DNA of 64,000 bases, from UHGV virus genome UHGV-0247568; one strand, written 5' to 3'. The position numbers and the translations under genes were made by a program. Source of the stretch: a virus. The notes beneath the pieces were generated by a model. It was not told where the DNA came from. It made no database searches and saw only the letters and a list, made by a program, of their open reading frames with translations. Below, piece after piece: positions 1-64,000 of this stretch; within the stretch, counting starts at the first letter, position 1; every line of letters begins with the position of its first letter.

Positions 1-444
1 GGTGATGAAATTGTTCAATATTGGGAAGCACAAAATGATAAAAATATTGTTCTATTTATGAAAGACAAATCAGTTCGTAACATTAAAGTAAAACAAATTA
101 AAGAAAAAGAATTTATTGGAAATGATGCATTATTTGCAGAATGTAATATTGATGAAAAAGCTTTAGTGTTATTAGTGTTTGATGAAGGACACATTGTGAA
201 AATTCCAATTGATGCATTTGTAAAAAATCGTCAAATTATGGAAAAAGGATATTTTAATGGTGAAAACTTAGTTTGCGTGAAACAATTAAATGGTGAAAAA
301 TTAATCAATGTTTTCATTGGAGATAAACAAAAACCAAAAACAATTGAAATTGAAAATATTAATATTAAAAAGAATCGTTTGGCCCGTGGTCAAAAACTAT
401 TTAATAATAAAAAATTAGAAAAAGTGAATGTCACTCTGGGTTAA
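1..444 (+). CDS. hypothetical protein, 5' end probably outside the window (frame 1 open from position 1; track ORF starts at 58)
   Basis: Frame 1 has no stop from base 1 to the TAA at 442-444. No RBS before the ATG at 58. Confidence 0.4.
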   Translation, partial: GDEIVQYWEAQNDKNIVLFMKDKSVRNIKVKQIKEKEFIGNDALFAECNIDEKALVLLVFDEGHIVKIPIDAFVKNRQIMEKGYFNGENLVCVKQLNGEKLINVFIGDKQKPKTIEIENINIKKNRLARGQKLFNNKKLEKVNVTLG

Positions 445-595
445 CCAGGGTGCTCGTTCATTTTATAGTAATATAATTAATTGAATGAATTAATTAAGCA
501 TTATGTATAATTTTTAAAATTGACAACATTATGATATAATTATTATAAGAAGATGATCAATGACCATCAAAAAGGAAGAATGGAGATAGATATTT

Positions 596-745
596 ATGGA
601 TAAAAATATCGAACCAAAAAGAGAAGTATTAGAAAATGGCGACATCAAAGTAAATGTTGGCGATAATCAAATTTTAGTTACTCATGTTTCCGATGAAATT
701 CCTGTTGATCAAATTGTGACAACTCAAACAACTAAAGAATCATAA
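596..745 (+). CDS. small hypothetical protein (49 aa), not in the ORF track
   Basis: RBS aaaaggaagaatggagat 8 nt before the ATG at 596. Open to TAA at 743-745. Preceded by extended -10 promoters (tgtataat, tgatataat). Confidence 0.3.
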   Translation: MDKNIEPKREVLENGDIKVNVGDNQILVTHVSDEIPVDQIVTTQTTKES

Positions 746-808
746 TTGTGTTAATTAGAAGAAAAATAGTGTATAATAATAATATAGCCTTTGGGCTAAC
801 AAATATAT

Positions 809-1003
809 TTGGAGAGTGATATCATGGTTCAAGTAGCAAAAGTAGCATATACTGGTGAAGAACAAGATTTACCATTAGATGTAACGGAGAAAAATTTATT
901 CGCAGGTGCTGTAACAAAATCAACAGTTAAAGAAGCTGTTGACGAAGCAGCAGCTTTGGATAAAAAAGAATTACATCCAACGACGACAACAGTTGGTAGA
1001 TAA
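809..1003 (+). CDS. hypothetical protein (64 aa)
   Basis: ORF with RBS ggagag upstream. Followed directly by an intrinsic terminator. Confidence 0.45.
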   Translation: MESDIMVQVAKVAYTGEEQDLPLDVTEKNLFAGAVTKSTVKEAVDEAAALDKKELHPTTTTVGR

Positions 1004-1010
1004 TTAAAAA

Positions 1011-1037
1011 GATAGGACTTCGGTCCTATTTTTTTTA
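1011..1037 (+). terminator. rho-independent terminator (taggacttcggtccta + T8)
   Basis: GC-rich hairpin aggac-ttcg-gtcct followed by a run of 8 T. Confidence 0.65.
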
Positions 1038-1074
1038 CACTAATATTACTAAAATTACATTGATGAAATACTGT

Positions 1075-1102
1075 TTACTTATACTGGTTAACATGATATA
1101 AT
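1075..1102 (+). promoter_or_regulatory. sigma-70-type promoter TTTACT-N16-TGaTATAAT
   Basis: -35 TTTACT at 1075-1080 and extended -10 tgatataat at 1094-1102, upstream of the TTG-start gene at 1158. Confidence 0.5.
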
Positions 1103-1157
1103 ATACCTATAATCAATTAATGATTATAAAAAAATATAGAAAAGAGAGTGAATTATT

Positions 1158-1883
1158 TTGCTAAAAGGAACTATCACGAAAGGTACAATTTTATTATTAG
1201 CTACTGTTGGTTTATCCGGATTCGCATACCAATCGAACCAGGAGAATATTAAAGAACAACAGGAGAAGCAGCAAAAACTTGAAAAGGAATTTTTCGAATA
1301 TCAGGCAAAACAAGATAAGAAAATGATCATTCGCAATCAAAAGCAAAAAGCTCAATTAGCGAAAATGTCTGTTGATTTTAAAAAGAAAATTGCTGAAGAA
1401 AAGAAAAAAATCGCAGAGCAAAAACAAGCTGAATATGAAGCAACTTTAGCTAGACAAGCTGAGGAAAAACGCAAACAAGAAGAAGAATTTGCGGCTTGGC
1501 AAGCGGAAATTGCACAACAAGAACAAATTAAAAAAGAACAAGAAGCTGCCGCTTTAGCTGCTCAAACAGCTCAACAAAAGCAACAAGCGCAAGCACAAGC
1601 ACAAGCTCAACAAAATGTTCAACAAGCACCAGTTCAACAGCAGCAAGCTGAAGCTCCTGTGCAATCTAGCGATGCAAAAAGTCAAATTGCTATGCGTGAA
1701 AGCACAAATAACTATAGTGCGACAAATGGAAAATATATTGGCAAATATCAATTAGATGCAGCATATTTAAATGGAGATCATTCTCCAGCTAACCAGGAAG
1801 CCACAGCGGATCGCTATGTTGCAGAACGGTACGGATCATGGGAAGCTGCTCTAGCCTTCCACAATGCAAACGGATGGTACTAA
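1158..1883 (+). CDS. secreted Q/A/E-rich coiled-coil protein with a C-terminal APF-like / lytic-transglycosylase-like domain (TTG start)
   Basis: N-terminal hydrophobic signal/anchor (KGTILLLATVGLSGFAYQ). Long QAEK-rich low-complexity region. C-terminus RESTNNYSATNGKYIGKYQLD...RYGSWEAALAFHNANGWY recalls the conserved C-terminal domain of Lactobacillus aggregation-promoting factors and SLT-like ES..GxxG motifs. RBS agagagtg upstream. Confidence 0.5.
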   Translation: MLKGTITKGTILLLATVGLSGFAYQSNQENIKEQQEKQQKLEKEFFEYQAKQDKKMIIRNQKQKAQLAKMSVDFKKKIAEEKKKIAEQKQAEYEATLARQAEEKRKQEEEFAAWQAEIAQQEQIKKEQEAAALAAQTAQQKQQAQAQAQAQQNVQQAPVQQQQAEAPVQSSDAKSQIAMRESTNNYSATNGKYIGKYQLDAAYLNGDHSPANQEATADRYVAERYGSWEAALAFHNANGWY

Positions 1884-1940
1884 TCTAAAAATAAAAATCA
1901 AATTTTATTCAAAATAATTGCATTTTGTAAGCATAAAATG

Positions 1941-1969
1941 TTTACAAAATGCTTTTTCTAATGTATAAT
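1941..1969 (+). promoter_or_regulatory. class-A early promoter TTTACA-N17-TGTATAAT with conserved leader
   Basis: TTTACA 1941-1946, TATAAT 1964-1969 with TG at -15/-14. The -35 lies in the 3' arm of a perfect 11-bp hairpin gcattttgtaa/ttacaaaatgc (1919-1951). Confidence 0.7.
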
Positions 1970-2008
1970 AAATATATAATAAATAAACAAAAGAAAGAAG
2001 TGGATAAC

Positions 2009-2212
2009 ATGATCAAAACTACTAATAAACAATTTATGGAAAACTTAGAAACAAGTGTTGCTGAAGGAAATAATGTAAAAGTGCACTATGAAAACAAATA
2101 CAAAAATGCTGCAATGATTATCAATAGTGAGGTAAAAGAAGTTACAGATAATATTGAACTAGGTCAAATCAGACAATTCGAACAAGTTATTGATTTAGTA
2201 ATTGCTTACTAA
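2009..2212 (+). CDS. hypothetical protein (67 aa; the track start at 1949 lies inside the promoter, so the ATG at 2009 is preferred)
   Basis: ATG at 2009 preceded by aagaaagaagtgg RBS and downstream of the promoter +1. The 1949 start would begin inside the -10. Confidence 0.45.
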   Translation: MIKTTNKQFMENLETSVAEGNNVKVHYENKYKNAAMIINSEVKEVTDNIELGQIRQFEQVIDLVIAY

Positions 2213-2244
2213 AATAAAAAATTGTATTTTGTGAGCAAAAACTG

Positions 2245-2273
2245 TTTACAAAATACAATTTCTAATGTATAAT
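2245..2273 (+). promoter_or_regulatory. class-A early promoter TTTACA-N17-TGTATAAT
   Basis: TTTACA 2245-2250, TATAAT 2268-2273. The -35 is embedded in the 12-bp hairpin attgtattttgt/acaaaatacaat. Confidence 0.7.
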
Positions 2274-2318
2274 AAATATATAATAAATAAACAAATAAAA
2301 GAAAAGAGGAATTAAACA

Positions 2319-2507
2319 ATGACAACTAAAGAAAAATACGAAAACAAATTACAAAAATTAAACGAAAGATTTGATAAATTAAAAGCTGAAATGATTGAAG
2401 CATACGACAAAGGAGATAACGAAAAAGGACATAGACTAAACGATAGACTAGAAAACATGCTAGATGTGATTTTACTAACTGAAATGGTCTTAGATACATT
2501 TAAATAA
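2319..2507 (+). CDS. hypothetical protein (62 aa)
   Basis: RBS gaaaagaggaa, then ATG. Coiled-coil-like sequence. Confidence 0.45.
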   Translation: MTTKEKYENKLQKLNERFDKLKAEMIEAYDKGDNEKGHRLNDRLENMLDVILLTEMVLDTFK

Positions 2508-2580
2508 AATCAGAAAAGGGGTTGACAAGTTCAGCCCCAACTGATATGCTTAATTCATAAGTTAAGAGGAGGAAACAAAC

Positions 2581-2763
2581 ATGATAAACTTTGAAATCAC
2601 AGAAGATGATAACTACACACTAGACGAATTACTAGATAGTAAAGAATTTAAAAAACAAGTGAATAGTCTTAATCACGTCCCACAAATGCGGCCACAAAGT
2701 CACAATAGCAATACTTTAGCAGATACAGGACGCTATCCAGATTATAGTAAGTATGTAAGATAA
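2581..2763 (+). CDS. hypothetical protein (60 aa)
   Basis: Strong RBS aagaggagg 8 nt upstream. Preceded by TTGACA-N17-TATGCT inside a hairpin at 2515-2545. Confidence 0.4.
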   Translation: MINFEITEDDNYTLDELLDSKEFKKQVNSLNHVPQMRPQSHNSNTLADTGRYPDYSKYVR

Positions 2764-2788
2764 CAACAAACAAATTGGAGGAAGAATA

Positions 2789-2965
2789 GATGAAACTAAC
2801 AGAAGATTCAGAACAACATATTATCAATACAATAACAAGACTTAGACAAGCAAACCACGAACTAAATAAAGTGCAACATAAAGATAGTGATGTAATGGCA
2901 ATACAATTTGAAATAGCTAAAATAATGAACAAAATACGTGAAACATACTTGGAGGAAAATAAATG
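2789..2965 (+). CDS. small hypothetical protein (58 aa), not in the track
   Basis: RBS ttggaggaagaatag then ATG. The stop overlaps the next start as ATGA. Confidence 0.35.
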
Positions 2966-3355
2966 AAATACACAGAAAATGACTTAAAAGATGGTACAAA
3001 ATTACGTTGCACTGATACAGGCATCTATGATTGGTGGACAGAAGGACGTATTTATACAGTAGCAAATAAATGTATTCTTGATAATTACGGTGACAGTGCA
3101 GAAAGTGACTATATTTTAAACTGTCTTAATGGTCAAAATATAGTAAAATTTGAAATTTTTGAATACCCAACCGCAACAATCACAGTGGATGCTGAGCAAC
3201 GGCTAAATGATAAAATTGAAGCACTAGCGACTGAACGTGAAAATATTCTTGCTAAAATGGCTAGAATGGAAAAACAACAACTTAAATTGCGTAATAAAGT
3301 CCAGAAGTTACACAAAGCTAAAAAAGCACTAAAAACTTTGAGAGAATTTATGTAA
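2963..3355 (+). CDS. hypothetical protein with C-terminal coiled coil (130 aa)
   Basis: ORF whose start overlaps the upstream stop (translational coupling). Heptad-like K/E-rich C-terminus. Confidence 0.5.
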   Translation: MKYTENDLKDGTKLRCTDTGIYDWWTEGRIYTVANKCILDNYGDSAESDYILNCLNGQNIVKFEIFEYPTATITVDAEQRLNDKIEALATERENILAKMARMEKQQLKLRNKVQKLHKAKKALKTLREFM

Positions 3356-3384
3356 AACTTAATATAATTTAGGAGGAAATTAAA

Positions 3385-3591
3385 ATGACACTAGAACAAT
3401 TATTAGAATTAATGGAATATGGTAAAAGAGTAACTATTACAATTAATGGGGTATCTACAGCGTGGATGCATAACGAACGTTCTAAAATGATCACGAATTA
3501 TAAAGAAAATAAAGGGCGCAAAATTATTTCTTTCACACCTTCAGAAAATAGTATTAATATTGTTTTAGAAGGAGATAAAAATGAAAATTAA
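3385..3591 (+). CDS. hypothetical protein (68 aa)
   Basis: RBS taggaggaaattaaa then ATG. Confidence 0.45.
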   Translation: MTLEQLLELMEYGKRVTITINGVSTAWMHNERSKMITNYKENKGRKIISFTPSENSINIVLEGDKNEN

Positions 3592-3985
3592 TAAATATTA
3601 CTTACGTAGCGATAATCCAGCTGAATATATTGATGAATTACGCTCATTAAATAAGACAATGAAAGATGTGCAATTTGAAGATAACTTCAACTACCGCAAT
3701 CCTTATGTTTTAATTGAAGTTAAAGAAGACAAAAAGAAAAAGAAAAATAATAAAAAGTTTAAATATTTTATTATTCTTCCTGGTCTTCCCAATTCTAAAA
3801 AATATTTAATTAAAGATAAATCTTCAGGTAATATTGAATTCGGCTCTAAAAATGGTATTATGGAAAATTTAAATAAAGGGCAAATTCTTTTCACAATTGA
3901 TGAAATTAATTCAATCGATCCATTATATTTAAACTTTAGAAAAATTGCATTTAACATTAAAGGAGAAGAAATTGACTATGACTAA
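3581..3985 (+). CDS. hypothetical protein (134 aa)
   Basis: ORF overlapping the upstream stop. Lys-rich internal segment. Confidence 0.5.
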   Translation: MKINKYYLRSDNPAEYIDELRSLNKTMKDVQFEDNFNYRNPYVLIEVKEDKKKKKNNKKFKYFIILPGLPNSKKYLIKDKSSGNIEFGSKNGIMENLNKGQILFTIDEINSIDPLYLNFRKIAFNIKGEEIDYD

Positions 3986-4184
3986 AAAAGATAAGTTAGA
4001 AAACACTATAATGATGTGTATTGATTTAGACACAGGCCAATATTTTAAAAGAGAAAATACAGAAATTAAAACAGGCGTCGTTGAAGATCTTATTATTGAT
4101 TTAGAAAAAATGACTAGTCAGATGATTAATTTATGTAGACAATTATATGAAGAAAAGGAGCTAAAAAATGAAGGATTGGATTAA
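3945..4184 (+). CDS. hypothetical protein (alternative start ATG 3978 after RBS aaaggagaag)
   Basis: ORF in a coupled arrangement. The internal ATG at 3978 has the better RBS. Confidence 0.4.
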   Translation: MHLTLKEKKLTMTKKDKLENTIMMCIDLDTGQYFKRENTEIKTGVVEDLIIDLEKMTSQMINLCRQLYEEKELKNEGLD

Positions 4185-4404
4185 AGCTATATTTTTAGGA
4201 GTATTTCAAGTTATGTTATTTATAATTGTGCCAACAATATTCCTAGGATTAATGGCAGGTTTTATGTATTTATTCATTATTTATGCCCTTATTCCAATTA
4301 AAGAATATATGCCCACAATTCTATTATCCATTTTATCAATATCGGTCTTTATTATAGTTTTATTATCTATAGTCGATGCACACGATAGAATGAAAAATAA
4401 TTAA
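4168..4404 (+). CDS. small membrane protein (2 predicted TM helices, 78 aa)
   Basis: Two long hydrophobic stretches (IFLGVFQVMLFIIVPTIFLGLMAGFMYLFIIYALI and ILLSILSISVFIIVLLSIV). Confidence 0.45.
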   Translation: MKDWIKAIFLGVFQVMLFIIVPTIFLGLMAGFMYLFIIYALIPIKEYMPTILLSILSISVFIIVLLSIVDAHDRMKNN

Positions 4405-4418
4405 AAAAAAATAAACCA

Positions 4419-4456
4419 AAACGAGCATTTTGTTGTTTACAGATGCTCGTTTTTAA
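4419..4456 (+). terminator. intrinsic terminator aaacgagcat...atgctcgttt + T-run, whose loop contains the next promoter's -35
   Basis: 10-bp stem with a T-run after it. TTTACA 4436-4441 lies in the loop/3' arm. Confidence 0.55.
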
Positions 4457-4464
4457 TGTATAAT
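4436..4464 (+). promoter_or_regulatory. promoter TTTACA-N17-TGTATAAT overlapping the terminator hairpin
   Basis: TTTACA 4436-4441, TATAAT 4459-4464, TG present. Confidence 0.5.
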
Positions 4465-4532
4465 ATACCTATAGTTAATTAATAAATATTCTTCCACAAA
4501 GAAAAAACTTTTAAAAATAATTTAAAAAACTG

Positions 4533-4561
4533 TTTACAAAATACGAAAACTAATGTATAAT
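4533..4561 (+). promoter_or_regulatory. class-A early promoter with conserved leader (aaatatataataaataaacaaa...gaaaagaggaa)
   Basis: TTTACA 4533-4538, TATAAT 4556-4561. The leader is near-identical to those at 1970 and 2274. Confidence 0.7.
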
Positions 4562-4605
4562 AAATATATAATAAATAAACAAATTAAAGAAAAGAGGAAT
4601 TTACA

Positions 4606-4797
4606 ATGACAATCAATCAATTTTTACAAATCACAGAACGCGGAATTAAAGTAGTTATCAATTTTGAAAACGGTGAAACTGCTTCATTTAATTATTTTAG
4701 TTCATTTGAAAAAAATGATGTATACCAAGCAAACAAAGATAAAGAAATTACATTAGTTCAACCAGCTGCAGGAGCAATCTTTCTAACAGTTAAATAG
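4606..4797 (+). CDS. hypothetical protein (63 aa)
   Basis: ORF directly behind the class-A promoter/leader. RBS aaagaaaagaggaa. Confidence 0.45.
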   Translation: MTINQFLQITERGIKVVINFENGETASFNYFSSFEKNDVYQANKDKEITLVQPAAGAIFLTVK

Positions 4798-4831
4798 TTA
4801 AAAAAAAATAAAACGAAAAGAGGAAATTAAA

Positions 4832-5044
4832 ATGACAAAAACATTCACACTAAACACTTACACTAATATTATTGAAACAGATATGGAATCAATCAACCGT
4901 TTCTTTAACGGAGAAGATAAAAATGATACTAAGAAATATAAATTTAAAACTATGGAAGAAGCAGAAAAATTTCAAAATGAATTAAAAGAGCAAGGTATCA
5001 AAACCTGTATGACACAAAGCATTGATTGGGATCAATTCAAATAA
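4832..5044 (+). CDS. hypothetical protein (70 aa)
   Basis: RBS aaaagaggaaattaaa then ATG. Confidence 0.45.
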   Translation: MTKTFTLNTYTNIIETDMESINRFFNGEDKNDTKKYKFKTMEEAEKFQNELKEQGIKTCMTQSIDWDQFK

Positions 5045-5049
5045 AGTAG

Positions 5050-5078
5050 TTTACAAATCAGTATGGATATGATATAAT
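5050..5078 (+). promoter_or_regulatory. promoter TTTACA-N17-TATAAT whose -10 is bracketed by a perfect 13-bp inverted repeat (candidate operator)
   Basis: TTTACA 5050-5055, TATAAT 5073-5078. The inverted repeat tcagtatggatat (5058-5070) / atatccatactga (5079-5091) flanks gatataat. Confidence 0.55.
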
Positions 5079-5119
5079 ATATCCATACTGATAAATAAAT
5101 AAAAAGAGATGAGGAATTT

Positions 5120-5284
5120 ATGATGACAAAATTAATTTTAACTTTAGGAATTTTAGCTGGATGGTTTTTAGTAGTAACAAATATTACATTTGATATTCGA
5201 GTAATTGAAATATTCTTCGTTGGAATTTTAACAATATTTAGTGGAATTTTAGAAGCTGGCGTTTTAGTTGGAGGTAAAGAATAA
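5120..5284 (+). CDS. small membrane protein (54 aa, 2 TM), not in the track
   Basis: RBS agagatgaggaattt then ATGATG. Hydrophobic sequence. TAATG overlap with the next gene. Confidence 0.35.
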   Translation: MMTKLILTLGILAGWFLVVTNITFDIRVIEIFFVGILTIFSGILEAGVLVGGKE

Positions 5285-5841
5285 TGGAAAAAATTACATT
5301 TGAAAATTTTAACCCTCAACTAGATCGAATTGGAGATTGTGTATTACGGGCGATTACAGCATTTGAATACTATGAAATGTATAATCTGGGAGCTTGCGAT
5401 TTATCAACATACGATACTTATAATAGAATTAAAGACGAAATTGAAAGCCATGGCCCTTATGATCGGCAAATAAACTTTGAAAAATATTTAAGCAACCATG
5501 GGTACGTACGAATTAATGCATATAAATGGATTGATAATATTAGAGTAAGATCAGCAAATCAATTAGCTATTTTTTGTAAAAACTTTAATATTTCTGCTCT
5601 AGCTTTATCAAATACTCATATGGCTTATGTCGACCCAAAAAAGGGCGTTGTTGATACTTGGGACAGTAGAAGAAAACATTTAGAAGTATTTTATATTAAA
5701 GAAGAAGATGTTCATAAATTAGATTTAAAAATGAAAGAAGAAATTGATCGTCTTACAAATATTAAATATGTAGATACAAAAGAAAATGTGATTAAAACGA
5801 ATAAGGTAAATGATAAATCATATAAACAAATTAGAAAATAA
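5284..5841 (+). CDS. hypothetical protein (185 aa)
   Basis: ORF start-coupled to the upstream small ORF. Followed by a bidirectional terminator. Confidence 0.5.
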   Translation: MEKITFENFNPQLDRIGDCVLRAITAFEYYEMYNLGACDLSTYDTYNRIKDEIESHGPYDRQINFEKYLSNHGYVRINAYKWIDNIRVRSANQLAIFCKNFNISALALSNTHMAYVDPKKGVVDTWDSRRKHLEVFYIKEEDVHKLDLKMKEEIDRLTNIKYVDTKENVIKTNKVNDKSYKQIRK

Positions 5842-5849
5842 AAAAAAAA

Positions 5850-5883
5850 AAGGAAGGATAATCAATTAAGATTATCCTTCCTT
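5850..5883. terminator. bidirectional intrinsic terminator between convergent genes (A-run / aaggaaggataatc-aattaa-gattatccttcctt / T-run)
   Basis: 14-bp perfect stem flanked by A10 on one side and TTTTG on the other. It sits between the end of the plus-strand gene (5841) and the end of the minus-strand integrase (5887). Confidence 0.65.
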
Positions 5884-5886
5884 TTG

Positions 5887-6864
5887 TCAGATACCAAATG
5901 CTTCAAATAGAATTTCTTCACTTCTATCCATTAAATAAGATTCAGTTGTTGAAACATCCTCATGGTGAGCAATTAGTTTCAATACTTTCAAATCAAGCTG
6001 ATCTTTTCCTAATTCTTTTAGTACGTGATGTGTACCATTAGAATAATTATCTAAAGATGAGTGGCGGAAACAATGTGGGTTAATATCAACAACTTCTCCA
6101 GTTTTTAATTCCAACACTTTTCTAAAGTATAAACAAAAATTATATAATGATTCATATGATCTTGCTCTGATATTTTCGCCTTTTCCAGCTACCCATAAAG
6201 AGTCAATATTATCATTTCCGCGTTGATCAAACCATAATTTAGCTATTTCTCTTGTGCGATCAAAATATAAAAGTTGGAATTTTTTACCACGTTTACCAAT
6301 AACTTCATTAGTCATTTTTGATTCTAAGAAGTTTTGTTTTTTAACTTGTAAAATTTCATTACGGCGAGCAGCACTATCATATGATAAAGATAAATATAAA
6401 GCCATTTCATATTTTTCTTCTTCTAATAAATGTTCTAAAATAATATCAATTTGCTCATCAGTTAGGAAAACAATATCTCTAACTTTTTCACCTTGAATTC
6501 CTTTAATTGCCCGCATAACATTTTTATCATAATCGTATTCGTCTTCATCATCTTCAGCAAAAGCTAATAAATTTCGAATTGAACTTTGAAAACGATTAAT
6601 TCTAGCTGCACTTGTACCCATTTCTTGCATTGATAAGAAAAATGTTCGAAACATGCGTTTCTTAAGGTCTAATATCGATTTATTTCCAGCATTTTGAGCT
6701 ATCCAACAGAAAAAGCCTTTAATGTCAGCAGTATATTGGTAAATAGTTTTTTCAGCTCGACCTTTACTTTTAAGTTCTAAAATATAATCTTCTAATAACA
6801 TTTTGTTTTCCGCATTAACTTCTTCCCATATTTTTTCATCAAATAAATTATTGCGTTTTGCCAT
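5887..6864 (-). CDS. int: tyrosine recombinase / phage integrase family protein (XerC/D-like size, 325 aa)
   Basis: C-terminal catalytic signature HCFRHS (HxxR) and HHEDVSTTESYL (catalytic Tyr). N-terminal SAM-like core-binding region. Confidence 0.7.
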   Translation of the reverse strand: MAKRNNLFDEKIWEEVNAENKMLLEDYILELKSKGRAEKTIYQYTADIKGFFCWIAQNAGNKSILDLKKRMFRTFFLSMQEMGTSAARINRFQSSIRNLLAFAEDDEDEYDYDKNVMRAIKGIQGEKVRDIVFLTDEQIDIILEHLLEEEKYEMALYLSLSYDSAARRNEILQVKKQNFLESKMTNEVIGKRGKKFQLLYFDRTREIAKLWFDQRGNDNIDSLWVAGKGENIRARSYESLYNFCLYFRKVLELKTGEVVDINPHCFRHSSLDNYSNGTHHVLKELGKDQLDLKVLKLIAHHEDVSTTESYLMDRSEEILFEAFGI

Positions 6865-6932
6865 ATCAATTTCTCCATTCTTTATTAAATATATGTAAAA
6901 AGGAGAGCGTTAACTCTCCTTAGTTTTTACAA

Positions 6933-8075
6933 TTAAAATCCCCATCCCCAGGTATTAGCTGGATTATTATCGTTAGGGCCAATTGCTACATAGCTACGTC
7001 CACCACCATAGTTAATATATGTTAACCATACATAACCATTAGCAACAACATAACCATCATATGTGAATGACATTCCTGCATTGTAGTAGTCTAATGCTGG
7101 GCTGTTTGGATCAACATCACCAGAAACTGGCAATTGGATAGATGTTGTGAAAGTTCCGTAAGCAGGATAAATAGTTGCAGTATTTTTGATTGGTGCTGCT
7201 GGTTTATTTGGATTCCAAATTTCAGCGATGTCGCCATCATTTGCATATCCTAATAATTTACCACTGTTACGAATTTCATATAAGTTTTTACGTCCATCTA
7301 ATTTCTTAGTGATTGTTCCAACTTGTGTCCATAATGTATCCGCATTGATGTGTTGACCAATCGGTGCGTCTGGGTTTTTGTAGATTGTTGTGAAACGAAC
7401 ATTATCTCCGACTTTATATCTAGGTTTATTCGGTTTAGCAGGTTGATCAGGTTTGTTTGGTACATTAGCTGTAGAATCACTAGAAACTCCATTTGCCAAA
7501 TCTTGTGCTAATTGTGCTTTACTAATACCCATTTCGGCTAAATATCCATAAGGATCTTGGTGATCGCCCCAAATATTATCAGACACCCATTTATGTGTTT
7601 TAATACCATTTCCAGGTTGGTCCAACGTTAATGGAATACCAAAATAATTAGCAGCATCGCGAGCTAAAGAGATATATGCTTTATAATTCTTTTTAAATAA
7701 AGCAGGATCATGGGTGTGTTGTAATTCAATTTGAACTGGTGCATATGGGTTAGCATTACCCGCTCCCCAACTTACGATTCCCCATTGACCAACGCGATAA
7801 TCAATTCCACCATCACCGATAATGTCTGTTGTATATGCGTTAAACCAATTTCTTTTCATGTAGGTCGCTTCATTTCGGCCAGTTGCTGTCTCATTTGCTG
7901 TTTCGTGTAAAATGATATAGTTTGGTGAAGCTGCATATCCGGCGCCCTCACCTGGAGCTAAATTAAATTCATTGTTAACGGTATAATCTGCAGCTTCAGC
8001 TTTATCTACTGCTCCAAAACCTAATCCAATCATTAAAGTTCCAGCAATTGCCATAAATAATTTACTTGCTTTCAT
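6933..8075 (-). CDS. endolysin: N-acetylmuramoyl-L-alanine amidase (Amidase_2/PGRP-like) with an N-terminal Sec signal peptide and a C-terminal SH3b-like wall-binding domain
   Basis: MKASKLFMAIAGTLMIGLGFGAVDKAEA|AD has the n-h-c regions of a signal peptide. Amidase_2-like block (ILHETA...GYH..., Zn-binding His/Asp). SH3b-like GW/YG-rich C-terminus. Terminator hairpin aaggagag-ttaacg-ctctcctt after the stop (6893-6925). Confidence 0.75.
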   Translation of the reverse strand: MKASKLFMAIAGTLMIGLGFGAVDKAEAADYTVNNEFNLAPGEGAGYAASPNYIILHETANETATGRNEATYMKRNWFNAYTTDIIGDGGIDYRVGQWGIVSWGAGNANPYAPVQIELQHTHDPALFKKNYKAYISLARDAANYFGIPLTLDQPGNGIKTHKWVSDNIWGDHQDPYGYLAEMGISKAQLAQDLANGVSSDSTANVPNKPDQPAKPNKPRYKVGDNVRFTTIYKNPDAPIGQHINADTLWTQVGTITKKLDGRKNLYEIRNSGKLLGYANDGDIAEIWNPNKPAAPIKNTATIYPAYGTFTTSIQLPVSGDVDPNSPALDYYNAGMSFTYDGYVVANGYVWLTYINYGGGRSYVAIGPNDNNPANTWGWGF

Positions 8076-8155
8076 TTCATTACCTCTTTCGAATAATATT
8101 TATTTATAATAACATTTATCCCAAATGTTCTTGGCCAAACACTTGGGAAAAATGA

Positions 8156-8521
8156 TTATTTATCTTTCTTTTTATTGCTTTCGTTTAACTGTCCATCATC
8201 TAAAAGGTCTTCAATATTATCCCAATCTTTAATTTTACCACTTAAAATTGCTGCCACAATTTTAATTAAATCTTTACCACCAGCTGCAATCAAACCAGCT
8301 AAAAAACCGTCATAAATACCGATTGCAATGGAGTTACCTGTGGTCCATGTTGCGAAAATACCAATTACTACGCCGGTTGTTACGGCAATAATCGGTAATA
8401 ATCTATTGTCGATTTTCTCAACATTTTTAAACAAGTATGTCACTAAAAATACTCCAGCACCAATCATTAAAATATAATTATTGTGTAGAGCTGTTGTTGC
8501 ATTTGCGATCATTTCTAACAT
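8156..8521 (-). CDS. holin-like membrane protein (121 aa, TM helices plus charged C-terminal tail)
   Basis: Two or three hydrophobic helices followed by the acidic/basic tail DWDNIEDLLDDGQLNESNKKKDK. Lies immediately upstream of the endolysin. Confidence 0.55.
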   Translation of the reverse strand: MLEMIANATTALHNNYILMIGAGVFLVTYLFKNVEKIDNRLLPIIAVTTGVVIGIFATWTTGNSIAIGIYDGFLAGLIAAGGKDLIKIVAAILSGKIKDWDNIEDLLDDGQLNESNKKKDK

Positions 8522-8535
8522 ACAAAATTCCTCCT

Positions 8536-8880
8536 TTATAATTTACTTTCTACTAATTTAGTCAATCTTTCAATTTCTTCATCTTTCTCATCTAACAACT
8601 CATACATCTCTTTTTCTTTTTTTTCTAACTTCTCCAATAAATCTTGAGATTGGTCTAATTGAAGTCGTAACTTTTCGGCTAATTCTTCTAGGCGAGAGAT
8701 TTCTTTATCCTTATCCGCATTTTGGGCTTTCAGTTCGCTAATAATAGCTCTAATTTCAGTTGTGTAAATTCCAACTGTATCAGATTTGCTTTTTCTAGCG
8801 ACACCGAGATAAGTCATATAACCGCCAAATACAGCGGTTATAAGACCAATAAACACCTCATTTGTCCATAGTTCTTTCAT
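8536..8880 (-). CDS. membrane-anchored coiled-coil protein (114 aa); lysis-associated, function unknown
   Basis: Single N-terminal TM helix, then an E/K-rich heptad coiled coil. Confidence 0.35.
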   Translation of the reverse strand: MKELWTNEVFIGLITAVFGGYMTYLGVARKSKSDTVGIYTTEIRAIISELKAQNADKDKEISRLEELAEKLRLQLDQSQDLLEKLEKKEKEMYELLDEKDEEIERLTKLVESKL

Positions 8881-9256
8881 AAAGCCATCTATCTCCTTTG
8901 TACCTTATAGCGAAAATAAGGATAAAAAATAGCGTATATAATAATATCCATGTAATATTTTGATAACCATTCATGGCTCTTATCGCATACACTGTTCCAA
9001 GGGAGAAATACAACGAACCCAAGGCGATGACTGAAAATTGCTGAAGTGAAATACGCTTGGCCAAGAAAGCGTATCCCATAATTAAAGCAAAAATAACAAT
9101 CACAGCTCCAGTAACATTGTCATCAATCCATTGAAAACTTTTCGGCCATTTATCTAATCCATATCTAGCTAAATAATCATCATTGATGATTTGAAATACA
9201 CCGATTATAAAGGTTGAAATAGTCAGAGTAAAAGCCATTGACCTTTTCATGATCAT
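8858..9256 (-). CDS. polytopic membrane protein (132 aa, about 4 TM)
   Basis: Four hydrophobic segments. Start overlaps the downstream gene. Confidence 0.4.
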   Translation of the reverse strand: MIMKRSMAFTLTISTFIIGVFQIINDDYLARYGLDKWPKSFQWIDDNVTGAVIVIFALIMGYAFLAKRISLQQFSVIALGSLYFSLGTVYAIRAMNGYQNITWILLYTLFFILIFAIRYKGDRWLYERTMDK

Positions 9257-9302
9257 ACATATCGGCTCCTTTTATATCTATATATTCCCGATAAATTCGG
9301 GT

Positions 9303-10874
9303 TTATGATTGTTGGTCCATCGAACCATTTGCATTTCTAGGCGTAATAATGACCGTCCCACCTTCTAAAGAGCCTGCTGCTGGGAATGGGTCTCTAGTAA
9401 TAAATGAGCCTTGTACATAATGGTTTCCATTTTTATTACTTGCAAAACGGATATCATTTTCAGACAACTCAATAATTCCAGCATACTGAATTAATGATGT
9501 TTGGTGGAATGAATATTGATAAATATTTAATGGTGCATTATAGATTGTTCCGCCCATATCTATAAAAGGGCGATACCCAACGGGGAACCTATAAATCTGT
9601 GGCATGCTATTCTCAAATTTAGTATTATCTTTTACATTAACCCGCCAGTTGGCAATAACTAAATTTCCTTTTCGCCACAACTCAACTTTACTTTCTGTAT
9701 TATTAACAGCGTCTTTAGCTTTTTGTTCCCACCATGAATTATCTAACGATGATCGACGGTACCTATAAATAACATTGTCTGTCTCATCTAATAATAATTT
9801 ATCATTATGGTAAATATTATTAGTAAAATTTATTGGTGTTGTGACAGTTTGTTTTATTGCGCTAGTAGTAGGGATAGCGCCCACTTGAGCTGCAGTAACA
9901 CCATGAGGATTGTTTTTATCATTTTTATGCGTTTGTAATTCATTTTTAACTGGTAAAATTTCAGCGGTAACTTCATCTCTTGTTGGATAATTTGTTAAAT
10001 CTGGAGATTGAATTTTCCAAGCTGTCCATTGATTACCATAAAATGAACGAGTATAAATTTGCCCAGAGCTATGGGTGAAGCGTTGAATTATTAATGAAGT
10101 TTGATTAAATACTTCTAAAGTACCGGATGAATAATCTGCCATAGGACGATTTGCACCTGTAGCTTTATTCACTTGATAAAAACCAGACTCTTTAATGGTA
10201 TTCCAGTCTTCACTTGAGATTTGACCTTTAATCAACATTACTTCATCTTTCATTGCGGCACCATTATTTTCTAGTGCTTCCATTCTTTTTTCAAAATCAC
10301 TAATCGTGCTTTGGATTGTGTCTAATCTTCCATTTAAAGTATCAACTCTAAGCGCTTCGGCATCAATCTTTTTCGCTAATTCATCAATGTGTTGTTTACT
10401 TAATTCATCATAATCATTTAATGCTTTTTTGTAAGCATCATTTAATTTATCGATCAATTTATTGTATTCTGTTATAATTGTTTCTGCTTCTTTTGCAGTT
10501 ATATCTGCAACTTCTAGGACAGAAATTTGGAAATTTGAAGTCGTACTTCTTTGTCTTGATTCAGTTTCTGTGATTGAAAAATAAGCTCTTTCATAATCTC
10601 CAGGAACTCCAAAAGCCATATTTGGAAAAATATAATCAAATTTACCATTTTTATCATCACGATTTACAACACCTTCTGTGTCCATCACGACTGTTGCATT
10701 TCCGTTTGTCATTCCTTCAAATGTGATTATATATCCAGTTAAATCAATTGGCTCATCATTTAAGGTGAGATAGACGGTAACTTTTTGAACACTACCGTCG
10801 CCAACTCTCCCGTAAATAATAGGCGTTAATCTTGGCTGTTTAGATAAATCAAAATTCATTTCTCTATTTGCCAT
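9303..10874 (-). CDS. baseplate / receptor-binding protein with BppU-like N-terminal domain (paralog 2, 523 aa)
   Basis: N-terminal 120 aa is paralogous to the upstream 644-aa protein (LTPIIYGRVGDGSVQKVTVY... vs LVPTIYGRVADGLVQTVDVY...). Coiled-coil middle, distinct C-terminal domain. Confidence 0.55.
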   Translation of the reverse strand: MANREMNFDLSKQPRLTPIIYGRVGDGSVQKVTVYLTLNDEPIDLTGYIITFEGMTNGNATVVMDTEGVVNRDDKNGKFDYIFPNMAFGVPGDYERAYFSITETESRQRSTTSNFQISVLEVADITAKEAETIITEYNKLIDKLNDAYKKALNDYDELSKQHIDELAKKIDAEALRVDTLNGRLDTIQSTISDFEKRMEALENNGAAMKDEVMLIKGQISSEDWNTIKESGFYQVNKATGANRPMADYSSGTLEVFNQTSLIIQRFTHSSGQIYTRSFYGNQWTAWKIQSPDLTNYPTRDEVTAEILPVKNELQTHKNDKNNPHGVTAAQVGAIPTTSAIKQTVTTPINFTNNIYHNDKLLLDETDNVIYRYRRSSLDNSWWEQKAKDAVNNTESKVELWRKGNLVIANWRVNVKDNTKFENSMPQIYRFPVGYRPFIDMGGTIYNAPLNIYQYSFHQTSLIQYAGIIELSENDIRFASNKNGNHYVQGSFITRDPFPAAGSLEGGTVIITPRNANGSMDQQS

Positions 10875-10892
10875 TTACCTATCACTCCTAAT

Positions 10893-12827
10893 CTAATTTA
10901 AACATTTAATGTGAAAATCATGTAAACCTGCTTGTAAAATCGTCTTATTAGCCTCCATGTCTACTGACATCGCCATATATTCTCCAGCATTCATAGTTAC
11001 AACAGCCATAAAAGTAGTGAAATTTTTCCATTGGATACCATAAGATGCCACTGAATTAACAGATGCTACATGTGACGCCGTGCCAGTATTCTCACCTTTA
11101 TCTGTGTTAATTCGTAAGTGCCAATAACTATATCTTGACGTGTTAGTTCCATTGCCATCACCTTGCACGCGAATTGTGCCTTCAATAAAAAATTTCACAT
11201 CTCTGTTTGCTTTAATAAATAAATCATCACTCAAATCAAATGGATTGTCGTCCATTGGCACTTGGTCAGCTTCTCCTATAGTCGTAGCTAATTTTCCCCA
11301 TCTAATTCTACTTTTATCTCTAATGTTTTGAATCATTTTACCAGTATAAAACCAGCCTTCCCAGCGAACTTTTTTATTTTTTAAAGTTTCAATTTCGTTG
11401 TCTCTTAATTTTAATTCACTATCCATCATTGCTTTAGAAACTAATTCTGCCCAATCTTTCCACACAGCTGGAGAACCAGCTCGTGTTCTGATAAAACGTT
11501 TTCCACCTGATGTGTACTCTTGTGTAACTGTCGCATTATCTGCTAAAACAACTAATGTTCCATACACTCCGCCAGGTGGCTTATTTGCTCCACTAGCGTT
11601 ATAAACAGTATAAACTCCAGTTAAAGTTAATGTATCCCAATCTTGGACGTTTACAACAGTGTCTTTAAATTCTAAAAGACCATATCTATGTTCGGTGATA
11701 ATTCGCTCAAATGGAGTTTTTGATCCACCATTAAGAATTACACGTGAATATCTATCTCTTTTAGAAACACTTGTTGTATATACAAATTGTTGACGATAAG
11801 TTCCAGCTCTTGACTCACTGTTTTCAACGATATAATTATAACTTCCAACAATTTCTGCTGGTAAATCACTATTATCCGTTAATGCATCCATTTGTGATTT
11901 AGTGATATAAAAAGTTTTTCCACTATAATCAGATAGGGCACTTAACGAAGTGACACCACTTGGCAATGGTTGAGCATTATAAGTTTGTTCAATCTTATTT
12001 TCTAAATCTGTTTTAGCGCTATTTAAATTTGTTTGCACACCATTAATTTTTGTATCTAAAACAGTATCTTTTTGATCAACTTCTGTTTTAGTGTAATAAT
12101 TATTTTTTAAATAATCAAATGTGGGCATTACATCATTAATCGAAATTTGTTGTCCTTCAATGGTGACTGTTGTTTTACCTTGCATAAAGAATACAACATC
12201 TTCCATTTTTAACAGTCCATCATTAATTAGCTCTTGCAATCTTTTTTCTAATTCTGTCACTCGAGCTTCTGCAACTTCATAATTTTGATTTAAAATATCG
12301 ATTTTATTTTGAAGTTCTTGTACTTGTTGAGTTAACCATTGTTTATATTCTTCAACATCATTGGTTAAATCTTCTTGTGCTTCAATGAAAATCTTATTCA
12401 ATTCATCAACTAATTTTTCATATTCTGTAATAACAGTATGCGCTTCTTCAACTGTAATATCAGCATTTTCAAAAACTTGTATATTAAAATTGTTTGAACT
12501 TTCATGTTTTTCATCTAATGCAAATGAGAAGTATGCTCTTTCATATTTTCCACTATTGGCAAATGCAGGAAGTGGGAAAGTATATTGGAAAAAACCTCCT
12601 TTTGCATTTACAATTTTAACATTTTCAGAATCAGCAATAAATGTTCTGTTACCACTTGTATTTCCTTCAAATTTGATTGTCCATCCTGTAATATCGAATG
12701 GCTCACCATTATTTGTGACGTAAACGTCGACAGTTTGAACTAAACCGTCGGCGACACGTCCGTAAATAGTTGGTACCAAATCAGGAGTCTTTGTAATGTC
12801 TAATCTTAATACTTTATTATTCGCCAT
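10893..12827 (-). CDS. baseplate / receptor-binding protein with BppU-like N-terminal domain (paralog 1, 644 aa)
   Basis: Shared N-terminal domain with 9303..10874, coiled-coil region, then an unrelated C-terminal head domain. Confidence 0.55.
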   Translation of the reverse strand: MANNKVLRLDITKTPDLVPTIYGRVADGLVQTVDVYVTNNGEPFDITGWTIKFEGNTSGNRTFIADSENVKIVNAKGGFFQYTFPLPAFANSGKYERAYFSFALDEKHESSNNFNIQVFENADITVEEAHTVITEYEKLVDELNKIFIEAQEDLTNDVEEYKQWLTQQVQELQNKIDILNQNYEVAEARVTELEKRLQELINDGLLKMEDVVFFMQGKTTVTIEGQQISINDVMPTFDYLKNNYYTKTEVDQKDTVLDTKINGVQTNLNSAKTDLENKIEQTYNAQPLPSGVTSLSALSDYSGKTFYITKSQMDALTDNSDLPAEIVGSYNYIVENSESRAGTYRQQFVYTTSVSKRDRYSRVILNGGSKTPFERIITEHRYGLLEFKDTVVNVQDWDTLTLTGVYTVYNASGANKPPGGVYGTLVVLADNATVTQEYTSGGKRFIRTRAGSPAVWKDWAELVSKAMMDSELKLRDNEIETLKNKKVRWEGWFYTGKMIQNIRDKSRIRWGKLATTIGEADQVPMDDNPFDLSDDLFIKANRDVKFFIEGTIRVQGDGNGTNTSRYSYWHLRINTDKGENTGTASHVASVNSVASYGIQWKNFTTFMAVVTMNAGEYMAMSVDMEANKTILQAGLHDFHIKCLN

Positions 12828-12880
12828 TATAAAAGACCTTCCTTCTTTATAATATTATTTAATTTCAAACAAAATTATCT

Positions 12881-15172
12881 TTAGTTTGTTTGTTCCTCGA
12901 TTTTAGCACGAGTTCTTTCCGCTAAAACGTCTTCCTCTAATCTGATATGTTGATAATCTAATCTCCGAGATACTAAATTCCATCTAACGAGAACATTAGG
13001 TTTTTCAGTTTTAATAATAAAATGATCAACGTCCTCGTGTATAACTGCACTTGTCGTCAATTCAGTTGGTGTTAAAAACACCATATATCTTGATGTGACA
13101 ATCGTTTCGGCAAATATTGGATCAATATCAACTCGTACTGTTCCATCTTCACCAGTGACCGCTTCGCCATAGTCAGCAAAATAACATTCAGGCGTTTCAT
13201 AAGCATTAAGCAAACGATCACCATAATTCTCTGTTCTTACAGTTGCGTTTTTTGTAATTCCTGAGACTTTAAAACCATCTTTATCTATTGTTACAAAACC
13301 ACCAGGAACCATCATCATAATTTGAGAATAAGTCGATGTTGCATCTCCTGTGATACTAACTCTGTTGTTAAGATTATCTTCTAGCTGTTGAGCTCGAAAA
13401 GAAAAACCTGATCCACCTTTTGGGTTTGATGGACGACCACTTAAATTTACGGTAAAAAGGTTTCGTGCATATGTCATATAGTTTTTTGATGATACAATTC
13501 TATCATCGGTAGTTACTGTAAAAGAATTATCATCTTTTAATTGGAAACCAATTAATGATTCTATTCTTTCAGGATAAGTAAATATTTCTGTGAATTGTCT
13601 AAATATATTTTTATTGTCTGATTTTCTATACCAGTTTATTTCTCCGTTCTCTAAAATTAAATCTAGTTTTTCACTTTCGGAAACTAATTTACCACCAGAG
13701 ATCGTCGAACCTTTAATTGTTACACCCATAATATCAATCGCTTTTAATGTACCAGTGTTAATTAAGTCGGCAACAATTTGTCCATCTTTTGTCATACCAA
13801 CTGTCCATGGTCCACCGCGTCCAGTAGATGAATATGCTAAACCTGCTTCGGACCAACGCCACATCTTTCTTGCTAAGTTTAAGTTTTCATTATCAGTGAT
13901 ATAAATTTCTTGTGGGTCAGATAAAGACGGATAAACTACAACTTTTCCTTTACCAGGATTATTTAAAACATCATTGAAATTGTCGATGTCTTCTTTCATT
14001 CCCATCCAGTCGCTAGTGGCTCCGTTAATATAGTCATCTAATTTTTTATCTACCTCATCGACTTTATCAGTGATAACATCACCTAAATTTGTACGTGCAT
14101 CTCCTAATTCGACAGATTCAAATCTCTCTAAGTCTGGACGATAAACAGTTTTAATAATTTGTGCTTCAGTACTAATTTTTAAATCTTTAAAATAAACGTG
14201 AATATAATCACATAAATCTACAGAATCAATATATTTTTTAGTTCCGCCCATTGTGTTGCTAGATAAGTCGACAAAAGAAGCTTTAATACTGACTTTTGGA
14301 ACACCAATCTTATTGCTAATTACATATTGTTTAGCCATTGTTAGTAATTCAGCTTTATTCTTAGGATTACGTTGTGAAAAATCAACTGCTTCAATACGTC
14401 TTTCACGATAATTGTTAACATATTCTCCGTCAACAAAATTACCATCAACCGTTATAATTTTTTCTACGTCTGATCCTTCTTCTTTTATTTTTGCCCATGG
14501 ATAAATCGTCGTAAATGTATTTTCAATGCTTTCTTCTTGATTAATATCAGTTAAATTTTTACCATATGCAACGACAACTTTAGTGTGTTCACCTGCTTCA
14601 TTAGGTAAACTAATAACATTGTTGTCAAATACATATTCACCACCAAATTTATCTAATATTGAACCAGCAGTTCCGCCGAAAGCATCCATAGTTGACGGGA
14701 AAACAAATGGATCAGTTAAATCCATTTCTAATTCAGTGTCTCTTAAAACACTTTTTACTGTAAAGTCCATTTTTGGCTCCGAATTTTCCAATAAGAAACG
14801 CATTAAATCATTTACAGTTCCTTTTTTAGCTCCTGCTTTTTTAAGAACCGAACGTAAAAGTTGGTATCTATAATGCTCAGCATAAACTGATACAATCCCG
14901 TCCATCGGTTTTGTAACTTTTTGAATTTCAAAGCGTTGTGCTAAAGTATTTTGTTTAACGCCAGCGTCAGCGACTACCCAGTTTCCTTTTTCAATTTTAT
15001 CAAAAAGTGGTGAAAACATTGGGTATCTAAATTCTAATGTATATTCACCGTTACGAGCCCGTGTAACTTTGGGCTCAATAACGTTCGTTAGTGGACCATA
15101 GCCTAAGCTATTCCACTTAGTTTCATTTTTATCATGTAATATAAGCGTGCTCATACAGCTAGTGTCCTCCAA
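12881..15172 (-). CDS. tail-associated lysin / tail fibre protein (Tal; prophage-tail-endopeptidase-like N-terminus, 763 aa)
   Basis: Size and position directly after Dit. The N-terminal region is typical of the siphophage Tal gp27-like structural domain. Confidence 0.65.
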   Translation of the reverse strand: MEDTSCMSTLILHDKNETKWNSLGYGPLTNVIEPKVTRARNGEYTLEFRYPMFSPLFDKIEKGNWVVADAGVKQNTLAQRFEIQKVTKPMDGIVSVYAEHYRYQLLRSVLKKAGAKKGTVNDLMRFLLENSEPKMDFTVKSVLRDTELEMDLTDPFVFPSTMDAFGGTAGSILDKFGGEYVFDNNVISLPNEAGEHTKVVVAYGKNLTDINQEESIENTFTTIYPWAKIKEEGSDVEKIITVDGNFVDGEYVNNYRERRIEAVDFSQRNPKNKAELLTMAKQYVISNKIGVPKVSIKASFVDLSSNTMGGTKKYIDSVDLCDYIHVYFKDLKISTEAQIIKTVYRPDLERFESVELGDARTNLGDVITDKVDEVDKKLDDYINGATSDWMGMKEDIDNFNDVLNNPGKGKVVVYPSLSDPQEIYITDNENLNLARKMWRWSEAGLAYSSTGRGGPWTVGMTKDGQIVADLINTGTLKAIDIMGVTIKGSTISGGKLVSESEKLDLILENGEINWYRKSDNKNIFRQFTEIFTYPERIESLIGFQLKDDNSFTVTTDDRIVSSKNYMTYARNLFTVNLSGRPSNPKGGSGFSFRAQQLEDNLNNRVSITGDATSTYSQIMMMVPGGFVTIDKDGFKVSGITKNATVRTENYGDRLLNAYETPECYFADYGEAVTGEDGTVRVDIDPIFAETIVTSRYMVFLTPTELTTSAVIHEDVDHFIIKTEKPNVLVRWNLVSRRLDYQHIRLEEDVLAERTRAKIEEQTN

Positions 15173-15945
15173 TTCGGTGTGATTTTTACATTTGTCATTC
15201 CATCATAATTAATTTCATTTCTTCCTGGGTCTAATGTAAATGGTGAATATGATTCATTTGTGATTAAAACATCAGATGAAACATTCTCCATTGTGTCCTT
15301 ATTATAAGCAATACCATCTTCACTATCTATAATAAAGGTCCCAGTTCCAGCGCTAGATACATCAAAAGTAAATTGTCTACCATTAATATAAAAATGCGCA
15401 TCAGTTGAGGCTCCAGATGGAATTGTGAACTCAACAATTGGTAATGAACTAAATTCTTCTGGGTTTGTAATAACTTGACCACTTCTAACTGGTCTTTCAT
15501 CCAAACCATTAATTCTGAAAATAAATGGTTGCATTTTGAATTTAATTGTAAAATCAACCCACAATCCATTAACATTTTCATCCAATGCTTGAGCTCCTCC
15601 ATAAGGAAAACCTTTATAAAAATATTCATCATATGCGCTAAATAGAACTGGCGAATATTCTTGTTCTGAATATAACCAAGCTACGACTTCACGCATAGAT
15701 TGAGCGATATGCTTTTCACTGTCTTTAAATAGACGGACAGGGAAGTTCTTGTCTATATCAGCATATTTTTGCCGATTCATAACAACATCCCTGTTTAAAC
15801 CGTCCACATCTGTGACATTAAATAAGGGCTCAGGAACAACTAATTCCATATTTTTCAATATACGCATTCCCATTTCATTGGATTTTCTACCTTTATATTG
15901 AAAATATGGAAAATTAGATAAATCATATTGATTTTTTCCTGCCAT
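15151..15945 (-). CDS. distal tail protein (Dit)
   Basis: 264-aa protein immediately downstream of the tape measure. Start overlaps the TMP stop by 1 nt. Confidence 0.6.
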   Translation of the reverse strand: MAGKNQYDLSNFPYFQYKGRKSNEMGMRILKNMELVVPEPLFNVTDVDGLNRDVVMNRQKYADIDKNFPVRLFKDSEKHIAQSMREVVAWLYSEQEYSPVLFSAYDEYFYKGFPYGGAQALDENVNGLWVDFTIKFKMQPFIFRINGLDERPVRSGQVITNPEEFSSLPIVEFTIPSGASTDAHFYINGRQFTFDVSSAGTGTFIIDSEDGIAYNKDTMENVSSDVLITNESYSPFTLDPGRNEINYDGMTNVKITPNWRTLAV

Positions 15946-18900
15946 TATCCTAAGTCACCTCTTTCTTGTCTGTTAATTTCTTCAGCTAATTTTTCACCAA
16001 AAGTTTGAACGTCCATATCGTTGTAGATATAAACATTATCGACAGCAACTGTTACAGCTCTTGTTCCAACTGCATTTTGTGTCGCAACTTGTGGTGTTGC
16101 TGTTGCTATACTTCTACCTTTGTTACTAATTGAGCCAAAAGTATTCATTGTGCTATTAACACCATTGCCAATCGCAGAAGACGCTTTTTGAATTGCGTTA
16201 ATGCTGCTAGCAATCATTCCACCAAATCCATTTGTAGCTTTCATAGTTGCTGCTTCATAAGGATTAGTATCATGTGTTATACTAATTGTTCCTTCGCTCT
16301 TGAATGGATTAAATTTATCGATAATGTGTCCAGCTCTATCCCAAGCAGACTGAATCTTATTAACAATACTATCAAATACTCGTGAAACAGTGTTCCATAA
16401 AGATTCGAAAGTACCTTTAATAGATTCGATTGTACCACTTAACGAACTAATAACACCTCTAATACCACCAATTGCTCCATCAATAATGCCTCTAATACCG
16501 TTCCAAACATTTGAAGTTACATTTCGAATACCATTCCAAATATTTTCAACAGTGTTTTTCACACCATTAAAAACGTTTGAAGCTGTATTTTTAATGCCGT
16601 TCCAAATTCCAGAAAGTGTGTTTTTAATACCGTTCCAAATATTAGAAGATACATTTTTAACGTTGTTCCAAATGTTAGAAATTGTTTGCGAAACACTGTT
16701 GAATATATTTGAAGCTGCATTTTTAATACTTTCCCAAATAGGTTGTAGTGTATTTTTAATTGCATTCCAAACATTTGAACTAACTTCTTTTATTTTATTC
16801 CACGCATCTGTAATAACTTTTTTAACATTGTTAAAAACATCGGAAGCTACTTTCTTAATTGAGTTCCAAATGTTACTCAAAGTTGCTTTTAATCCATTCC
16901 AAATCTCTTCAGTCCGTGATTTTGTTGACTCCCATAATCCGGAAAAGAACTCTTTAATTGGTTCCCAAATGGCTTTAGCAGTTTCTTTAATTGTGTTCCA
17001 AACAGTTGATAGAACAGCACCAATATCTGTCCACATTTGGTTCCATTTTTCAGAAATAGTATCCCACATATTTCCTAAGAATTCTTTAATTGGGGTCCAA
17101 ATTTCGTTAACTTTTTCTTTAAAGCTATCCCACACAGCACCAACAGTCTCTTTAATTGTATTCCAAACATTAGTCCATGTTTCTACAATACCATCCCAGA
17201 CTTTCATTACTGTTTCACCAATAGCGTCCCAGATTTTACTTGCTGCTGCTTTTAGACCTTCCCACAATAAGATAATTGCTGTGATAGCAATTTGAAGTGG
17301 TAAAGTAATAACTTGCCATAATGCGTTCCAAATTTTATGGATTGTTTCTTTAAAGCCTTCCCAGAATCCAGCTGCTTTTTCTTTAAAGCCATCCCAAATT
17401 CCGCTAACTTTTTCGATAATTCCTTCCCATAAATTTGCAAACCATTCTTTCAATCCATCCCAAGCTTTTTTAATTGGTTCAGTCATTTTTCCCCAGACTT
17501 CTGAGGCTTTTTCACGAATTTTTTCCCAAGATTTTTGTAAACCTTCTGAAATTTCATTCCATTTTTCGCTGAACCAGTCTCCTAATCCGTCCCAAGCTTT
17601 CTTAATAGCTTCTCCAGCCTGTTCGAATTTTTCTCCAGCCCAATCTTTGATTTTATCCCATGTTTGGCCTAGCCATTTAGTAAATTTATCCCATGTTTTT
17701 TGTACCCATTTAACAGTATCGTCCCAATTTAAAATTGCAACAATAACTGCGCCTACTGCGGCCACAATTCCGGCTATAATAGCTATTAATGGAGCTAATC
17801 CAATTCCTAAAGTTGTTGCTGCTACACTTAACGCTCCAAAGACGGCGACGGCTCCAGCTATTAAGGCGGCTAATGGTGCAATTACAGCAATTGCAATACC
17901 AATTGACGTGATAAATTTCTTCATTCCAGGACTTAATTTTTCAAATCTATCTCCAAGAGATTTTAAATTTTTAACGAGTGGTAACAAAGCTTCAGCTAAT
18001 GCTTCACCAATTGGTGCAAGACTAGTTTTCATATCGTTAAATGCACCTTTAAGCTCATCGACACTTGAGACTGAATCTTTTTTCATTTTTTCAGCTGCTC
18101 CACCGGTGTCTTCAAACATTGTTTTAACACCTTCACCACCGAGAGCAGTCATACTAAGTGCTTCTAAAACTCCGATACCGGCATCTTCACCCATTGTACC
18201 GAAAATTTGGCTAGCTTTTGCTAATTTGTTTGTTTGACCTTCAGTGGCCATAATTTCTCCACCCAAAACACGGAATAAATCTAATGTTGAAGTAGTTCCT
18301 TCTTTATATGATTTAAACGCTTTTTGTGAAGTTTCGTCCATGCTTTCCATTGCTTTTTCTAATGTTCCATCACTGGCACGAATATTGAACTCTTTAATTA
18401 AGTCATTCATTTTGTCTAGGTTATATCCACCGGCGTCTAAACCAGCTTTTAAAATTTGGAACATATCTTCAGCGGAAATTCCAGCATCGTGGAATAAAGT
18501 AGCATATTCTGCTAAGTTATCGCCTAATTCATGGGTTTTATCCATCCCGTTTTGAGCGCCGACTGTGATTAAGTCCATTGCTTCTTCGGCTGTCATTCCA
18601 TAACTTACCATTAATGCATTGGCGCCACGCATGGTTTCATCCATGTCCATACCAAATACTTTTTCTAATGATGCTGCTTGTCCAGTAATTTTTTCTAAAT
18701 CTTGGTTATTCAATCCTTGCAAATTTGATTTAACAATTCGAATTGCTTCAGTTGCTTCTTCCATTGAAGGAGAAAAACCATCTCTAGCTAAATTACGGGC
18801 AATTTCTTGTAATTTTTTAGCTTCTTCGCCAGTTAATCCAAATGCAGCTTGTAATTTTCTTTGACTACCTTCAACTTGGCCTTGCGCTTCTAAAGCTGCT

Positions 18901-19763
18901 CCACCAAGCTCTTTTAGTTTGTCAGCCATTTGGCCGATTTTATCTGCAATTTCTAAACCAACTAAAGCTTTACCAGCTTTAGCTAATCCTTCCATTGAAC
19001 TACTTGCACTACTAGAAGGTTTTTCTAAGCCATCCATTGCGTTAGCAGTTTCTTTAATTGTTCCAGCAGTACCGTTCATTTCTGCTTGCAATGCGTTAAT
19101 TTTATTTTTTAACTCTGTAGCAGCATTACTTGATTTACCACTTGCTTGAACTTCTTCTGCATAAGCACGTTGTAGTGTTTGTAGTTTTTCATATTGAGCT
19201 CCATAAATATTTTTTAGAGCGTTCATTTTGTTTCCTAATGTATCATTATTACTACCAAATAATTTTACTTCAGAATTTGCTTTTGATAATTCAGATTTAT
19301 AACTAGCGATCTTTTGATCGATTTGTGATAAGCTACTTGCTAAATCTCTAGTTCCATTACCAGCCTTATCGGCAGCACCACCAAATTGCTGTAATTCAAC
19401 AGCCGTTTTATTGAGTTCGCCTTTGTTACGAGCAATTTGAGTTGCTAATTGGTTCATTTGTTTTTCTAAAAACATTGCTTGTTTAGAAGATTTTCCACTT
19501 GCCTGAACTTCTTTTTCATAGGCAACTTTCAATGTTTCCATTTGATCTTCTTGTTTATCAATTGTTTTAGTTAAAGCATCATGTTTAGCTTGTAATGTTT
19601 CTTGTGATTTTCCGTAAGCTTTTAATTCAGCGTCGGTTTTTTTCACTTCTGACTGGAAGACCGCTAACTCTGATCGAGTTTTCTTAATGTCGGCCGCCAA
19701 TTCCGAAGAAGACATACCGACTTTAATATCTAATCGTCTTTCATCCGCCATGAGTTTAACCAC
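15945..19763 (-). CDS. tail tape measure protein (1272 aa) with a long internal array of about 11-aa Trp-containing tandem repeats
   Basis: N-terminal coiled-coil region, central hydrophobic TM-like segment, then more than 40 repeats of the W(D/N/E)x(I/F)KxxxxxxW type (KAWDGLGDWFSEKWNEISEGLQKSWEKI...). Position between chaperones and Dit. Confidence 0.85.
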   Translation of the reverse strand: MVKLMADERRLDIKVGMSSSELAADIKKTRSELAVFQSEVKKTDAELKAYGKSQETLQAKHDALTKTIDKQEDQMETLKVAYEKEVQASGKSSKQAMFLEKQMNQLATQIARNKGELNKTAVELQQFGGAADKAGNGTRDLASSLSQIDQKIASYKSELSKANSEVKLFGSNNDTLGNKMNALKNIYGAQYEKLQTLQRAYAEEVQASGKSSNAATELKNKINALQAEMNGTAGTIKETANAMDGLEKPSSSASSSMEGLAKAGKALVGLEIADKIGQMADKLKELGGAALEAQGQVEGSQRKLQAAFGLTGEEAKKLQEIARNLARDGFSPSMEEATEAIRIVKSNLQGLNNQDLEKITGQAASLEKVFGMDMDETMRGANALMVSYGMTAEEAMDLITVGAQNGMDKTHELGDNLAEYATLFHDAGISAEDMFQILKAGLDAGGYNLDKMNDLIKEFNIRASDGTLEKAMESMDETSQKAFKSYKEGTTSTLDLFRVLGGEIMATEGQTNKLAKASQIFGTMGEDAGIGVLEALSMTALGGEGVKTMFEDTGGAAEKMKKDSVSSVDELKGAFNDMKTSLAPIGEALAEALLPLVKNLKSLGDRFEKLSPGMKKFITSIGIAIAVIAPLAALIAGAVAVFGALSVAATTLGIGLAPLIAIIAGIVAAVGAVIVAILNWDDTVKWVQKTWDKFTKWLGQTWDKIKDWAGEKFEQAGEAIKKAWDGLGDWFSEKWNEISEGLQKSWEKIREKASEVWGKMTEPIKKAWDGLKEWFANLWEGIIEKVSGIWDGFKEKAAGFWEGFKETIHKIWNALWQVITLPLQIAITAIILLWEGLKAAASKIWDAIGETVMKVWDGIVETWTNVWNTIKETVGAVWDSFKEKVNEIWTPIKEFLGNMWDTISEKWNQMWTDIGAVLSTVWNTIKETAKAIWEPIKEFFSGLWESTKSRTEEIWNGLKATLSNIWNSIKKVASDVFNNVKKVITDAWNKIKEVSSNVWNAIKNTLQPIWESIKNAASNIFNSVSQTISNIWNNVKNVSSNIWNGIKNTLSGIWNGIKNTASNVFNGVKNTVENIWNGIRNVTSNVWNGIRGIIDGAIGGIRGVISSLSGTIESIKGTFESLWNTVSRVFDSIVNKIQSAWDRAGHIIDKFNPFKSEGTISITHDTNPYEAATMKATNGFGGMIASSINAIQKASSAIGNGVNSTMNTFGSISNKGRSIATATPQVATQNAVGTRAVTVAVDNVYIYNDMDVQTFGEKLAEEINRQERGDLG

Positions 19764-19778
19764 CTACCTTTGCTTTAA

Positions 19779-20030
19779 TTAAAAGAAGCTTACTTTATCG
19801 ATTGGTACTAAACCAACTGCTTCGGCTTTTCCTCTAGCCAATTTTTTCTTACGTCTTTTAGCTGCTTTTTCATCTTGCATTGCAACGTGAACTTCAGCTA
19901 GGTCATTTATTTTTTCCATTGAGCTATCCCAGAATTCTTCTTCTGTTAACCCGATAACTTTTCGGCCTATATAATATAATTGAGACCAATCAAAAGTTAC
20001 GGGCTCAGCTGGGTGTATTAGTCTTTCCAT
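19779..20030 (-). CDS. tail assembly chaperone, downstream (gpT-like) ORF
   Basis: Small ORF between the gpG-like ORF and the TMP. Basic KRRKKKLARGK C-terminal segment. Overlaps the upstream ORF in the +1 frame. Confidence 0.45.
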   Translation of the reverse strand: MERLIHPAEPVTFDWSQLYYIGRKVIGLTEEEFWDSSMEKINDLAEVHVAMQDEKAAKRRKKKLARGKAEAVGLVPIDKVSFF

Positions 20031-20337
20031 CAGCTCCTAACAACTCTGTCAGTGCCTCTGATAAGCGCTCTAAATCGTCAATGCCGATAATATCTCCAAC
20101 TTGTTCAGTTGTGAAATTTTTTCCAGGGTTACCAGCATTTAGTGCTGCAGTTGCAATCGCGATCATGGATTCAATTTGTCCGTCTTGAATTTCTTCTAAT
20201 GCTTTATTAATATCTCCATATTGTTTTTCTAAAAAATATAATGCGTTTAAGTTAAATTTTAATGTTAAAGTTTGGTCGATTCCTGAAAGATAAATTGATT
20301 TTCCTTCATTTTTTAAATTGTGTGCTGAGACTACCAT
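20005..20337 (-). CDS. tail assembly chaperone (gpG-like)
   Basis: 110-aa acidic protein lying between the major tail protein and the TMP. Confidence 0.5.
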   Translation of the reverse strand: MVVSAHNLKNEGKSIYLSGIDQTLTLKFNLNALYFLEKQYGDINKALEEIQDGQIESMIAIATAALNAGNPGKNFTTEQVGDIIGIDDLERLSEALTELLGADGKTNTPS

Positions 20338-20411
20338 GTTTTATTTCTCCTTTTTCGATTTTATTTAATATCTATATTATATATAAGTAAGTGAGCACTT
20401 TTTTATAAGAA

Positions 20412-20451
20412 TATAAAAAAAAATTAAGGAGAATCGAAAAAGATTCTCCTT
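20412..20451 (-). terminator. intrinsic terminator after the major tail protein gene (aaggagaatc-tttttc-gattctcctt + U-run on the minus strand)
   Basis: Perfect 10-bp stem. A9 on the plus strand, which is the U-run on the minus transcript. Confidence 0.6.
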
Positions 20452-20459
20452 AAAATTAA

Positions 20460-21101
20460 TTAACCACCAATTGTGGTGGTAGTTGTTGTCGTAGTTGCTT
20501 TAGTGGTTGTTGTAGTTGTCACAGGATCAGTTGTAGTTGCTCCGTAAACTTTCTCAAACCATGCTTTAATAACTTCTTTATCAGCACCTGGTGCATCCTC
20601 GTTAACTGAAGCTCTCCAATCACCATTGAACACAGTTGGTAAGAATGTACCAGTAATTGTTGTAGTTTGGAACGTGATAGAATCTTCTTTTGTTTGGTAA
20701 GAATCTTCACCCACACCAAATGAACCTTTATACAATACTACGTATTTGTAAGTTCCATTTGATTTTAAAGAACGGAAAGCTAATGCTACACGAGGAGCAA
20801 CTTTATTAACGTTGTCGTGTACTACACCTTTTTCGTCAATTTCGATACCCATTAAACGAGCAACAACTTCGTCTTTAATGTCTGCTGTTTCTAATTCAAC
20901 TTCAATTGAGCTGATTGTTTGGTTAGAAATTAGAGCAATATCGTCCGCATAGAATGCGTCATCTGATGTTGACGGTGAAATTGAAGCACTAACAGCAGGA
21001 GCGATCTTAAACGGTGCTCCATATGCTAAATTCCCTTTTTCGTCATTTTTTAATTCGAATGCATATAAGTCACTCAAACCAATACGTACTGTATCTTCCA
21101 T
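20460..21101 (-). CDS. major tail protein with C-terminal poly-Thr tail (…TTTDPVTTTTTTKATTTTTTTTIGG*)
   Basis: 213-aa protein upstream of the chaperones. The last 25 codons are almost all ACN Thr codons, in frame. Confidence 0.7.
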   Translation of the reverse strand: MEDTVRIGLSDLYAFELKNDEKGNLAYGAPFKIAPAVSASISPSTSDDAFYADDIALISNQTISSIEVELETADIKDEVVARLMGIEIDEKGVVHDNVNKVAPRVALAFRSLKSNGTYKYVVLYKGSFGVGEDSYQTKEDSITFQTTTITGTFLPTVFNGDWRASVNEDAPGADKEVIKAWFEKVYGATTTDPVTTTTTTKATTTTTTTTIGG

Positions 21102-21126
21102 GTTTGTAACCTGCCTTTATAATATT

Positions 21127-21504
21127 TTACTCGTGAAACGAGTTGAAGTAATAATTTTTGTTGTAATATAAAACTCTATGATAATCATATGGCTGCTGTG
21201 TTTCAGCGTATTCTTCACCATTACGATAATCAAAATTGTTTTCTTCTAGAACTTTTCTAATTGTATTTTCTGCACTTGTAAAAGATGCACCGTTTCTAGC
21301 TATAATATCGATCTTTAATCGATATGTAACTTGAGCTATTTTATTTTCAGCTCTACCAGAAACATCATCTTGATAAGGTAAATAAACTGCATAAACAGGT
21401 TCGTCGCCATCCCCAATATAATATCCTTTACCAGTGGGAAATGGCAAATCTTTAAAAATATTATGCAATTCTTTATGAATACTGAATTCCGTAGTTTTGT
21501 CCAT
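21127..21504 (-). CDS. tail completion / head-tail joining protein (125 aa)
   Basis: Position between the gp10-like protein and the major tail protein. Confidence 0.4.
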   Translation of the reverse strand: MDKTTEFSIHKELHNIFKDLPFPTGKGYYIGDGDEPVYAVYLPYQDDVSGRAENKIAQVTYRLKIDIIARNGASFTSAENTIRKVLEENNFDYRNGEEYAETQQPYDYHRVLYYNKNYYFNSFHE

Positions 21505-21506
21505 TG

Positions 21507-21965
21507 CTATAACCCCATTGCGGCAAATACTATATCCGAGATAACTTTCGTTGCTTGGTCTTGACCTTTCTCATATGCTGGTTGCATATAAGGTTTTCCA
21601 GTAACATAACCAACAGTTTTGCCTGATTTTGTAACGATAAAGTGGCCACCTTCTAAAATGTGACCCCAATAAACACCATTTCGGTACTTACCTCGTCCCA
21701 AGTAAGTACCGACTGAGACGTATGGTTGCCCTGTCTCGTCCATTTTAACTGGTGAAATATCAATAGCATCTCTTAAATGCTTACTGCTATTTCGATTAGA
21801 GTATGGCACTCCTGAAATTGCAAGTTTCTTAAAAACTTTTGCTCCTTCTTTAAGTGCCTTTTTTGCAGATTTTTCACCTTTATCTCCCATTGTCATTAAT
21901 TCTTTGAATAATTCTTCGAAACCTTCAGCTTTTACATAGAAATTTCCATTAGCCATTTTTATCAC
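21507..21965 (-). CDS. HK97 gp10-like tail component
   Basis: 152-aa ORF with the G+Y-rich signature GTYLGRGKYRNGVYWGHILEGGHF, typical of the HK97 gp10 family. Confidence 0.5.
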   Translation of the reverse strand: MIKMANGNFYVKAEGFEELFKELMTMGDKGEKSAKKALKEGAKVFKKLAISGVPYSNRNSSKHLRDAIDISPVKMDETGQPYVSVGTYLGRGKYRNGVYWGHILEGGHFIVTKSGKTVGYVTGKPYMQPAYEKGQDQATKVISDIVFAAMGL

Positions 21966-22329
21966 CTGTAGAGGTAATATTTCCTCTACTGTTTTCAGTT
22001 GATGCTGTTAAAATAAGATATTCATTTCTAAAGTTTGGATTAAAAATTCCATTGATTTGATATTCTTTTTTATTATAACGAACCAACATTGCTTTTGTAA
22101 TTCCTTCACGATAATAAATTTTAAAAGTTACTCGTTCAACTGTTACTGTTTCTTTTCCATCATTAATTTCAACGGGTTCTTCTGAATTTTTGATTTGAGC
22201 CCAAGGTCTTGCAAAAGGTACAAACACTTGTTGTTGAAAACCTTCGTCATCAGTTACCCACTTAATATTCCCAAGTTCGATCCTTCGATCTAATAATCCA
22301 CTTTGTGTCATAAGTAATAACCTCCGCAA
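21949..22329 (-). CDS. head closure / head-tail adaptor protein
   Basis: 126-aa ORF between the connector and the gp10-like gene. Confidence 0.45.
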   Translation of the reverse strand: MRRLLLMTQSGLLDRRIELGNIKWVTDDEGFQQQVFVPFARPWAQIKNSEEPVEINDGKETVTVERVTFKIYYREGITKAMLVRYNKKEYQINGIFNPNFRNEYLILTASTENSRGNITSTGDKNG

Positions 22330-22712
22330 CCTATATCGCTAAAACCAGAATCTGCTAGAGTTACTTGCCAATTACGATGCATATCTAAAATTCCTTCAAA
22401 AACATAAGGCAATTCTTGTTTTGAAATATCTTCAGTTAAAACTCCACGATTTTTATACCAATGTTCAGAAATTGCTAATGTTGCAATCGTAATTTCTGAT
22501 GGAATATCTCCATCAACCCACTCATTGAACTTCCATCCAAGATAGGTTTGTACAAATGATTTTGCGGCAGCTAAAATTGTTCCAATAAATCGATCATTTT
22601 CTGGGTCTTCAAAATCGATTCTCATATAATTTTTTAAGTCGTCGACTGTTAAATCTTGAGGCGATGTTGTAGCTACCAAAACTTCTAACTCATTTTTTTC
22701 ACTATTTTCCAT
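22308..22712 (-). CDS. gp6-like head-tail connector (DNA packaging) protein
   Basis: 134 aa. The N-terminal LTVDDLKNYMRIDFEDPENDRFIGTILAAAKSFVQTYLG is typical of Phage_connect_1. Confidence 0.55.
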   Translation of the reverse strand: MENSEKNELEVLVATTSPQDLTVDDLKNYMRIDFEDPENDRFIGTILAAAKSFVQTYLGWKFNEWVDGDIPSEITIATLAISEHWYKNRGVLTEDISKQELPYVFEGILDMHRNWQVTLADSGFSDIGCGGYYL

Positions 22713-22868
22713 TTATTTACCACCTCCGCTAATATAAAAATATAATTTTATTCAATTATTATATGTTTATATTAGCGGATGAGATGACCAGTCTCATCGG
22801 CTAACGTTAATGGATATAAGGAAAAATCTCAGCCACAATAAAGTAAGCCTCGATTGTAAAATTTTGTA

Positions 22869-23756
22869 TTATTTTTTAACTTTTTTAATCGCTTGGATGT
22901 ACTTATATGAGCAAAAATCTTTAGAAATATGTGAAAAATCATCAAAAAATGGTGTATTTTTAACATATTTTCCTTTAAAAAATAGCTCTTTTCTGTCCTC
23001 AGTGACTCCTGCGTTGTGAAAAATCTTATATTTTTCCCAATTTTCAATTGGATCTGTTGCCCAATTGAAGATAAAATCATCAGAAGTTAGCGGTTTATAA
23101 TTAAATAGAACCATATTCCAGCACTGAGACCACATTTCTGCTGTCCAAATTTGTAAATTTGTATCAATTGTTGCAAAATAACGCCAGAGTTTATTAGAAT
23201 CGTGATAAACTTTTTCCCAGAACTCTTTTTTTGGCTTATTTACTAAAACTTGTGCTCCTAGGTGCAGTCCTAGGTGCTCGTTCAGCTGATCTTCTGATAT
23301 TCCTATAATGTCTAACATTTTATTTGCAATATGAGGACCATTTTCGCAACCTTTTATATAATCTAAAGAAAGATAACCAGAACAATCTGAACCGATCCAT
23401 TCATTATCTTTTAATTGAGGAATATTTGGCATTTCTCTAAAGATAACATCAGAATCAATATAAAGAAATTGTTCTTTTTCCATTTCTGGATTCTCTTCTA
23501 AAAATTTCCACCATAAATATGGTCGAATAGAAGAGATATATCCTTTATATTCTCTATTATCTTCATATCGATAAATAGAAATGTGAGGATATTTTTGTTT
23601 TAACCTTTCAGAAATTGAAGGGTCAAAACTAGCAAATAATACATAAATATCTTTAATATTATGCTCTAATAAATTTGTGATTGCAACTTCTAATTCCCAT
23701 TCGAAACGAACTATTTCTGGTTGGGCAAATAATACTTTCATTTTTCTAGTTCTCAC
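22869..23756 (-). CDS. GT-A fold (GT8-like) nucleotide-sugar glycosyltransferase embedded in the head-to-tail gene block
   Basis: Hydrophobic-hydrophobic DxD motif FLYIDSDVIF. Upstream YISSIRPYLWWKFL resembles the GT8 'ayaRlfiPellp' motif, and downstream GAQVLVNKPKKEFW resembles the GT8 'NsGVllinl..wr' motif. Good RBS aaaggtgag. Confidence 0.5.
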   Translation of the reverse strand: MRTRKMKVLFAQPEIVRFEWELEVAITNLLEHNIKDIYVLFASFDPSISERLKQKYPHISIYRYEDNREYKGYISSIRPYLWWKFLEENPEMEKEQFLYIDSDVIFREMPNIPQLKDNEWIGSDCSGYLSLDYIKGCENGPHIANKMLDIIGISEDQLNEHLGLHLGAQVLVNKPKKEFWEKVYHDSNKLWRYFATIDTNLQIWTAEMWSQCWNMVLFNYKPLTSDDFIFNWATDPIENWEKYKIFHNAGVTEDRKELFFKGKYVKNTPFFDDFSHISKDFCSYKYIQAIKKVKK

Positions 23757-23924
23757 CTTTCAATTTCTAATTTTAACAATAAAAGTGAGCAATATTCTAA
23801 ATTAACGACCCGTTGCTCTCGGAGTCTACCATAAATATATATGTAAATTGAAGATGGACGAATTAGCATCCACCTTCAATAGTGAAAAATTATGTTTCAT
23901 ACTCAACCTACCAGGACGCCAACA

Positions 23925-24064
23925 CTACCCACCGGGGGTGACGGTGGTAGTTGTTGTAGTCGTCGGTTTAACCGTTGTCGTCGTCGTAGTTGTTGAAGTC
24001 GACGTCGTTGTAGTGGTTGTTGGTTTGACAGTAGTTGTCGTTGTTGTAGTAGGCTGAGTTGTTA
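23925..24064 (-). other. poly-Thr coding frame (…KVTTQPTTTTTTTVKPTTTTTTSTSTTTTTTTVKPTTTTTTTVTPGG*) in the -1 frame right after the capsid stop; candidate -1 frameshift extension of the capsid protein
   Basis: The frame opens only 9 codons before the capsid stop and has no ATG/GTG/TTG. The junction reads gca-aca-gcA-AAG-TAA, an A_AAG slip site next to a stop. The encoded sequence closely resembles the in-frame tail of the major tail protein. Confidence 0.35.
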
Positions 24065-25264
24065 CTTTGCTGTTGCCACTACTAAAGCGTTAGGATTGTA
24101 AACTTCTCCATCCATGTAAGTGTCTAAGATAGATAATTGTCCACCAGCTAAAGCTTGTGTTGTATCTTGTGTTACGTTAATCAAGTTCATACCTTTTTTG
24201 ATCAACATACCATAACCAGCTTGGAAGTTACCAAATACAATTTTATCTGCATTTTCGCCAGTTAAAACATCAGATACGTGTACTGGGCATCCAAATAGAG
24301 AATATCCAGGTTTACCGTCAACTAATCCACGGAAGATTAAGAATGTTCCGTCACCGTCTTTTAATTGCATAACTTTGTTGAACATTGGACGGCTCATTAC
24401 CCACATAGAACCTTCTAAATATCCTGGGTTTAAAGTACCGTAAATGTTCAATAAGTCTGGCACATCGATAGCTTTAGCGACATCAAGAGCTAAAACATTT
24501 TTATCGCCAATTACTGGACGGAATGCTTCGTCTTCGTTTTCGCCATCTTTAGGTCCAACTAAGATTCCACGTTCAATTGTTTTAGCAACAGAACGAGCTA
24601 AGCGACCTTGAGCATAACTAACAATATCAACACCAGAATCGTTGATCAATTGTTGAGTTAATTGAATTGCTGCACCAACACGTTTTTGGTTAAGTGTTAC
24701 TGCTTTCAATTTAGGTTGTAATTTGTTTGCGTCTACAGTTTCACCGATAAAACCTTCGTCAAAGTTACCGTCTTCACGAGCGATTTTCAAATTACCAGTT
24801 ACAGATGTGAATTTACGAGCTGCTTCAAACACAGGTGAAGTTTCGCCTAATAATTCAACAATTTCATTGTGAATTTGTGTAGGTACTAAAAATTCTCCTA
24901 ATGGATTTGCGTTGTTCGCAGTTGTATTTTCACTGTTAGAGTAAGCAATATCACGTAATTCTTCCCCTTCACGACGACGTAAGAATTGTTCCATGCCGCG
25001 TAATTCGACTTCTTTTGTAATTTCTTTTTCCATCTTTGTTTCTCCTCCGATTGTTTCGACATCTGCATCAGCTAATGAACGAACTTCTTTAATTTGTTTG
25101 ATAGACGCATCTAAATCTGCGACTTCGCTTTTAATTTCTGAAATACGACTTAATTCACTTTCATCAAAAGCACGAGTTTCTGCTTCAACTTTATCAGCAA
25201 CTTCGCTCATTTCTTGAACTAATGCGTTGCGTTTTTCCAACATTGCTTTTAAATTAATTTCCAT
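24062..25264 (-). CDS. major capsid protein (HK97 family)
   Basis: 400-aa ORF directly after the protease/scaffold gene, with the length and character of HK97-fold capsid proteins. Confidence 0.8.
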   Translation of the reverse strand: MEINLKAMLEKRNALVQEMSEVADKVEAETRAFDESELSRISEIKSEVADLDASIKQIKEVRSLADADVETIGGETKMEKEITKEVELRGMEQFLRRREGEELRDIAYSNSENTTANNANPLGEFLVPTQIHNEIVELLGETSPVFEAARKFTSVTGNLKIAREDGNFDEGFIGETVDANKLQPKLKAVTLNQKRVGAAIQLTQQLINDSGVDIVSYAQGRLARSVAKTIERGILVGPKDGENEDEAFRPVIGDKNVLALDVAKAIDVPDLLNIYGTLNPGYLEGSMWVMSRPMFNKVMQLKDGDGTFLIFRGLVDGKPGYSLFGCPVHVSDVLTGENADKIVFGNFQAGYGMLIKKGMNLINVTQDTTQALAGGQLSILDTYMDGEVYNPNALVVATAK

Positions 25265-26432
25265 TCTCTGGAACCTCCATAATTTTATTATTTTCTAACC
25301 AAGCTCTAACTTCTGCTTGTACATCAGGCTTTTTCGTGGTTGTTGTCGTTGTTTCTGGCTCAGCTGCTGTTTCCGCTTTACCTTCTTCAACTTTCGTTTC
25401 GTCAACTGGTGTTTCTTCCGCTTTTTGTTCAGTTTCGTCAACACGAGTTTCTTCACTCGGTTCTTCAACTTTAGCCTCAGCTTTAGGCTCACCATTTTCG
25501 TCCTCAACAACGGCTTTTGTACCGTCTTCAGTTTTTTCAACTTTAGCTTTTTCTTCAGTAACAGGTTCTTCAACCTTTTCTTCAGTTACTTTTTCTTCAA
25601 CAGTTGGTGTTGGTTCAGTTGGTTGGGCTGGTGCTGCAGCAGCTGCTGTGGGGTCCATTGGTGGAACTTGTGCGCTTGCAACTTGTGAAACTTGTTCCAT
25701 TACCTGTTTCGCCATTTCCAATCCATCAAATGCGGACTTATCTACAATTTCTTGTAATAATTTATTTGTGTCAGCTTGATTCATTGCTAAAGTTGAAATA
25801 GCATCATACAACATTTTTGGTGTTACTTCCATATTGTCTGTATTCAAACCATTTCCTCCTATAAGAGCTCTAAACTCCAAATCATTCGGAATTTCAACGT
25901 CAGCTACTTCCATACCACGTGCCTCCAATAAAGTAGTTGGATATGCGGGAGTTTTTAGTGCTGAAACTTCAAATAGTTCAATTTCACTAATAGTTCGAAG
26001 TGGCATTCCGTCTGCAGCTAAAGACCAATCTTCATTTAATACTTTCATACCAAAAGAAAGACCTTTAATAATTCCGTCTTTTACTAATACATATAAGTCT
26101 CGTCCGTAACTTGTTGGAGACACAGTTGCTTCAAAATAGAGGCCAACTTCGTCTTCTTCCAATTTTAACGAGCCATTTGCAGTAGATGCTAAAATCTTTT
26201 TAGTATCATGATCGGCAAGTAAATCGATACTTTCTTTTAAGCGTTTTGCTTTTGCAATTGCATTTCTGAAAGTTCCTGGAGCAATTACTTCTCTCCATTT
26301 TTTCTTACCTTCTTTACCAAGGATGTGACTAGATGCGTCAGTTGCTACATATCCTTGCAATTTCATTTCTTTCGACTCTTCATCAACATCATTGATGTTC
26401 AAATCAAGAGCACGAACTTCAATTCCATCCAC
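25254..26432 (-). CDS. prohead protease (HK97 gp4-like) fused to an acidic, scaffold-like low-complexity C-terminal region
   Basis: The N-terminal 180 aa resemble HK97-family prohead proteases. The C-terminal 200 aa are E/K/T/P-rich and contain a TTTTTT run (…ETTTTTTKKPD…). Confidence 0.65.
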   Translation of the reverse strand: MDGIEVRALDLNINDVDEESKEMKLQGYVATDASSHILGKEGKKKWREVIAPGTFRNAIAKAKRLKESIDLLADHDTKKILASTANGSLKLEEDEVGLYFEATVSPTSYGRDLYVLVKDGIIKGLSFGMKVLNEDWSLAADGMPLRTISEIELFEVSALKTPAYPTTLLEARGMEVADVEIPNDLEFRALIGGNGLNTDNMEVTPKMLYDAISTLAMNQADTNKLLQEIVDKSAFDGLEMAKQVMEQVSQVASAQVPPMDPTAAAAAPAQPTEPTPTVEEKVTEEKVEEPVTEEKAKVEKTEDGTKAVVEDENGEPKAEAKVEEPSEETRVDETEQKAEETPVDETKVEEGKAETAAEPETTTTTTKKPDVQAEVRAWLENNKIMEVPENGN

Positions 26433-26459
26433 TATTTATCACTCTCCTCTGTATTATAT

Positions 26460-27743
26460 TTATTCCAATTGTTGTTGTTGTTCTTGTTCAGCTTTTTGTG
26501 TTGCTTTACTCTGCATTGTATTCGGAATAATGAACTCATCATTTTCAGGACGATATAGAACAGAACCAAGTGACATCTTGAAGAAGTCAGGCTGTTTTGT
26601 TTTGTTACGGTCAATTTCTGCACGAGCTTCGTAGAAACTAATTAAATTTCCATCAAATGCTGCAGCAACCGCTTCAGTTTTTTCTTTCATTGTTAGTTGC
26701 ACTAACTTAGAAGTATCCATTTTAAATTGTAGTCCGTCAGATTTTTCTGATTCCAATAACAATTCTTTGTTAACTGCATTTTCAATAGCTGACACAATTG
26801 GGTTTATACATTGTTGTAAGAAAGCGATATTTCCCTGTTCACCAGAGCCGTACTTATTAGCTTCGGTATTAATCAAAAATTCCGGAATATTTAACATTTG
26901 TGCAATAGCTTTGTTTAAATATTGGCGTAATTCTTTCATTTGCAACTTTTGCGGATCAAGTGAAACAGGATTATATTGCAATCCTTCTTCTAAGATAATT
27001 GTTTTACCCGCATTTTCAGAACCGGCATATAAGTTTGAGAAAGAATTTTTTAAGTTAGCGAAAGCTTTTTCACTCAGTTTTTTCTCAGTTTGTAAGACTG
27101 CAATTGGTGCAGCACCATTTTTCATTACCGCTTTTGAAAATTGTTGTTCCGCTAAAGCTAGCCGAAGTAAATCTTCATACTGTCTTAAAATACCTTTACC
27201 AGTAAGACCATCTTTAGAATCACGTAAAATAGTTAGTAATTGATAACCATCAAATTCTTTTGTTCCACCAAAGTCGTTATAAATCGTTTTTGCAAACTTT
27301 TTATAAACGTCAATTGAATAAACTTGAACTGTAATTTTCTTACTCTCCAAGAGATAAAGAGCTTTAATTGTATTTAAATTTCTTTCAATCACAGAATTTG
27401 AAACGCCATATAATAAGTAGTCTCTCGCCATAGCTCTTTTATAAGTATAAGCATCCATCATATCATTTGGCTGTTTGTTTAACAATACTAATCTAGGATC
27501 GTCGTCTTTTCTTATAACGTCTCCTGACTCGGGATCTTTTTTGACTAGTGAAAATGGAAGTTGACCAATTGAAGATGCAATCATATCTACTGCTGCCGCG
27601 ATAGCCGGAATAGATAAAGCGTCTTCTTCTGAGATAGATGTTGATCCACCAAAAAAAGATTCTAATGCCGTTTGGCCATATGTTACCGAGCCATTAGATA
27701 CTGGCATGTTATTATCTTTTTTGAAAAAATCAAATAGTCCCAT
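26460..27743 (-). CDS. portal protein (HK97 family)
   Basis: 427-aa ORF between TerL and the protease. Confidence 0.75.
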   Translation of the reverse strand: MGLFDFFKKDNNMPVSNGSVTYGQTALESFFGGSTSISEEDALSIPAIAAAVDMIASSIGQLPFSLVKKDPESGDVIRKDDDPRLVLLNKQPNDMMDAYTYKRAMARDYLLYGVSNSVIERNLNTIKALYLLESKKITVQVYSIDVYKKFAKTIYNDFGGTKEFDGYQLLTILRDSKDGLTGKGILRQYEDLLRLALAEQQFSKAVMKNGAAPIAVLQTEKKLSEKAFANLKNSFSNLYAGSENAGKTIILEEGLQYNPVSLDPQKLQMKELRQYLNKAIAQMLNIPEFLINTEANKYGSGEQGNIAFLQQCINPIVSAIENAVNKELLLESEKSDGLQFKMDTSKLVQLTMKEKTEAVAAAFDGNLISFYEARAEIDRNKTKQPDFFKMSLGSVLYRPENDEFIIPNTMQSKATQKAEQEQQQQLE

Positions 27744-27759
27744 CTTTTAATCTCCTTCC

Positions 27760-29466
27760 TTATAAAATATAAACACCTCTAGATTCGTAAGAAGATGATC
27801 CTTCTTCGATTTCGGTGTTCCATAATGCGATTGCATCAATTGTTGCTGCTAACATATCGATCTTACCAGTCGATTTTTTCTTGTTTACATAACTATTTAA
27901 GTTATTATCGAAAACTTCTCTAGCGTTTGCAACATTTCGTTCAAAAAGAATATTAGGTTCGTATCCAACTTTTTGTTGAAGAACATATTCTTTTAATAAT
28001 TTTGTCGGTGCATGTAAGGTGTTTGAATGTTGTTTCACTTCAATAACGTCATATCCACCTTCTTCATTCCATCTATTTACAGACGAAATTGCATTCCATT
28101 TATCATATCCGATACCAAGAATGTTAACTCCATATTCCTTTTCCAATTTTAAAACAAAATCTTCAACGAATCTATAAGAGATAATTCGATCACCACAAGC
28201 AAAAGCATATCCATTTTCAATCATCATTTGATAATCGATTTTTTCTATTTTGCTTTTTTGATCAACACCCCAGGCTGGAATAAATGCCCAACTTTTTAGA
28301 ATGAACTTATCTTCATAATGATCATAATGGACCATTGCAACAGAAGTATTATCTCCACTTTGAGCTAAATCGACTCCAATATAAACGTCTTTTCCATACC
28401 AATCATACGCACCATCGAGTTTGTTTTTACGCAAATCTTCAGTTCTAATATATACTTCACTATCGTCTCCATCGACGAAAATGTTCATATGTTTAGTCTT
28501 GAAGTTCTTTTGTGCGGATGGCATTTCAATAGCTTTTTTCCTTTGTTGGAAAAGATATTCTTTATTGTCTTCAATATCGATCGCTAAAGGATTAGCTTTT
28601 AAAAGTTCATCATCGTCAGTCCATTTTTTACTATCATCTGGACGATAAAGCATAGCGAATAATTTTTCGTCTTCAATATCTCCGTGGATAACTTTAGTAG
28701 CATAATCTACTTCTTCAGTCATCGGATTATTTAAAGATTCGTAAGCAGTTGAAATTAAAATACCTGTACGATTCACCATGTTCATTTGTGAAGACTTCAT
28801 TGCATCAATAGGATAACGAGTCCTTAATGCTCCAACTTCATCGGCAACGAACACATTCGCTTTACGACCATCCATACGGTTTTCTGACGTCGCTAATGGA
28901 ACAAATTTACTTTTAGTTAATTTACACCGCACTTCACCACGAACAATTTGGAAATGTTTATTGATTAGTGGGCTTTTTTCAATTTGTTGTTCCATTTCTT
29001 TTTTAACGATTGATGATAATTCTCTATCCGGAGCAACAGAATAAAATTCAGAATATTCTGGCTCTATCAAAAGAAGCAAGATAAACAGAAGAGCTACTAA
29101 AAATGTTTTACCACTTTTACGTCCAATCAACAATACTGATTGTTCATATCTTCGTTTTTCAGGCTCATCCTTATATTTCCAACATAAAACATTCATAATA
29201 AAGAACCACTGGAAAGGCGCTAATGAATCTCTAACAGGTTGTCCTTGTCTGATTCCTGAAGCCATATTAATTAGTCCAGTTAACATTGTGATTTTTTTAG
29301 CAAGATTATAATCAAAGAAGAATTTAAAATCTTCATCCTCTTCTTTTGTCAAATCGTTTAAAAATGTTTCACAAATTATTTTAATATCTTTATTAGTTGG
29401 AAATTTGTTTTCCGTAACATCGATGGCATACTTATATGATGGATGGTCTTTAAATGATTCATCCAT
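27760..29466 (-). CDS. terL: terminase large subunit
   Basis: Walker A LLIGRKSGKT. 568-aa ATPase plus nuclease architecture. Located upstream of the portal. RBS ggagg. Confidence 0.85.
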   Translation of the reverse strand: MDESFKDHPSYKYAIDVTENKFPTNKDIKIICETFLNDLTKEEDEDFKFFFDYNLAKKITMLTGLINMASGIRQGQPVRDSLAPFQWFFIMNVLCWKYKDEPEKRRYEQSVLLIGRKSGKTFLVALLFILLLLIEPEYSEFYSVAPDRELSSIVKKEMEQQIEKSPLINKHFQIVRGEVRCKLTKSKFVPLATSENRMDGRKANVFVADEVGALRTRYPIDAMKSSQMNMVNRTGILISTAYESLNNPMTEEVDYATKVIHGDIEDEKLFAMLYRPDDSKKWTDDDELLKANPLAIDIEDNKEYLFQQRKKAIEMPSAQKNFKTKHMNIFVDGDDSEVYIRTEDLRKNKLDGAYDWYGKDVYIGVDLAQSGDNTSVAMVHYDHYEDKFILKSWAFIPAWGVDQKSKIEKIDYQMMIENGYAFACGDRIISYRFVEDFVLKLEKEYGVNILGIGYDKWNAISSVNRWNEEGGYDVIEVKQHSNTLHAPTKLLKEYVLQQKVGYEPNILFERNVANAREVFDNNLNSYVNKKKSTGKIDMLAATIDAIALWNTEIEEGSSSYESRGVYIL

Positions 29467-29504
29467 AAGTAAACCTCCAATTAGATAGCTTTTATTAAGC
29501 TAAA

Positions 29505-29576
29505 CAGGTCGTAGAAGATTCGAACTCCTATCACTTGGGTTGGAGCCAAGTATGTTGCCAATTACACCAACAACCT
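29505..29576 (-). tRNA. tRNA-Trp (anticodon CCA)
   Basis: Hand-folded cloverleaf on the minus strand. Acceptor AGGTTGT/ACGACCT (one G-U). D-stem GTGT/ACAT with a GG-containing loop. Anticodon stem CTTGG/CCAAG with loop CT-CCA-AC (U33, A37). T-arm AGGAG-TTCGAAT-CTTCT. Discriminator G, no encoded CCA. Confidence 0.7.
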
Positions 29577-29826
29577 ATGTGAAACTAAAAAGTTTCACTA
29601 AAAAAAGAAAAAAAGGAAGTTATGACTAGAAAAGTAGAAAGTAGAAAGGTGTTCAGAGAACACAATGATAGCCAATCGGAATCGCACCGATTCAAAAAGG
29701 CTTGTCAACCTTAATGTCTACTAAGAAGCTACCGCATTTAATGTTCCACCTTTAAAGGCAGTGGGACACCTATTTTAAAGTTCCACATTTATGGTAGTGG
29801 GTTACCATATGTCTCAATTGCTGATA

Positions 29827-30123
29827 TTATTTATTGGCGCTTGGTTTGTAACCAATTAATTTGCGCAGAGTTTTGCCTTCATCATTCAATAGCCAAACAG
29901 CTACAATTTTAAAGTCTTCATAATAAGCATTGTCTAGCAATTTTATATTCAAACCATTTTCATCATGAGTGAATACCATTGGATGAGATGATTTATTTGA
30001 AACAACTGTTTTGTTAATGTCAGTTCCAGTTGCGGTGATACCTGCAATATAATCAACTCGTAATGTTGCTGCTTTCTTATTATTAATTTCCTCTTTACTG
30101 AACTTGTCAATTTGTAATAACAT
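29827..30123 (-). CDS. hypothetical protein (98 aa) between terS and terL
   Basis: ORF only. Confidence 0.4.
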   Translation of the reverse strand: MLLQIDKFSKEEINNKKAATLRVDYIAGITATGTDINKTVVSNKSSHPMVFTHDENGLNIKLLDNAYYEDFKIVAVWLLNDEGKTLRKLIGYKPSANK

Positions 30124-30266
30124 ATAAAATCTCTCCTATCTTTCTGTCTAATTAATAATATGTTATATATTATGTAGGCAGACTAACAAAAAACCTAAAA
30201 CATTAGTCTGAGTTTTTTAAAGGTATCCAGTTTTAAAATCGAAATATAATGCGACCGTTTCGGTCT

Positions 30267-30759
30267 CTATGATTTCAATGCGGCTAACAGCGGATCTTCT
30301 TCCTCTTCTTTTGCCTCGACTTTAAGTTGGCTTAAACTAGCCCTTGCTGAAGGAGATAATCCAAGTTGTCCACACAAAGCTCTATATTGTGTTAAATATG
30401 CTAATTTCGTTTTTACCATTGGATGTTCTTTTGGAATTGTATTTCCAAACTTATCATAAGAATCATATTTGATTCCTTCACGAGCTAAAATTTCATCAGC
30501 TTGTTTCATTTTTGAAAGACAATCAGCTGTTTGTGATAATAACGGTACGTCTAAATTAGACAAAAATCCTGATTCGCTGAATTCATTAATTAGAAATTGA
30601 TAATATTCTTGGGCATAATCGTCTATATCGTCTGGAACAATCCACACTAAATCGTCATTTCCTGCCATTTCTTTTTCAACTTCTGCTCGTTCGTTTAAAT
30701 CTTCTTTTGTTTCACTTTTACCAGCTTTAACTGTTGCTGGTTTTCTAGGGTCGTGCCAT
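30267..30759 (-). CDS. terS: terminase small subunit, P27 family. As sequenced, a +1 shift at the CCC run (plus-strand GGG 30748-30750) is needed to join the start ATG-GCA-CGA-CCC to the main frame
   Basis: The body ends SNLDVPLL…YRALCGQLGLSPSARASL, the P27-family C-terminal signature. The main frame continues upstream of the annotated Met (30668) as …HDPRKPATVKAGKSETKEDLNERAEVEKE, matching the basic family N-terminus, but it has no start codon. An ATG at 30759-30757 (TAATG overlap with the GIY-YIG stop) reads MARP* in the +1 frame. Removing one C gives MARPRKPATVKAG…, a 164-aa typical TerS. Confidence 0.6.
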
Positions 30760-31496
30760 TACAGCATCACCACCTTGCTTAAATATTCTTCTTTTGTAAT
30801 TGTTTCAAAAATCATATCTTTATAAAACTTTTTAGATAGTCCATATTTTACATTTATGTCGCTATATTTCTTTTTAAAATCATTTCTAGAGCTAAAGTAT
30901 TCGACTCTTCCATCTTTAAAAGATACTTTAAGCGGAATTTTACATTTGTTTTTTAAATATAACTCGGTGTTATCTATGATAGTTTCTTTCTTCATTCCTT
31001 TATTCCAAGGAATATTACCTTTCAAACTATCACTTATTTTGGATCGAGTTTCTTCTGAATGATTTTTACCAAGCATTGGGTGTATTCCTTTTTCTCCAGA
31101 TTTATACATAGGATTATTCGGACCAACACCAATGTTCTTTTCTTTTCGTGTTTTAATCATTCTATTATAAATGTCTTTCTTTTCAGAATCTGGAAGGAAC
31201 TTAATTAAATATCCACCTTCTCCTCCTGCAGCTACATTATAAGAATTTTCTCTATATTTATTTATAAAGAAAATTTCTTGAGCGTTTAATTCTTCTTCAG
31301 AGAAGCACCAACATATAATTTCATTTTTAAAGTTGTTTATTCCATATTTTTTAATAGCGTGTTTTAAGATCTTTCCGCTACCAAAATATTTTTCATCAAT
31401 ATTTTTAGTTTCTCTTTTGTGTTTTCCAATATATACTTTATTATTAATTAAGTTGGTGGTTTTATAGATATAACCAAATGGATTTGCCATATTCAT
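30759..31496 (-). CDS. GIY-YIG homing endonuclease (I-TevI/Seg-like, with NUMOD3-type DNA-binding repeats)
   Basis: N-terminal GYIYKTTNLINNKVYIGKH…YFGSG GIY-YIG motif. Repeated NPMYKSGEKGIHPMLGKNHSEETRSKIS NUMOD3-like motifs. Confidence 0.75.
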   Translation of the reverse strand: MNMANPFGYIYKTTNLINNKVYIGKHKRETKNIDEKYFGSGKILKHAIKKYGINNFKNEIICWCFSEEELNAQEIFFINKYRENSYNVAAGGEGGYLIKFLPDSEKKDIYNRMIKTRKEKNIGVGPNNPMYKSGEKGIHPMLGKNHSEETRSKISDSLKGNIPWNKGMKKETIIDNTELYLKNKCKIPLKVSFKDGRVEYFSSRNDFKKKYSDINVKYGLSKKFYKDMIFETITKEEYLSKVVML

Positions 31497-31502
31497 TCCT
31501 CC

Positions 31503-31919
31503 TTATAAATTAAACGAATCGTCAACTGGTGGCTCCCAATCAAAATCGATACCATTTAATCCTAGTTGAATATTGCAAGTCTTACATAAAGTTATAATAT
31601 TATCTTCTTCAAATGTTAATTCCGGATAATAAATACGTGGCTTAATGTGGTGAACTTGTAATTGATCACCATTAATAATGTTGTATTTAATATAGCAACG
31701 TTGGCAAATATGATTATCTCTTGCAATAATTCTTAATCTTAATTTTCTCCATCTTCGAGATTCTAATGGTTTTAAAGTTTCAATATTTTTTCTTCTATAT
31801 TCTCGACGTCGAGCATTTGACTCTTGTCTTGCTTTTTCTTTTCCAGGACAATTATGTTTAGAATCTGCTATTTTGCCGCAATATCGACAGATCGTTTTTC
31901 TCTCCGGCATTTTCAGCAA
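31503..31919 (-). CDS. HNH endonuclease (terminase-associated type)
   Basis: HNH motif NHICQRC…QVHHIKP…NIITLCKTCN with zinc-ligand Cys pairs. Sits upstream of terS, as in cos-type HNH phages. Confidence 0.75.
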   Translation of the reverse strand: MLKMPERKTICRYCGKIADSKHNCPGKEKARQESNARRREYRRKNIETLKPLESRRWRKLRLRIIARDNHICQRCYIKYNIINGDQLQVHHIKPRIYYPELTFEEDNIITLCKTCNIQLGLNGIDFDWEPPVDDSFNL

Positions 31920-32046
31920 TCAACTCCCATTCTAAATCTAAACTGTCGTCATGGATGTTAATTTCAAATCCGCAATTTGGACATTCACTAACATTAAAAT
32001 AATCTATTTTAGACCAACAATTTGGACATTCAATTAAATTTTCCAT
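31858..32046 (-). CDS. small zinc-ribbon protein (62 aa; CPNC…CPNC)
   Basis: Two CxxC pairs. RBS aggag before the ATG. Partly overlaps the HNH ORF start. Confidence 0.35.
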   Translation of the reverse strand: MENLIECPNCWSKIDYFNVSECPNCGFEINIHDDSLDLEWELIAENAGEKNDLSILRQNSRF

Positions 32047-32129
32047 AGCTAACTCCTAAAGTTAACTCTTTATCTCTTATATTATATATAAGTATTACAC
32101 ATGTTTTTTATATATTTTTTCAAAAAATG

Positions 32130-32158
32130 TTTACTTTTTTCATGAAACATGATATAAT
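32130..32158 (+). promoter_or_regulatory. promoter TTTACT-N17-TGaTATAAT in the divergent region
   Basis: TTTACT 32130-32135, TATAAT 32153-32158, TG at -14. Confidence 0.5.
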
Positions 32159-32190
32159 TTAATTATACTAAAAGAAGTGAGGTTGTTTAG

Positions 32191-32346
32191 ATGGAAGAAA
32201 AGATTTTTATCGTATATGTAAAAACAATTAATGGTAATGATAATTTAATGCCAATATCAGCGATATCAGAAGAAGAAGCAACACAAAAAGCTCTTAAAAG
32301 TAGTTTAGTTTCTGAAGTAATTGGAGTTGATAAAAATGGTAAGTAG
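32191..32346 (+). CDS. small hypothetical protein (51 aa), not in the track
   Basis: RBS aagtgaggt then ATG. Overlaps the next gene's start. Confidence 0.3.
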   Translation: MEEKIFIVYVKTINGNDNLMPISAISEEEATQKALKSSLVSEVIGVDKNGK

Positions 32347-33199
32347 AATGGGTAAAAATAAAGTGAAAATTACGACAAGACGAGTCGCAATTACGGAAGA
32401 TGTTCCACTTGGAAGATATGTTAAAATCAAAGGCAACGGTTATATTTTTGTTAATAGTTTAAACAAAGCAACTATTTTTGATAATATCGATCGAGCAAAA
32501 CAAGCTATGGAAAAATATAATATTGAAGATTTTGGTTTAAATTTTGCTCCAATCGTTGTAGATAATTCTAAACATGGAAAAGGAATTAAAACTGCTTCAA
32601 GAAATATTATGAAAAATATTAGAGAAATTGCTGTTGTAGATGATCTTACAAAAGAATATGTTGAATCACTTATTTTTGGAAAAAGTTTTTCATATTTTTC
32701 ACTTGATTCAAAATATATTTTATCTCACCAAAAAGAATTGAAAGATGAAGTGCTAAATAAAATTGGTAAGTTAATTGAGTTCCATAATCATTGCGATAAA
32801 TATTATGTTGTATCAATTCTTCCAAATAAAACTTCAAAAGAAATGATCGCAAAAGAATGTAAAGGCTGCGCAATTTGTGATGTGATTCAAGATTTAGCTT
32901 CATTTTTAGATGTTCCTGAAATGAGCAAAATTTATAAAGTTTCGACAATGCAAGATACGGATCGTCATAAAAAATATGATATGAATAATTTAGAAGATTT
33001 GGCTGAAATGTATTTCGATTTTGTCACTCTTCGAAATAGTGGATATTCACCGAAAAATATCGCAAAAATGTATGGCATTTCTTACGAACAACATTGCGAA
33101 AATTATGATCGACTTCTTGAAAGTGAGTTCCATGAAATTGTTGGTCGCAAAAATCGAGGCATTGAAAAAGTCGAACGACGAACAAGGATAGATATTTAA
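32336..33199 (+). CDS. hypothetical protein (288 aa; the track start at 32321 is in the same frame)
   Basis: The ATG at 32336 follows ggag. Contains a CxxC pair. No family recognised. Confidence 0.5.
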   Translation: MVSRMGKNKVKITTRRVAITEDVPLGRYVKIKGNGYIFVNSLNKATIFDNIDRAKQAMEKYNIEDFGLNFAPIVVDNSKHGKGIKTASRNIMKNIREIAVVDDLTKEYVESLIFGKSFSYFSLDSKYILSHQKELKDEVLNKIGKLIEFHNHCDKYYVVSILPNKTSKEMIAKECKGCAICDVIQDLASFLDVPEMSKIYKVSTMQDTDRHKKYDMNNLEDLAEMYFDFVTLRNSGYSPKNIAKMYGISYEQHCENYDRLLESEFHEIVGRKNRGIEKVERRTRIDI

Positions 33200-34586
33200 T
33201 TTTTTATTAAATTTTTAATTTTTATATTATATAACGCCACACACTGGTTACCCCTAAGAAACGTTTTGGTACCTGGTGTGTGGCGAAAACTCAATAACGT
33301 ATTACCAGGAATTTCGCCTTTTTTCCTGAGGACAGTGCGGGCTATTTCGTCGACCGATGCGGATGGGTTGGTAGCCATTTCACACCCTCAGGACAAAAAT
33401 AATGAATGACTGAACACACTTTAATGCATTAATGATTGATGTGATGACACAGCACATACGTTGCACACATAAAGTTGAAGCAAGAAGTAAAAGTGTTTCA
33501 CTGTCAGTCACTCTCAAGCTGTCTATACTCACTATAGTAGATATATCCTACACACCCTCAAGACGTCCCTCAGACATACCTCAGACACTACCCCTGTCTA
33601 CTATAATCTATATAATACACTACTATGATATAATATAACAATAATATGTACTATTATGCTGTATATGTACACTATATAATGTACGTATAATGTACACCCT
33701 GAGTACACATATAATATATATTATATATTTTGTGGTGCATATATGCTGTTATTATGTAGCTGATATGCAATATATATAAATAATGTGTACACACTATGTA
33801 CATTATAGTGATGCAATATTATAGTGCAACAATATACTGACTTTATATATAATATATAATCTATATACGTGCTATATGGTATAATGGTATACTGTACCAT
33901 ATTTTACCTGATATATATGGCATGTTATATACGGCTATCTATATACGGGTATATACATGGGTATATAGGTACTCCATGGTGTATATGTGCCTATCCTTAT
34001 AGACGATATATGGTATATATAATAAAAGGATTATGACCAACTCCATGGAGTAGATAACAGATATTTATTGCATACATTTTTGCGAAGCAAAATGTATGCT
34101 CCTTACGTTTTGCGAAGCAAAAACGTAAGGATTGGTAACTGCTTACTATTCCTCTTAAATATACAAATTCCTCTTATTCTAATATAAAATATCAAATAGT
34201 CTAATATATAATAATATCTCCCTCTTTGATGTTTACACCTCCATGGTGTATAGTGTAAAATATCAAATATACTAATCTATATATATAGGATTCGGTGTTT
34301 TTGTGATTTTACAGTTTACAGTTGACAGTTAGTATGATATAATATAATTATCTTAAATATGAGGAGATGAGCTGAATTTGAATTAGTTAAAGGACGTTTT
34401 AAAGTTGGAGACAGATTTAGACACATTCGTTATGGAAACTTGAATGTATTAAAAATTATAGAAGTCAGAGAATATGAGAGACATTTGCCAAACTATAGAG
34501 TGATTAGTGAAAATAATGGCTATAAATATTTGATTAGTGAAGATGAGTTAGTGAAATATCCAATTATTAGAAATGAGGAATAAATT
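33200..34586. other. 1.4-kb ORF-poor region with three parts: a GC-rich structured element (33228-33400), an AT/TA-rich iteron block (33600-34030) and twin palindromes capped by GCGAAGC mini-hairpins (34071-34130). Candidate replication origin and/or packaging region
   Basis: No credible ORF. Long hairpins cgccacacac…gtgtgtggcg and tcctgagg…cctcagga. Repeats (g)ggtatata and tatacgg. Four CCATGG copies. Palindromes catacatttt-TGCGAAGCA-aaatgtatg and ccttacgtttt-GCGAAGC-aaaaacgtaagg. Confidence 0.45.
34315..34343 (+). promoter_or_regulatory. promoter TTTACA-N17-TGaTATAAT
   Basis: TTTACA 34315-34320, TATAAT 34338-34343. A second TTTACA lies 7 nt upstream. Confidence 0.5.
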
Positions 34587-36185
34587 GTGAAAAAGAATAC
34601 AAAGGGAGAAATTGACTTACATTTAATTTTAGGTCAAGCTGGAAGTGGAAAGAGTAGTAAACTATTTAATATGATTGAAACTGAAATGAACGAAGGTAAA
34701 ATGAGACCGATTATCTTATGTAACAAATGGTTATTAGTTCGTTCGACTGAAAAGAAAGTTAGTAAGTTAAATGTCAATCATAATGTTCGTGTGCAAACAG
34801 TTCAATCAATTACTGAACGAACGATTAATGTGCAGAATCAATTAGCTGGAATTGATACAATTATTTTAGATGAATTTAGTCAAATCGATTATAACACGTT
34901 GCTTTCATTAACAGATGCTTGTAAAAAAGTTGGAATTACAAGAATCGTTGCAGCAGGTGACTTCTTACAAAATGAACCGATTAAAGGTGGAAGTTATAGT
35001 CCAATGCGATTAATTATTCGTCAATTCTTATTAGGAATTACATCAAACTTCTTCGCTTCATTGAACTTTTATCCGATTTACGAGTGGCTAAAAGATCAAT
35101 CACAATATAACCATGGAGTGTTGGAAGTTCCTAAGGATTTGCGCACTATGCTAAAATCAATTACTTATGAAGCGCTTTTGGACAATTGGAGACAAAATGG
35201 TAAAGTAACTATTCGTAATAGTCAAGATATGCGACAATTGTTAGCTGATAATTTATATCTATTTCAATATGATGGTGAATATAAAGATAAATTGAAAAAA
35301 GCTATTATGCGAAAAGATTGGCAGATTATAGTTGCAGATTGGAAGCAAATGGCTGTTGTTAATAAATTTGCGTATGATAATGGTTTAAATGGATGTCAAA
35401 CTGATTATTATATCGACATCCGTGGTTATCAAGATGAAAATTATCGCAACTATTATAAATTGACACAAAAAGGATATAGATTAATTAATGGTCGTGATGA
35501 TTCAATTAAAGACGATTTTGAATTGATGCAATGTATTCGTCCGACATTTGCAATTATTGCTGATAGTGCGCAAGGATTAGAATTTGATAACGTTATGCTT
35601 GTTTCATTATTAGATGAAAGTGTAAATAAAGGAAGCAAATACAAAAGTTGGTCAAATTTTTCATTCAACTCATTATACATGGCAATGACTAGACACAAGA
35701 TTGAAGTTGACTTATGTGTTGATGAACATGGATGGAAAGATATGAATAGAACATTAGACATTGTGCCTTATGCAAAAAAAGATATGATTGAAGAAGAGTG
35801 GTTACATTATTGTGCTCGTGTAAATATGCCAGCATTTGAAGCGTTAGAAATGTATAAGAACAAAAGTCACTATTTTGTAAACAATGGATATTTTGTTTCA
35901 AATATCGGTAACACTGTTGTTCGGTTCGCAAAAGGTACCAAAACATTTGATATTGGATTAAAACCAGATTATACTCTTTTAAAATTATGGAAACAATATC
36001 ACCCAAATATTATTGATGAAAATGTTGAAAAAACATTGAAAAAAAGTAAAACAAACAATAGTAATACTGTTATTTTAGATTGGATTAATGAAATTGGTAA
36101 AGAAAATATTGATATGAGTTTATCAGTTCGTAAATTCAAAGCAAAATATGGAAAAACAAAAAGTCAAGTTGAAAAATATTTATAA
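34587..36185 (+). CDS. SF1 helicase-like P-loop NTPase (GTG start)
   Basis: Walker A LILGQAGSGKSS, Walker B ILDEFSQ. C-terminal SAQGLEFDNVMLV and YMAMTRHK resemble SF1 (Pif1/RecD/UvrD) motifs V and VI. RBS aatgaggaa. Confidence 0.55.
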   Translation: MKKNTKGEIDLHLILGQAGSGKSSKLFNMIETEMNEGKMRPIILCNKWLLVRSTEKKVSKLNVNHNVRVQTVQSITERTINVQNQLAGIDTIILDEFSQIDYNTLLSLTDACKKVGITRIVAAGDFLQNEPIKGGSYSPMRLIIRQFLLGITSNFFASLNFYPIYEWLKDQSQYNHGVLEVPKDLRTMLKSITYEALLDNWRQNGKVTIRNSQDMRQLLADNLYLFQYDGEYKDKLKKAIMRKDWQIIVADWKQMAVVNKFAYDNGLNGCQTDYYIDIRGYQDENYRNYYKLTQKGYRLINGRDDSIKDDFELMQCIRPTFAIIADSAQGLEFDNVMLVSLLDESVNKGSKYKSWSNFSFNSLYMAMTRHKIEVDLCVDEHGWKDMNRTLDIVPYAKKDMIEEEWLHYCARVNMPAFEALEMYKNKSHYFVNNGYFVSNIGNTVVRFAKGTKTFDIGLKPDYTLLKLWKQYHPNIIDENVEKTLKKSKTNNSNTVILDWINEIGKENIDMSLSVRKFKAKYGKTKSQVEKYL

Positions 36186-36204
36186 AAAATATAGGAGGAA
36201 AGTG

Positions 36205-36233
36205 TTTACTTTCTTCCTTTTTCATGATATAAT
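36205..36233 (+). promoter_or_regulatory. class-B promoter TTTACT-N17-TGATATAAT inside a terminator hairpin
   Basis: Hairpin aggaggaaagt/actttcttcct (36193-36218) plus T-run. TATAAT 36228-36233. Confidence 0.6.
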
Positions 36234-36270
36234 ATAAATATAAAATAATAAAAGAAAAAGAGGTAAGAAA

Positions 36271-38235
36271 ATGGACTTTAAAAGATATAATGAAAGAGAG
36301 GCAAAGCAGTATACAGCTCATTTGTGTTATCAATTAGGAATTGTTTATAATATTGCTAAATTGATTGCAGAAGATGAACCAACGTTTGTGGCTTTAAATA
36401 AAGCTTACAAAAACAAAGATGATGAATCATATGACAAAGCTTTTAATTTATTAAAGCAAATTAATGGAGTTGGACCAAAACGTGCAGCTTTATATTTAGA
36501 AAAATATTTTGAAAACCCATATCGTTCTATTAATTGGGAAATGTTTAATATTTTACAAAAATATCAAAAAGTGACTGGTTGGTCAGATAATCGATTATAT
36601 GATTTAGCTCGCCGTATTGATGACCCTTCAAAAATTTGGGACACATTTTTATATGATAGTTCTATCACATTACCAATTGCTGTTGAAATTTATAAAATGA
36701 CAACTGAAGATGATGTGTATTTACAAAACCAAACAATTGAATATTTTTCAAATTTCGTTAAATTGCGCGAAATTCAAAATGGACAAAATCGTCTTACAGT
36801 TCCTAAATTCAATATTAACAAAGAATTAAATGAGAAGTATGACGTTTTCTTAGAGGTAAAAGATGTTGTTATGTTGAAAAATACCGCCATGGACTATGTT
36901 ACAATTCTCAAATATTTCAATGAAAATAAAGATAGTGAACTAATCTTTGAGTTAAATGAGGATATTGATGTTTCAGATTTTGGATCAGATCAGTTGGTTG
37001 CATTTGAGAAATTAAGATGTAAAAAGACAATGATGTTGACTGGTTTTGCTGGAACGGGTAAAACTTACATGTTAGACAAATATATCAAAAATTTAATGGG
37101 TGCGAAGGTTTACGCTTGTGCACTCGCTGGTAAAGCTGTTAAAAACTTTGTAAATGCAATGAGTCCAGATAGTATGAGAAAAGTTACACAATCCACGGTG
37201 GCTGGACTTCGATATGTTCCAAAGTATCAAAGTGAATTACACGATTCGACTATTGTAATTGTTGATGAAGTCTCCATGGTGTCTATGTCTGATTTAGCAT
37301 TTATTATTAGAAACTTAGACGACGAACAAAAGCTCATTTTAATTGGAGATATTAATCAATTACCAGCTATTGAATTGGATGTTATGAATTGGTTAGTAAA
37401 TGATGGAGAAATTGAATTAGTTACTTTAGACATTCCAAAACGTCAAAGTGCAGATTCCGGAATTTTTAAAGACAGTATGTCTATTATTCGTAAAGAAGTT
37501 CCTGATTTTAGCACGGAAGATAGTCAAGTTAGAATTGGTGCTACAACAGTTCAAAAAATTATTTATGAAAATCGTGATGCAGACATTTTTCTAACAACAA
37601 CGAATCAAGTGAAGGATATTATTAATGAAGTCAAATCCAATGAGATTCGTCAAATTCCAAATCATGCAGTATTTAAAAATAAATTATACAAGCAAGAAGT
37701 CGAATTCCACGAAGGTTATCAAATTATGATTGGTAAAAATAATGTTGATACTGGTTTAATGAATGGTGATATTTTTGTTATTAATTACGAAGGACATTTA
37801 ACTGATCCTTATACAGGAGAAATCGCAAGAGATTTAGACGGAAAACCTCTTAAAATAGGAGAAAATCGTGATTATGTTGATGCTGGCTTTGGTGGAAAGA
37901 GCAATATTATCGACACCACGGCACATAACGTTCAAATGGCATTTGCTATTACGACACACAAAAGTCAAGGTTCGACTATGATGAAAGGTGTCACTGTTAT
38001 GGGTAAAGGTCCATTAGCTAATCGTAATTTATTATATACAGCTTTAACACGTTTTAAAGAAAAACATGTGTTATACTTACCAGATGAAACTTTATTAGAT
38101 ACAATTTTAAATACTGATGTAAAATATGAAAAATTATCTAAAGAAGACCAACAATTTTTAACTGAAATTGTTGAATTAGAAAAAAAGAAAGAGGTAGGTA
38201 CTAATGATGCAAATGATGCAGCAGAAATTTTTTAA
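36271..38235 (+). CDS. Dda/RecD-like SF1B DNA helicase
   Basis: Walker A TGFAGTGKTYMLDKY, DExx IVDEVSM. Signature ITTHKSQGST (the TxHKSQG of RecD/Dda/TraA helicases), plus LYTALTRFK. Confidence 0.7.
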   Translation: MDFKRYNEREAKQYTAHLCYQLGIVYNIAKLIAEDEPTFVALNKAYKNKDDESYDKAFNLLKQINGVGPKRAALYLEKYFENPYRSINWEMFNILQKYQKVTGWSDNRLYDLARRIDDPSKIWDTFLYDSSITLPIAVEIYKMTTEDDVYLQNQTIEYFSNFVKLREIQNGQNRLTVPKFNINKELNEKYDVFLEVKDVVMLKNTAMDYVTILKYFNENKDSELIFELNEDIDVSDFGSDQLVAFEKLRCKKTMMLTGFAGTGKTYMLDKYIKNLMGAKVYACALAGKAVKNFVNAMSPDSMRKVTQSTVAGLRYVPKYQSELHDSTIVIVDEVSMVSMSDLAFIIRNLDDEQKLILIGDINQLPAIELDVMNWLVNDGEIELVTLDIPKRQSADSGIFKDSMSIIRKEVPDFSTEDSQVRIGATTVQKIIYENRDADIFLTTTNQVKDIINEVKSNEIRQIPNHAVFKNKLYKQEVEFHEGYQIMIGKNNVDTGLMNGDIFVINYEGHLTDPYTGEIARDLDGKPLKIGENRDYVDAGFGGKSNIIDTTAHNVQMAFAITTHKSQGSTMMKGVTVMGKGPLANRNLLYTALTRFKEKHVLYLPDETLLDTILNTDVKYEKLSKEDQQFLTEIVELEKKKEVGTNDANDAAEIF

Positions 38236-38740
38236 AGGTCAGACCATGGAGGTAGTTGGTGCTCTCAATGACGAAAATTATAACATTTATCTTTTACACA
38301 TGGGAGATTTTTGTCAAATTGTAGAAGAATTAGAATATGATAAATATTTAGTGCAATTTGAAAATGGTAAAAAATATGTTTTACGTGGAAAATGTTTATC
38401 ACCAAGTTCATTTCCTTTTATTGATAAATCAACAATTATCGTAGCTAATAATATAGGAGTTTTTAACAACGTTAAATATGATGCAGATAAAAAAGCTTTC
38501 TGTTTTGAATTAAAACATTTAGTGGATATTGTTTACTCCACGAAGGATATTCAGAAATTACGTTCAGTCGGATATACTAATTTTTCTACAGTGATCAATG
38601 AGAAAATATTTGAAATTTGTAGACAGCATGGATTAGAAAATGCCACCATGGAGGAAGCAGCAGAACTCTTTAGTTATTTTATGAAAAAAGATTATGATCG
38701 TGCTATTGAGAAATATGGTGAACTCCATGGAATTCGATAA
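38204..38740 (+). CDS. hypothetical protein (178 aa)
   Basis: ORF overlapping the helicase stop. Confidence 0.45.
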   Translation: MMQMMQQKFFKGQTMEVVGALNDENYNIYLLHMGDFCQIVEELEYDKYLVQFENGKKYVLRGKCLSPSSFPFIDKSTIIVANNIGVFNNVKYDADKKAFCFELKHLVDIVYSTKDIQKLRSVGYTNFSTVINEKIFEICRQHGLENATMEEAAELFSYFMKKDYDRAIEKYGELHGIR

Positions 38741-39020
38741 TAAACTCTTATTGGAAAAATATTTTTTAGATATGTGTGATTATGAGTGGCAGAAACAAAT
38801 AATTAAGAGAATTTTAGTCGACAAAAAGATAAACTCTTTTGTTATTAAAACTCCACGAAATCGTGGAAAAACCTTGTATTTTAATACATTACAACACATT
38901 TGCTTGCAAACTCAATATAATCTACAAAATCGAAAGGTGGAATATAAGTGGGTACCATTATCACAGACATTATTGCTTCAATACAAATCGACTCGTTTAT
39001 GGCCACAATTTCAACAATAG
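38694..39020 (+). CDS. hypothetical protein (108 aa)
   Basis: ORF; start uncertain. Confidence 0.3.
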   Translation: MIVLLRNMVNSMEFDNKLLLEKYFLDMCDYEWQKQIIKRILVDKKINSFVIKTPRNRGKTLYFNTLQHICLQTQYNLQNRKVEYKWVPLSQTLLLQYKSTRLWPQFQQ

Positions 39021-39116
39021 GTTTTATAGTGCTATTTCTAATATTAGCATATAACGATAAAAAAGATTAAAAAATAGGAATTTTTTCCTATTTTTTTTAT
39101 TATTATTGAAAAACTG

Positions 39117-39145
39117 TTTACAATTGCACCAGTTTATTATATAAT
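39117..39145 (+). promoter_or_regulatory. class-B promoter TTTACA-N17-TATAAT after terminator aataggaa-tttttt-cctatt + T8
   Basis: Terminator 39073-39100. TTTACA 39117-39122, TATAAT 39140-39145. Confidence 0.6.
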
Positions 39146-39177
39146 ATAAATATAAAATAAAGAACGGAGAGAAGTAA

Positions 39178-39489
39178 ATGTACGAAAAATTAATTAAACA
39201 TGATGATATTGGAAAATATTATCTAGTGGATAGTGACAAATTTATTTTTAAATTAAATGGAGTTAATAGACTTCAAGCTTATCAATTTTTAATTGATATT
39301 GGAGTTGTAAATGAATTACAAGCGTGGAGATGTGGAATTGAAAATTATGTCCAAACAATTGATAAAATTTTAGATGGAACAATACGTTTGGGTCGTTTTA
39401 AATTTTACAGAGTTTCACAATATACAGAAAAATTAGATGAGCAATTAGAAATTGAAAGAAGAAGATCATGGGAGGTAAGAGCAAAATGA
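39178..39489 (+). CDS. hypothetical protein (103 aa)
   Basis: RBS aacggagagaagtaa then ATG. Confidence 0.45.
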   Translation: MYEKLIKHDDIGKYYLVDSDKFIFKLNGVNRLQAYQFLIDIGVVNELQAWRCGIENYVQTIDKILDGTIRLGRFKFYRVSQYTEKLDEQLEIERRRSWEVRAK

Positions 39490-39923
39490 ATATTATGAAA
39501 GTTGCAAATCAAAAAATACATGTATCTGACCATTGTATTGAGCGTTATAGAGAACGTATTATGGCTCATAGACATTGGAATGAACCAGAAACAAAAAATG
39601 AAACAATTAAAAAAATTAAGCGTGAAATTGACCCACGTAATATTTTGAAAGTTGTTTATTATGGAGATGATTATAAATTTGTATTCACTAAAAAACACAC
39701 TGAATTTCGCTTTGAAAAAAGCAATGATAGAAAATTTTGGGTATTAGTAACATGCGTAAGATATACACGTTTATTAGCTAGTGAAGAACCATGTGATATT
39801 GAACAAATTCGTGAAGGACATGTTTATGGAATTAGAACAGCAGTAAAAATTCGTGAGAAAAAGAAAAAAATGTATGAAGAACATAAATTAAAAGAAAAAG
39901 ACATGAAGGAGATTATGGACTAA
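39468..39923 (+). CDS. hypothetical protein (151 aa)
   Basis: ORF only. Confidence 0.45.
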   Translation: MGGKSKMNIMKVANQKIHVSDHCIERYRERIMAHRHWNEPETKNETIKKIKREIDPRNILKVVYYGDDYKFVFTKKHTEFRFEKSNDRKFWVLVTCVRYTRLLASEEPCDIEQIREGHVYGIRTAVKIREKKKKMYEEHKLKEKDMKEIMD

Positions 39924-40177
39924 TGAAAAATATTAAAGCAGGAGATATGGTTCGTGTTACAAAAATAACAGATTTTGATATTAAAAGAGGAATTGAATTA
40001 GGTATGTTATTAGTTGTTGAAGATAATTCAACAAAAGATTTAAAAGGACTTTTTGTTCAAAATCCGTTTGACCCACGGTTTAAAGGTGTTCCAACAATTA
40101 ACTACATGTTTGGTGACCAAATTGAGTTAGCAATTTCAAAAAGAGATGAAAAAGATTTTAAAGAAGGAGTTAAATAA
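39923..40177 (+). CDS. hypothetical protein (84 aa)
   Basis: ORF start-coupled to the upstream gene (ATGA). Confidence 0.45.
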   Translation: MKNIKAGDMVRVTKITDFDIKRGIELGMLLVVEDNSTKDLKGLFVQNPFDPRFKGVPTINYMFGDQIELAISKRDEKDFKEGVK

Positions 40178-40179
40178 AT

Positions 40180-40416
40180 ATGCAAGATTTTATGACAGAA
40201 AAATTAGAAAAAGATGCTAAAAAATATGAAGAACAATGCTTTATGAGTGAAGACCAGCGCCTCATAGAAATATATCTAGAAACTGTTAAAATTAGAGCTG
40301 AGCGAAAAGTAAAAATTGCAAAATTGGAAAAAGAAATTAGTGTTGAAAATCGTAAATTAGATGTGCTTAATAATAAAGCAAAAGAAGCATTTAGACAAGT
40401 TAAAGATAAATTATAA
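40180..40416 (+). CDS. hypothetical coiled-coil protein (78 aa)
   Basis: ORF. Confidence 0.4.
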   Translation: MQDFMTEKLEKDAKKYEEQCFMSEDQRLIEIYLETVKIRAERKVKIAKLEKEISVENRKLDVLNNKAKEAFRQVKDKL

Positions 40417-40445
40417 AAATATTATAAAATGAAAAGAGGAAATTA

Positions 40446-41735
40446 TTGATGAAATGGTTTGAAATTTTAGAAGAAGTTAGTTTTGCAAAAGGTAAAGAAA
40501 AAGTTGAAGTATTGAAAAAACATAAAGATGCAGCATTATTACCAGAGATTTTAAATTTTTTATATAATCCACGAATTGTTACTGGAATTAGTAAAAAGAA
40601 AATGGGTAAAGAATTAGAAATTTCAAAAACAGTTGAAATTCCTGATGAGAACCATAGAGTAGCTTCAATAATGGAATATTTACATGAAAATAATACTGGA
40701 AAAGATCAAGATTTAATTTTTGTAAAATCTATTATTGAATCAACTGACGATATGAAGGAACGTCAATTTTTGGAATCTTTAGTTGTAAAAGATATGCCAA
40801 TTGGAATTAGTGCGAATTCAGTTAATAAAGTATGGCCAAAATTAATTCCAGTTTTTAAATTACAAAAAGGACAATTATTTGAAGGCTCATTTGAAGGACC
40901 ACAAATTGTATCATTAAAAATTGATGGCAATAGTGCAACAGTTTTTAATTTAGAAGAGAAAACTTATATGCTTTCAAGAAGTGGCGCTATTATGGAAGGT
41001 TTTGACCATATTCTCAATTATTATCGTCATATTCTACCTTTTGGATATGTTTATCAAGGTGAATTAATTGCGAAAAATTATAATAATTTAGACCATGGAG
41101 AATTATTCCGTTATTCAAATGGTATTACAAACAGTAAGAAAAACGATGAAAAGACAATGTTACAACACGTAGTATTTGACGTAATTCCCATTGAGGATTT
41201 TGAAAAAGGAAAGAGTGACATGGTTTATATTGATAGAATCTCAATTGCGCAGTCTTGCGTTGAGGAATATCAACCATACGGAGAAACGTATAAAAACGTC
41301 TGTGTTGTGCCTTTCTATTCTCATACGACAAAAATTGAAAATATTATGAATTTAGCAAATGAAGTGATTAAAGATGGATTAGAAGGTTTGATGATTTGTA
41401 CGTCAGATTCCAAATATAAAGTTGGTAAACAAAAGTGGCTGCAAAAAGTTAAAGAGTTTAACGCAATGGACTTAGAAGTTATTGACATAAAAGAGCACGT
41501 TCGTGGTGGGAAAGTTGGAGCTCTTATTGTAAATTATAAAAATAATGAAATCGGTGTTGGCGGAATTACTGATGAATTAAGAGAAAAATGGTGGAATAAT
41601 CCGAATGAAATCATTGGTAAGATTATTGAAGTAAAATATTTCCGCTCCACGGCGGATAAAAATGGAAAAGAATCACTCCGTTTTCCTACTTTCGTCCGTG
41701 TACGTGATGATAAATTTGAAGAAAGTTTTGATTAA
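40446..41735 (+). CDS. ATP-dependent DNA ligase
   Basis: Adenylation motif I VSLKIDGNSATV (KxDG), motif-V-like region, then an OB-fold domain. 429 aa. Confidence 0.75.
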   Translation: MMKWFEILEEVSFAKGKEKVEVLKKHKDAALLPEILNFLYNPRIVTGISKKKMGKELEISKTVEIPDENHRVASIMEYLHENNTGKDQDLIFVKSIIESTDDMKERQFLESLVVKDMPIGISANSVNKVWPKLIPVFKLQKGQLFEGSFEGPQIVSLKIDGNSATVFNLEEKTYMLSRSGAIMEGFDHILNYYRHILPFGYVYQGELIAKNYNNLDHGELFRYSNGITNSKKNDEKTMLQHVVFDVIPIEDFEKGKSDMVYIDRISIAQSCVEEYQPYGETYKNVCVVPFYSHTTKIENIMNLANEVIKDGLEGLMICTSDSKYKVGKQKWLQKVKEFNAMDLEVIDIKEHVRGGKVGALIVNYKNNEIGVGGITDELREKWWNNPNEIIGKIIEVKYFRSTADKNGKESLRFPTFVRVRDDKFEESFD

Positions 41736-41749
41736 GAAAGGAGATTCTT

Positions 41750-41941
41750 ATGCTTAATTGTGATTATGAAATGATCATGAAAAGGGAATTTGATTATTTA
41801 TTAAAAAATGGAAAATTAAGTGATTGGGCATTAAAAAATTTACCTCCAAGTAAAAAAGAAACATTATTTAATGCACTTGAAGCAAAAATTGATGGTGAAG
41901 CGACTGCAAGTGGACTATCTGAAATAATTGAACACAAATAA
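41750..41941 (+). CDS. hypothetical protein (63 aa)
   Basis: RBS aaggagattctt then ATG. Confidence 0.35.
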   Translation: MLNCDYEMIMKREFDYLLKNGKLSDWALKNLPPSKKETLFNALEAKIDGEATASGLSEIIEHK

Positions 41942-41947
41942 TTTTTT

Positions 41948-41995
41948 AGTGTTTTCGAAAGGTTGACCTTATAACCTTTCGGAAGCACTATTTTA
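41948..41995 (+). terminator. intrinsic terminator (long imperfect hairpin agtgttttcgaaaggtt…aacctttcggaagcact, then a T-rich tract)
   Basis: About 15-bp stem right after the stop. Confidence 0.5.
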
Positions 41996-42035
41996 AAATA
42001 AAAAATAAATTTTATTCAAAAAGTTGGAAAAACTG

Positions 42036-42064
42036 TTTACAAATTGGCATTTCTAATGTATAAT
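42036..42064 (+). promoter_or_regulatory. class-A promoter with conserved leader
   Basis: TTTACA 42036-42041, TGTATAAT ending 42064. Leader aaatatataataaataaacaaaagaaagtaggaa. Confidence 0.7.
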
Positions 42065-42098
42065 AAATATATAATAAATAAACAAAAGAAAGTAGGAA

Positions 42099-42320
42099 AT
42101 GACAATGGAAAACAAAAAACAAATGATGGAAAACAAAATCAATGAATTAAGAAAAGAAGCTGGTAAATTATATGAAGATTTAGACAAAGCTTTTGCAGCA
42201 AATAACATTGAATTATATGATGAAATTGGAGATGTTATGAGCGCTAAATATGAAGAATCTCGTAAATTAATCGTTGAATTTAATGCCACATTTGGTGAAC
42301 CACCACATTTAAACTGGTAA
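42099..42320 (+). CDS. hypothetical protein (73 aa)
   Basis: ORF behind the class-A cassette. Confidence 0.4.
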   Translation: MTMENKKQMMENKINELRKEAGKLYEDLDKAFAANNIELYDEIGDVMSAKYEESRKLIVEFNATFGEPPHLNW

Positions 42321-42336
42321 AAAAATGGAACCAACG

Positions 42337-42365
42337 GTTTACAAATTAGTAAATCGTTGGTATAA
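42337..42365 (+). promoter_or_regulatory. class-B promoter; -35 inside hairpin ccaacggtttac…gtaaatcgttgg
   Basis: TTTACA 42337-42342, TATAAT 42360-42365. Confidence 0.6.
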
Positions 42366-42407
42366 TATAAATATAAACAATAATAAAAAAAGAAAGAAGA
42401 GATAAAA

Positions 42408-42611
42408 ATGTTTACACTCATTGTAATTTTAACAATTATTTTAAATTTTGTCCAACGTAATAATATTAAAAAATTAATTGAAAAAGATGACGCAGCTGCA
42501 AAAATGGAATTAGTTAAATTAGGTCGTCGTGGATGTTTTATCACTAAAAAGAACAAAAACATGGTATTCAATTATTTAGCAGAAAAAAATTTAGAAGTTA
42601 ATAATTTTTAA
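42408..42611 (+). CDS. small membrane protein (67 aa)
   Basis: N-terminal hydrophobic helix. Confidence 0.4.
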   Translation: MFTLIVILTIILNFVQRNNIKKLIEKDDAAAKMELVKLGRRGCFITKKNKNMVFNYLAEKNLEVNNF

Positions 42612-42631
42612 TTATAAGAAAGGAAATAAAT

Positions 42632-42844
42632 ATGACAGAAAAAATGATTGATTGTGAATATGGTGACAAATTTTTCATTGATAAAAGTACGAACTTAGAT
42701 GGAGAGAATATTGTACAATTTCAAATGACGGAAAGTGATGAAATTTGTTACGTAGATAAAGTTAGTTTAAATAAGGAAGCGTGTATTGATTTAATTAAAA
42801 TTTTAAAAAAGGATATGGATATAAAAGATGAAGAATTGGTATGA
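42632..42844 (+). CDS. hypothetical protein (70 aa)
   Basis: ORF, RBS aaggaaataaat. Confidence 0.4.
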   Translation: MTEKMIDCEYGDKFFIDKSTNLDGENIVQFQMTESDEICYVDKVSLNKEACIDLIKILKKDMDIKDEELV

Positions 42845-43238
42845 AGAAAATGATATTTTGATGTCTATTGAAAATAGTCAGAAATACATTGTTTCAAAAG
42901 CTCCAAATGATGATAATACTTTTTATAAGTTAATTCCTTTTAATAATCGATCAGAATTAAATAATAAAGAGGTTATGAACGCAAAATTAAAAATCATTGC
43001 TTTGCCTAAAGTAGTCCATGGCGAAATGATTATGATTGGTAAAAACGACGATTATTGCCGTATTGTTCCGGATCCTCTTAAAGTAATTAACGAAAATGGG
43101 AAATTCATTCAGTTGTCGGTAGATAACGAAGTCCATGGAAAAATCGAAATTAAAATTGGAAAAGAACGTATCCATTTAGATGAAAAAGAACTCAATGATT
43201 TAATTGATGAAATTGAGGAAATAAAAAAATATCTATAA
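42828..43238 (+). CDS. hypothetical protein (136 aa)
   Basis: ORF. Confidence 0.45.
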   Translation: MKNWYEENDILMSIENSQKYIVSKAPNDDNTFYKLIPFNNRSELNNKEVMNAKLKIIALPKVVHGEMIMIGKNDDYCRIVPDPLKVINENGKFIQLSVDNEVHGKIEIKIGKERIHLDEKELNDLIDEIEEIKKYL

Positions 43239-43267
43239 AAAGTATTTTAATAAAATGGTCCATGGAG

Positions 43268-43296
43268 TTTACAAATATCCTCAAATTTGATATAAT
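43268..43296 (+). promoter_or_regulatory. class-B promoter directly preceded by the CCATGGAG motif (gtCCATGGAGTTTACA)
   Basis: TTTACA 43268-43273, TATAAT 43291-43296. Confidence 0.6.
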
Positions 43297-43334
43297 ATAA
43301 AAATAAACAATAGAAAGAAGAGATGTGTAAAATA

Positions 43335-43883
43335 ATGAATGTAGCAGTTTTTATGGGTTCAAGATTTGGAAAAAATAAAATGCACAAAACTAATGCTAAA
43401 AAGTTAGGTAAAACATTAGCATTAAATGATCATATGTTAATTTATGGTGGTTCTGTTTCAGGATTAATGGGAACAGTTGCAAAATCTGTTAAAAAATATG
43501 GTGGAAAAGTAACTGGTGTTTATCCAAAGGGACATTTTGAAGATGAGAAACCACTTTACGATATTGACTTTTTTATTGAAGTTGACAATATGGATGATCG
43601 TAAGAGAAAATTAATTGATTTGGCGGATGCATATGTAATCTTACCTGGCGGCACAGGTACTCTTGAGGAATTCGCACAATTACTTTGTGAAATGATGATT
43701 AATATCACTCCATGGAGACCAATTTTTATCCTTAATGAAGATGGTTTCTACAATGGATTAGCTTCACAATTATACACTTTCATTCATGAAGGCTTTAGTT
43801 ATGAAAATAAAAAATTAGCAAAACATATTTATATTTGTGATACAATTGATATTTTACAAGAGAAAATCGAGGGATTATCATGA
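43335..43883 (+). CDS. LOG-family protein (TIGR00730-like; cytokinin riboside 5'-monophosphate phosphoribohydrolase / SLOG fold)
   Basis: Motifs GGSVSGLMGTVAKSV (GGGxGxMG) and VILPGGTGTLEEF (PGGxGTxxE). The ATG at 43335 follows an RBS; the track start at 43323 is in the same frame. Confidence 0.65.
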   Translation: MNVAVFMGSRFGKNKMHKTNAKKLGKTLALNDHMLIYGGSVSGLMGTVAKSVKKYGGKVTGVYPKGHFEDEKPLYDIDFFIEVDNMDDRKRKLIDLADAYVILPGGTGTLEEFAQLLCEMMINITPWRPIFILNEDGFYNGLASQLYTFIHEGFSYENKKLAKHIYICDTIDILQEKIEGLS

Positions 43884-44068
43884 AACAAATTTTAAATGAT
43901 AGAAAAATGCACGTTGAAAGATCATTGTCATTTTTAACTAATATCATACAAATTTATAAAAATAAAAATGATGATGAATCTAAAGAAAAATTTAAAATTG
44001 TAAAATCTTTAATTAAATCATATCAAAAAGAATTAAAAGAAATTGATAGAAAGTTGGAGGATATTTAA
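43880..44068 (+). CDS. hypothetical protein (62 aa)
   Basis: ORF start-coupled to both neighbours. Confidence 0.35.
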   Translation: MKQILNDRKMHVERSLSFLTNIIQIYKNKNDDESKEKFKIVKSLIKSYQKELKEIDRKLEDI

Positions 44069-44695
44069 ATGGAATTCTTAAAAGAAGGACAGAAAGTAGT
44101 AGTAAAATACAATGAAAATGAAACAAAAATTGGTCAAATTATCGAAGTTGATGATTTAGATTCAGAAATGCCATATCGTGTACAATATAAAGACGGTAGT
44201 AAAATTTGGGTATATGCAACAGATGTCAAGCCATATAATCCACGGCGGAAAGTATATTTAGCTGGCCCATTCTTTAGTGATAAACAAATTGAGATTGTTA
44301 ATGAACTCCATGGCGCGTTAAATGAAAACAAATCAATTGAAAGTGTATTCGTTCCAATGGAACACCAAATGAACGATGGAGATTTAGAAGAGTTTACAGC
44401 TCCATGGGCTTACGCTGTAGCTATGAATGATTATAAAAATGTTCGTGAAGCAGATATTGTGGTCGCAATTGTTGATTTTGATGGTCAAGATATGGATAGT
44501 GGAACAGCAGCAGAAATTGGATATGCATATGCCATTGGAAAACCAGTTTTCTTGTTCCATAAAGAAAACCATGAAATTATGGTTAATTTAATGGTAACAG
44601 AAGTTGCTCAAGCATATTTTACTGATTTACAACAAGTAAAAGATTATAATTTTACTACTCAGGAAAAAATTCCTTTCTCAGGAAATTATCGTTAA
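44069..44695 (+). CDS. ndt: nucleoside 2-deoxyribosyltransferase with an extra N-terminal ~65-aa small beta-barrel (SH3/KOW-like) extension
   Basis: Catalytic-site motifs YLAGPFF and DSGTAAEIGYA (nucleophile Glu), as in Lactobacillus NDT. The N-terminus GQKVVVKYNENETKIGQIIEV…YRVQYKDGSKIWV looks like an SH3-like barrel. Confidence 0.75.
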   Translation: MEFLKEGQKVVVKYNENETKIGQIIEVDDLDSEMPYRVQYKDGSKIWVYATDVKPYNPRRKVYLAGPFFSDKQIEIVNELHGALNENKSIESVFVPMEHQMNDGDLEEFTAPWAYAVAMNDYKNVREADIVVAIVDFDGQDMDSGTAAEIGYAYAIGKPVFLFHKENHEIMVNLMVTEVAQAYFTDLQQVKDYNFTTQEKIPFSGNYR

Positions 44696-44722
44696 AAATT
44701 AAAAAATATTTGCTCCATGGAG

Positions 44723-44751
44723 TTTACAAAATTCCATGGAGTTGATATAAT
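44723..44751 (+). promoter_or_regulatory. class-B promoter flanked by two inverted CCATGGAG motifs (CTCCATGGagtttacaaaattCCATGGAG)
   Basis: TTTACA 44723-44728, TATAAT 44746-44751. The two motifs can pair as an 8-bp stem with the -35 in the loop. Confidence 0.6.
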
Positions 44752-44785
44752 ATAATTAAATAAATGATTGAAAGAGAGGAAACTA

Positions 44786-45622
44786 ATGTTGATTACAGCA
44801 GCTGGGAAAATTGGAGCTGGAAAAAGTACAATCACTAAATTATTATCAGATGTACTTGAAACAAAAGCAGTATATGAACCAATTGAAGAAAATCCATTAT
44901 TAGAAAAATTTTATGAAGACCGTGGAAAATATGGTTTTGTATTTCAAATCGATATGATTAGTCGCCGATTTGAATTAATTCAACAAGCATTAATGAAAGA
45001 TAATTCTGTATTAGATCGCTCCATTTTAGAAGATTCAATTTTTCTTGACCAATTACATTATGAAGGATATGTAAATGATTTTGAGCATGAAGCATATCAT
45101 AAATTATTAGATAGAATGATGAAAGAATTAGCATGTTTACCTAAAAAATTACCAGATTTATTAGTGTACATTGATGTTGATTTTGAAACAGAAATTGAAC
45201 ATATTAACAAAAGAGCACGTGAATTTGAAAAAGTAAATAAAGGCGACGAATTGTATGAATATTTCAAATTACATTCCCAGTTTTATGATAAGTGGATTGA
45301 AAATTTTGATTTAACGCCAGTTATTAAAATTGATGCTAAACAATATGATTTTGCTAATAATAAAGAAGATCAACAAGAAGTTTTATCACAAATTGTAGCA
45401 AAATTAGTTGAAATTCGTGCATTAACATTTAATGAAGCAGTTTTAGCATATTGTAATATTTATAAAGCACAACCAAAAGATGTAGCAATTAAATTATATA
45501 ATAAAGTGCAAACCCTAATGAATGGTATGTTAGAATATCATAATTTAGCTTTATTATATGATGAAAAATTAGATACAGTTGAAAAACTGAAAAAACGCAT
45601 TAAAAACCAAAATAAAAAATAG
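44786..45622 (+). CDS. deoxynucleoside kinase (dNK/dGK-dAK family)
   Basis: P-loop ITAAGKIGAGKSTITKLL at the N-terminus and the ERS/DR motif region. Start at 44786 follows RBS agagaggaaact; the track start at 44768 is upstream in the same frame. Confidence 0.7.
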   Translation: MLITAAGKIGAGKSTITKLLSDVLETKAVYEPIEENPLLEKFYEDRGKYGFVFQIDMISRRFELIQQALMKDNSVLDRSILEDSIFLDQLHYEGYVNDFEHEAYHKLLDRMMKELACLPKKLPDLLVYIDVDFETEIEHINKRAREFEKVNKGDELYEYFKLHSQFYDKWIENFDLTPVIKIDAKQYDFANNKEDQQEVLSQIVAKLVEIRALTFNEAVLAYCNIYKAQPKDVAIKLYNKVQTLMNGMLEYHNLALLYDEKLDTVEKLKKRIKNQNKK

Positions 45623-45643
45623 AAGAAAGTAGGAAATTATTTT

Positions 45644-46399
45644 ATGTTTGCAGCTTTAAAAGGAATTACGAAAAAAGAAGTTTTAGGAAATATTAAAGAA
45701 TTATTCACATTACAATATTATAAAGAAGGTTTAACTGGTTGGATGCCAATTACAAAAATTGCATGGTTAATTGGTTTTGCGATTATTGTTGGAACAGGTA
45801 TTCCGCATGGTTTTGCAATTACAAATATTATTTCAATTGTGTCTGGATTAATTGGATACACATGTGTATTAGCAATTACAAATGGTAAGCGTATTAATGG
45901 GTTGCTTGGTTTTATTTCTGCTGTTGGTATTGGTGGTATGGCAATTCATGCTGGTAACCCAGCCGATGCAGTTATGCAATTAGCATATTTATTAGCATTA
46001 GATATTCCAGTAATTATCTTTGGTCACCGTTGGACAGCAGCAAAAATTAAAACATTTGACTTCAATGCTTTAAAAATTATTTTAGTAATTGGAATCATTG
46101 GTTTTGGATTAATGTACTCAATGGACGCATTTTGGTTACACACTCCACGGCCTATGTTAGATGCTTTCGGAGCAACAATTGGTTTCATTGGTTCTGGATT
46201 AATGCTAGCAAAATACTCAACTCAATACTTTTTCTGGAATTTCCAAGGTATTATGAGCTTATTATTATGGGGTGTTACTGCATACCATGGAGATGCTAAC
46301 TGGGTATTATTTGCAACTTATGCAATGTATTTAATGAATTCAATGATTGGAGCATTCCATTCTCCATGGGCTGAAGCTCGTAAAAATAAACATAAATAA
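45644..46399 (+). CDS. pnuC: PnuC-family nucleoside transporter (nicotinamide riboside transporter-like)
   Basis: About 7 TM helices. Conserved PnuC-like blocks NGKRINGLLGFISAVG and WNFQGIMSLLLWGVTAYHGDANWV. Confidence 0.65.
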   Translation: MFAALKGITKKEVLGNIKELFTLQYYKEGLTGWMPITKIAWLIGFAIIVGTGIPHGFAITNIISIVSGLIGYTCVLAITNGKRINGLLGFISAVGIGGMAIHAGNPADAVMQLAYLLALDIPVIIFGHRWTAAKIKTFDFNALKIILVIGIIGFGLMYSMDAFWLHTPRPMLDAFGATIGFIGSGLMLAKYSTQYFFWNFQGIMSLLLWGVTAYHGDANWVLFATYAMYLMNSMIGAFHSPWAEARKNKHK

Positions 46400-46424
46400 A
46401 AAATATAATAATAAGAGAAAATGT

Positions 46425-46452
46425 AAAACTCCACGTAATTGTGGAGTTTTTA
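46425..46452 (+). terminator. intrinsic terminator actccac-gtaatt-gtggagt + T5
   Basis: 7-bp stem plus T-run after pnuC. Confidence 0.6.
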
Positions 46453-46472
46453 TTGAAAGGAAAATAAAAAAA

Positions 46473-46754
46473 ATGAATTTAAGTGAGGAATTAAGAGATC
46501 AAATTATACTTTTTCTAGAAAGTCACTATTTTATTGAGGTAGTTGACTTAAACAAAACGAGAGCTAAAGAAAGTGCGATGGAAATATTAAATTTCATTAA
46601 AGATTTAGGTGGAGAATATGAATTAGAAGAAATGGAAACAAATGGTTGGGAACATGATATTTTAATCCCATTTGAATATAAAACTAAAAAATATACATTA
46701 AATTTTGGTGCAATGTATAATAATATGTTAATTTATAGAGAGGGCGCTGAATAA
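46473..46754 (+). CDS. hypothetical protein (93 aa; the track start at 46347 overlaps pnuC and is unlikely)
   Basis: The ATG at 46473 follows gaaaggaaaataaaaaaa. Stop overlaps the nrdH start (TAAATG). Confidence 0.45.
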   Translation: MNLSEELRDQIILFLESHYFIEVVDLNKTRAKESAMEILNFIKDLGGEYELEEMETNGWEHDILIPFEYKTKKYTLNFGAMYNNMLIYREGAE

Positions 46755-47003
46755 ATGAATATTAATAGAATCGTGGTTTATGGACGCACTAATTGTCCTC
46801 AATGTAAAATGACTTGTAAAGTGTTAGAAAAAGAAGGTATTGAATATCGATATATTAACATTGACGAAAATCAACCAGAAAGATTAAGATTAACACTTTT
46901 AGGCTTTCAAACAGTTCCAGTGACACGCGTTGTTTTTGAAAATGGCGAAAATGATCAATATATCACTGGTTTTAGACCGAATGAATTGAAAAAATTAAAA
47001 TAA
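46755..47003 (+). CDS. nrdH: NrdH-like glutaredoxin
   Basis: 82 aa. Redox CPQC motif at the N-terminus (VVYGRTNCPQCKMTCKVL). Thioredoxin-fold length. Confidence 0.6.
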   Translation: MNINRIVVYGRTNCPQCKMTCKVLEKEGIEYRYINIDENQPERLRLTLLGFQTVPVTRVVFENGENDQYITGFRPNELKKLK

Positions 47004-47010
47004 ATAATGT

Positions 47011-47039
47011 GAGACGTTTACATAACGTCTCTTTTTTGA
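47011..47039 (+). terminator. intrinsic terminator gagacgtt-taca-taacgtctc + T6 that also carries the next -35 (TTTACA 47017-47022)
   Basis: 8-bp stem plus T-run. The overlapping promoter's TATAAT is at 47040-47045. Confidence 0.6.
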
Positions 47040-47086
47040 TATAATATAAACATATATAAGAGAAAGAAAACGTAGGAGAGATTATA

Positions 47087-48118
47087 ATGGCAGGATACGC
47101 AGAAAACACAATGTTTTTTGGTCAAATTGATGGAAAAACATTGAATAGTTTGGGTAAATTAGATAGAAGTGTAAAAACATTAAAAGACAGATCAAAACAA
47201 GTAAACGATATTATTGATTCAACTAATTATTTTGTTGAATATTTATCAAAATATTATAAAGTAAGTATTAATGCAAATGAAGCAACAAGTGAAGACGTTG
47301 ATATTTTTAAATACTTAGAAAGAATGGCAACATATTTATTAAATAGTGATGAATCTATTGCTTTAGATAAAGCAGAACAAAAAACATATATTTTCCATAA
47401 TCAAACAATGCAAAAATATTTAGATCGTGAAAAAATTAATGTAAATAATAGCAATGGACAAGAAAATATTGTTGATTCTGAAAATGTTGTCCACGCTTTA
47501 TTAGCTAAAAAACAAAACAGTCGAAAATTAAAAGTTCAAACAATTACAGTTGAGGATTTAAAACGCAATGACAAAGTTGGCGAAATTTTAAGAGAATATC
47601 AACTAATGCTCAATGCCATTGACAAAAAGCTTAGTGAACCGCAAGATAAAAAATGGGCAATATACACAAGACAAAAATATTTAGTAAAACAAGATATGGT
47701 TGATGCAAAAGATATGTTGCTCGGTGTATGGGGCTACAACACTAATTTTAAAGAATCACATATTCCAGATTTAGACATTTTTGATTTTACAGACTTTAAA
47801 ACAGTTAAATATTTACTAACATTTAGTAAGCCAAATGTGTCAGAGAATGAAGATATGTGGTGTGTTTGGCAAGACTTTATTGAAACAGTTAAAAAAGCTA
47901 ATTTAACTCAAGAGGAATTGGAAATTTTTAAGTGTTTACAAGATGGGTGGAAATTACAAGAAATTAGTGATGAGTTTGGTATTAAATACCATGGACTTTA
48001 CCAAACAACAATCCCAAGAATCGCTAAAAAGATCATGAAGGTTGGTAACAAATATGATTGTACTGATCCTAAAATAAAAGAGAAAATTAATAACCGAAAA
48101 GAAAAAGCCAAATCATAA
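47087..48118 (+). CDS. putative transcription regulator with a C-terminal sigma-70 region-4 / LuxR-like HTH (candidate late-gene activator or phage sigma factor)
   Basis: C-terminus LTQEELEIFKCLQDGWKLQEISDEFGIKYHGLYQTTIPRIAKKI resembles sigma region 4.2. The rest is not recognised. Confidence 0.35.
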   Translation: MAGYAENTMFFGQIDGKTLNSLGKLDRSVKTLKDRSKQVNDIIDSTNYFVEYLSKYYKVSINANEATSEDVDIFKYLERMATYLLNSDESIALDKAEQKTYIFHNQTMQKYLDREKINVNNSNGQENIVDSENVVHALLAKKQNSRKLKVQTITVEDLKRNDKVGEILREYQLMLNAIDKKLSEPQDKKWAIYTRQKYLVKQDMVDAKDMLLGVWGYNTNFKESHIPDLDIFDFTDFKTVKYLLTFSKPNVSENEDMWCVWQDFIETVKKANLTQEELEIFKCLQDGWKLQEISDEFGIKYHGLYQTTIPRIAKKIMKVGNKYDCTDPKIKEKINNRKEKAKS

Positions 48119-48120
48119 GA

Positions 48121-48153
48121 GTAGTTTACAAAACTACTCTTTTTTGATATAAT
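48121..48153 (+). promoter_or_regulatory. terminator hairpin (agagtagttt-acaaa-actactct + T6) fused to class-B promoter TTTACA-N17-TATAAT
   Basis: TTTACA 48125-48130 inside the stem, TATAAT 48148-48153. Confidence 0.6.
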
Positions 48154-48165
48154 ATAATTATAAAA

Positions 48166-49038
48166 TTGAAAGGAAATGGTTTCATGAAATATAATGAATA
48201 TATTAACGGTTCCGAATGGTTAGAAAAGAGTTCTAGATATTTAGAAATGTATCCAATTTGTGAATTATGTCACAAATTTCCGTCAACACAAGTTCACCAT
48301 ACTAGTTATGCAAGAATTGGGGAAGAATTACGTAAAGATTTAATGGGAGTTTGTGATCGTTGCCACACTCATTTACATTTGTTGCCGCCAATGATTAAAG
48401 ATGAAGCACGTTTGAAAAAAGCAAATAAATTAATTCGTGATTTTATCAAATATCCTGAAATTAAAACAATCGCACTAAATGAATTAATGTTAAAATATTA
48501 TCCGGGTAAAATTTACATGAAAGAATTAGCAGAAGAAGCTTGTCCAGAAACAGCATTTTTCATGCAAAACGTTATGGAAATTTTAGATGCAGATAGTAAA
48601 AATCTTAAAGTCGATTTAATTGAAGAATTAACACGTATTGTTTATATGTTAAAAGTTCAAGCAGCAAAAAATGCTAAAAAGAAAAAAGAAGATGAAAAAA
48701 TTCGAAAAGAAAAATTTGAAAATGGTGAATTTGATTATCTTTATGATATTGCTGAACAAAGCAAAGCCGAAAAAATTAAAGAAAGTACATTGGATGAAAT
48801 TTTAGAAAATCGACGTAAAAATTTCTGCTTAAATGAATTAAAATCGAAACCAATTTTAGGTGAAGCAATGCGCTGGGCTAATATTGAATATTTTAATGGT
48901 CAAATGTTTTTTAAACGTTCTGGAATTGATACTCCAGCTAAATTTTATTTATGCTTATATGAAAAAGGCGCTACAGAAGAATTATTTACACATTTAGGTG
49001 GTAAGCCAAAAGATTTAGTAGGTGAATTCAATGTTTAA
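48166..49038 (+). CDS. HNH endonuclease domain protein (290 aa)
   Basis: N-terminal CELCHKFPSTQVHHTSY…CDRCHTHLH shows HNH/zinc-finger spacing. The long C-terminal region is uncharacterised. Confidence 0.55.
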   Translation: MKGNGFMKYNEYINGSEWLEKSSRYLEMYPICELCHKFPSTQVHHTSYARIGEELRKDLMGVCDRCHTHLHLLPPMIKDEARLKKANKLIRDFIKYPEIKTIALNELMLKYYPGKIYMKELAEEACPETAFFMQNVMEILDADSKNLKVDLIEELTRIVYMLKVQAAKNAKKKKEDEKIRKEKFENGEFDYLYDIAEQSKAEKIKESTLDEILENRRKNFCLNELKSKPILGEAMRWANIEYFNGQMFFKRSGIDTPAKFYLCLYEKGATEELFTHLGGKPKDLVGEFNV

Positions 49039-49675
49039 ATCAATTATTGATTTTTTTGAAAAAATTAGGCCAAAGAATAATGCAGAGTTAATCATGGAAG
49101 CGGAAGTGACCATGATTAACAATAAAATAAGAGAATTAAAAAACGAGATTCAATCAGCCCGTTTTGACTCTAAAGAACTCAAAAAATCACTTATCGAATT
49201 AAAAAACGATATTGAAGGTTTTTCAGAAAAAACCTTAAATAGCGATGCAAATCAAGAGAAAAACGATGATGAAGAACAATGTGAAAGTTTTCCTTCGTTT
49301 GAAAGAGGATTTTTGAAAATCTCAATGAGTTTGGACTTCGAATTTATTGAATGCATTAAAAGTGGTCTAAACAATTTAAACGGTAAAACCATTTTATATA
49401 GTGGAGATATTACTGAAGCAATTTTAAAAAATATTGTACCAAAAGTTGAAGGCTATGATTTATTTGACATAGAATTTGTAGACGATATTTTTGAAGGCTC
49501 CATGGTGAAAAAAGTTAATTTTTATCTAATTAAAGTATTGGATGAATCAGTAATTTATGGTGGAGACGTTGAGTTACAAAGGTATAAAAATTATTATGGT
49601 GGAGTAACTACAGAAGATATTAAAAAAAATATGCAAAAATTTTCGGAGGCATTCAAAGATGATAAAAACAGGTAA
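49031..49675 (+). CDS. hypothetical protein (214 aa; track start 49022)
   Basis: ORF overlapping the HNH stop. Confidence 0.45.
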   Translation: MFKSIIDFFEKIRPKNNAELIMEAEVTMINNKIRELKNEIQSARFDSKELKKSLIELKNDIEGFSEKTLNSDANQEKNDDEEQCESFPSFERGFLKISMSLDFEFIECIKSGLNNLNGKTILYSGDITEAILKNIVPKVEGYDLFDIEFVDDIFEGSMVKKVNFYLIKVLDESVIYGGDVELQRYKNYYGGVTTEDIKKNMQKFSEAFKDDKNR

Positions 49676-49826
49676 AATTGAAAAAGAAAAGTTGAATTTT
49701 TCATTGCATAAAAATGATAAAGGCGAAATTATTCGAGTGCCTTTAAAAAATAAAAAAGTTGTGAGTCGTCAAGAGCGTGTAAAAAATAATAAAATTAAAA
49801 AAGCTTTGAAAAAACGCAAAAAATAA
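49659..49826 (+). CDS. small highly basic protein (55 aa, K/R-rich), not in the track
   Basis: RBS ggagg 9 nt before the ATG. Overlaps the 3' end of the upstream ORF in the +1 frame. Confidence 0.3.
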   Translation: MIKTGKIEKEKLNFSLHKNDKGEIIRVPLKNKKVVSRQERVKNNKIKKALKKRKK

Positions 49827-49827
49827 G

Positions 49828-49856
49828 TTTACAAAAATTAAAATAGTTGATATAAT
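49828..49856 (+). promoter_or_regulatory. class-B promoter
   Basis: TTTACA 49828-49833, TATAAT 49851-49856. Confidence 0.6.
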
Positions 49857-49926
49857 ATAAATATAAATAATGATTAATGAAAATCATTAAAAATAATATA
49901 AAAGAAAAGAAAGTAGGAATTTAATT

Positions 49927-50895
49927 ATGGCAGCAAATTCATTGCGTGAAGCAGCAAATGCAATCGAGGTAGTAGGAACAGTTAAAAAAGTTGAGCTTGA
50001 AGAAAAAACAAGTCAAAAAACAGGTAAAGAAATGATTATGGGTCACATTTTAGTTGAAGTTAAAGAAAGTGCTGAACGTATTCATAATATTAAAGTGAAA
50101 GTATTTTCAATGAAACTTAATAAAAAAGGTGAAGTATCAGGACTTTATAAAGGTTATAAAACTGTTAAAGATGAATGGAAATCTGGCGATCGTGTAAAAA
50201 TTACAGGTTCAATCGGGTTGCAAGAATATTACTCACGTTCTGGAAATTTAGTTTCATTTAATGAAATGAAAGCTCTATTTTGTAATCGATTGGATGAAGG
50301 TGATCAAACACCAGATAAAGCAATTGCAACAGTTGAAATGGTTGTTAAAGGTATGACACCAGAAATTGATGCGGAACAAATTCCAACAGGAAATTTAATT
50401 GTTGATGCATTCACAGTTGGATATAATTCAACAATTATTCCATTACAAAACTTAATTATTAATGGTGAATTAGGTCAACAATTCCAAACTATGTATGCGC
50501 CGAATAGTACTGGTAAAATCACAATGAAAATTAATAATTATTCTACAGTAAGTAAAGAAGAAACACCACAAGTTAGCCATGGTTTTGGTTCAACTGAAGT
50601 TGTTGAAGATACTATTGTAAAAGATTATACAAATAATTTAGAAATTATCGGTGGCGATTTACCATATCAAGATGGTGTTAATAATTACTCAATGGAAGAT
50701 ATTGCACAAGCTGATAAAAATCGTGAACTTGTATTACAAGAATTGCAACAAAATGCTTCTGCAGCTCCACAACCAACAGCTTCTGGTTTTGGAACAACAG
50801 GTACACAGACAAGTGACCCAATGGCAAGCGCATTTACAAATGCACCGGTAAATAATGAAGACCCATTTGCAAATGGTGGAACACCAGCATTTTAA
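49927..50895 (+). CDS. putative single-stranded DNA-binding protein (OB-fold-like N-terminus, Gly/Thr/Ser-rich tail ending …EDPFANGGTPAF)
   Basis: Weak. Position within the replication genes, an N-terminal beta-rich region and an acidic DPF-containing C-terminus reminiscent of SSB tails. Confidence 0.3.
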   Translation: MAANSLREAANAIEVVGTVKKVELEEKTSQKTGKEMIMGHILVEVKESAERIHNIKVKVFSMKLNKKGEVSGLYKGYKTVKDEWKSGDRVKITGSIGLQEYYSRSGNLVSFNEMKALFCNRLDEGDQTPDKAIATVEMVVKGMTPEIDAEQIPTGNLIVDAFTVGYNSTIIPLQNLIINGELGQQFQTMYAPNSTGKITMKINNYSTVSKEETPQVSHGFGSTEVVEDTIVKDYTNNLEIIGGDLPYQDGVNNYSMEDIAQADKNRELVLQELQQNASAAPQPTASGFGTTGTQTSDPMASAFTNAPVNNEDPFANGGTPAF

Positions 50896-50911
50896 TAAAA
50901 TAGACAACACT

Positions 50912-50950
50912 TCGGTGCTCATGTCGATCTAGAGGAGATGAGTCTCCTCT
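50912..50950 (+). terminator. intrinsic terminator ctagaggagat-gagt-ctcctctag + T6
   Basis: Perfect 10-bp stem plus T-run. Confidence 0.65.
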
Positions 50951-50977
50951 AGAATTTTTTAAAAAGGAGAAATATGT

Positions 50978-51460
50978 ATGGAAGAAGAAAAAAAATTAAC
51001 ATTAGAAGAATCTTTAAAAAAATTTATTAAAGAATCAAAAATGTCAATTATTGATAAAGTTGAAGATGCACAAACTGATTTAGAAAAAGTTATTATTTTA
51101 GAACAAACATATAATGTGATGATTGAGCAAGCTGAAGCATTTATGAAAATTTGTGATTTTACTCAAACATTACGTAGTGATATTAATAATAAAAATAAAG
51201 CATTAGGTGAAAGAAACAATTTAATGGGAATGGTTGAAGTTGGGCTATTTACAAAAATGGATGAAAATAATAATATTATTGCTGATCCTGATTCACCTTG
51301 TTTTGAACAAATTGATTGGGACGCTTTAGAAATTCCTTTTGTAAAACGATTAGCTAATAAATTAATTGAAAAATTACAAGATAAAATTGATAGCGAACAA
51401 TTATTAAATCGTGAAATTACAAGTGATGATATTAATTTAATTGATTGGAGCAAATTCTAA
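50978..51460 (+). CDS. hypothetical protein (160 aa)
   Basis: RBS aaaggagaaatat then ATG. Confidence 0.45.
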   Translation: MEEEKKLTLEESLKKFIKESKMSIIDKVEDAQTDLEKVIILEQTYNVMIEQAEAFMKICDFTQTLRSDINNKNKALGERNNLMGMVEVGLFTKMDENNNIIADPDSPCFEQIDWDALEIPFVKRLANKLIEKLQDKIDSEQLLNREITSDDINLIDWSKF

Positions 51461-51888
51461 TGGAAAAAAGATTTATTGATAGTTATAAAGCAGGTTTTGA
51501 ACTATTTCAAAGCGCAAGTAAAAAAATTGCAATTTTTGAAAAATATTTAAATGAAGAAAAAAATAAAGATTTATTGAAATTATTAAAAAATAATTTCACA
51601 GACTATAAAAATGATTATTCAAAAATATTGGAATTAGGTTCAGCAGCATATAGTCGTATGGAATTATCTCGAAAATTAAGCGAAGCATATCACCAACAAG
51701 CTATCGCGTTAAAAATGATCATGTATCCCATTGACGAAATGATGGAAATCCATGGTGATAATGATTTAATCCGTTTCCGCGAAACTTTATGTGAGTCCAT
51801 TGTGGATGAATTGCAACTCCATGGAGACGTGTCAGAAACTCGTTTTATGGAATTAGTCGCAGAAGCAATGCGAAAAAATCTGATATAA
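51460..51888 (+). CDS. hypothetical protein (142 aa; the TAATG-coupled start is preferred over the track start at 51445)
   Basis: ATG overlapping the upstream stop. Confidence 0.45.
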   Translation: MEKRFIDSYKAGFELFQSASKKIAIFEKYLNEEKNKDLLKLLKNNFTDYKNDYSKILELGSAAYSRMELSRKLSEAYHQQAIALKMIMYPIDEMMEIHGDNDLIRFRETLCESIVDELQLHGDVSETRFMELVAEAMRKNLI

Positions 51889-51891
51889 TAG

Positions 51892-51920
51892 TTTACAAAA
51901 TATACTTTAATTGATATAAT
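51892..51920 (+). promoter_or_regulatory. class-B promoter
   Basis: TTTACA 51892-51897, TATAAT 51915-51920. Leader …agaaagtaggaa. Confidence 0.6.
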
Positions 51921-51959
51921 ATAAAAGTAAAAAGAAAAAAAGAAAGTAGGAATTTAATT

Positions 51960-53030
51960 ATGATTGATATTTTTAATGTGGAACCTGTAAAAGTGAGTGT
52001 TAACCCAGCGGATTATTCAACATTTATCTATGGTGTTCCAAAAATTGGTAAAACAACATTGGCGTATGATTTATACAAAGAACGTGGTTTATTTTTAGCA
52101 ACTGAAGATCGTCACAAAACTTTAGCTGGTGCTAATGTAATTCGAATTACTTCATGGGTTGATTATTTACAAGTTATGGGACAATTAAAACAACCAAAAG
52201 CGAAAGAATTATATGATGTTATCATTGTCGACACTGTTGAAAATTTATATAATATGCTAGAAAAATTTGTTGCAGCAAAATATAAAGAAAGTACAGTTGG
52301 AGAACGAAATGATTTATGGGGTAAAGACTGGACAGATTTGAAAAACATGTGGAAATCTGGTTTAAATATGATTGGTGAAGCGGGTTTCGTTCCATGTTTT
52401 ATCGCACATGCTACAGAACAAATGGTACAAATTCCAGCGTCTGGTGTTTTAAAATCAGATTTGGAAGGTGCACAAGTTGAATTAAAAACTGTAAAAGGTG
52501 AAGATGGAAATACTTTAGAAGTTTATGAATTCCAAAAATATATGCCAGATTTAAAAGATAAAGTTTTTGCTCCAATTAATCGAATGGTTGATAATATTTT
52601 ATTTGCAAATACAACATTAGATGTTACAACTGGTGAAGAACAACGCGTACTTTATTTACGTGATACATTACAATGGATGGCTGGTTCAACATTTAAAAAT
52701 ATTGTACCAATTGTAAAATTAAGTGCTGACAGTTATATGAAAGCAGTCGAAGCAGCTTTAGGAACAGTAGATAAAAAAGATACTAAAAAATCTGAAGAAC
52801 GTAAAGTTAAACAAGAATTAGATTTTAATTCAATTCGAGCAGAAGTGATGAAATATGGTGCAGCATTTAATGAAGCTAAAAAACTAGAAGTATTAAACAA
52901 AATTAGTGCAGATATTTTCGGTATCGGAAATAAAATTACAGATGCTGATGAAAGTCAGGTTGAATTATTAGCAGCAGCACTTGAGGAAATCAAGAAAAAA
53001 GCAAAACAATTAAATATTACAATTAAATAA
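51960..53030 (+). CDS. RecA-fold P-loop ATPase (AAA_24 / Sak4-like phage recombination protein family)
   Basis: Walker A GVPKIGKTT near the N-terminus, Walker B-like IIVDTVE. A long C-terminal extension. Confidence 0.45.
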   Translation: MIDIFNVEPVKVSVNPADYSTFIYGVPKIGKTTLAYDLYKERGLFLATEDRHKTLAGANVIRITSWVDYLQVMGQLKQPKAKELYDVIIVDTVENLYNMLEKFVAAKYKESTVGERNDLWGKDWTDLKNMWKSGLNMIGEAGFVPCFIAHATEQMVQIPASGVLKSDLEGAQVELKTVKGEDGNTLEVYEFQKYMPDLKDKVFAPINRMVDNILFANTTLDVTTGEEQRVLYLRDTLQWMAGSTFKNIVPIVKLSADSYMKAVEAALGTVDKKDTKKSEERKVKQELDFNSIRAEVMKYGAAFNEAKKLEVLNKISADIFGIGNKITDADESQVELLAAALEEIKKKAKQLNITIK

Positions 53031-53063
53031 ATTCATAAAGATAGATTAATTTCTCTCTTTTTG

Positions 53064-53092
53064 TTTACAAATTAAAAAGAATTTGATATAAT
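53064..53092 (+). promoter_or_regulatory. class-B promoter
   Basis: TTTACA 53064-53069, TATAAT 53087-53092. Confidence 0.6.
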
Positions 53093-53140
53093 ATAAATAT
53101 AATTAAAAGAAAAAAAATAAAACGAAAAGAGGAAATTATT

Positions 53141-53803
53141 ATGTTAAGTTTTAATCGAGATGTAGATATTTTATTAGTAAAGGAAATGGCTTTAAAATAT
53201 TTAAAAGAGTGCAAAGACTCAACTGAAGAAGCGCGAGTTGTTAAAATTATCCAGGAGGCAAATGGTCAATTAAGGCCATTCGTGCATTTGCATATTGTTG
53301 AAAATATTCAGCTGGCTGAACTTAAGCGCCGCGAATTACTTGAAAAATTAGAAACTTGTGATTATCGGAAGATTGTATCAAACCTAAAAGCAAGTAGGAC
53401 AATTATTCACCACCCCAATTTTGAATACCAAGGCTGTGTACATGAAAATAATTGGCGAACAATTGAAGAAAAATTTGTTTCAATTGACCAAATGCTCGAT
53501 GGTTTAGTTGCTGATAAAGTAACAATTGAATTAGAAACATTTAACGGAACAAGCCCACATGGTATCGAACGCTTGCAAAAAGCCTTAGCTTTAAAAGCTG
53601 AATTGGATGTTCGCATCGATCATAAAAAATGTGATGAGTCAAGTCCTGAGCCCGTAAAAGCTGCTGACTTAAAAATGACTGTTAAGGTTGATGGTGAAAC
53701 ATTAATCAAACAAATGTTAAAAATCAACGAAGCTTGGGGCAAAAATTTACAACAACAATTGGAAGATATCCAGGAAGCACATTATCGAGGGGAAGGTAAA
53801 TAA
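53141..53803 (+). CDS. hypothetical protein (220 aa)
   Basis: ORF, RBS aaagaggaaattatt. Confidence 0.45.
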   Translation: MLSFNRDVDILLVKEMALKYLKECKDSTEEARVVKIIQEANGQLRPFVHLHIVENIQLAELKRRELLEKLETCDYRKIVSNLKASRTIIHHPNFEYQGCVHENNWRTIEEKFVSIDQMLDGLVADKVTIELETFNGTSPHGIERLQKALALKAELDVRIDHKKCDESSPEPVKAADLKMTVKVDGETLIKQMLKINEAWGKNLQQQLEDIQEAHYRGEGK

Positions 53804-53804
53804 T

Positions 53805-54059
53805 ATGGGACCAATTGCAGGTGCGTTTTTAACAATTTGTGTATATTTAGGGTTTATTGTATTTTTCTTTTTTGCGTCATATTTATTTGCGGCAATGATT
53901 GCCTCAATGTTTTTCGAATATGATTATAAAATAAATGTACATTTATATATCTGTTTATCTTTTATTGCAATCGCGATTTGTTTAACAATGATTGCATATG
54001 TTTTAGGAGGAGTCGATTGGTTAATTGACTTACGAAATATTGGAGTTGAGAATCTATGA
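53805..54059 (+). CDS. small membrane protein (84 aa, 2 TM)
   Basis: Hydrophobic. Confidence 0.4.
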   Translation: MGPIAGAFLTICVYLGFIVFFFFASYLFAAMIASMFFEYDYKINVHLYICLSFIAIAICLTMIAYVLGGVDWLIDLRNIGVENL

Positions 54060-54265
54060 AAGATTTTTTAATTAGTTTGTTTTTTGTAATTTTACTTTTA
54101 GGATATAGGGTTTTTGTTATGTGGATCGTTGCTGCTGTTTTTGCTTATGGATTCTCATTGGTGTTTGGAGTTTATCTTAATGTTCAAGGACTATTCTTGA
54201 TCATTTTATCATTATATGTTTTGTTAAATACTTTATTAGGAAAAGTAAAAAAGTATGTTGATTAA
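54056..54265 (+). CDS. small membrane protein (69 aa, 2 TM)
   Basis: Hydrophobic, start-coupled. Confidence 0.4.
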   Translation: MKDFLISLFFVILLLGYRVFVMWIVAAVFAYGFSLVFGVYLNVQGLFLIILSLYVLLNTLLGKVKKYVD

Positions 54266-54995
54266 TGATTATAATTTAAAAAAGTTTAAAGAGAATTTTA
54301 ATAACAAAAAGCGCACTAATGCTACGCCACAAGAAAAATTCAAAACAATTAAGAAAGAATTGATTGAATGGTGTCAGTTCGATTCCAATGAGAATTTAAG
54401 AGTTTTCAGAGATTTAAGTTTCTATATCGAGGGTTATTCTTTAGTAATGGAATTCAGAGAAACTACAAACACACAAATGAAAATTCGATTCACATGGAAT
54501 TTGTCTGAAATTACGCCGTTAGAAGTACAAAACTATGTCACCCATTTTTGTAAAGAAATTCTCAATGTGAAAGAGCCCCGATTGACAATTACAGAACAAT
54601 TCATGTATGAAAATTTAGGACTTTATTATCCTGAAGATGAAAATTTAGTTATCTCACTCCACTTAATTTATCAATTAAAAAGGGAGATAGTTTTAGCTAT
54701 TTTACGCCATGAATTAATTCACCATTATTGTTCAGTTAATGGATTAGGAGCTAGAGACGTAGACAATGACTTTATTTCATTAATTATCAAATATGATGCA
54801 TATGTCTCAATGGCTCCTAATGCGCAATATGCATATAAGAAATTCGTGGCGAATCTCGTGAAAAATGGCTCTGGTTTTGCCTCAGAGGAATTCTCTGAAG
54901 ACCGTATGGAAGTTTTGTATAAAAAATGGTTATTAAAAACCAGGATTGACGAGGACACATATGGCACAACACCACATTTATACAGCTTATTTTAA
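54255..54995 (+). CDS. SprT-like zinc metalloprotease domain protein
   Basis: HExxH motif in LAILRHELIHHYCSVNG. Confidence 0.35.
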   Translation: MLINDYNLKKFKENFNNKKRTNATPQEKFKTIKKELIEWCQFDSNENLRVFRDLSFYIEGYSLVMEFRETTNTQMKIRFTWNLSEITPLEVQNYVTHFCKEILNVKEPRLTITEQFMYENLGLYYPEDENLVISLHLIYQLKREIVLAILRHELIHHYCSVNGLGARDVDNDFISLIIKYDAYVSMAPNAQYAYKKFVANLVKNGSGFASEEFSEDRMEVLYKKWLLKTRIDEDTYGTTPHLYSLF

Positions 54996-55034
54996 TGTTT
55001 AAAATATGAATTTTATTTAATAGGAGGACACCTT

Positions 55035-55262
55035 ATGTTAGAAAAAGCAAGAGAATTATTAGATGAATTAAATGGAAATATGTATTATCCAGCTTTCGAA
55101 GAACTAAAAGATTTAGCTGATAAAGACATGGGAGAAACTTTCGCACTTACCTGGTCATTAGCTTATGATAGTCACGACTGCGATGTTTACACTATATCTT
55201 TAGCTTATATCGGTGAAGATGGTAAAATAGAATTAGAAACGGCAGTTAGTTATTCAGTATAG
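55035..55262 (+). CDS. hypothetical protein (75 aa)
   Basis: RBS aataggagga. Confidence 0.4.
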   Translation: MLEKARELLDELNGNMYYPAFEELKDLADKDMGETFALTWSLAYDSHDCDVYTISLAYIGEDGKIELETAVSYSV

Positions 55263-55273
55263 GAGGAATTTAT

Positions 55274-55516
55274 ATGAAACATGAAACATTTATGATTCGT
55301 GCAATTGATAAAGTAGCAAAAATGATTGGTTGTAGTGAGGATGACGTTTTTGTTGTTTGGTCTGCTAAGACATTGAAAAATAGTAAAGCAATTATGTCCG
55401 CTAAAGTAAAGGGTGCGCCACTAATTGAGGTGACTATGGATGGAACAAATGGCGTAATTTACTTTGATGTTTATAAAAAGATTGAGCAACAAAAAGTGTT
55501 TTTCGTTCCTAAATAG
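55274..55516 (+). CDS. hypothetical protein (80 aa)
   Basis: RBS taggaggaattt. Confidence 0.4.
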   Translation: MKHETFMIRAIDKVAKMIGCSEDDVFVVWSAKTLKNSKAIMSAKVKGAPLIEVTMDGTNGVIYFDVYKKIEQQKVFFVPK

Positions 55517-55528
55517 GAGATAATAAAT

Positions 55529-55756
55529 ATGAAATATAATGGAAAAGAACAATATTATAGTAATAATATGTTTATTGTATTAATTGTTCTACTTTTCATT
55601 TTTCTTGGAGTAAATATTTTCTTTGGTTCAAGAATGATGTATTATAGAGACGAATATAATAATCAAAAAAATTATAATGATATGAGAGAAAGAGTTTGGA
55701 ACGAAAAAAATCATGAGAAGAATGATATTGAAAATGTTCCAAAAAGTGCAGTTTAA
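55529..55756 (+). CDS. small membrane protein (75 aa)
   Basis: RBS taggagata. One TM helix. Confidence 0.4.
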   Translation: MKYNGKEQYYSNNMFIVLIVLLFIFLGVNIFFGSRMMYYRDEYNNQKNYNDMRERVWNEKNHEKNDIENVPKSAV

Positions 55757-55785
55757 AATAAATGGGTATTTTGTAAAAAAAACTG

Positions 55786-55814
55786 TTTACAAATACCCAT
55801 TTTTGGTATATAAT
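55786..55814 (+). promoter_or_regulatory. class-A-like promoter; -35 in the 3' arm of hairpin aatgggtattttgtaaa/tttacaaatacccatt
   Basis: TTTACA 55786-55791, TATAAT 55809-55814. Confidence 0.6.
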
Positions 55815-55850
55815 AAATATATAAATAAATAAAAGAAAGTAGGAATTACA

Positions 55851-56063
55851 ATGAAAAAATTTGAAGATAATCCATTTAACTTTATCGAAGATGGAATTTT
55901 TATTGAGCCAATTAAAAATCCATTTTCATGTGAAGCAGCATATGAAGAAGCTTGCTCTCACGTATTAGGTATTATTAAAGTAAATGAAGAAGTTGGTAAT
56001 GATGTGACAGTTGAAAAACAAATGATGTCATGGTTAGACAAATTATCATATGAATATATTTAA
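55851..56063 (+). CDS. hypothetical protein (70 aa)
   Basis: ORF behind the class-A leader. Confidence 0.4.
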   Translation: MKKFEDNPFNFIEDGIFIEPIKNPFSCEAAYEEACSHVLGIIKVNEEVGNDVTVEKQMMSWLDKLSYEYI

Positions 56064-56077
56064 AGGAGGAAATTATA

Positions 56078-56452
56078 ATGGAATTTATTGGTGGAGAAGA
56101 AGTAACACAAGAGCAGCTTGAAGTATTTTTTAATAAACACAATATTGGAGAACCGGGTGATAGAGCGATTTATTGGAGAGCAAAATCACAAATTAAAGAT
56201 TTTGATGAACGAATTGCTGATTATTTATATCAAATTAGTTTTTTAGAAAAGAAATATAGTGAAATGAAACAACGAAAAATTGAACAAGAAAATGATGATA
56301 AAATGGCTAAAATGAATTGTGAAGATGAGTGTAAACGATTAAATAAACAAATTTATGCTTATAAAAAATTAGTATATGTCACTTCTATGCTTAAAGACAC
56401 TTATAAAAAAGATTTAGACATTAGTTTACATTTAGACGATATAGTGATATAA
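56078..56452 (+). CDS. hypothetical protein (124 aa)
   Basis: RBS aaggaggaaatt. Confidence 0.45.
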   Translation: MEFIGGEEVTQEQLEVFFNKHNIGEPGDRAIYWRAKSQIKDFDERIADYLYQISFLEKKYSEMKQRKIEQENDDKMAKMNCEDECKRLNKQIYAYKKLVYVTSMLKDTYKKDLDISLHLDDIVI

Positions 56453-56453
56453 T
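56425..56453 (+). promoter_or_regulatory. class-B promoter inside the 3' end of the preceding CDS
   Basis: TTTACA 56425-56430, TATAAT 56448-56453. Confidence 0.45.
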
Positions 56454-56485
56454 ATAATTATAAAATTTTATAAGGAGTTGAGTGA

Positions 56486-56989
56486 ATGGCAAGATTAGTC
56501 AAATGTTATGGCGAAGCATGTGAGAGTATTGGAAAAAAATGGGAAAAAGATATGTTAGTAAAATATAAAAATAAAAATTATTGTCCACAATGTGCAGAAA
56601 TTGAAAAGAAAAATGATGACGATCGTCAATTGTTATATAGTTTAATTTCTGAATTATATCAAATTCCATTTCCAAATGGTTTGATGCTTCGTCAAATTAA
56701 ACAATTCAAAGAACAGAGAAAATATTCATATGAAAATATTCGTAAAGCATTATTATATGCAAACTATGTTCAACATGTAAAATTTAGTCCAAAATATGGA
56801 TTAGGATTAGTTCCATATGTTATTGATGAAGCAATTCGTTATCATGATGACCAAGTGAAAAAAGCCAAAGAAATGGAAGGTAAACAAGTGGTCACAACGA
56901 AGACAACGGTTCGTAAAAATTTTAACTCTTATGATAGAGATGAAAAAATGAAAAAGAAAATGATTGATTTGGAGGATATTAAATTATGA
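56486..56989 (+). CDS. zinc-finger protein (167 aa; CxxC…CxxC at the N-terminus)
   Basis: KCYGEACESIGKKWE…YCPQCAE. Confidence 0.4.
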   Translation: MARLVKCYGEACESIGKKWEKDMLVKYKNKNYCPQCAEIEKKNDDDRQLLYSLISELYQIPFPNGLMLRQIKQFKEQRKYSYENIRKALLYANYVQHVKFSPKYGLGLVPYVIDEAIRYHDDQVKKAKEMEGKQVVTTKTTVRKNFNSYDRDEKMKKKMIDLEDIKL

Positions 56990-58566
56990 GCACCATGGAG
57001 TTAACATTAAATCCGACAAGAGCGATTTACAATTTTTTTGGCTCTGTAATGAAATCACCTGATATTTTGAAAGCGCCTGAAATTATTTTAGGTGATCGTG
57101 ATTTTGTTCAATCATTTCATAAAATTGTATATGCAGCATTAAATAACATTATTTTTAGTAATAGAGATAATATTAGTGATATTAGTCCAATTGATGTAGA
57201 TAATTATCTTGCAAAATATCCAAATTATTATCGAGTTTGGGAAGAGAATAATGGTGTTGAATATTTAAATAATGCGAAACAAGTTTCAAACACTCAAATT
57301 GCAAATAAAGATTATGAAACAATTAAAAAATTTAGTTTATTGAGAAATTATGTTGAAAATGGTATTGATGTTTCAGATATTTATGAATATGATAGCAATG
57401 ACTTAGGTGCATTAACAGAAAGTAATAAAGTATTAGAAAATACAAGCATTAATGAAATTATTGAACATTTTACACAAAAAGCAATTGAAATTCGCAACGA
57501 GTGGAATGTTGACGATGGAAAAGTTAAAGACTTTAAAGCCGGTGATGATTTAGATGGACTTTTAGATCGTTTAGTTGAGAATCCAGATTTAGGTTTTCCA
57601 TTTCAAAATTTAATGTATAATACACTTTTTCGTGGAATGCGTAAAGAGAAGTTTATGTTGAGATCGGGTGCAACGGGAACTGGTAAAACTCGTCAAGCTA
57701 TAAGAGATATGGTATCAATTGCTTGTGATAAAATTTGGGTCACAGGATTAGGTTGGAAAAGTCTGGGTCCTTCGTTTCCAGCATTGTTTATATCAACCGA
57801 AATTGAACAAGAAGAATTACAAACAATTATGTTGGCATATTTAACCGGAATTCCGGACTCTGATATTAAAAATGGTAACTATGATTCGGCAACACGTAAG
57901 AGATTAGAAGAGGCAATTGAGATTTTGAAGAAAGCGCCTTTATTCATGACTTACATTGAGGACTTCTCAATCAGCGATATTGAAATGAAAATTGAAGAGT
58001 ATATTGTTAAAGAAAACGTACAATATGTTGCATTTGACTACGTTCAAATGACACCAAAATTGAGTAAAACAATGAACGATAATTTTGGAACAACTTTACG
58101 TGAAGATCAAATTTTAGTTCATTTTTCGTCAGCATTAAAAGGTATTGCTGGTCGTTATGGAATTTTTCTTGAAAGTAGTACACAATTAAATAGAGGTAGT
58201 AAAGAAATCGAAAATCGTGATGCGTCTTCACTTCGTGGAGGTTTAGCGACAGCTGATAAGGTCGATTATGGTATTTTAACATTTAAAGTTTCTCAGAAAG
58301 AAAAAGATGGATTAAAACATATTTTGCAGCAAGGTTTTGGTGGAGATATTCAAAAAACACCGGATTTTTCACATTGGGTTTATAAAAATCGTGCTGGTTT
58401 GGACCATGTTGTAATTTGGACAAAAATGAATTTGGGAACAATGCGTGAAGAAGTATTATTTGTAACTGATTATGATTTTAATTTAATTGAGATAAATGGA
58501 ACTGAAATTGAATTTGAAAGTGTTGATACAATGCCAGAAGAAATTGAAAATGTTCCAGTGTTTTAG
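56986..58566 (+). CDS. DnaB-like replicative DNA helicase
   Basis: C-terminal RecA-fold motifs SGATGTGKT (H1/Walker A), ISTEI (H1a), FDYVQM (H2/Walker B) and LESSTQLNRG (H4 QLNR). 526 aa. Confidence 0.7.
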   Translation: MSTMELTLNPTRAIYNFFGSVMKSPDILKAPEIILGDRDFVQSFHKIVYAALNNIIFSNRDNISDISPIDVDNYLAKYPNYYRVWEENNGVEYLNNAKQVSNTQIANKDYETIKKFSLLRNYVENGIDVSDIYEYDSNDLGALTESNKVLENTSINEIIEHFTQKAIEIRNEWNVDDGKVKDFKAGDDLDGLLDRLVENPDLGFPFQNLMYNTLFRGMRKEKFMLRSGATGTGKTRQAIRDMVSIACDKIWVTGLGWKSLGPSFPALFISTEIEQEELQTIMLAYLTGIPDSDIKNGNYDSATRKRLEEAIEILKKAPLFMTYIEDFSISDIEMKIEEYIVKENVQYVAFDYVQMTPKLSKTMNDNFGTTLREDQILVHFSSALKGIAGRYGIFLESSTQLNRGSKEIENRDASSLRGGLATADKVDYGILTFKVSQKEKDGLKHILQQGFGGDIQKTPDFSHWVYKNRAGLDHVVIWTKMNLGTMREEVLFVTDYDFNLIEINGTEIEFESVDTMPEEIENVPVF

Positions 58567-58578
58567 AGGTGAAATAAT

Positions 58579-59184
58579 GTGAAATTGAAACAAAATAAAT
58601 TTTACGTATATGAGCACTGGTATAATGGTCAATGTTTTTATGTAGGAAGTGGTAAATATAGAAGAGCATATGATTGGCGAAGAGAAGGAAGAAGAAGCAA
58701 GGAATGGTATGATTTTTGTAAAAAAGATTATGATAATTTAGTGGTTAAAATAATTGGTGAATTTGACACAAGCGCTGAAGCCATTGAATTTGAAAAAGCT
58801 TTAACTATTTACAATGATTATATTTTAAAAATGCCACTTGTTAATTTGGGAACTGGAAATTCTTTTTATGGAAAAGCAAATTCAATGTATGGAAAAAATG
58901 TAAAAAACTATATGGATTATGATAAATGGTTATTAAAAAATAAAAAACAAGGAGAAAAAATTTCTGGAGAAAAACACCCAAAAGCTAAAAAGATCATTGC
59001 AACAAATATTATATCAGGCGAAAAAATATGCTTTAACACTAAGAAAAATTGTGCCGAATATTTTAAAGGACAATTTTCATGGCTAAGTATAGAAAAACAT
59101 GTTCGTGGTGAAAAAGTGATAAAAATAGATAATAGTGAATGGAGATTCAGTGAAATGGCAGGTGAAAAACACTGTGAATGCTAA
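58579..59184 (+). CDS. GIY-YIG homing endonuclease (Seg/I-TevI-like) inserted between the helicase and primase genes
   Basis: KFYVYEHWYNGQCFYVGSGKYRRAYDW GIY-YIG core. NUMOD3-like repeats NSFYGKANSMYGK and GEKHPKAKK. Confidence 0.75.
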   Translation: MKLKQNKFYVYEHWYNGQCFYVGSGKYRRAYDWRREGRRSKEWYDFCKKDYDNLVVKIIGEFDTSAEAIEFEKALTIYNDYILKMPLVNLGTGNSFYGKANSMYGKNVKNYMDYDKWLLKNKKQGEKISGEKHPKAKKIIATNIISGEKICFNTKKNCAEYFKGQFSWLSIEKHVRGEKVIKIDNSEWRFSEMAGEKHCEC

Positions 59185-60224
59185 AAAAGTTGTTGAAATG
59201 TTAAATGACCGAGACGTATTTGATTTGTTAGAAGAATTAGAAGCGCAACCAATTGATAGAGGAAATACAATCGATGCATTAACGGTGTGTCATCGGTGGA
59301 CATAAACATAAACTGACTTATTACAAAGAAAGTAAATCATTTCAATGTTGGACAAATTGCGGCCATATGTCGATATTCGATATGGTCGCAAAAGTTATTG
59401 ATGGTGAATTTATAGATGCTTTAAAATTTATAGTAAAAAAATATAATTTACAAGATAATAATTATCAAGTTGGTTTTACATTTGAAAAAGTAGAAGATCC
59501 GGGTAAAAAATTATTAGAAAAAATGAAAGGAGTAGAAATGCCAACTTTCATAAAGTTAAACTCGGATATTTTAAAAGACTTTTATCCATTTTATCACCAA
59601 CTTTGGATAAATGATGGAATTTCTATAGAATCAATGAAAAAATATAGAATTAAATATTCCATTGAGAATAATCAAATAATTATTCCGCACTTTGATAAAA
59701 ATGGAAATTTAATTGGAGTTCGTGCTCGTAATTTAAACAAAAAAGAAGTGGATGAAGGTAAAAAATATATGCCAATATTCCATGGTGGTAAAGTTTTAAA
59801 ACATATGACTGGAGCAAATTTATACGGTCTTTATGAAAACAGAGAAAATATTGAAAAAGATAAAAAATTAATATTGTTTGAATCAGAAAAAAGTGTTTTA
59901 CAATTAAACAGTATGTTACCAGATCATTCAATTGGTGTATGTGTTTCAGGCTCTTCATTAACACAATATCAACTTGAATTAATCAAGGAACTTAATATAG
60001 ATGAAGTAATTATTGGTGTTGATAAAGAATTCAGTGAAGTTGGAACAGAAAAAGAGAAAATATATGCTGAAAAAATATTAAGAGTTTTTAAGAGAAAATT
60101 AGCACCATATGTAAGAGTGTCAGTTTTATGGGATTTGGAAAACGACATTGAGGAAAAAGATAGTCCCACTGATAAAGGAAAAGAAATATTTTTAAAATTA
60201 TTTAAAAATAGAATATATATTTAG
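59174..60224 (+). CDS. DnaG-like DNA primase (CHC2 zinc-binding domain plus TOPRIM). As sequenced it is broken by a frameshift at the (GT)3 tract 59285-59290
   Basis: N-terminal part in frame 2 (GTG 59174 after RBS aggtga: VNAKKVVEMLNDRDVFDLLEELEAQPIDRGNTIDALTVCHRWT*). Continuation in frame 3 from 59283 (C-VIGG-HKHKLTYYKESKSFQ-C-WTN-C-GH, zinc-finger spacing like DnaG). TOPRIM motifs ILFESEKS and VIIGVDKEF downstream. Adding one GT unit or deleting 1 nt restores a single ORF. Confidence 0.6.
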
Positions 60225-60231
60225 GAGAGAT

Positions 60232-62061
60232 TTGATGGAATTCACAGAGAAAAATTTGTTTAACCCAGGAAAAAATTCGTTCGTTGAGGATGTGTTAGCA
60301 CTCCATGGAGTTAATCCAGAAATGTTTTTAAATGGAAAAGACCACGAAGATGAAATTACTTCAAAACCGAGTTTATATTTCAATATGTTTAAAGCTGCTA
60401 ATCTGGTGCGAAAACATATTGGAACAAATTCGTCAATTGGAATTTTAGTGGATGATGATGCTGATGGAATGACTTCTGCCGCGGCAATGGCACGTGTGTT
60501 ATTTAAGAGGGGACACCATGGAGCGAAATTTATTTTTCATGATGAGAAAGGACATGGACTCCATGGAGAAGTTGAAAAAATCATTGAGCAAAAAATTGAC
60601 TTCTTAATTGTGCCCGATGCAGGCTCTAATGATTTTAAAGAACAAGAAGAAATATTAGAAGCTGGGATTGACTTATTAATTTTAGACCACCATGGAGTAG
60701 ATAATGAAAAACCAATTTTAGAATTGGAAGCATTATACAATGGTTATGCATTAGTAAATAATCAATTATCTTATAACACAAAAGGTGTTAATAAACAGCT
60801 TGTTGGAGCAGGAATGGTTTATAAATTTGCTCAAACTTTAGATGCTGAATTTGGAACTGATGAATTTTCAAAAGATATTATTGATTTAGTAGCAGTTGGA
60901 CAAATTGGTGATGCAAGTGATGTATCAGATTTAGAAATTCAATTAATTATTCGTGAAGGATTAGATAATTTAAAAAATCCACTGTTAGTAGAAGCATTAA
61001 GAAACCGTATTGTAAAAGGTCAAAAAATTGCACCTATCAATATGTCGTTTGATATTATTCCATATATTAATGCTGTTACACGTGTTGGAAAAATGGATGA
61101 AAAAATCGAATTAATGAAAGGACTAATTGGTTTTTGGCCAGCTGATGAAACGGTTATCATTCAAAAGAGAAGAAAAAACAAACTAACAAACAAATTTGAA
61201 ATTCGTGAAGAACCATGGACTCACTATGGAATCTTAATGGATAATTTATCAAAAATTAAAAATAGACAAAACAAAGAAATTGATAAAGTTCTCAAAAAAA
61301 TTGAGGATCCTTATAATGAAAATATTGTTATCGCGGCCCTCAATGAAGATGAGATCGAATATCGATCAATCACTGGGTTAATTGCTAATAAATTGGTTTC
61401 TCAATATAATAAACCAGCACTTGTATTAATTTCTGAAGAAAAAGGAACAAAATTTAGTGGTTCAGCTCGTGGACATGAAAAAACTGTTTCTTCATTCAGA
61501 CAATGGTGTTTAAGCACTGAACTATTTGAATTGGCGCAAGGACATGATAATGCATTTGGTGTTATTATTGATGAACTAAAATTAGAAGAATTAATGCAAA
61601 ATGGAACTTTAGAAACAGAAGTAAATCAAGTGACATATGAAGTTAACAAAATCTATGAAAATGAAACAAACATTGAGGAAATCAAAATGATTAACGACAA
61701 TGCGTGGATTTTCGGTGGCTCCATGGCGGCACCGAAATTTGGTTATAAAAACTTAGTGATTGGTCGCAATTGTGTATCACAAAGAGGTTCTGTGGTTACG
61801 TTTTTCGACCATGGTTTAGAGTTTATTATGTATAAACAACCAGCTGGTTTAGTTGATTCATTTTTAGAAAAAATGGGCTTTGAACAAAAATTAGTAGTAA
61901 ATTTAGTTGGGCACGCTAGTAGAAATGAATGGAATGGAAGAGTAAAAGAACAAGTGGTTTTAGATGATTTTGAAATGATGACATTAGCAGAAAGTGGAAT
62001 TGAAGATAAGGCACCAACTTTCGATCCTAACTTTGATGATGATGGAAATTTAGTTTTTTAA
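60232..62061 (+). CDS. DHH/DHHA1 phosphoesterase, RecJ-like single-strand DNA exonuclease
   Basis: DHH motifs ILVDDDADG (I), HGL/HHG (II) and LILDHHG (III, DHH). A downstream GSARGHEKT GGGH-like DHHA1 motif. 609 aa. Confidence 0.7.
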   Translation: MMEFTEKNLFNPGKNSFVEDVLALHGVNPEMFLNGKDHEDEITSKPSLYFNMFKAANLVRKHIGTNSSIGILVDDDADGMTSAAAMARVLFKRGHHGAKFIFHDEKGHGLHGEVEKIIEQKIDFLIVPDAGSNDFKEQEEILEAGIDLLILDHHGVDNEKPILELEALYNGYALVNNQLSYNTKGVNKQLVGAGMVYKFAQTLDAEFGTDEFSKDIIDLVAVGQIGDASDVSDLEIQLIIREGLDNLKNPLLVEALRNRIVKGQKIAPINMSFDIIPYINAVTRVGKMDEKIELMKGLIGFWPADETVIIQKRRKNKLTNKFEIREEPWTHYGILMDNLSKIKNRQNKEIDKVLKKIEDPYNENIVIAALNEDEIEYRSITGLIANKLVSQYNKPALVLISEEKGTKFSGSARGHEKTVSSFRQWCLSTELFELAQGHDNAFGVIIDELKLEELMQNGTLETEVNQVTYEVNKIYENETNIEEIKMINDNAWIFGGSMAAPKFGYKNLVIGRNCVSQRGSVVTFFDHGLEFIMYKQPAGLVDSFLEKMGFEQKLVVNLVGHASRNEWNGRVKEQVVLDDFEMMTLAESGIEDKAPTFDPNFDDDGNLVF

Positions 62062-62082
62062 TAAAAAATGTGGAGAATGTTG

Positions 62083-62110
62083 TTTACATTCTCCATTTTT
62101 ATGATATAAT
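62083..62110 (+). promoter_or_regulatory. class-B promoter (N16) inside terminator hairpin tggagaatgt…acattctcca
   Basis: TTTACA 62083-62088, TATAAT 62105-62110. T-run after the stem. Confidence 0.55.
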
Positions 62111-62148
62111 ATAAATATAAATAAAAAAAAAGAAAGTAGGAAATTATT

Positions 62149-62751
62149 ATGGCAAAAGTAAAATATTCAAAATACGATGTGTATGACTTTTTGGATTCTA
62201 AGAAAGCAGAAATTTTAGAGAAAAAATTGGCTCCACTGTACAAAATTAGAGATGAAATTAAGTATGAAGGAATTAAAACTAAATATTCAAAAATTAATAT
62301 TGAAAAATTAAATGAAAAAATTAGCGAATTAAATGGAATGTTGTCCGATATTGATTTTGAATATTCAGCATATTCTTCAAAATTATATGGCTTATATGTA
62401 ACAACAGGCAATATGAAGGATAAAATTCTCAAAAAAGGATTAGAGAAAGCAGTTGCAGATGATGTATCATGCACAGTACTATTACATGAACTTCCAGATT
62501 ATAACCAAGCAGAAGATAATATTCACCAAACTAGAGGTGAAATTGTAGAAGAATTTCAAAAATTAGATAGAATGGTTAAAAGCTGTAAAGATGGAGCTCA
62601 AGCTGTTTTACAATTAAATAAATTAGGCTTCGACACTTCAACAATTAAACCTTCAAGTGGAAGTAATGAACTATTAGTTTTAAATATTAATAATGATTTA
62701 TTGGGCTTACCAGAAGAAAGCTCCGACGTTGCAGAAAACTCAGAGTTCTAA
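62149..62751 (+). CDS. hypothetical protein (200 aa)
   Basis: ORF behind the class-B leader (agaaagtaggaaattatt). Confidence 0.45.
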   Translation: MAKVKYSKYDVYDFLDSKKAEILEKKLAPLYKIRDEIKYEGIKTKYSKINIEKLNEKISELNGMLSDIDFEYSAYSSKLYGLYVTTGNMKDKILKKGLEKAVADDVSCTVLLHELPDYNQAEDNIHQTRGEIVEEFQKLDRMVKSCKDGAQAVLQLNKLGFDTSTIKPSSGSNELLVLNINNDLLGLPEESSDVAENSEF

Positions 62752-62765
62752 TGGAGGTATCTTAA

Positions 62766-63149
62766 ATGGATAATAATAAAATTGAAGATAGTAAAGTGGA
62801 GAAAATAATTGATTTAATTGAATCGTTATTAATTGTTAGTGAAATTAATGAAGAAACAGAAGTGTGGATTGAAACACTAACTCCTTCGCATGGGCAGTGC
62901 CACTTACCAGTTACTGGTCTCTCCATGGACGGCGAAAATGATCTCTTTTTACTATTAGATATTGATAAAGACCATGGTGTTAAAGTTCCACAATTACTTG
63001 AATATTTACAAAAATATACTGATGAGAATGAAGTAGAAGAATTATGGTATTGGAGTGGAATTAACGAACCTTTTACAGTTGATTCATATTATATTATGGA
63101 AGATAACACTTTAGTTTTTAGTGATTATAATGGTGAACGCGATGAATAG
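62766..63149 (+). CDS. hypothetical acidic protein (127 aa)
   Basis: RBS aatggaggtat. Confidence 0.45.
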   Translation: MDNNKIEDSKVEKIIDLIESLLIVSEINEETEVWIETLTPSHGQCHLPVTGLSMDGENDLFLLLDIDKDHGVKVPQLLEYLQKYTDENEVEELWYWSGINEPFTVDSYYIMEDNTLVFSDYNGERDE

Positions 63150-63612
63150 AAGAATTGAAGGTCCATTAAAACATATTATTGATGATAAAAATAGGTATCT
63201 TGCACGAGATGTAAATTTTGTTCCAAAATTAAAAGATGAATTAACTAAGACATTTAGGTTGCTTTGTGATGGTGATGATAATGTTAGATTAGTTTATGAT
63301 ACTCATTTTAAACAATCATATATTTTTCATGCTCGAAAAGATGGGAATTTAATTTTTCCAATATTAGGTTTTTCTTTACAACCAAAGGAAGACGAAGTGT
63401 TCCAAACTGTTTTTGCCCCATATAAAATAAAAGATAATTATAATATATATATCGTTGTCCATATTTTTGGAGAAGAAATATATAATCTATCCATTAATCA
63501 AATATCAGTTTACTGTAATGAGAAAAATGAAGAAATACCACAAGAAATTACATTCTTAAATGGTAAAACAAGAAAATTTAATCAATATCATAGACTATTA
63601 GATTTATTTTAA
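63121..63612 (+). CDS. hypothetical protein (163 aa)
   Basis: ORF overlapping the upstream stop. Confidence 0.45.
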   Translation: MIIMVNAMNRRIEGPLKHIIDDKNRYLARDVNFVPKLKDELTKTFRLLCDGDDNVRLVYDTHFKQSYIFHARKDGNLIFPILGFSLQPKEDEVFQTVFAPYKIKDNYNIYIVVHIFGEEIYNLSINQISVYCNEKNEEIPQEITFLNGKTRKFNQYHRLLDLF

Positions 63613-63708
63613 AAAAATGAGATTTTGTGCAATTTTTTATGTACAAAGTCTCATTTTTTATGTATAATAAATATATAATAAATAAACAAATAGAAAAGAG
63701 GTAAGAAA

Positions 63709-63837
63709 ATGCTGAACGAGCAACAACCTTTAACTATAGAAGAAGAAATTGAATTACAAATTCAATCCGTTGAATTGATAATGGAAATTGAAGAAATAAT
63801 TGATAAAAATGGAAAAATTTATGGAAAAACTTTATAA
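63709..63837 (+). CDS. very small ORF (42 aa) behind a class-A-like cassette (TGTACA variant -35)
   Basis: Conserved leader and RBS aaaagaggtaagaaa. Speculative. Confidence 0.25.
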   Translation: MLNEQQPLTIEEEIELQIQSVELIMEIEEIIDKNGKIYGKTL

Positions 63838-63843
63838 AAACTG

Positions 63844-63872
63844 TTTACAAAATAGAAAAGTTAATGTATAAT
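63844..63872 (+). promoter_or_regulatory. class-A promoter with conserved leader
   Basis: TTTACA 63844-63849, TATAAT 63867-63872. Leader …cagaaagtaggaaataaca. Confidence 0.7.
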
Positions 63873-63920
63873 AAATATATAATAAATAAACAAAACAAAA
63901 ACAGAAAGTAGGAAATAACA

Positions 63921-64000
63921 ATGATGAAAAATTTAGAAAAATTCAATTTAAACGCAGGAGATAAAGTATTAATGGACGGCGATGTATATTTAATCTTAGA
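63921..64000 (+). CDS. hypothetical protein, 3' end outside the window
   Basis: ATGATG after the class-A leader. Open to the window end. Confidence 0.3.
   Translation, partial: MMKNLEKFNLNAGDKVLMDGDVYLIL

Follow-up and report, generated by a model that had tools for sequence, protein, structure and literature searches.

The window, the 64,000-nucleotide stretch of DNA that we analysed, belongs to an Enterococcus siphophage of the VPE25/VFW/vipetofem type. The genome of this siphovirus measures 86 kb, its host is Gram-positive, and the phage is not a relative of T4. Two + strand coding blocks (1-5841 and 32150-64000) carry early genes, and within them lie all 24 sites of the type (G)TTTACA-N17-(TG)TATAAT, which a position weight matrix (PWM) built from the exact sites recovered on the + strand, with none on the - strand of the window. 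The exact motif, TTTACA-N15-19-TATAAT, occurs 21 times where 0.60 matches are expected (none of 100 shuffles reached 21), and 20 of these 21 are on the + strand. The -35 reads TTTACA in 20 of the 24 copies, the G before it and the bases after the -10 are conserved, and 11 of the 12 core positions agree with the sigma-A consensus, with a TG extended -10 in addition. With a 25th promoter of another type (TTGACA-17-TATGCT, 2522-2550), the count bears out the preliminary description, which had reported at least 23 copies. Its statement that nearly every early gene has such a promoter does not hold: 25 promoters serve about 72 + strand genes, only about a third of the genes have a promoter to themselves, and transcription units range from one to seven genes per promoter. 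The PWM scan of the window found none of these motifs on the late (-) strand.

The promoters come in two flavours with distinct sequences, as had been claimed. Class A is TGTATAAT + AAATATATAATAAATAAACAAA, with -10 hexamers at 1964, 2268, 4556, 42059, 63663 and 63867 and, as a variant, at 55809; class B reads TGATATAATATAaataTAaa. That the cassettes drive individual small genes is true of class A, whose genes are ORFans of 42-71 aa, but not of class B, which heads operons of up to about seven genes that include helicase, ligase, DnaB/primase/RecJ and SSB genes. The leader, previously called long and conserved, is instead short and A-rich: the start codon follows the end of the -10 at a median distance of 40 nt (range 26-70), so that the 5' UTR measures about 33 nt, and its 3' end is a purine-rich extended Shine-Dalgarno sequence (AGAAAGTAGGAA or AGAAAAGAGGAA). 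Judged by eye it looks too A-rich to fold, and no Rfam family matched it. After the class A -10 comes an invariant block, (TATAATAAATA)x2-AACAAA, and a second perfect TATAAT stands exactly 11 nt downstream of the first one, around positions -1 to +5. The block is a possible regulatory element, for which the explanation favoured below does not account.

All promoters of the left block are on the + strand. The promoter at 1074..1102 (TTTACT-17-TGATATAAT, found by PWM) has no hairpin and heads gene 1158-1883, which has a PHROG transglycosylase match; its downstream sequence, ATACCTATAAT.AATTAAT, is similar to that of P4459. In the class A junction at 1920..1969, also a match in the terminator scan, the -35 (1941-1946) lies in the 3' arm of a hairpin at 1920-1952 (z -5.5), T5 falls in the spacer, and the -10 (1964-1969) precedes a lone 67-aa ORFan (2009-2212). 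A second class A junction (2220..2273) has a 19-pair hairpin (z -6.0) with the -35 (2245-2250) in its 3' arm, a weak T-run and a -10 at 2268-2273, and heads gene 2319-2507. The promoter of the other type (2518..2550; TTGACA at 2522, 17-nt spacer, TGATATGCT; -15.5 kcal/mol, z -3.9) has its -35 within a hairpin GGGGTTGA/TCAGCCCC (2518-2538) that lacks a T-run; it is part of an Efquatrovirus-like module (2306-3358), and the same element is present in phage LM99. The junction at 4420..4464 (ACGAGCAT/ATGCTCGT, z -4.7) combines a -35 (4436-4441) in the loop and 3' arm, T5 and a -10 at 4459-4464 (P4459), with C-G to U-A compensation in phages nattely and 140. No gene separates P4459 from the next promoter, 97 nt downstream, which is a tandem class A promoter without a hairpin (4533..4561) heading genes 4606-4797 and 4832-5044. 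The class B promoter at 5050..5092 heads 5120-5284 and 5284-5841, and a 15-pair inverted repeat (5057-5092; -19.9 kcal/mol, z -5.9) without a T-run lies over its -10 (5073-5078); phage 140 has analogous repeats of other sequences.

The long block, likewise read from the + strand, opens in a divergent region with the promoter of weakest PWM score (32130..32158, TTTACT-17-TGATATAAT), followed by a class B promoter without a hairpin (34315..34343). The junction at 36193..36233 (hairpin AGGAGGAAAGT/ACTTTCTTCCT, z -3.3; -35 TTTACT at 36205 in the loop and 3' arm, T5, TGATATAAT) heads a RecD-like helicase operon. At 39069..39145 terminator and class B promoter are adjacent without overlap, the terminator (39069-39096) and T8 preceding the promoter (39117-39145) of an approximately seven-gene operon that includes DNA ligase. 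A class A promoter without a hairpin (42036..42064) heads a lone 71-aa ORFan (42105-42320), and the junction behind it (42331..42366; CCAACGGTTTAC/GTAAATCGTTGG, z -4.8) has its -35 (42338) in the 5' arm, a hairpin ending at the -10 (42361) and no T-run. The class B promoter at 43268..43296 retains only a degenerate hairpin. The junction at 44712..44751, absent from the earlier list, has a hairpin CTCCATGGAG.../...CCATGGAG (-19.9 kcal/mol; z -4.7 and -6.6 in two computations) over its -35 (44723), no T-run, and a -10 at 44746.

Two junctions matched in the terminator scan follow. The first, at 47011..47045, has the stem GAGACG/CGTCTC with the -35 in its loop, T6 within the spacer and then TGATATAAT; 140 and nattely show G.U variants of the stem, and the gene behind the promoter, 47087-48118, encodes the phage sigma factor (phrog_5767, E 6e-45) as a monocistronic unit. 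The second, at 48117..48153 (stem AAGAGTAG/CTACTCTT, z -4.0), has its -35 in the loop, a T-run and TGATATAAT. Class B promoters head the SSB gene (49828..49856, with a longer leader of 70 nt and a small hairpin at 49868-49889), a lone Sak4-like gene (51892..51920; gene 51960-53030) and a seven-gene unit (53064..53092, with a weak hairpin just upstream that is better formed in KM29 and 140). In the class A variant junction at 55760..55814 (ATGGGTATTTTGTAAA/TTTACAAATACCCAT, z -4.0) the -35 is in the 3' arm, followed by T5 and a -10 at 55809, with U-A to C-G compensation in KM29 and a U.G intermediate in 140. The class B promoter of the DnaB/primase/RecJ operon (56425..56453) lies within the 3' end of gene 56078-56452 and has no terminator. 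The junction at 62070..62110 (stem GTGGAGAATG/CATTCTCCAT, z -3.9; terminator scan) has its -35 in the loop and 3' arm, a 16-nt spacer, a T-run and TGATATAAT. In the class A junction at 63612..63668 (20-pair hairpin, z -7.4) an off-consensus -35 (TGTACA) is matched by a change in the 5' arm, and T6 and a -10 at 63663 precede a 42-aa ORFan (63709-63837); the window's last promoter is a class A copy without a hairpin (63844..63872).

All ten hairpins previously listed at these promoters fold as described (-12 to -25 kcal/mol), and with two more, at 44712-44742 and 2518-2538, a stem-loop encloses or contains the -35 at 12 of the 25 promoters. At eight of these 12, at least four T directly follow the stem, in the promoter spacer; the remaining four (a weak run at 2268, none at 2518, 42331 and 44712) may perhaps only attenuate or pause. 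The proposed overlap of terminator and -35 therefore applies to 12 promoters, eight of them with a T-run, and not to the other 13; one of these 13 has a separate terminator just upstream, and because they lack an overlapping hairpin, upstream read-through is likely there. Several class A stems are AT-rich.

Hairpins of -8 kcal/mol or below cross the -35 in 11 of the 24 native promoters but in 13% of chimeras joining the 5' half of one promoter to the 3' half of another, and none of 10,000 permutations reached 11: stem complementarity is specific to each promoter. Folding z-scores of the junction hairpins range from -3 to -7, and three of the four strongest matches in a terminator scan of the + strand at 44-64 kb are these junctions. 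Across relatives, a spacer run of at least four T accompanies 47 of 70 promoters with a hairpin and 12 of 64 without (Fisher P 1.5e-8, orthologues not being independent). Sixty-three of the 70 hairpins are distinct, stem sequences being unrelated between copies, and orthologous stems show compensatory changes (U-A to C-G, C-G to U-A) and G.U intermediates that pair in + sense RNA only. Because the stems differ between copies and change in this way, the hairpins are most likely intrinsic terminators in + sense RNA. As proposed, the cassette design was sought in related genomes, and it was found in Denvervirus and Efquatrovirus phages: Denvervirus 9183 and Planchet and Efquatrovirus LM99 have the same design with quite different stems, and the 9183 record has its own terminator annotations at these sites.

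We consider it highly probable that these are early promoters read by the host, each heading a unit of one to seven genes, and that about half of the junctions are fused to the upstream unit's terminator. The host's housekeeping (sigma-A) RNA polymerase would read the early promoters of this VPE25-like virulent phage, recognizing an A-rich upstream region, a GTTTACA -35, a 17-nt spacer, an extended -10 and an AT-rich start region, and would transcribe each unit through a short, A-rich and probably unstructured 5' UTR with its purine-rich Shine-Dalgarno end. At the fused junctions the -35 would fall in the loop or the 3' arm of the stem-loop and the promoter spacer would encode the U-tract, so that upstream RNAs are predicted to end about 10-15 nt before the next start site. 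Initiation and termination at these sites, as well as the sigma factor used, are what we infer from the sequence. By RNA-seq of VPE25, these genes belong to the early class and their transcripts have accumulated by 10 min (PMC7064774). In published VPE25 expression z-scores, the mean profile correlation was 0.38 within predicted units and 0.18 across boundaries, a weak and non-significant drop (one-sided P 0.065). The notion of insulated units has the support of stem-specific complementarity, covariation, T-runs and cross-genus conservation, for units of one to seven genes and not for single genes.

On the favoured reading, class A copies with their small ORFans also behave as portable cassettes, and the idea that the cassettes are mainly recombination modules, the transcriptional role coming along, has somewhat less than an even chance; it is compatible with early host-read promoters and would add to them. 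Conserved promoter and leader sequences of 60-100 bp would then be homology patches for the insertion, deletion, duplication and exchange of small genes, for which T4-type phages offer a precedent and which the small class A ORFans would suit. Homology to 140, nattely and vipetofem breaks at class A leader ends (2294/2325, 4616, 4569, 41998/42028), with a further breakpoint, 62184, within 80 nt of class B P62105. Against 140, six of 12 internal breakpoints fall within -65 to +80 nt of a -10 hexamer, zones that make up about 9% of early DNA; five are at class A promoters or adjacent P42361 and one at P62105. In 140 and nattely, the class A promoter together with gene 42105-42320 also occupies the P4556 site as a unit, the 140 homologue of gene 4606-4797 lies elsewhere behind another promoter, and the Efquatrovirus-shared module starts at 2306, inside a class A leader. 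However, intergenic breakpoints are expected anyway, since selection acts against gene disruption; the breakpoints on the right-hand side, 3379 and 5476, lie away from cassettes, and class B promoters flank core replication genes that are conserved and still syntenic.

We regard it as improbable that the inverted repeats at the -35 elements, and the one over the -10 at 5057-5092, are DNA operators of a phage or host regulator or promoter-switching cruciforms and not RNA terminators. They do overlap core promoter elements, the P5073 repeat and four -35 hairpins lack T-runs, and a 2026 preprint (bioRxiv 10.64898/2026.08.19.745784) notes that some terminator palindromes also bind transcription factors. 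However, the unrelated stems of 63 distinct hairpins offer no common operator, T-runs co-occur with hairpins, and orthologues keep pairing through compensatory and G.U changes; a G.U pair is a C.A mismatch on the other strand and thus meaningless for a duplex binding site. Slightly less probable still, in our estimate, is recognition by a phage-specified factor, either a sigma-like protein or a modified host sigma, in place of unmodified sigma-A. Such a factor would account for the uniform change from G to T (TTTACA in place of TTGACA) and for the further conserved positions before the -35 and after the -10, and the phage does encode a sigma-like protein; but one of these promoters heads the sigma-like gene, 11 of the 12 core positions and the extended -10 fit sigma-A, the genes are expressed by 10 min, and the late (-) genes, which a phage sigma would be expected to serve, lack these motifs. 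That the hairpins are functionless by-products of AT-rich sequence, the conserved A-rich upstream region and TTTACAAA is already disfavoured and very improbable: part of the class A stem (TTTGTAAA/TTTACAAA) is built from conserved promoter bases and 13-17% of random or chimeric controls reach -8 kcal/mol, but native promoters stand far above chimeras, and the z-scores, orthologue compensation, T-run association and cross-genus conservation all speak against it.

The architecture of host-type early promoters fused to terminators is not new, and to call it other than ordinary operon organisation overstated its novelty, the composite design being already published. Promoter-early stem-loops (PeSLs) are composite promoter/terminator cassettes of T4-type myoviruses (Arbiol et al. 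2010, PMC2839356; Comeau et al. 2014, PMC4122927) that comprise an AT-rich region, consensus host-type -35/-10 elements, a terminator/attenuator stem-loop placed over the -35, over the -10, between them or upstream, and then a Shine-Dalgarno sequence. All of these stem-loop positions are present in the window, as are the preference for small ORFans in variable regions and indel/replacement junctions at cassettes. The phage of the window differs in infecting a Gram-positive host and in being a siphovirus of 86 kb with no relationship to T4; its stems are not of the poly-G/poly-C type, class B cassettes also head core replication operons, and the tandem class A TATAATAAATA block has no described PeSL counterpart.

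Many near-consensus host-type copies with extra conserved upstream and first transcribed bases, and the capture of host polymerase immediately after infection, also recall the early promoters of T4 and T5, families defined in coliphages. T5 early promoters have a conserved AT-rich transcribed region, and the T4 early -35 probably reads GTTTAC. Early 'uber' promoters of T4 (UP/-35/TGn/-10; PMC2988021) are very strong. The second class A TATAAT, at about -1 to +5, resembles a further phage element. In lambda PR'-type sigma-dependent pause elements, a -10-like sequence lies in the first transcribed bases; by analogy, the class A repeat is a candidate promoter-proximal pause element, as a lead only.

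Cappable-seq and Term-seq mapping has revealed promoter-coupled terminators at chromosomal genes of A. baumannii, E. coli and B. subtilis, described in a preprint that does not mention phages (Fletcher, ..., Grainger, bioRxiv 10.64898/2026.08.19.745784, Aug 2026). There as in our phage, the DNA between tandem genes serves both an intrinsic terminator and the promoter that follows on the same strand; stem-loop and -35 coincide, and the T-tract immediately precedes the -10. The gap from termination to start in our phage, well under 35 bp, is predicted only (about 13-17 bp), compared with a mapped modal gap of 8-11 bp, and junctions are packed far more densely here, about 12 of them in 38 kb. By analogy, fusion would save intergenic space and insulate neighbouring units, the T-tract may help the promoter, and promoter-bound polymerase may improve termination.

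By megablast, the window is closest to the 86-kb Enterococcus siphophages VPE25, VFW, vipetofem and vB_EfKM29 (92-97% identity), and on sequence similarity its taxonomic place is in the Andrewesvirinae, Vipetofemvirus. GC skew and the ORF map divide it into two plus-strand blocks (1-5841 and ~32150-64000) of early, replication and nucleotide-metabolism genes and, between them, a minus-strand block (5887-32046) of structural, packaging and lysis genes. RNA-seq of VPE25 found replication and nucleotide genes to be expressed early, accumulating by 10 min, and structural genes late (PMC7064774); that paper and the genome report (PMC4999554) are both silent on promoters and terminators, and promoters, terminators and transcription units are undescribed in the searchable literature on VPE25 and its relatives. 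Where the convergent plus and minus blocks meet, a hairpin of 16 pairs with a minus-strand T-run after it (5848-5885) is probably a terminator for both directions, of which the scan reported the minus strand only. Upstream of the large terminase gene, the gap contains a tRNA gene (29505-29576, minus strand; Rfam RF00005, 57 bits).

Exact matches to TTTACA-N15-19-TATAAT number 21, where 0.60 are expected, and 20 of them are on the plus strand; a weight matrix built from these sites detects 24 promoters on the plus strand and none on the minus strand. Their -10 hexamers, by whose start positions the promoters are named (P1097 and so on), begin at 1097, 1964, 2268, 4459, 4556, 5073, 32153, 34338, 36228, 39140, 42059 and 42361 in the first half of the list, and at 43291, 44746, 47040, 48148, 49851, 51915, 53087, 55809, 56448, 62105, 63663 and 63867 in the second; a 25th promoter, of another type, has the form TTGACA-17-TGATATGCT (2522-2550). 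These numbers bear out the preliminary description, which had counted at least 23 copies of a cassette of terminator hairpin, promoter and leader, and both of the promoter flavours that it had distinguished were recovered: class A has TG immediately 5' of TATAAT and then AAATATATAATAAATAAACAAA, and class B, which reads TGATATAATATAaataTAaa, has TGnTATAAT. The 24 sites match the sigma-70/sigma-A core at 10-11 of 12 positions, with a 17-nt spacer in 23, and the reading of these early promoters as phage-sigma promoters was rejected. The early -35 of T4 reads GTTTAC.

P4459 and P4556 form a tandem pair at a distance of 97 nt, and the DNA that separates them contains no ORF (region 4436-4561); ATACCTATAGTTAATTAATAAATA, which follows the -10 of P4459, recurs after P1097 (1074-1130) and at several promoters of the related phage 140; the P4459-type sequence may represent a third promoter class or the source of a short non-coding transcript. 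On the minus strand, the only exact copies of CTTATATATAATATA (20373-20387 and 32078-32092) each lie upstream of late operons; allowing up to two mismatches, there are five matches against 1.07 expected, without an accompanying -35-like element. The phage sigma-like protein encoded at 47087-48118 may use CTTATATATAATATA, a candidate late promoter.

All ten hairpins that had been reported over a -35 (1919-1951, 2221-2260, 4419-4456, 36193-36218, 42330-42359, 47011-47039, 48121-48146, 55762-55806, 62068-62096 and 63617-63651) fold as described and keep their coordinates, and two more were found at 44712-44742 and 2518-2538. A hairpin overlapping the -35 is thus present at 12 of the 25 promoters and absent from the remaining 13, one of which, P39140, has a separate terminator just upstream. 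The 12 hairpins range from -10 to -23 kcal/mol and start 3-37 nt past the upstream stop codon; a run of at least four T follows the stem in eight, the run is weak at 2268, and those at 2518, 42331 and 44712 have none. Where the -35 departs from consensus, at P63663 (TGTACA), the 5' arm of the hairpin has the matching base. Of the 11 hairpins at promoters detected by the matrix, 10 reach z-scores between -3.3 and -7.4 when compared with shuffled sequences, and the hairpin at 2518-2538 reaches -3.9; that of P47040 has a z-score of only -1.6, yet was picked by an independent terminator scan (47011-47031), which also picked 48117-48141, 62070-62096 and 1920-1952.

A lax criterion, at least six pairs spanning the -35, passes 16 of 24 promoters and was replaced by an energy threshold (-8 kcal/mol across the -35) with random-position and chimera controls, the chimeras being all combinations of a 5' half from one promoter region with a 3' half from a different one. 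Native promoters reached the threshold in 11 of 24 cases against 13% of chimeras, and none of 10,000 permutations reached 11, so the complementarity is specific to each junction and does not originate in the shared consensus; the possibility that these are chance hairpins was rejected. Across the window and four related genomes, such hairpins occur at 46-62% of promoters versus 14-18% of random positions. Among relatives, a run of at least four T lies in the spacer of 47 of 70 hairpin-bearing and 12 of 64 hairpin-free promoters (orthologues inflate the significance of this difference), which indicates that the T-run belongs to the hairpin and is not a general promoter feature; the 3' end of the hairpin falls 1-13 nt before the -10 in 69 of the 70. 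A separate structure, a 15-pair inverted repeat without a T-run, is centred on the -10 of P5073 (5057-5092; -19.9 kcal/mol, z -5.9), and three promoters of phage 140 have analogous repeats over the -10, all of different sequence (L015, reverse strand, 37784, 45291 and 47045).

Hairpin promoters of the N4 type, which serve a virion RNA polymerase and have a conserved stem and loop in place of sigma-type -35 and -10 elements, are ruled out by stems that vary between copies and by the presence of canonical -35 and -10 elements. A reading as DNA operator or cruciform was rejected on the stems of orthologues, which stay paired through changes on both sides: GGGTAT/ATACCC becomes GGGCAT/ATGCCC in KM29, with a U.G intermediate in 140; ACGAGC/GCTCGT becomes ATGAGC/GCTCAT in nattely and 140; and, in the P1964/P2268 family, GCAT/ATGC becomes GCAC/GTGC or GTAC/GTAC. 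The G.U pairs of the orthologues are valid only in plus-sense RNA, which favours a structure formed by RNA in transcripts arriving from upstream, as a terminator would be. In an alignment of seven sequences, a small sample, 98.3% of cells are paired and five cells are changed on both sides; none of 500 shuffles reaches the observed score, and slid controls collapsed. Within this sample, the alignment points to selection on RNA pairing rather than on sequence.

A search of related genomes recovered the same layout, ahead of the same genes and with unrelated stems, in two Denvervirus phages, 9183 and Planchet, whose DNA for the most part either falls below 80% identity to the window or does not align. 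Before the sigma-like gene, 9183 reads GGCAGTAAG-tttaca-CTTACTGTC-TTTTTT-GA-TATAAT and the window reads GAGACG-tttacataa-CGTCTC-TTTTTT-GA-TATAAT, and the depositors of 9183 annotated terminators at these junctions (stem-loops that enclose or contain the -35 of the next promoter). The unrelated 40-kb Efquatrovirus LM99 has TTGAC-type promoters with the -35 inside a hairpin and, in some cases, a T-run in the spacer. One promoter/hairpin element of the LM99 type arrived in the window with a four-gene module (2306-3358). The module starts within the class A leader of P2268, and ~100 Enterococcus phages of the 40-kb Efquatrovirus type (LM99, AUEF3 and others) have DNA 80-90% identical to it.

The extent of the cassette system is smaller than had been proposed. 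Nearly every early gene was thought to be preceded by a promoter, but ~72 plus-strand genes share the 25 promoters, only about one in three is directly preceded, and predicted units comprise one to seven genes. The idea that the promoters drive individual small genes holds for class A, whose first genes encode proteins of 42-71 aa, and fails for class B, which heads operons that include RecD-like helicase, DNA ligase, SSB, Sak4 and DnaB-primase-RecJ. The class A first genes have no match in Pfam and only two in PHROGs, both to families of unknown function, and most are ORFans; the neighbourhood of class A genes differs between relatives, whereas class B heads core replication genes. The sigma-factor gene (47087-48118) is monocistronic and bracketed by two junctions. 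Published VPE25 expression values are available only as row-scaled z-scores from two noisy replicates (PMC7064774, Table S2A), and in these the correlation between adjacent genes is slightly, and not significantly, higher inside predicted units than across them. The unit behind P53087 (53141-55756; VPE25 orf_30-36) peaks as a whole at 40 min in the same z-scores, visibly later than the units on both sides, although its promoter, like theirs, is of class B. A stretch of ~578 bp (58582-59159), located exactly between the stop of dnaB and the primase gene, is present in the window and absent from KM29, 140 and nattely; the corresponding ORF (58579-59184, 201 aa) matches nothing in Pfam or PHROGs and may be a mobile gene of the free-standing kind, and primase homology (PHROG DNA primase) begins in ORF 59367-60224.

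Nor is the conserved leader long, as it had been called: the start codon follows the end of the -10 by a median of 40 nt, corresponding to a 5' UTR of ~33 nt. The conserved 3' part of the leader (AGAAAGTAGGAA or AGAAAAGAGGAA) constitutes an extended Shine-Dalgarno sequence rich in purines and complementary to the 3' end of Firmicute 16S rRNA. Computed Shine-Dalgarno duplex energies resemble those of internal genes (-9.0 versus -9.5 kcal/mol); the GGAGG core, with 19 occurrences on the plus strand, is used by many internal genes and by none of 23 first genes. At gathering thresholds, the sole Rfam match in the whole window is the tRNA, so known leader or riboswitch families are absent from it. 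The unusually long SSB leader contains a small hairpin (AATGATT/AATCATT, 49868-49889), with a hairpin of altered sequence at the equivalent place in 9183 and Planchet, and may form a translational operator. Directly after the SSB gene, a strong terminator (11 pairs, then T6; 50928-50953) without a promoter 3' of it immediately precedes the ribosome-binding site of gene 50978; the 9183 record also annotates a terminator there, and the structure probably attenuates transcription within the unit.

The reading best supported by these data, with transcript ends predicted, is that host sigma-A polymerase would start at the early promoters and an intrinsic terminator would close each unit. About half of the junctions would have this terminator fused to the next promoter, the stem-loop DNA giving the -35 and the U-tract DNA the spacer, with termination falling roughly 13-17 nt before the next start site. 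By analogy with the literature on promoter-coupled terminators, the fusion would offer the phage compaction together with insulation of many strong units, such as that of the sigma-factor gene.

One part of the feature is left without explanation by this fused-junction model, namely the block that follows the class A -10 (1970-1991, 2274-2295, 4562-4583, 42065-42086, 63669-63690 and 63873-63894). Among 34 distinct class A copies from six genomes of two genera, the spacer varies freely and the 28 nt from the -10 onward are nearly invariant, with the exact sequence TATAATAAATATATAATAAATAAACAAA in 26 copies and differences at a few positions in the others. From the -10 onward, class A consists of two copies of TATAATAAATA, an exact 11-nt tandem repeat, followed by AACAAA; the repeat results in a further perfect TATAAT that spans the predicted start site (~ -1 to +5), and the block also includes AAATAAACAAA. 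In IMG/VR, the exact class A 27-mer occurs only in vipetofem and nattely. A looser pattern of two tandem -10 hexamers adds 86-90 kb contigs, at least one of them identical to 9183 at this promoter, and also matches a handful of unrelated low-GC contigs, possibly by chance, and we therefore claim no wider family for the block.

Three roles are possible for the block: it could be a start region that has been optimised, a place of sigma-dependent pausing, or an operator through which the ORFan regulon is shut off. As a pause site, it could be a sigma-A-dependent, promoter-proximal place at which a phage factor is loaded for read-through of downstream terminator-promoter junctions; as an operator, it could shut off an "immediate-early" ORFan regulon. 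Homology breaks relative to 140, nattely and vipetofem fall at the ends of class A leaders (2294/2325, 4616, 4569 and 41998/42028), and another (62184) within 80 nt of the class B promoter P62105, in a sample that is small and biased towards intergenic sites; one class A promoter and its gene (42105-42320) form the same unit at a second site in 140 and nattely. That the block is a dedicated control element beyond a good start region, whether pause site or operator, seems to us rather unlikely. If true, class A promoter and ORFan units would be portable, and shuffling of the kind known from T4-type phages would be general in Gram-positive siphoviruses as well.

Enterococcus phage biology and phage therapy both use VPE25 and its relatives as working models, and the present map supplies ~25 predicted early promoters, 12 fused terminator-promoter junctions and likely unit boundaries, for use in phage engineering, reporter insertion and a fresh look at existing RNA-seq. 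The junctions are also compact natural terminator-plus-promoter parts for low-GC Firmicutes, and the apparent occurrence of the design in Gram-positive siphoviruses of at least three genera suggests a general way of fitting strong, insulated units into genomes of small size. The preliminary description outlined the feature correctly and overstated its extent; the arrangement it considered no ordinary operon organisation is real, well above chance and conserved, but it is no new kind of organisation. The design is a clean natural example of a recently generalised one and reveals no mechanism of a new kind.

The second close match among described systems is the bacterial promoter-coupled terminator of a recent preprint that does not mention phages. 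There, mapped termination sites fall less than 35 bp upstream of mapped start sites, T-tract and stem DNA add to promoter activity, and termination becomes more efficient when polymerase is bound at the coupled promoter, unless at least 35 bp are inserted between the two (Fletcher et al., bioRxiv 10.64898/2026.08.19.745784); the window likewise has the -35 in stem-loop DNA, a T-tract just upstream of the -10 and tandem same-strand genes. The closest is the promoter-early stem-loop (PeSL), a repeated composite of AT-rich region, consensus early promoter, terminator stem-loop and Shine-Dalgarno sequence (PMC2839356; PMC4122927), whose stem-loop has five alternative placements with respect to the -35 and -10 (PMC2839356). 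PeSLs are found beside ORFans in hyperplastic regions and act as points of recombination, with mini-circles arising between cassettes (PMC2839356; PMC4122927). The anatomy matches, with the stem-loop of the window over the -35 (12 copies), over the -10 (P5073) or upstream (P39140). The likeness is partial in two respects: small ORFans in variable surroundings correspond to class A, whereas class B heads core replication genes, and homology breaks do fall in cassettes, in that small sample biased to intergenic sites. PeSLs belong to T4-like myoviruses, whereas the window is from an Andrewesvirinae siphovirus of Enterococcus, so its cassettes are an analogue and lie outside PeSLs in the strict sense. 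As judged from sequence, PeSL cassettes and promoter-coupled terminators appear to have a counterpart in Gram-positive siphoviruses of at least three genera.

Follow-up and report, generated by a model that had tools for sequence, protein, structure and literature searches.

Co-Occurrence of a Predicted GT8-Like Glycosyltransferase and Poly-Threonine Tails on Virion Proteins in Phages of Firmicutes and Beyond

Gene Order at the Locus

We analyzed a stretch of 64,000 nucleotides from the virus genome UHGV-0247568 (hereafter the 64-kb window). The source phage is a VPE25/nattely-like Enterococcus siphophage. The first-pass annotation had placed a glycosyltransferase (GT) gene at 22869..23756 on the minus strand, as a cargo gene inside the head-to-tail block. 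This open reading frame (ORF) was recovered, its translation includes FLYIDSDVIF, and the cargo position is borne out by the annotated structural genes around it, since the GT gene is flanked by the major capsid gene on one side and the head-tail adaptor gene on the other. The genes of the block are as follows.

25254..26432, minus strand: prohead protease/scaffold gene (PF04586, E = 3 × 10−37)
24062..25264, minus strand: major capsid protein gene, HK97 fold (PF05065, E = 6 × 10−42; phrog_10)
22869..23756, minus strand: predicted glycosyltransferase gene, PHROG 4417 family (ORF, DxD motif, fold)
22308..22712, minus strand: head-tail adaptor (PF05135)
21949..22329, minus strand: head closure protein
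20460..21101, minus strand: major tail protein gene, phi13/phrog_88 type (phrog_88, E = 6 × 10−53; PF04630)

The GTG codon at 23756 falls within the Shine-Dalgarno sequence AAAGGTGAG of the GT gene, and therefore the ATG at 23741 is the likelier start. The product would probably have 290 residues instead of 295, with AAAGGTGAG as the upstream ribosome-binding site. The ATG start also matches the annotated 873-nt CDS of nattely, and homologues align from residue 5–6.

The position of the GT gene varies among structural modules. It is found 3′ of the capsid gene in the source phage and in bIL285, and 3′ of the major tail gene in phiFL1A, Staphylococcus SA2, Lactococcus 1706 and Clostridium phiCTP1. 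Thus, the GT gene is mobile among structural modules.

RNA folding of 23760–24075 (minus strand) gave a z-score of −5.2 against shuffled sequences, and one hairpin was present in both the minimum free energy and the centroid structures.

23848..23879, minus strand: 14-bp hairpin UUGAAGGUGGAUGC-loop-GUCCAUCUUCAA, then a U-rich tract (RNA folding)

This hairpin was recognised through folding, and a simple terminator scan made no call at 23848..23879. A comparable hairpin, followed by ATTTACATATA, occurs in the equivalent place of phage 9183. Placed between the GT gene and the capsid gene with its extension (described below), the hairpin of the source phage resembles a terminator or attenuator.

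Fold, Motifs and Family of the Enzyme

The GT protein matched PHROG 4417 (the “prophage pi2 protein 34” family) with E = 1.3 × 10−112, residues 6–294 aligning to positions 1–292 of the 293-position profile. This family comprises 1006 clusters at 50% identity, and a tblastn search of INPHARED (50,697 phage records) found 77 records that carry the GT. Their hosts are diverse and include Enterococcus, Staphylococcus, Lactococcus, Lactobacillus, Clostridium and Chryseobacterium.

No usable annotation came from sequence profiles, and the GT was placed by structure comparison only. A search of Pfam, where PF01501 (Glyco_transf_8) is the GT8 model, returned no family at E ≤ 1; a PDB sequence-profile search with the family profile returned nothing at E ≤ 10; and an NCBIfam search (E ≤ 10) returned lpxB alone, with E = 0.18. 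The AlphaFold2 model (pLDDT 95.9) showed a single Rossmann-like α/β/α nucleotide-sugar-binding domain that resembles solved GT-A enzymes. Its nearest structural neighbours were GT8 enzymes, and the matches included WbbM, Skp1 GalT and LARGE1 as well as LgtC, glycogenin, GlyE and UGGT (GT8/GT24 retaining GT-A enzymes, with a sequence identity of 9–17%). In a BFVD search, giant-virus GT8 proteins and a cyanophage glycosyltransferase came right below the members of the own family.

The DxD motif is D101-S-D103 (295-aa numbering) and directly follows strand E96–99 of the model. Both Asp residues of this motif, together with H247, Q202 and K261, are invariant across 65 homologues, down to 27% identity. 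GT8 enzymes have a C-terminal motif of the HxxGxxKPW type, whose His completes the Mn2+ site according to the LgtC literature. In the family studied here, H247-N-A-G250 and K261 are invariant, but the spacing (HxxG, ten residues, K) differs from HxxGxxKPW in this sequence-level comparison. Unlike GT8/GT24 enzymes such as LgtC, glycogenin, GlyE of the pneumococcal serine-rich-repeat pathway and UGGT, the phage GT has an invariant set of its own (Y73, Y128, Y133, Q202 and M208 across the 65 homologues). The designation “GT8-like” given earlier thus holds for fold and motifs and fails for the sequence profile; because no Pfam match appeared up to E = 1, we limit the label to the fold and motif level.

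The gene is predicted to encode a retaining, GT8/GT24-like glycosyltransferase of GT-A fold. The structural neighbours are all retaining enzymes, and it is this neighbourhood alone that points to a retaining mechanism. Some longer family members are fused to Glyco_transf_7C, to a methyltransferase (just under the Pfam cut-off) or to radical-SAM/SPASM domains, and weak GT25 matches were also found. These fusions suggest glycan building or peptide modification. A64R of PBCV-1, a Chlorella virus GT-A enzyme that builds the major capsid glycan, comes from a eukaryotic giant virus and is structurally more distant from the phage GT than the GT8 enzymes are. The capsid glycans of PBCV-1 are N-linked at atypical sites.

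Poly-Threonine Tails in the Source Phage

Three poly-Thr features had been noted near the GT gene, in the major tail protein, in an extension of the capsid protein and in the protease/scaffold, and the translations showed all three to be real. Runs of at least five Thr, searched across six frames of the 64-kb window, occur in these three places only; their confinement to three structural genes is therefore beyond chance. The Thr codons are mixed (ACA/ACT/ACG/ACC), and so the runs are no simple DNA repeat.

The major tail protein has the C-terminus ...VYGATTTDPVTTTTTTKATTTTTTTTIGG, with the Thr tail located as follows.

20460..20540, minus strand: poly-Thr tail of the major tail protein, ATTTDPVTTTTTTKATTTTTTTTIGG plus stop, after the conserved fold end ...WFEKVYG

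In eight phages that lack the GT, the homologous tail proteins end at or just past the equivalent of ...W(F/Y)xxVY, and the Thr run is absent.

The protease/scaffold has an acidic, proline-rich C-terminal half, in which ...PETTTTTTKKPD... is placed 26 residues ahead of the C-terminus (an internal TTTTTT run at about 25335–25352). In Staphylococcus phage SA2, the T-rich stretch at this point of the protease is longer, and the run is absent from the protease/scaffold of phage 9183. This run is only a possible part of the system, and it does not match surface decoration, because the protease/scaffold is normally internal and degraded.

Predicted Capsid Extension and Candidate Recoding Site

The 0-frame product of the capsid gene terminates in ...VVATAK, with the TAA stop at 24062–24064. 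The Thr-rich capsid extension lies in the −1 frame; this frame lacks its own start codon and is absent from the ORF list.

24062..24068, minus strand: candidate −1 slip site A_AAG_UAA (conserved context)
23925..24065, minus strand: −1 frame capsid extension of 46 codons, VTTQPTTTTTTTVKPTTTTTTSTSTTTTTTTVKPTTTTTTTVTPGG, then TAG (translation)

The Lys codon AAG occupies 24065–24067. While the A site holds the stop codon, tRNA-Lys would shift to pair with AAA (24066–24068). The context C-AAA-G/A-TAA-C, with a −1 frame leading into Thr runs, recurs at the stops of the divergent capsid genes of nattely, vipetofem, L077 and L080; the slip variant is A_AAG in nattely, vipetofem and L077, and A_AAA_UAA in L080. 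Phage 9183 carries the canonical heptamer C_CCA_AAA two codons ahead of the capsid stop, and Staphylococcus SA2 has CCC_UAA with a Thr-rich +1 frame.

Compared with nattely, four of the five substitutions in the extension are synonymous in the −1 frame. Compared with vipetofem, the indels are of 9 and 3 nt, that is, multiples of three. These substitution and indel patterns indicate that the −1 frame evolves as a coding sequence, and the extension is a predicted frameshift product reached through the conserved slip site.

Frameshift extensions of capsid and tail proteins are known from Lactobacillus phage A2 (gp5A/5B, −1 at C_CCA_AAA), Listeria phage PSA (+1 at CCC_UGA) and T7 (10A/10B). As in these phages, a slip beside the stop of a major capsid or tail gene would give a minor, longer subunit, and phage 9183 has the very heptamer of A2. 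However, the site of the source phage (A_AAG_UAA) is shorter, and the predicted extension is a poly-Thr thread instead of a folded domain.

Association between GT and Thr Tails across Phages

We then considered 80 IMG/VR loci that carry the GT. In every one of them, five or more consecutive Thr occurred at least once on the GT strand and never on the opposite strand. Almost all of the frames with a Thr run (151/153) end within 14 residues of the stop, and the GT starts less than 200 nt past a Thr-tailed gene in 77 of the 80 loci. The carriers of Thr tails are major head proteins (phrog_840, 29, 544 and 10) and major tail proteins (phrog_238, 88 and 14018), so that no fewer than four unrelated families of capsid protein and three of tail protein are represented. 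GT and Thr tails were also found together in Staphylococcus SA2, Lactococcus bIL285 and 1706, Clostridium phiCTP1, Lactobacillus Lpa804, Chryseobacterium MA9V-3 and three Lacticaseibacillus prophages. The GT of the Lactobacillus myophage Lpa804 lies among replication genes, yet right behind two small Thr-tailed ORFs.

Negative controls were built from INPHARED tblastn matches. They comprise eight phages whose tail protein is 35–40% identical to that of the source phage and four Streptococcus prophages whose capsid is 60–69% identical to that of phiFL1A; none has the GT or a Thr tail. In these 12 relatives, which belong to two structural lineages, the proteins stop exactly where the Thr tails start. 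GT and Thr tail were associated by Fisher’s test (84/0 versus 0/12, p = 1.6 × 10−15, kinship ignored), a p-value that overstates the evidence because the GT-positive loci are not phylogenetically independent.

In the reverse direction, 120 random viral loci with a Thr8 run were examined, and 7 contained the GT; this compares with at least 591 family loci among 2.9 million contigs. The underlying 8×ACN scan is noisy, with many non-coding frames and giant-virus linkers, and serves as an enrichment estimate only. A scan of bacterial genomes with the phrog_238 tail profile yielded four loci, three GT-positive and the fourth cut off upstream, and zero controls. A three-sequence alignment of phrog_88 tail proteins was dropped as a search query, being too weak.

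Thus, GT and Thr tails co-occur, are adjacent across unrelated structural lineages, and are jointly absent from close relatives that lack the GT. The earlier proposal that the Thr tails are the acceptors is supported by this comparative genomics, in which the association is very strong (80/80 loci; 0/12 GT-lacking relatives).

Phage GTs that act on host surface glycans are well known. A real GT might accordingly modify the host envelope (teichoic acid, Epa or another wall polysaccharide), as in serotype conversion by temperate phages, and block superinfection or keep progeny from sticking to debris, with the Thr tails as unrelated flexible linkers. Many of the family’s carriers are indeed prophages, the GT8 enzymes LgtC and WbbM use glycolipid or polysaccharide acceptors, and GTs that act on host surface glycans are mentioned in PMC12619734. 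However, the GT lies within the late structural operons of the strictly lytic nattely, VPE25, 9183 and Staphylococcus 6ec-like phages, and it follows a Thr-tailed gene in those 77 loci whatever the structural lineage. The tails also vanish with the GT in close relatives, a tracking that an envelope target leaves unexplained. We consider an envelope target quite unlikely.

Glycosylation of phage DNA (hypermodified bases) against restriction, as by T4-type and newer viral DNA GTs, is highly improbable. DNA-modifying GTs are common in lytic phages (10.1101/2023.12.21.572611; PMC13326640), and the source phage encodes a deoxynucleoside kinase and a nucleoside deoxyribosyltransferase. Against this, no hydroxymethylase, TET or thymidylate-synthase-like gene was found among the 25 best Pfam families of the 59 other ORFs. 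The family is also present in small temperate prophages of about 36–40 kb (phiFL1A, bIL285, iLp84), and in almost all loci the GT sits with structural genes, outside the replication genes. A DNA target would leave the Thr-tail association unexplained as well. We rejected both the DNA and the envelope readings mainly because neither accounts for GT and Thr tails being adjacent and lost together.

Proposed Mechanism

The best reading, which we regard as likely, is that the locus encodes an O-glycosylation module acting on the poly-Thr tails of the virion. The GT would be a soluble, metal-dependent (DxD), retaining-type GT-A enzyme of the uncharacterised phage family PHROG 4417, made late in infection alongside the structural proteins. 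Working in the cytoplasm, it would take sugar from a nucleotide sugar of the host, probably a UDP-hexose, and attach it to the Thr hydroxyls of the tails; both the acceptor role of the tails and the donor sugar are what we infer. Every major tail protein subunit would bear an acceptor tail, and the capsid tail would be present on a fraction of the subunits only, namely those produced by the −1 slip at A_AAG_UAA. As a result, head and tail tube would bear flexible, mucin-like O-glycosylated threads. The virions of phages with GT and Thr tails are probably sugar-coated, judging from their gene content. As a pay-off, the threads may shield the virion from antibodies or proteases, keep it colloidally stable, or help it adhere to mucus or cell surfaces.

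The GT may initiate the glycan or extend a sugar added by the host. The closest structural neighbours with protein substrates, GlyE for instance, mostly lengthen existing glycans instead of adding the first sugar to Ser or Thr, and because of this a lone phage GT might need an initiating enzyme of the host. The Thr tails could be glycosylated by a different step, in which the host adds the first sugar and the phage GT extends or remodels it, or the phage GT alone adds one sugar per Thr. GlyE, Skp1 GalT and LARGE1 all act on a pre-existing sugar, which favours such an extension step. So does the single GT detected in the 64-kb window, where the 25 best Pfam families of the 59 other ORFs included neither a second GT nor a sugar-nucleotide gene; actinophage systems use several, and phage Maravista has two putative GTs (PMC11256854). 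On the other hand, the hosts are very diverse and a shared initiating enzyme is not evident. Retaining GT-A enzymes can also glycosylate Thr, Ser or Tyr directly, and glycogenin is among the structural matches. Clostridial glucosylating toxins glycosylate such residues directly. We judge a different step to be unlikely.

Returning to the O-glycosylation module, a broader proposal seems rather probable: a widespread virion O-glycosylation system of Firmicutes phages and beyond, in which a GT8-like family acts on poly-Thr threads whose number per virion is set by recoding (−1/+1 frameshifts, possibly stop-codon read-through).

Comparison with Glycosylated Actinophages

Freeman et al. (2023; Cell Host Microbe 31:1216) reportedly described virion glycosylation in the mycobacteriophages Che8, Corndog and others. 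To our knowledge, and as far as the papers citing that work go, phages of Actinobacteria are the only ones with demonstrated virion glycosylation. PMC12619734 places mycobacteriophage glycans on the C-termini of capsid and tail-tube subunits and attributes them to phage-encoded GTs. The candidate acceptors here are likewise C-terminal on the capsid and the tail-tube protein, and the GT is phage-encoded, a likeness at the fold level only. Ser/Thr-type, acceptor-like tails at these C-termini co-vary with the GT, as read from sequence alone.

The differences are several. The hosts here are Firmicutes, plus one Bacteroidota phage, and the GT belongs to another family: none of the 77 INPHARED records with the GT comes from a Mycobacterium, Gordonia or Streptomyces phage. 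There is just one GT, encoded within the structural operon, the tails are near-pure poly-Thr, and glycosylation is predicted. Moreover, the tail is often reached through ribosomal recoding, so that only some subunits would carry it.

A glycoprotein stain of ten other phages, some with Firmicutes hosts and all of unchecked GT status, showed nothing (PMC12894461). Our full-text literature search turned up no report of poly-Thr tails or virion glycosylation in phages of Firmicutes. The expectation that a counterpart in Firmicutes phages would be new outside actinophages agrees with this literature.

Biological Meaning

Actinophage virion glycosylation is reported to blunt antibody recognition. 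If the module is active, phages of Enterococcus, Staphylococcus, Lactococcus, Lactobacillus and Clostridium would commonly have glycosylated virions, with a bearing on the pharmacokinetics and neutralisation of therapeutic phages, on persistence in mucus and on dairy phage control. The prediction is directly testable on the cultured phages VPE25, nattely, phiFL1A and 1706. If it is true, PHROG 4417, now of “unknown function”, would gain a function, and the poly-Thr tails or short, unannotated, out-of-frame Thr-rich extensions on many capsid and tail genes would be explained. Virion glycosylation would then be a common trait of phages from gut, dairy and skin, among them therapeutic candidates of the Enterococcus VPE25 and Staphylococcus 6ec types, and Thr tail plus GT would offer a compact one-enzyme, one-tag system for the glyco-engineering of phage particles.

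Gene Order of the Structural Block

The 295-aa product of the ORF at 22869-23756 (minus strand), a putative glycosyltransferase (GT), was compared with phage records. Its identity was 97.6% with a hypothetical protein of phage nattely and 93% with the counterpart in phage VPE25, which carries the name 'prophage pi2 protein 34'. Based on these identities, the window was taken to come from a lytic Enterococcus siphophage of 86 kb in the Andrewesvirinae. Its structural genes form an ordinary HK97-type head-to-tail block at 19.8-31 kb on the minus strand, and the gene order confirmed that the ORF is embedded between capsid and head-tail connector genes, as the first-pass annotation had stated.

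Features of the head-to-tail block
30267-30668, minus: small terminase (one window ORF matches Pfam Terminase_4; the position is our own assignment)
within 19.8-31 kb, minus: large terminase, then portal
25254-26432, minus: protease/scaffold
24062-25264, minus: major capsid protein
23848-23879, minus: perfect 14-bp hairpin, then U-rich UUUACAUAUAUAUUUAU, between the candidate capsid extension and the GT gene
22869-23756, minus: GT ORF, between major capsid and head-tail adaptor
after the GT ORF, minus: head-tail adaptor, head closure protein, HK97-gp10-like protein
20460-21101, minus: major tail protein
after the major tail protein, minus: chaperone genes and tape measure

Two ORFs adjoin the terminase genes (30759-31496 and 31503-31919, both minus), and the Pfam NUMOD3 and HNH matches of two window ORFs were assigned to them from the ORF sequences; such ORFs are usual companions of cos/pac-site terminases, or of homing elements. 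The window also holds a nucleotide and NAD-salvage gene set that is unusually rich for a siphophage. Pfam matches included deoxynucleoside kinase, nucleoside 2-deoxyribosyltransferase-like proteins, SLOG/LDcluster4, 'lysine decarboxylase'-type (LOG-like) proteins, NMN transporter, glutaredoxin, DNA ligase, and DHH phosphoesterase. These genes probably lie in the early region at 32000-64000 (plus strand).

Identity of the GT Protein

The listed GTG start falls inside the Shine-Dalgarno sequence AAAGGTGAG. Translation therefore probably begins with the ATG at 23741, which gives 290 aa and is also the start in the nattely annotation (residue numbers below follow the 295-aa form). The motif FLYIDSDVIF, reported earlier for this ORF, is present. 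Searches against Pfam, NCBIfam, and, by profile, all PDB sequences returned no usable match, and in PHROGs the protein belonged at full length to phrog_4417, a family of unknown function. An AlphaFold2 model built from a 65-sequence alignment was very confident (pLDDT 95.9, pTM 0.92). Foldseek comparison, which had been proposed for the 295-aa protein against GT8/GT-A families, agreed with a GT-A, GT8-like placement, and in a fold search of viral models, giant-virus GT8 proteins and a cyanophage glycosyltransferase came directly after the family's own members. The label 'GT-A, GT8-like' given in the first-pass annotation therefore holds for fold and motifs (model, Foldseek, DxD), but sequence criteria do not make the protein a member of GT8.

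Among 65 homologues, D101 and D103 (the DxD motif), H247, G250, K261, Q202, and several aromatic residues were invariant down to 27% identity. The family comprises about 1000 clusters at 50% identity. Some long members (500-790 aa; P0124, P0134, P0159, P0155, and P0210) carry a fused Glyco_transf_7C, radical-SAM/SPASM, or methyltransferase domain, the last just below the Pfam cut-off, and there are weak GT25 matches. In several other long members the second domain had no Pfam match. Fusion partners of these kinds are consistent with building glycans or modifying peptides.

In the annotation of Enterococcus phage 9183 (L221 6001-6870), the depositors described this family as homologous to a 'PqqD family peptide modification chaperone'; the name 'hypothetical protein with lpxB motif' stands in one deposited record. 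Both labels were unsupported, lpxB reaching only E = 0.18.

Poly-Thr Runs and Recoding

Poly-Thr runs had been claimed at three structural genes, and all three are in the sequence. The major tail protein ends in ATTTDPVTTTTTTKATTTTTTTTIGG; 46 codons in the -1 frame past the capsid stop are mostly Thr; and a T6 run lies 26 residues before the end of the protease/scaffold (25335-25352, minus). Across all six frames of the 64-kb window, runs of at least five Thr were found only at these three places. Their mixed Thr codons show that these runs are not DNA microsatellites. The protease/scaffold run is at odds with a surface role. The T-rich stretch at the equivalent place is longer in Staphylococcus phage SA2, and there is none in phage 9183. 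This protein is internal and normally degraded, an odd site for a glycosylation tag.

The capsid Thr tail is out of frame. The 0 frame ends GCA AAG TAA, and one base back the sequence reads AAA GTA ACA ACT..., open for 46 codons and without its own start codon. The pattern C-AAA-G/A-TAA-C, with K-V/I-TTTT in the -1 frame, was also found at the capsid stop of nattely, of phage vipetofem, and of two IMG/VR loci with distant capsids (L077 and L080). Phage 9183 (L221 5790-5900) has a canonical -1 heptamer, C_CCA_AAA, two codons before the capsid stop, leading into a Thr-rich -1 frame. Of the five substitutions that separate the extension from that of nattely, four are synonymous when read in the -1 frame, and the indels relative to vipetofem are 9 and 3 nt. 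Since the slip-site context is conserved, some capsid subunits probably gain a Thr thread by programmed -1 frameshifting, in which tRNA-Lys slips on A_AAG while the stop codon occupies the A site. The hairpin that follows may lower read-through into the GT gene; at the same position, phage 9183 has a different hairpin and then ATTTACATATA.

The SA2 tail protein ends TTTTTTTTP-stop with CCC TAA (L215 11640-11930), and its +1 frame stays open over about 70 further codons, of which roughly the first 50 encode mostly Ser/Thr. This Thr-rich frame of about 90 aa overlaps the end of the major tail gene and was deposited as a separate hypothetical protein. In Lactococcus phage bIL285 (L216 11940-11995), reading on in frame past the capsid stop TAA gives NDKTTTTTTRHD, the ending of its tail protein; either read-through or a recent nonsense mutation would account for this.

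Co-Occurrence of the GT and Thr Tails

A GT profile search of IMG/VR gave at least 591 loci, and the counts below refer to the best 80 of these. In all 80, one or more open frames on the GT strand contained a run of at least five Thr, and none had such a run on the opposite strand. The runs ended no more than 14 residues from the stop in 151/153 frames and within 2-3 residues in 132/153. The GT started less than 200 nt from the end of a Thr-tailed gene in 77/80 loci. The Thr-tailed major head proteins belong to four unrelated PHROG families (840, 29, 544, and 10), and the major tail proteins to three (238, 88, and 14018/341). A capsid-sized and a tail-protein-sized ORF were both Thr-tailed in 59 loci, with identical endings in 24 of them. 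Such shared short endings may be a recognition element, or may reflect exchange between capsid and tail-protein tails. In L008-L064 and other Lactobacillus/Lacticaseibacillus loci, the run is followed by just 2-3 residues, which very often read S-H-A, S-H-V, or S-H-G; elsewhere the endings are RHD or HHD (Lactococcus) or xGG (the window).

Two sets of GT-lacking phages served as controls. The first contained eight phages whose major tail proteins are 35-40% identical to that of the window (Paenibacillus Harrison and Wanderer, Bacillus PfEFR-4 and 1020A, Streptococcus Javan630, Erysipelothrix phi1605, Clostridium HM T, and an Oscillospiraceae phage). A Thr tail was found in 0/8, and these proteins stop at or just after ...W(F/Y)xxVY, where the window tail begins. 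The second contained four Streptococcus prophages with syntenic structural modules and capsids 60-69% identical to that of Enterococcus phage phiFL1A. Their capsids end ...EIPEGVVEATIQAAAPGVGG, whereas the phiFL1A capsid at the same place has ...EIPEGVVEATISGETTTTTKPTTTTTKPTTTTTTTQG, and the tail proteins differ in the same way. Altogether, 84 GT-positive loci were all tailed and none of 12 GT-negative loci was (p = 1.6 × 10−15); this value takes no account of relatedness, which many GT-positive loci share, and so makes the evidence look stronger than it is. Recurrence on unrelated capsid and tail families, together with clean loss in two separate lineages, is the stronger argument. In the reverse test, 7/120 random viral loci picked only for a Thr8-coding run carried the GT, far above the family's frequency in IMG/VR (at least 591 loci in 2.9 million contigs).

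The pairing was also seen in phiFL1A, SA2, bIL285, and Lactococcus phage 1706. GT-positive Clostridium phage phiCTP1 has Thr tails on three proteins (portal, a small head protein, and tail tube), and in Lactobacillus myophage Lpa804 the GT directly follows two small ORFs with Thr tails. In a Chryseobacterium phage, Ser/Thr-rich stretches are internal to two proteins encoded just upstream of the GT. In phage 1706, Thr tails are carried by the capsid/protease fusion, the major structural protein, and the putative holin orf3 (L217 964-1368), which ends in the Thr7 tail EVTTTTTTTVKEPE. Outside Firmicutes phages, the family adjoins very large proteins (558-2069 aa) or proteins of 250-440 aa with internal Ser/Thr-rich linkers, not C-terminal tails (L087, L134, L169, and L181 from the Thr8 scan; L220 17606-20001, Chryseobacterium phage MA9V-3). 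This suggests a further role for the GT family, with fibre-like or 'hairy' proteins of the virion.

A Candidate Virion Glycosylation Module

A predicted O-glycosylation module acting on poly-Thr virion tails is well supported by comparative genomics. Virion glycosylation is established for mycobacteriophages, whose own GTs modify capsid and tail-tube proteins at their C-terminal ends (Freeman et al. 2023, cited in PMC12619734 and PMC12691614). The window module would work in a similar way. However, its GT family is unrelated by sequence (no actinophage was among 77 phage records), its host phylum differs, its candidate acceptor is a poly-Thr tail, its single GT lies inside the structural operon, and recoding would supply the tail. 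A full-text literature search found no description of a GT paired with poly-Thr tails, in keeping with the earlier claim that the pairing would be new for a Firmicutes siphophage. A VPE25 proteomics paper treats most VPE25 proteins as uncharacterised, and staining of ten other phages for glycoproteins detected none (PMC12894461).

Late in infection, the soluble GT would draw on a host nucleotide sugar, with a divalent metal held by D101, D103, and H247; no second GT was among the 25 best-matching Pfam families listed for the other 59 window ORFs. It would O-glycosylate Thr hydroxyls of the disordered C-terminal tails, before or after assembly, on all subunits of the major tail protein and on a minority, frameshifted long form of the capsid protein. 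By analogy with actinophages, we speculate that the benefit would be a hydrated, protease- and antibody-resistant, mucin-like coat.

Follow-up and report, generated by a model that had tools for sequence, protein, structure and literature searches.

A probable -1 frameshift at the end of an Enterococcus phage capsid gene and a poly-threonine tail as candidate acceptor of an adjoining GT8-like glycosyltransferase

Several phages are known to produce two proteins from a single capsid gene. In T7 (10A/10B), T3, Listeria phages A118 and A500 (-1 shift) and PSA (+1 shift), the minor product carries a C-terminal surface extension (PMC5009743). In phage A2, -1 frameshifts have been experimentally established, according to the reports that PMC5009743 cites (Garcia 2004; Rodriguez 2005). 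The short sequence A_AAG is a documented minimal -1 site, for example in Bacillus subtilis cdd and IS1222, and the shift in cdd is described as incidental (PMC5009743). Furthermore, the major capsid proteins of mycobacteriophages Che8, Corndog and Myrna are modified by phage-encoded glycosyltransferases (Freeman et al. 2023).

In this study, we analysed a stretch of 64,000 nucleotides of viral DNA (hereafter, the window means this whole stretch). The window comes from an Enterococcus phage (Vipetofemvirus), which is 98% identical to phage nattely and 93% identical to VPE25. For E. faecalis and E. faecium, VPE25 and its relatives serve as model phages and are candidates for therapy. A frameshift on the capsid of these phages was not reported in the literature searched, and none of the eight annotated records inspected contains an annotation of such a shift.

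The capsid gene end and the start-less -1 frame

The features at the end of the capsid gene are as follows.
25264..24062, minus strand: major capsid protein gene, HK97-type, 400 aa, zero frame (ORF list; Pfam PF05065)
24062..24068, minus strand: shift site GC-A_AAG_TAA (direct reading)
23925..24068, minus strand: -1 extension, consisting of the shared Lys codon AAA, 46 codons (VTTQP...TPGG) and TAG at 23927..23925 (direct reading, third-position substitution bias and frame-specific protein conservation)

The 400-aa ORF matched Phage_capsid (Pfam PF05065) with an E-value of 5.6e-42, and its product is 98-100% identical to the capsids of vB_EfaS_140, nattely and VPE25. The C-terminus of the capsid protein reads ...ALVVATAK and is followed by a TAA stop at 24064..24062, the DNA ending in GCA_AAG_TAA. 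The initial annotation had noticed a start-less poly-Thr frame after this gene, which would be reached by a -1 shift at a lysine slip site abutting the stop. Both observations were borne out by direct reading of the sequence: A_AAG and then TAA occupy 24068..24062, and the -1 frame is open from stop to stop between 24089 and 23925 on the minus strand (54 sense codons). The 5′ coordinate, first given as 24088, is thus corrected to 24089. The frame opens 8 codons ahead of the V that comes after the shared Lys. Between 24089 and 23925, we found no ATG, GTG, TTG, CTG, ATT, ATC or ATA within the -1 frame, and no Shine-Dalgarno-like sequence was seen for it.

The predicted -1 product is K-VTTQPTTTTTTTVKPTTTTTTSTSTTTTTTTVKPTTTTTTTVTPGG, followed by a stop. 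The extension comprises 46 residues, 31 of which are Thr, and has a mass of 4.59 kDa before any glycan; the earlier estimate of approximately 53 aa was therefore too long. The predicted fusion protein has 446 aa with the junction peptide ...NALVVATAK/VTTQPTTTTTTTVK. In a six-frame scan of the window, only two poly-Thr tracts were present, namely the capsid -1 frame and the C-terminus of the tail-tube protein. The occurrence of a start-less poly-Thr -1 frame at the capsid stop is more than chance. Because all four Thr codons are mixed in the tract, it is not a simple DNA repeat. However, ACN repeats leave all three frames open, and therefore openness alone is weak evidence. The argument that the -1 frame is probably coding rests on the substitution pattern and the slip motifs.

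A slippery site that allows -1 tRNA re-pairing has the form Z_ZZN or X_XXY_YYZ, and A_AAG at 24068..24065 has the former: tRNA-Lys could re-pair from AAG (24067..24065) to AAA (24068..24066). AAG is scarce among the Lys codons of the capsid gene (2/26), and the slip codon is one of the two. The slip codon is directly followed by UAA, a slow A-site codon, which is one of two elements that may stimulate a slip, the other being an RNA structure 5-9 nt downstream.

We consider it quite probable that a programmed -1 frameshift occurs at the last sense codon of the capsid gene, and that it gives a minority of the subunits a poly-Thr tail, the probable acceptor of the adjoining GT8-like enzyme. With peptidyl-tRNA-Lys paired to AAG in the P site and a UAA that is decoded slowly in the A site, some of the ribosomes would slip back by one base. 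The tRNA would then re-pair with AAA (A_AAG), and reading would resume at GUA ACA ACU.... The shifted ribosomes would append the 46 residues and end at the UAG at 23927..23925. This slip would probably be aided by an RNA helix, the loop of which would be the whole A/C-rich unstructured extension. Consequently, the virion would consist mostly of subunits derived from the 400-aa capsid protein, with a minority of subunits carrying a mucin-like C-terminal poly-Thr tail. Together with the in-frame tail of the tail tube, the capsid tail would be a probable acceptor; glycans would then be present on the phage tail and on a part of the head subunits. The proposal that the tailed form is the minority is based on the usual behaviour of such sites. 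The frameshift yield could be very small, since A_AAG by itself shifts with low efficiency and GCA, the codon before it, cannot re-pair.

Poly-threonine tails and the adjoining glycosyltransferase gene

Two further genes on the same strand are relevant to the fate of the tail.
20460..21101, minus strand: gene for the major tail (tail tube) protein, which has a poly-Thr tail in frame at 20537..20463 (Pfam PF04630, PHROG 88)
22869..23741, minus strand: gene for a GT-A fold, GT8-like glycosyltransferase of 290 aa (predicted structure; ATG at 23741, the ORF list having GTG at 23756)

The likeness of the capsid extension to the tail of the major tail protein, which had also been pointed out initially, holds: the protein encoded at 21101..20460 has a poly-Thr C-terminus and ends in frame with ...TTTTTTKATTTTTTTTIGG and a stop. 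This tail is present in all glycosyltransferase-carrying Enterococcus relatives and absent from 6ec, Lenus and Ldl1, which lack the glycosyltransferase.

The glycosyltransferase gene is the next gene after the capsid gene. Structure prediction gave a GT-A fold with a DxD metal/nucleotide-sugar motif, and the closest structures were those of retaining GT8 enzymes. Among the nearest neighbours by structure are GT8-like enzymes that act on proteins, namely glycogenin, Skp1 alpha-GalT, UGGT and GlyE. The enzyme family corresponds to PHROG 4417 and has no Pfam entry; at E<=0.01, the sequence matched no Pfam family (including Glyco_transf_8), and no sequence relative was found in the PDB. An lpxB match in NCBIfam (E=0.18) and polyubiquitin matches, which were summed from weak repeats, were discarded as spurious.

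We gathered 50 loci of the enzyme family with a 17-sequence alignment. Poly-Thr-tailed frames were present on the strand of the enzyme gene at 41 of the 50 loci and on the opposite strand at none (0/50). At 33/50 loci, a poly-Thr tail ended <=250 nt upstream of the enzyme gene. Representative tailed ORFs at these loci are Phage_capsid and Phage_TTP_1 proteins. Within the capsid family, the poly-Thr tract and the enzyme gene are either both present (the window group and loci L068-L071) or both absent (loci L072-L074, 6ec, PMBT8, Lenus and Ldl1). An IMG/VR scan with the capsid as a query yielded 4 loci only.

The window encodes a glycosyltransferase together with candidate acceptor tails on the capsid (via the -1 shift) and on the tail tube, as would be expected of a virion glycosylation system of the Che8/Corndog type. 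The earlier suggestion that the extension may be a glycosylation target is strengthened by the adjoining GT8-like gene and by its co-occurrence with poly-Thr-tailed capsid and tail-tube genes, and the GT8-like enzyme is a candidate for the O-glycosylation of these tails with a sugar. The benefit to the phage may lie in adhesion, shielding or colloidal stability. Searching the literature for glycosyltransferases in connection with capsid tails that are poly-Thr or rich in threonine gave no relevant result.

It is possible, but in our opinion unlikely, that the frameshift is real and the tail remains bare. In this case, the tail would be a hydrophilic flexible brush or linker, and the enzyme would act on wall polysaccharide, teichoic acid or another virion protein. 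That the enzyme has no Pfam or NCBIfam assignment is compatible with such a role, as is the placement of poly-Thr as a linker before a Big_2 domain in L068. Moreover, 9 of the 50 enzyme loci are without a poly-Thr tail, although two of these are on contigs of 1.0 and 2.3 kb. In contrast, the tight linkage of enzyme and poly-Thr with respect to strand and distance, and the perfect match of presence and absence in the capsid family, argue for a functional connection, as do the protein-directed enzymes among the structural neighbours. Furthermore, a DNA beta-glucosyltransferase is encoded in a cluster of its own in this phage group (in vB_EfaS_140, it is T4-like and located elsewhere, outside the window). 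Therefore, the neighbour enzyme is not needed for DNA modification, and we rejected the reading that it is the DNA glucosyltransferase of these phages, the DNA of which is hypermodified.

If the tails are indeed glycosylated, the 41/50 association predicts that virion glycosylation is common in prophages of Firmicutes (Listeria, Lactococcus, Lacticaseibacillus, Staphylococcus and halophilic bacilli), and it points to both an enzyme family (PHROG 4417) and a candidate poly-Thr acceptor. For the Enterococcus phages, a second capsid form that is missing from the annotation and a virion surface that probably bears glycans would affect immunogenicity, adherence to mucus and cell wall, stability and capsid-display engineering.

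Conservation, slip motifs and RNA structure

We compared the window with six Vipetofemvirus records, three Denvervirus-type genomes and four metagenomic relatives (85-60% capsid identity). The initial annotation had proposed this comparison, a missing or stop-interrupted frame in related phages being the outcome that would speak against the shift. The hypothesis passed: all poly-Thr-carrying relatives examined, down to 60% capsid identity, retain both the poly-Thr -1 frame and a slip site where the capsid gene stops. Across the window, Vipetofemvirus and Denvervirus-type genomes, the Thr-rich -1 frames have lengths of 47, 45, 32 and 40 codons. Between the window and VPE25, the DNA of the extension region is 87% identical, and the differences in the -1 frame fall on codon positions 1/2/3 in the ratio 1/2/19 (18 synonymous and 3 non-synonymous). 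The protein identity is 41/43 in the -1 frame versus 28/43 in each other frame. The zero frame past the capsid stop meets an early stop in Planchet. In the window, the overlapping start-less -1 ORF is under purifying selection.

The shift site A_AAG (24062..24068) is identical in 7/7 Vipetofemvirus sequences. Three slip motifs were observed. The motif of Vipetofemvirus and L068 is A_AAG_TAR, and the junction CA_AAG_TAR was also found in L068, L025 and L032. Denvervirus, L069, L070 and a Lacticaseibacillus prophage (L027) possess C_CCA_AAA_GCG_TAG, GCG being replaced by GGG in phage 9183. The motif of L071 is A_AAA_AAA_GCG_TAG. When we read the A2 genome sequence, the heptamer of C_CCA_AAA_GCG_TAR was present at the ends of both the capsid and the tail genes, and the -1 frames give PKSV.... 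Judged from these sequence comparisons, a -1 frameshift at the end of the capsid gene appears well supported.

The poly-Thr frame could instead be a decaying remnant of an in-frame tail that was severed by a 1-nt indel and is no longer usefully translated. Many other capsid families hold the tail in frame, and thus a frameshift mutation could yield the arrangement; the absence of the longer product from the annotated records would fit as well. We regard this explanation as very improbable. The arrangement persists from 100% to 60% capsid identity with one of three slippery motifs always at the stop, and one of these is the motif of the A2 frameshift sites. A dead frame would gain stops and frame-breaking indels, whereas every indel in the tract has a length divisible by three and approximately 85-90% of the substitutions are third-position and synonymous.

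The payload at the junction of the proposed frameshift varies. L073 (53% capsid identity) has a Big_2-like Ig domain at the capsid junction, as judged by sequence pattern, and L068 (85% capsid identity) has poly-Thr and then a Big_2 domain (precomputed Pfam match). Because the L068 domain begins upstream of the sole ATG, it could be made only within the -1 product. The window has poly-Thr alone: its extension of 46 aa has no room for an Ig-like domain. In other words, an Ig-like domain, poly-Thr plus Ig, and poly-Thr alone seem to be interchangeable payloads at one conserved frameshift junction. In addition, some in-frame poly-Thr capsids resemble frameshift-type prophage capsids over their C-terminal regions (L054 and L025; L062/L063 and L027; L030 and L032). 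We tentatively suggest, as an idea that may well prove wrong, that many phages and prophages of Firmicutes, among them model and candidate therapeutic Enterococcus phages such as VPE25, have their heads and tails glycosylated by a mobile cassette, which combines a mucin-like poly-Thr tail with a GT8-like enzyme. One lineage of capsids would have received this cassette at an ancestral A2-type -1 junction, the usual payload of which is an Ig-like domain. The fraction of glycosylated capsid subunits would be set by recoding, and an unusual long-range helix, which loops out the entire extension ORF, would stimulate the shift.

The predicted RNA structures around the extension are the following.
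24047..24059, minus strand: 5′ arm of the helix, ACUCAGCCUACUA, 6 nt after the slip codon (predicted; pairing probability ~1.0)
23901..23913, minus strand: 3′ arm of the helix, UGGUAGGUUGAGU, just beyond the extension stop codon (predicted)
23847..23880, minus strand: 14-bp hairpin downstream of the extension (-17.7 kcal/mol)

By thermodynamic prediction, the long-range helix of the window starts at +6 and encloses a loop of approximately 135 nt. Its duplex energy is -23.9 kcal/mol, compared with shuffle means of -10 and -13, and was reached by 0-1/500 shuffles. In EfKM29, a U-to-C change converts a G.U pair of the helix to G-C. In the MAFFT alignment, the arms of different genera do not fall on homologous positions, and the helix was judged by duplex energies against shuffles. 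The Denvervirus arms (GAGCCAAC/GUUGGCCU) have other sequences in the same arrangement as the window helix, and so do those of L069. Among approximately 20 folded sequences, most have a helix (pairing probability 0.9-1.0) at +6 to +8 nt, L073 and L069 being less clear. In the Enterococcus phages, the helix is long-range, with duplex energies from -15 to -26 kcal/mol that were matched by 0-16/500 shuffles. L025, L027, L032 and A2 have a local hairpin instead, and in L070 and L071 the equivalent duplex was no better than shuffles. The helix is a candidate for a bacterial frameshift stimulator that would act at long range. A Shine-Dalgarno-like stimulator upstream of the slip site was dropped from consideration, since only a 4-nt GUGG is present there. 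The hairpin at 23847..23880 was not called by the terminator scan, because it is without a proper U-run; it may be a weak terminator or a structure at the 3′ end of the mRNA. Denvervirus has a different hairpin at the equivalent position.

The region folds better than shuffles (z = -5.1), and both the arms of the helix and the hairpin downstream show conservation. From these results alone, one might suppose that an RNA or DNA element (a 3′ UTR with structure, a terminator or a spacer) is what is conserved here, and not coding sequence. This is highly improbable: approximately 110 nt between the arms are unpaired and A/C-rich, yet they show codon-periodic substitution and protein conservation in one frame only. 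An RNA structure does not conflict with a coding role here, and the region probably has both. Finally, expression of poly-Thr as a small protein by non-canonical initiation, or by stop read-through, a +1 shift or transcriptional slippage, is hardly credible for the window, because the -1 frame has neither a start codon nor a Shine-Dalgarno-like sequence, read-through (QLSLLQQRQ...) and +1 (NNSAYYNND...) would enter the two poorly conserved frames, the first of them closed early in Planchet, and RNA polymerase slippage, conceivable on the runs of seven A in L071-L073, would have only three consecutive A in the window, which is too short.

Comparison with known frameshift and glycosylation systems

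To our knowledge, phage-encoded virion glycosylation has so far been shown for mycobacteriophages only. In Che8, Corndog and Myrna, the tail-tube subunit is reportedly also modified, and C-terminal regions are said to be the sites. The hosts of these phages are Actinobacteria, and their glycosyltransferase genes are near the right genome end, outside the head-tail module, unlike the gene in the window. Their acceptors are in frame on all subunits, without frameshift control of stoichiometry. Their glycosylation is demonstrated, whereas that of the window virion is predicted.

The window enzyme resembles glycogenin and GlyE, which belongs to the glycosylation of the serine-rich repeat adhesin PsrP in S. 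pneumoniae, in that its nearest structures are retaining GT8 enzymes with DxD, several of which act on proteins, and in that its putative acceptor is a long Ser/Thr repeat. In contrast to the GT8 enzymes of serine-rich-repeat systems, it has no detectable membership in Pfam Glyco_transf_8. The serine-rich-repeat pathway begins with a GT-B enzyme, GtfA/B, which attaches the first sugar; an enzyme of this type is absent here.

As in T7, T3, A118, A500 and PSA, a single capsid gene is predicted to give a second, C-terminally extended product. However, those phages use other slip sites and stimulators, and their extensions are Ig-like or other, none being described as poly-Thr or as linked to a glycosyltransferase. 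At the level of the tRNA, the site is like those of B. subtilis cdd (A_CGA_AAG) and IS1222 (G_CGA_AAG), where a single tRNA-Lys re-pairs from AAG to AAA, and the cdd shift also yields an extended protein. Unlike cdd, the window site is conserved, abuts the stop and enters a conserved ORF.

The comparison with phage A2 of Lactobacillus casei shows both differences and common features. The window slip is a minimal A_AAG abutting the stop without a heptamer, and the payload is a low-complexity poly-Thr of 46 aa in place of a folded Ig-like domain. Moreover, unlike in A2, a glycosyltransferase gene is next to the capsid gene, the tail-tube tail is in frame, and the predicted stimulator is a long-range helix. 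Nevertheless, as in A2 (gp5A/gp5B and the major tail protein), the -1 shift would take place in an HK97-type capsid gene at its very 3′ end, <=1 codon from the stop, and would give a minor C-terminally extended form; a predicted RNA structure starts a few nt downstream of the slip site; and the capsid relatives L073 and L068 carry the Ig-like (Big_2) payload.

The capsid gene end and its -1 frame

In this part of the window, every gene is on the minus strand. The features considered here are as follows.

25264..24062, minus strand: major capsid protein gene, HK97-type, 400 aa (Pfam Phage_capsid, E=5.6e-42)
24089..23925, minus strand: -1 frame, stop to stop (direct reading)
24059..24047, minus strand: 5′ arm of a helix, ACUCAGCCUACUA, beginning 6 nt after AAG (predicted fold)
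23913..23901, minus strand: 3′ arm of the helix, UGGUAGGUUGAGU, directly past the extension stop (predicted fold)
23880..23847, minus strand: 14-bp hairpin, -17.7 kcal/mol
23741..22869, minus strand: predicted glycosyltransferase ORF, 290 aa from an ATG preceded by AAAGGTGAG
21101..20460, minus strand: tail-tube protein gene (Pfam Phage_TTP_1), in-frame C-terminus ...TTTTTTKATTTTTTTTIGG*

The capsid gene ends in ...GCA ACA GCA AAG TAA and its protein in ...ALVVATAK*. The -1 frame contains no ATG, GTG, TTG, CTG or ATH codon, and from the Lys codon AAA (24068..24066) it encodes K-VTTQPTTTTTTTVKPTTTTTTSTSTTTTTTTVKPTTTTTTTVTPGG*. Direct reading confirmed the initial annotation of a start-less poly-Thr frame behind the capsid gene at A_AAG-UAA, and the similar in-frame poly-Thr described for the tail-tube C-terminus is present. 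If tRNA-Lys slipped by -1, from AAG to AAA, 46 residues (31 Thr, 4.59 kDa), rather than the ~53 originally estimated, would be appended to give a 446-aa protein. Across all six frames of the 64-kb window, poly-Thr tracts occur only in the capsid -1 frame and at the tail-tube C-terminus.

A 69-aa Val-rich ORF on the plus strand (23848..24057, …VVVVVVGLTVVVV…) is the antisense of the poly-Thr tract. Its equivalent in the vipetofem RefSeq record, where 'repeat_region' features are also marked, is hypothetical protein KNU92_gp130, probably a mis-annotation. The prohead protease ORF (Peptidase_S78, 392 aa, 25254..26432, minus strand) overlaps the capsid start by 11 nt, and the long E/K/P/T-rich low complexity of its C-terminal half, including a T6 run (…EPETTTTTTKKPD…), is probably a fused scaffold. 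Directly upstream of the tape-measure gene, overlapping ORFs of 110 and 83 aa (19779..20337, minus strand) occupy the tail assembly chaperone G/GT position, the 83-aa ORF being in the +1 frame relative to the other around GGA_AAG_ACT. The sole tRNA gene in the 64-kb window is for tRNA-Trp (CCA) (29504..29577, minus strand); a phage tRNA-Thr or tRNA-Lys that could affect decoding of the tail or slip site was not found there.

The region shares 98% identity with Enterococcus phage nattely, 96% with vB_EfaS_140 and 93% with vipetofem, VFW, VPE25 and vB_EfKM29, all Vipetofemvirus (Andrewesvirinae); over the capsid, identity with Denvervirus phages 9183, TJE4 and Planchet is ~77%. We checked whether these relatives had lost the shifted frame or slip site; both are kept in the six Vipetofemvirus and three Denvervirus-type relatives. 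The GCA_AAG_TAA junction is identical in all six of the former, and their -1 frames code for like tails of 45-47 codons. The Denvervirus-type capsids end in ...AAPKG* or ...AAPKA*, with a -1 frame of 32-40 codons reading SVEP/RVEP-(T)n...AEG*. A joined or frameshifted capsid CDS is absent from the records of 8/8 annotated relatives, and neither the VPE25 paper nor the vB_EfaS_140 paper mentions a capsid frameshift.

Between the window and VPE25, DNA identity across the tract is 87%, and differences at -1 frame codon positions 1, 2 and 3 number 1, 2 and 19 (18 synonymous versus 3 non-synonymous). Protein identity is 41/43 in the -1 frame and 28/43 in each other frame. The tract mixes ACA (10), ACT (9), ACG (8) and ACC (4), whereas Thr in the capsid body is encoded by ACA and ACT alone. 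With all four Thr codons interleaved, it is the protein sequence of the tract that is maintained, rather than a simple DNA repeat.

Slip sites, payloads and predicted RNA structure

Three slip motifs occur among the relatives, each at the capsid stop without exception. A_AAG_TAR is found in the window group, in L068 (a relative with 85% capsid identity), and in L025 (Listeria fleischmannii prophage) and L032 (Anaerorhabdus MAG prophage), whose capsids are unrelated to the window's and which nevertheless share its CAAAGTAAC junction, leading to K-V-T-T. C_CCA_AAA_GCG_TAG (GGG in phage 9183) is found in Denvervirus, L069, L070 and the Lacticaseibacillus prophage L027. A_AAA_AAA_(GCG/TTG)_TAG or A_AAA_AAA_TAG is found in L071, L073 and L072. 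In the window, AAG accounts for 2/26 capsid Lys codons, and the slip codon is one of the two. The preceding GCA cannot re-pair in the -1 frame; therefore, the event is likely to be a single-tRNA P-site slip with UAA waiting in the A site. A stop codon beside a slippery run promotes shifting, an established effect attributed to Weiss et al. 1987. The minimal -1 site A_AAG is documented in B. subtilis cdd (A_CGA_AAG) and IS1222, and C_CCA_AAG-type heptamers are highly shift-prone in E. coli (PMC5009743).

A protein search with the capsid gave ~120 relatives (53-100% identity), nearly all of which end in ...K, ...KA, ...KL or ...KKA.

Payloads at the capsid junction (locus; capsid identity; payload; glycosyltransferase gene)
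L068; 85%; ~45 aa poly-Thr, then Big_2 Ig-like domain; present
L069, L070, L071; 68%, 64%, 60%; poly-Thr; present
L072; 56%; short T/P-rich tail; absent
L073; 53%; Big_2 Ig-like sequence pattern (ITLNKSTLSLEIG...); absent
L074; 55%; no slip site, no extension; absent

The Big_2 domain of L068 (precomputed Pfam match) starts upstream of the sole ATG. Neither extension nor enzyme was found in Staphylococcus phages 6ec and PMBT8 or Lactobacillus phages Lenus and Ldl1 (capsids of ~40% identity). This survey points to an ancestral frameshift junction in the capsid lineage, with modular payloads. Within the lineage, poly-Thr and the glycosyltransferase gene are jointly present or jointly missing. 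In L072 (6015..7188), a 161-aa Big_2 ORF comes after a tail-tube gene ending in ...PTPKL*, possibly a tail frameshift like that of A2; in Lenus (L013 6269..6838), an FN3-domain ORF follows the capsid gene.

We folded the window segment from the slip site through 60 nt beyond the extension stop. The helix has a pairing probability of ~1.0 and a duplex energy of -23.9 kcal/mol, versus -10.2±2.8 and -13.1±2.8 kcal/mol for shuffles (1 and 0 of 500 reach it). Its architecture is common to all Vipetofemvirus sequences, with a G.U to G-C change in EfKM29. Like helices with other arm sequences are predicted in Denvervirus (GAGCCAAC/GUUGGCCU, -15 to -18 kcal/mol, 0-16 of 500 shuffles) and L069 (-22.7 kcal/mol, 0 of 500); the equivalent duplexes of L070 and L071 are no better than shuffles. 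L025, L027, L032 and phage A2 have local hairpins instead, starting at +6 to +8. The early non-Thr codons of the extension (QP or EP) overlap the helix 5′ arm. This predicted arrangement would suit a frameshift stimulator placed at the canonical distance.

The hairpin at 23880..23847 lacks a U-run, and a terminator scan made no call there. Directly after it, the motif TTTACATATA (~23838..23847, minus strand) is invariant in 10/10 Vipetofemvirus and Denvervirus-type sequences despite divergent flanks, and might serve the glycosyltransferase and neck genes as a promoter element.

The neighbouring glycosyltransferase and poly-Thr tails

A mechanical ORF list places the start of the neighbouring gene at GTG 23756; 23741 is likelier, because homologues begin MK... 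and AAAGGTGAG is suitably spaced before the ATG. The ORF matched no family in Pfam or NCBIfam and belongs to PHROG 4417, a PHROG of unknown function. Its AlphaFold2 model (56-sequence alignment) has a pLDDT of 96.1 and a pTM of 0.92, and the best 50 Foldseek matches in PDB are all GT-A glycosyltransferases, including WbbM (1e-9), LgtC, the UGGT catalytic domain, GT6 alpha-3GalT/ABO and glycogenin, several of which glycosylate proteins. D101 and D103 (IDSDV) are invariant in the alignment. By its modelled fold, the ORF is a GT8-like DxD glycosyltransferase, probably retaining.

These phages carry a separate cluster with a T4-like DNA beta-glucosyltransferase outside the window (vB_EfaS_140 49226..52983, L075 33226..36983); therefore, the capsid-adjacent enzyme is not needed for DNA modification. 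The vB_EfaS_140 cluster also encodes a thymidylate-synthase-like enzyme and a 'nucleotide sugar synthetase-like' protein, and the DNA of the window's relatives resists restriction. The virion glycosyltransferase might also be supplied by their sugar-nucleotide enzyme.

Scanning one genome per species with the enzyme alignment gave 50 loci, mostly Firmicutes (hosts including Lacticaseibacillus, Lentibacillus, Listeria, Enterococcus, Staphylococcus aureus, Lactococcus, Halobacillus and Gracilibacillus). A poly-Thr-tailed frame lies on the enzyme's strand in 41/50 loci and on the opposite strand in 0/50; in 33/50 such a tail stops no more than 250 nt before the enzyme gene. Representatives of the tailed ORFs belong to Phage_capsid (~390-600 aa) or to the tail-tube family Phage_TTP_1 (~210 aa); others encode ~106-aa head-module and ~120-aa mucin-like proteins. 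Most tails are in frame; L025, L027 and L032 require a -1 shift, and their capsids resemble at the C-terminus the in-frame-tailed ones of L054, L062/L063 and L030, respectively. Capsid and tail-tube tails of one phage usually share their final residues: TSHA/TSHA in L063, EAQ/EAQ in L062, TKG/TKG in L030, GGA/GGA in L054, and TPGG/TIGG in the window (23928..24065 and 20463..20537); L037 and L048 belong to this set too. These matching ends suggest either that the two tails have undergone gene conversion or that both carry one C-terminal recognition element.

Prophages of Lentibacillus, Oceanobacillus and Pseudogracilibacillus have a gene for a 113-122-aa protein directly upstream of the glycosyltransferase (L019 7642..8010; L022 7642..8001; L023 7642..8010; L024 7660..8001). 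In this protein, a small N-terminal domain precedes mucin-like (T)nKP/EP repeats spanning ~60 residues, and the L019 copy weakly matches Pfam Mucin; this may be a dedicated glycosylated decoration protein.

A probable programmed shift and its known counterparts

The best explanation from these comparisons is an A2-type programmed -1 frameshift with a new payload. The minority extended capsid of the initial annotation gains strong comparative support: at whatever rate it occurred, the shift would yield a sub-stoichiometric mucin-like poly-Thr tail on the capsid. The adjacent GT8-like enzyme would then O-glycosylate this tail and the in-frame tail-tube tail, and by analogy with T7 10B display and A2 the capsid C-terminus would be surface-exposed. 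In a live alternative, the tail would be unmodified, a hydrophilic brush or linker, and the enzyme would act on another substrate; the tight linkage of enzyme and poly-Thr argues against it. Frame-specific conservation and recurrent slip motifs contradict a decaying remnant, an independent peptide, a product of read-through or a +1 shift, and a purely RNA-level element.

In mycobacteriophages, the glycosylation sites are reportedly the C-termini of capsid and tail-tube subunits. Phage-encoded virion glycosylation has been demonstrated in mycobacteriophages (Freeman 2023). In the open-access literature, we found no description of Firmicutes phage poly-Thr tails, the PHROG 4417 enzyme family or a frameshift-controlled acceptor.

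Experiments have established -1 shifts in Lactobacillus casei phage A2 (Garcia 2004; Rodriguez 2005; both cited in PMC5009743). In its genome, the capsid and tail genes end in ACC_CCA_AAA_GCG_TAA and GCC_CCA_AAA_GCG_TAG, and the -1 frames PKSV... run into Ig-like sequence. Its C_CCA_AAA_GCG heptamer is common to Denvervirus, L069, L070 and L027. Capsid frameshifts are already well known; new here are the mucin-like payload, its association with the enzyme in many prophages of Firmicutes, the modularity of the junction and a candidate long-range stimulator, all directly testable in a widely used model phage. The window combines capsid-extension frameshifting with predicted virion glycosylation: its shift would be of the same type as that of A2, whereas its payload is poly-Thr and that of A2 is Ig-like.
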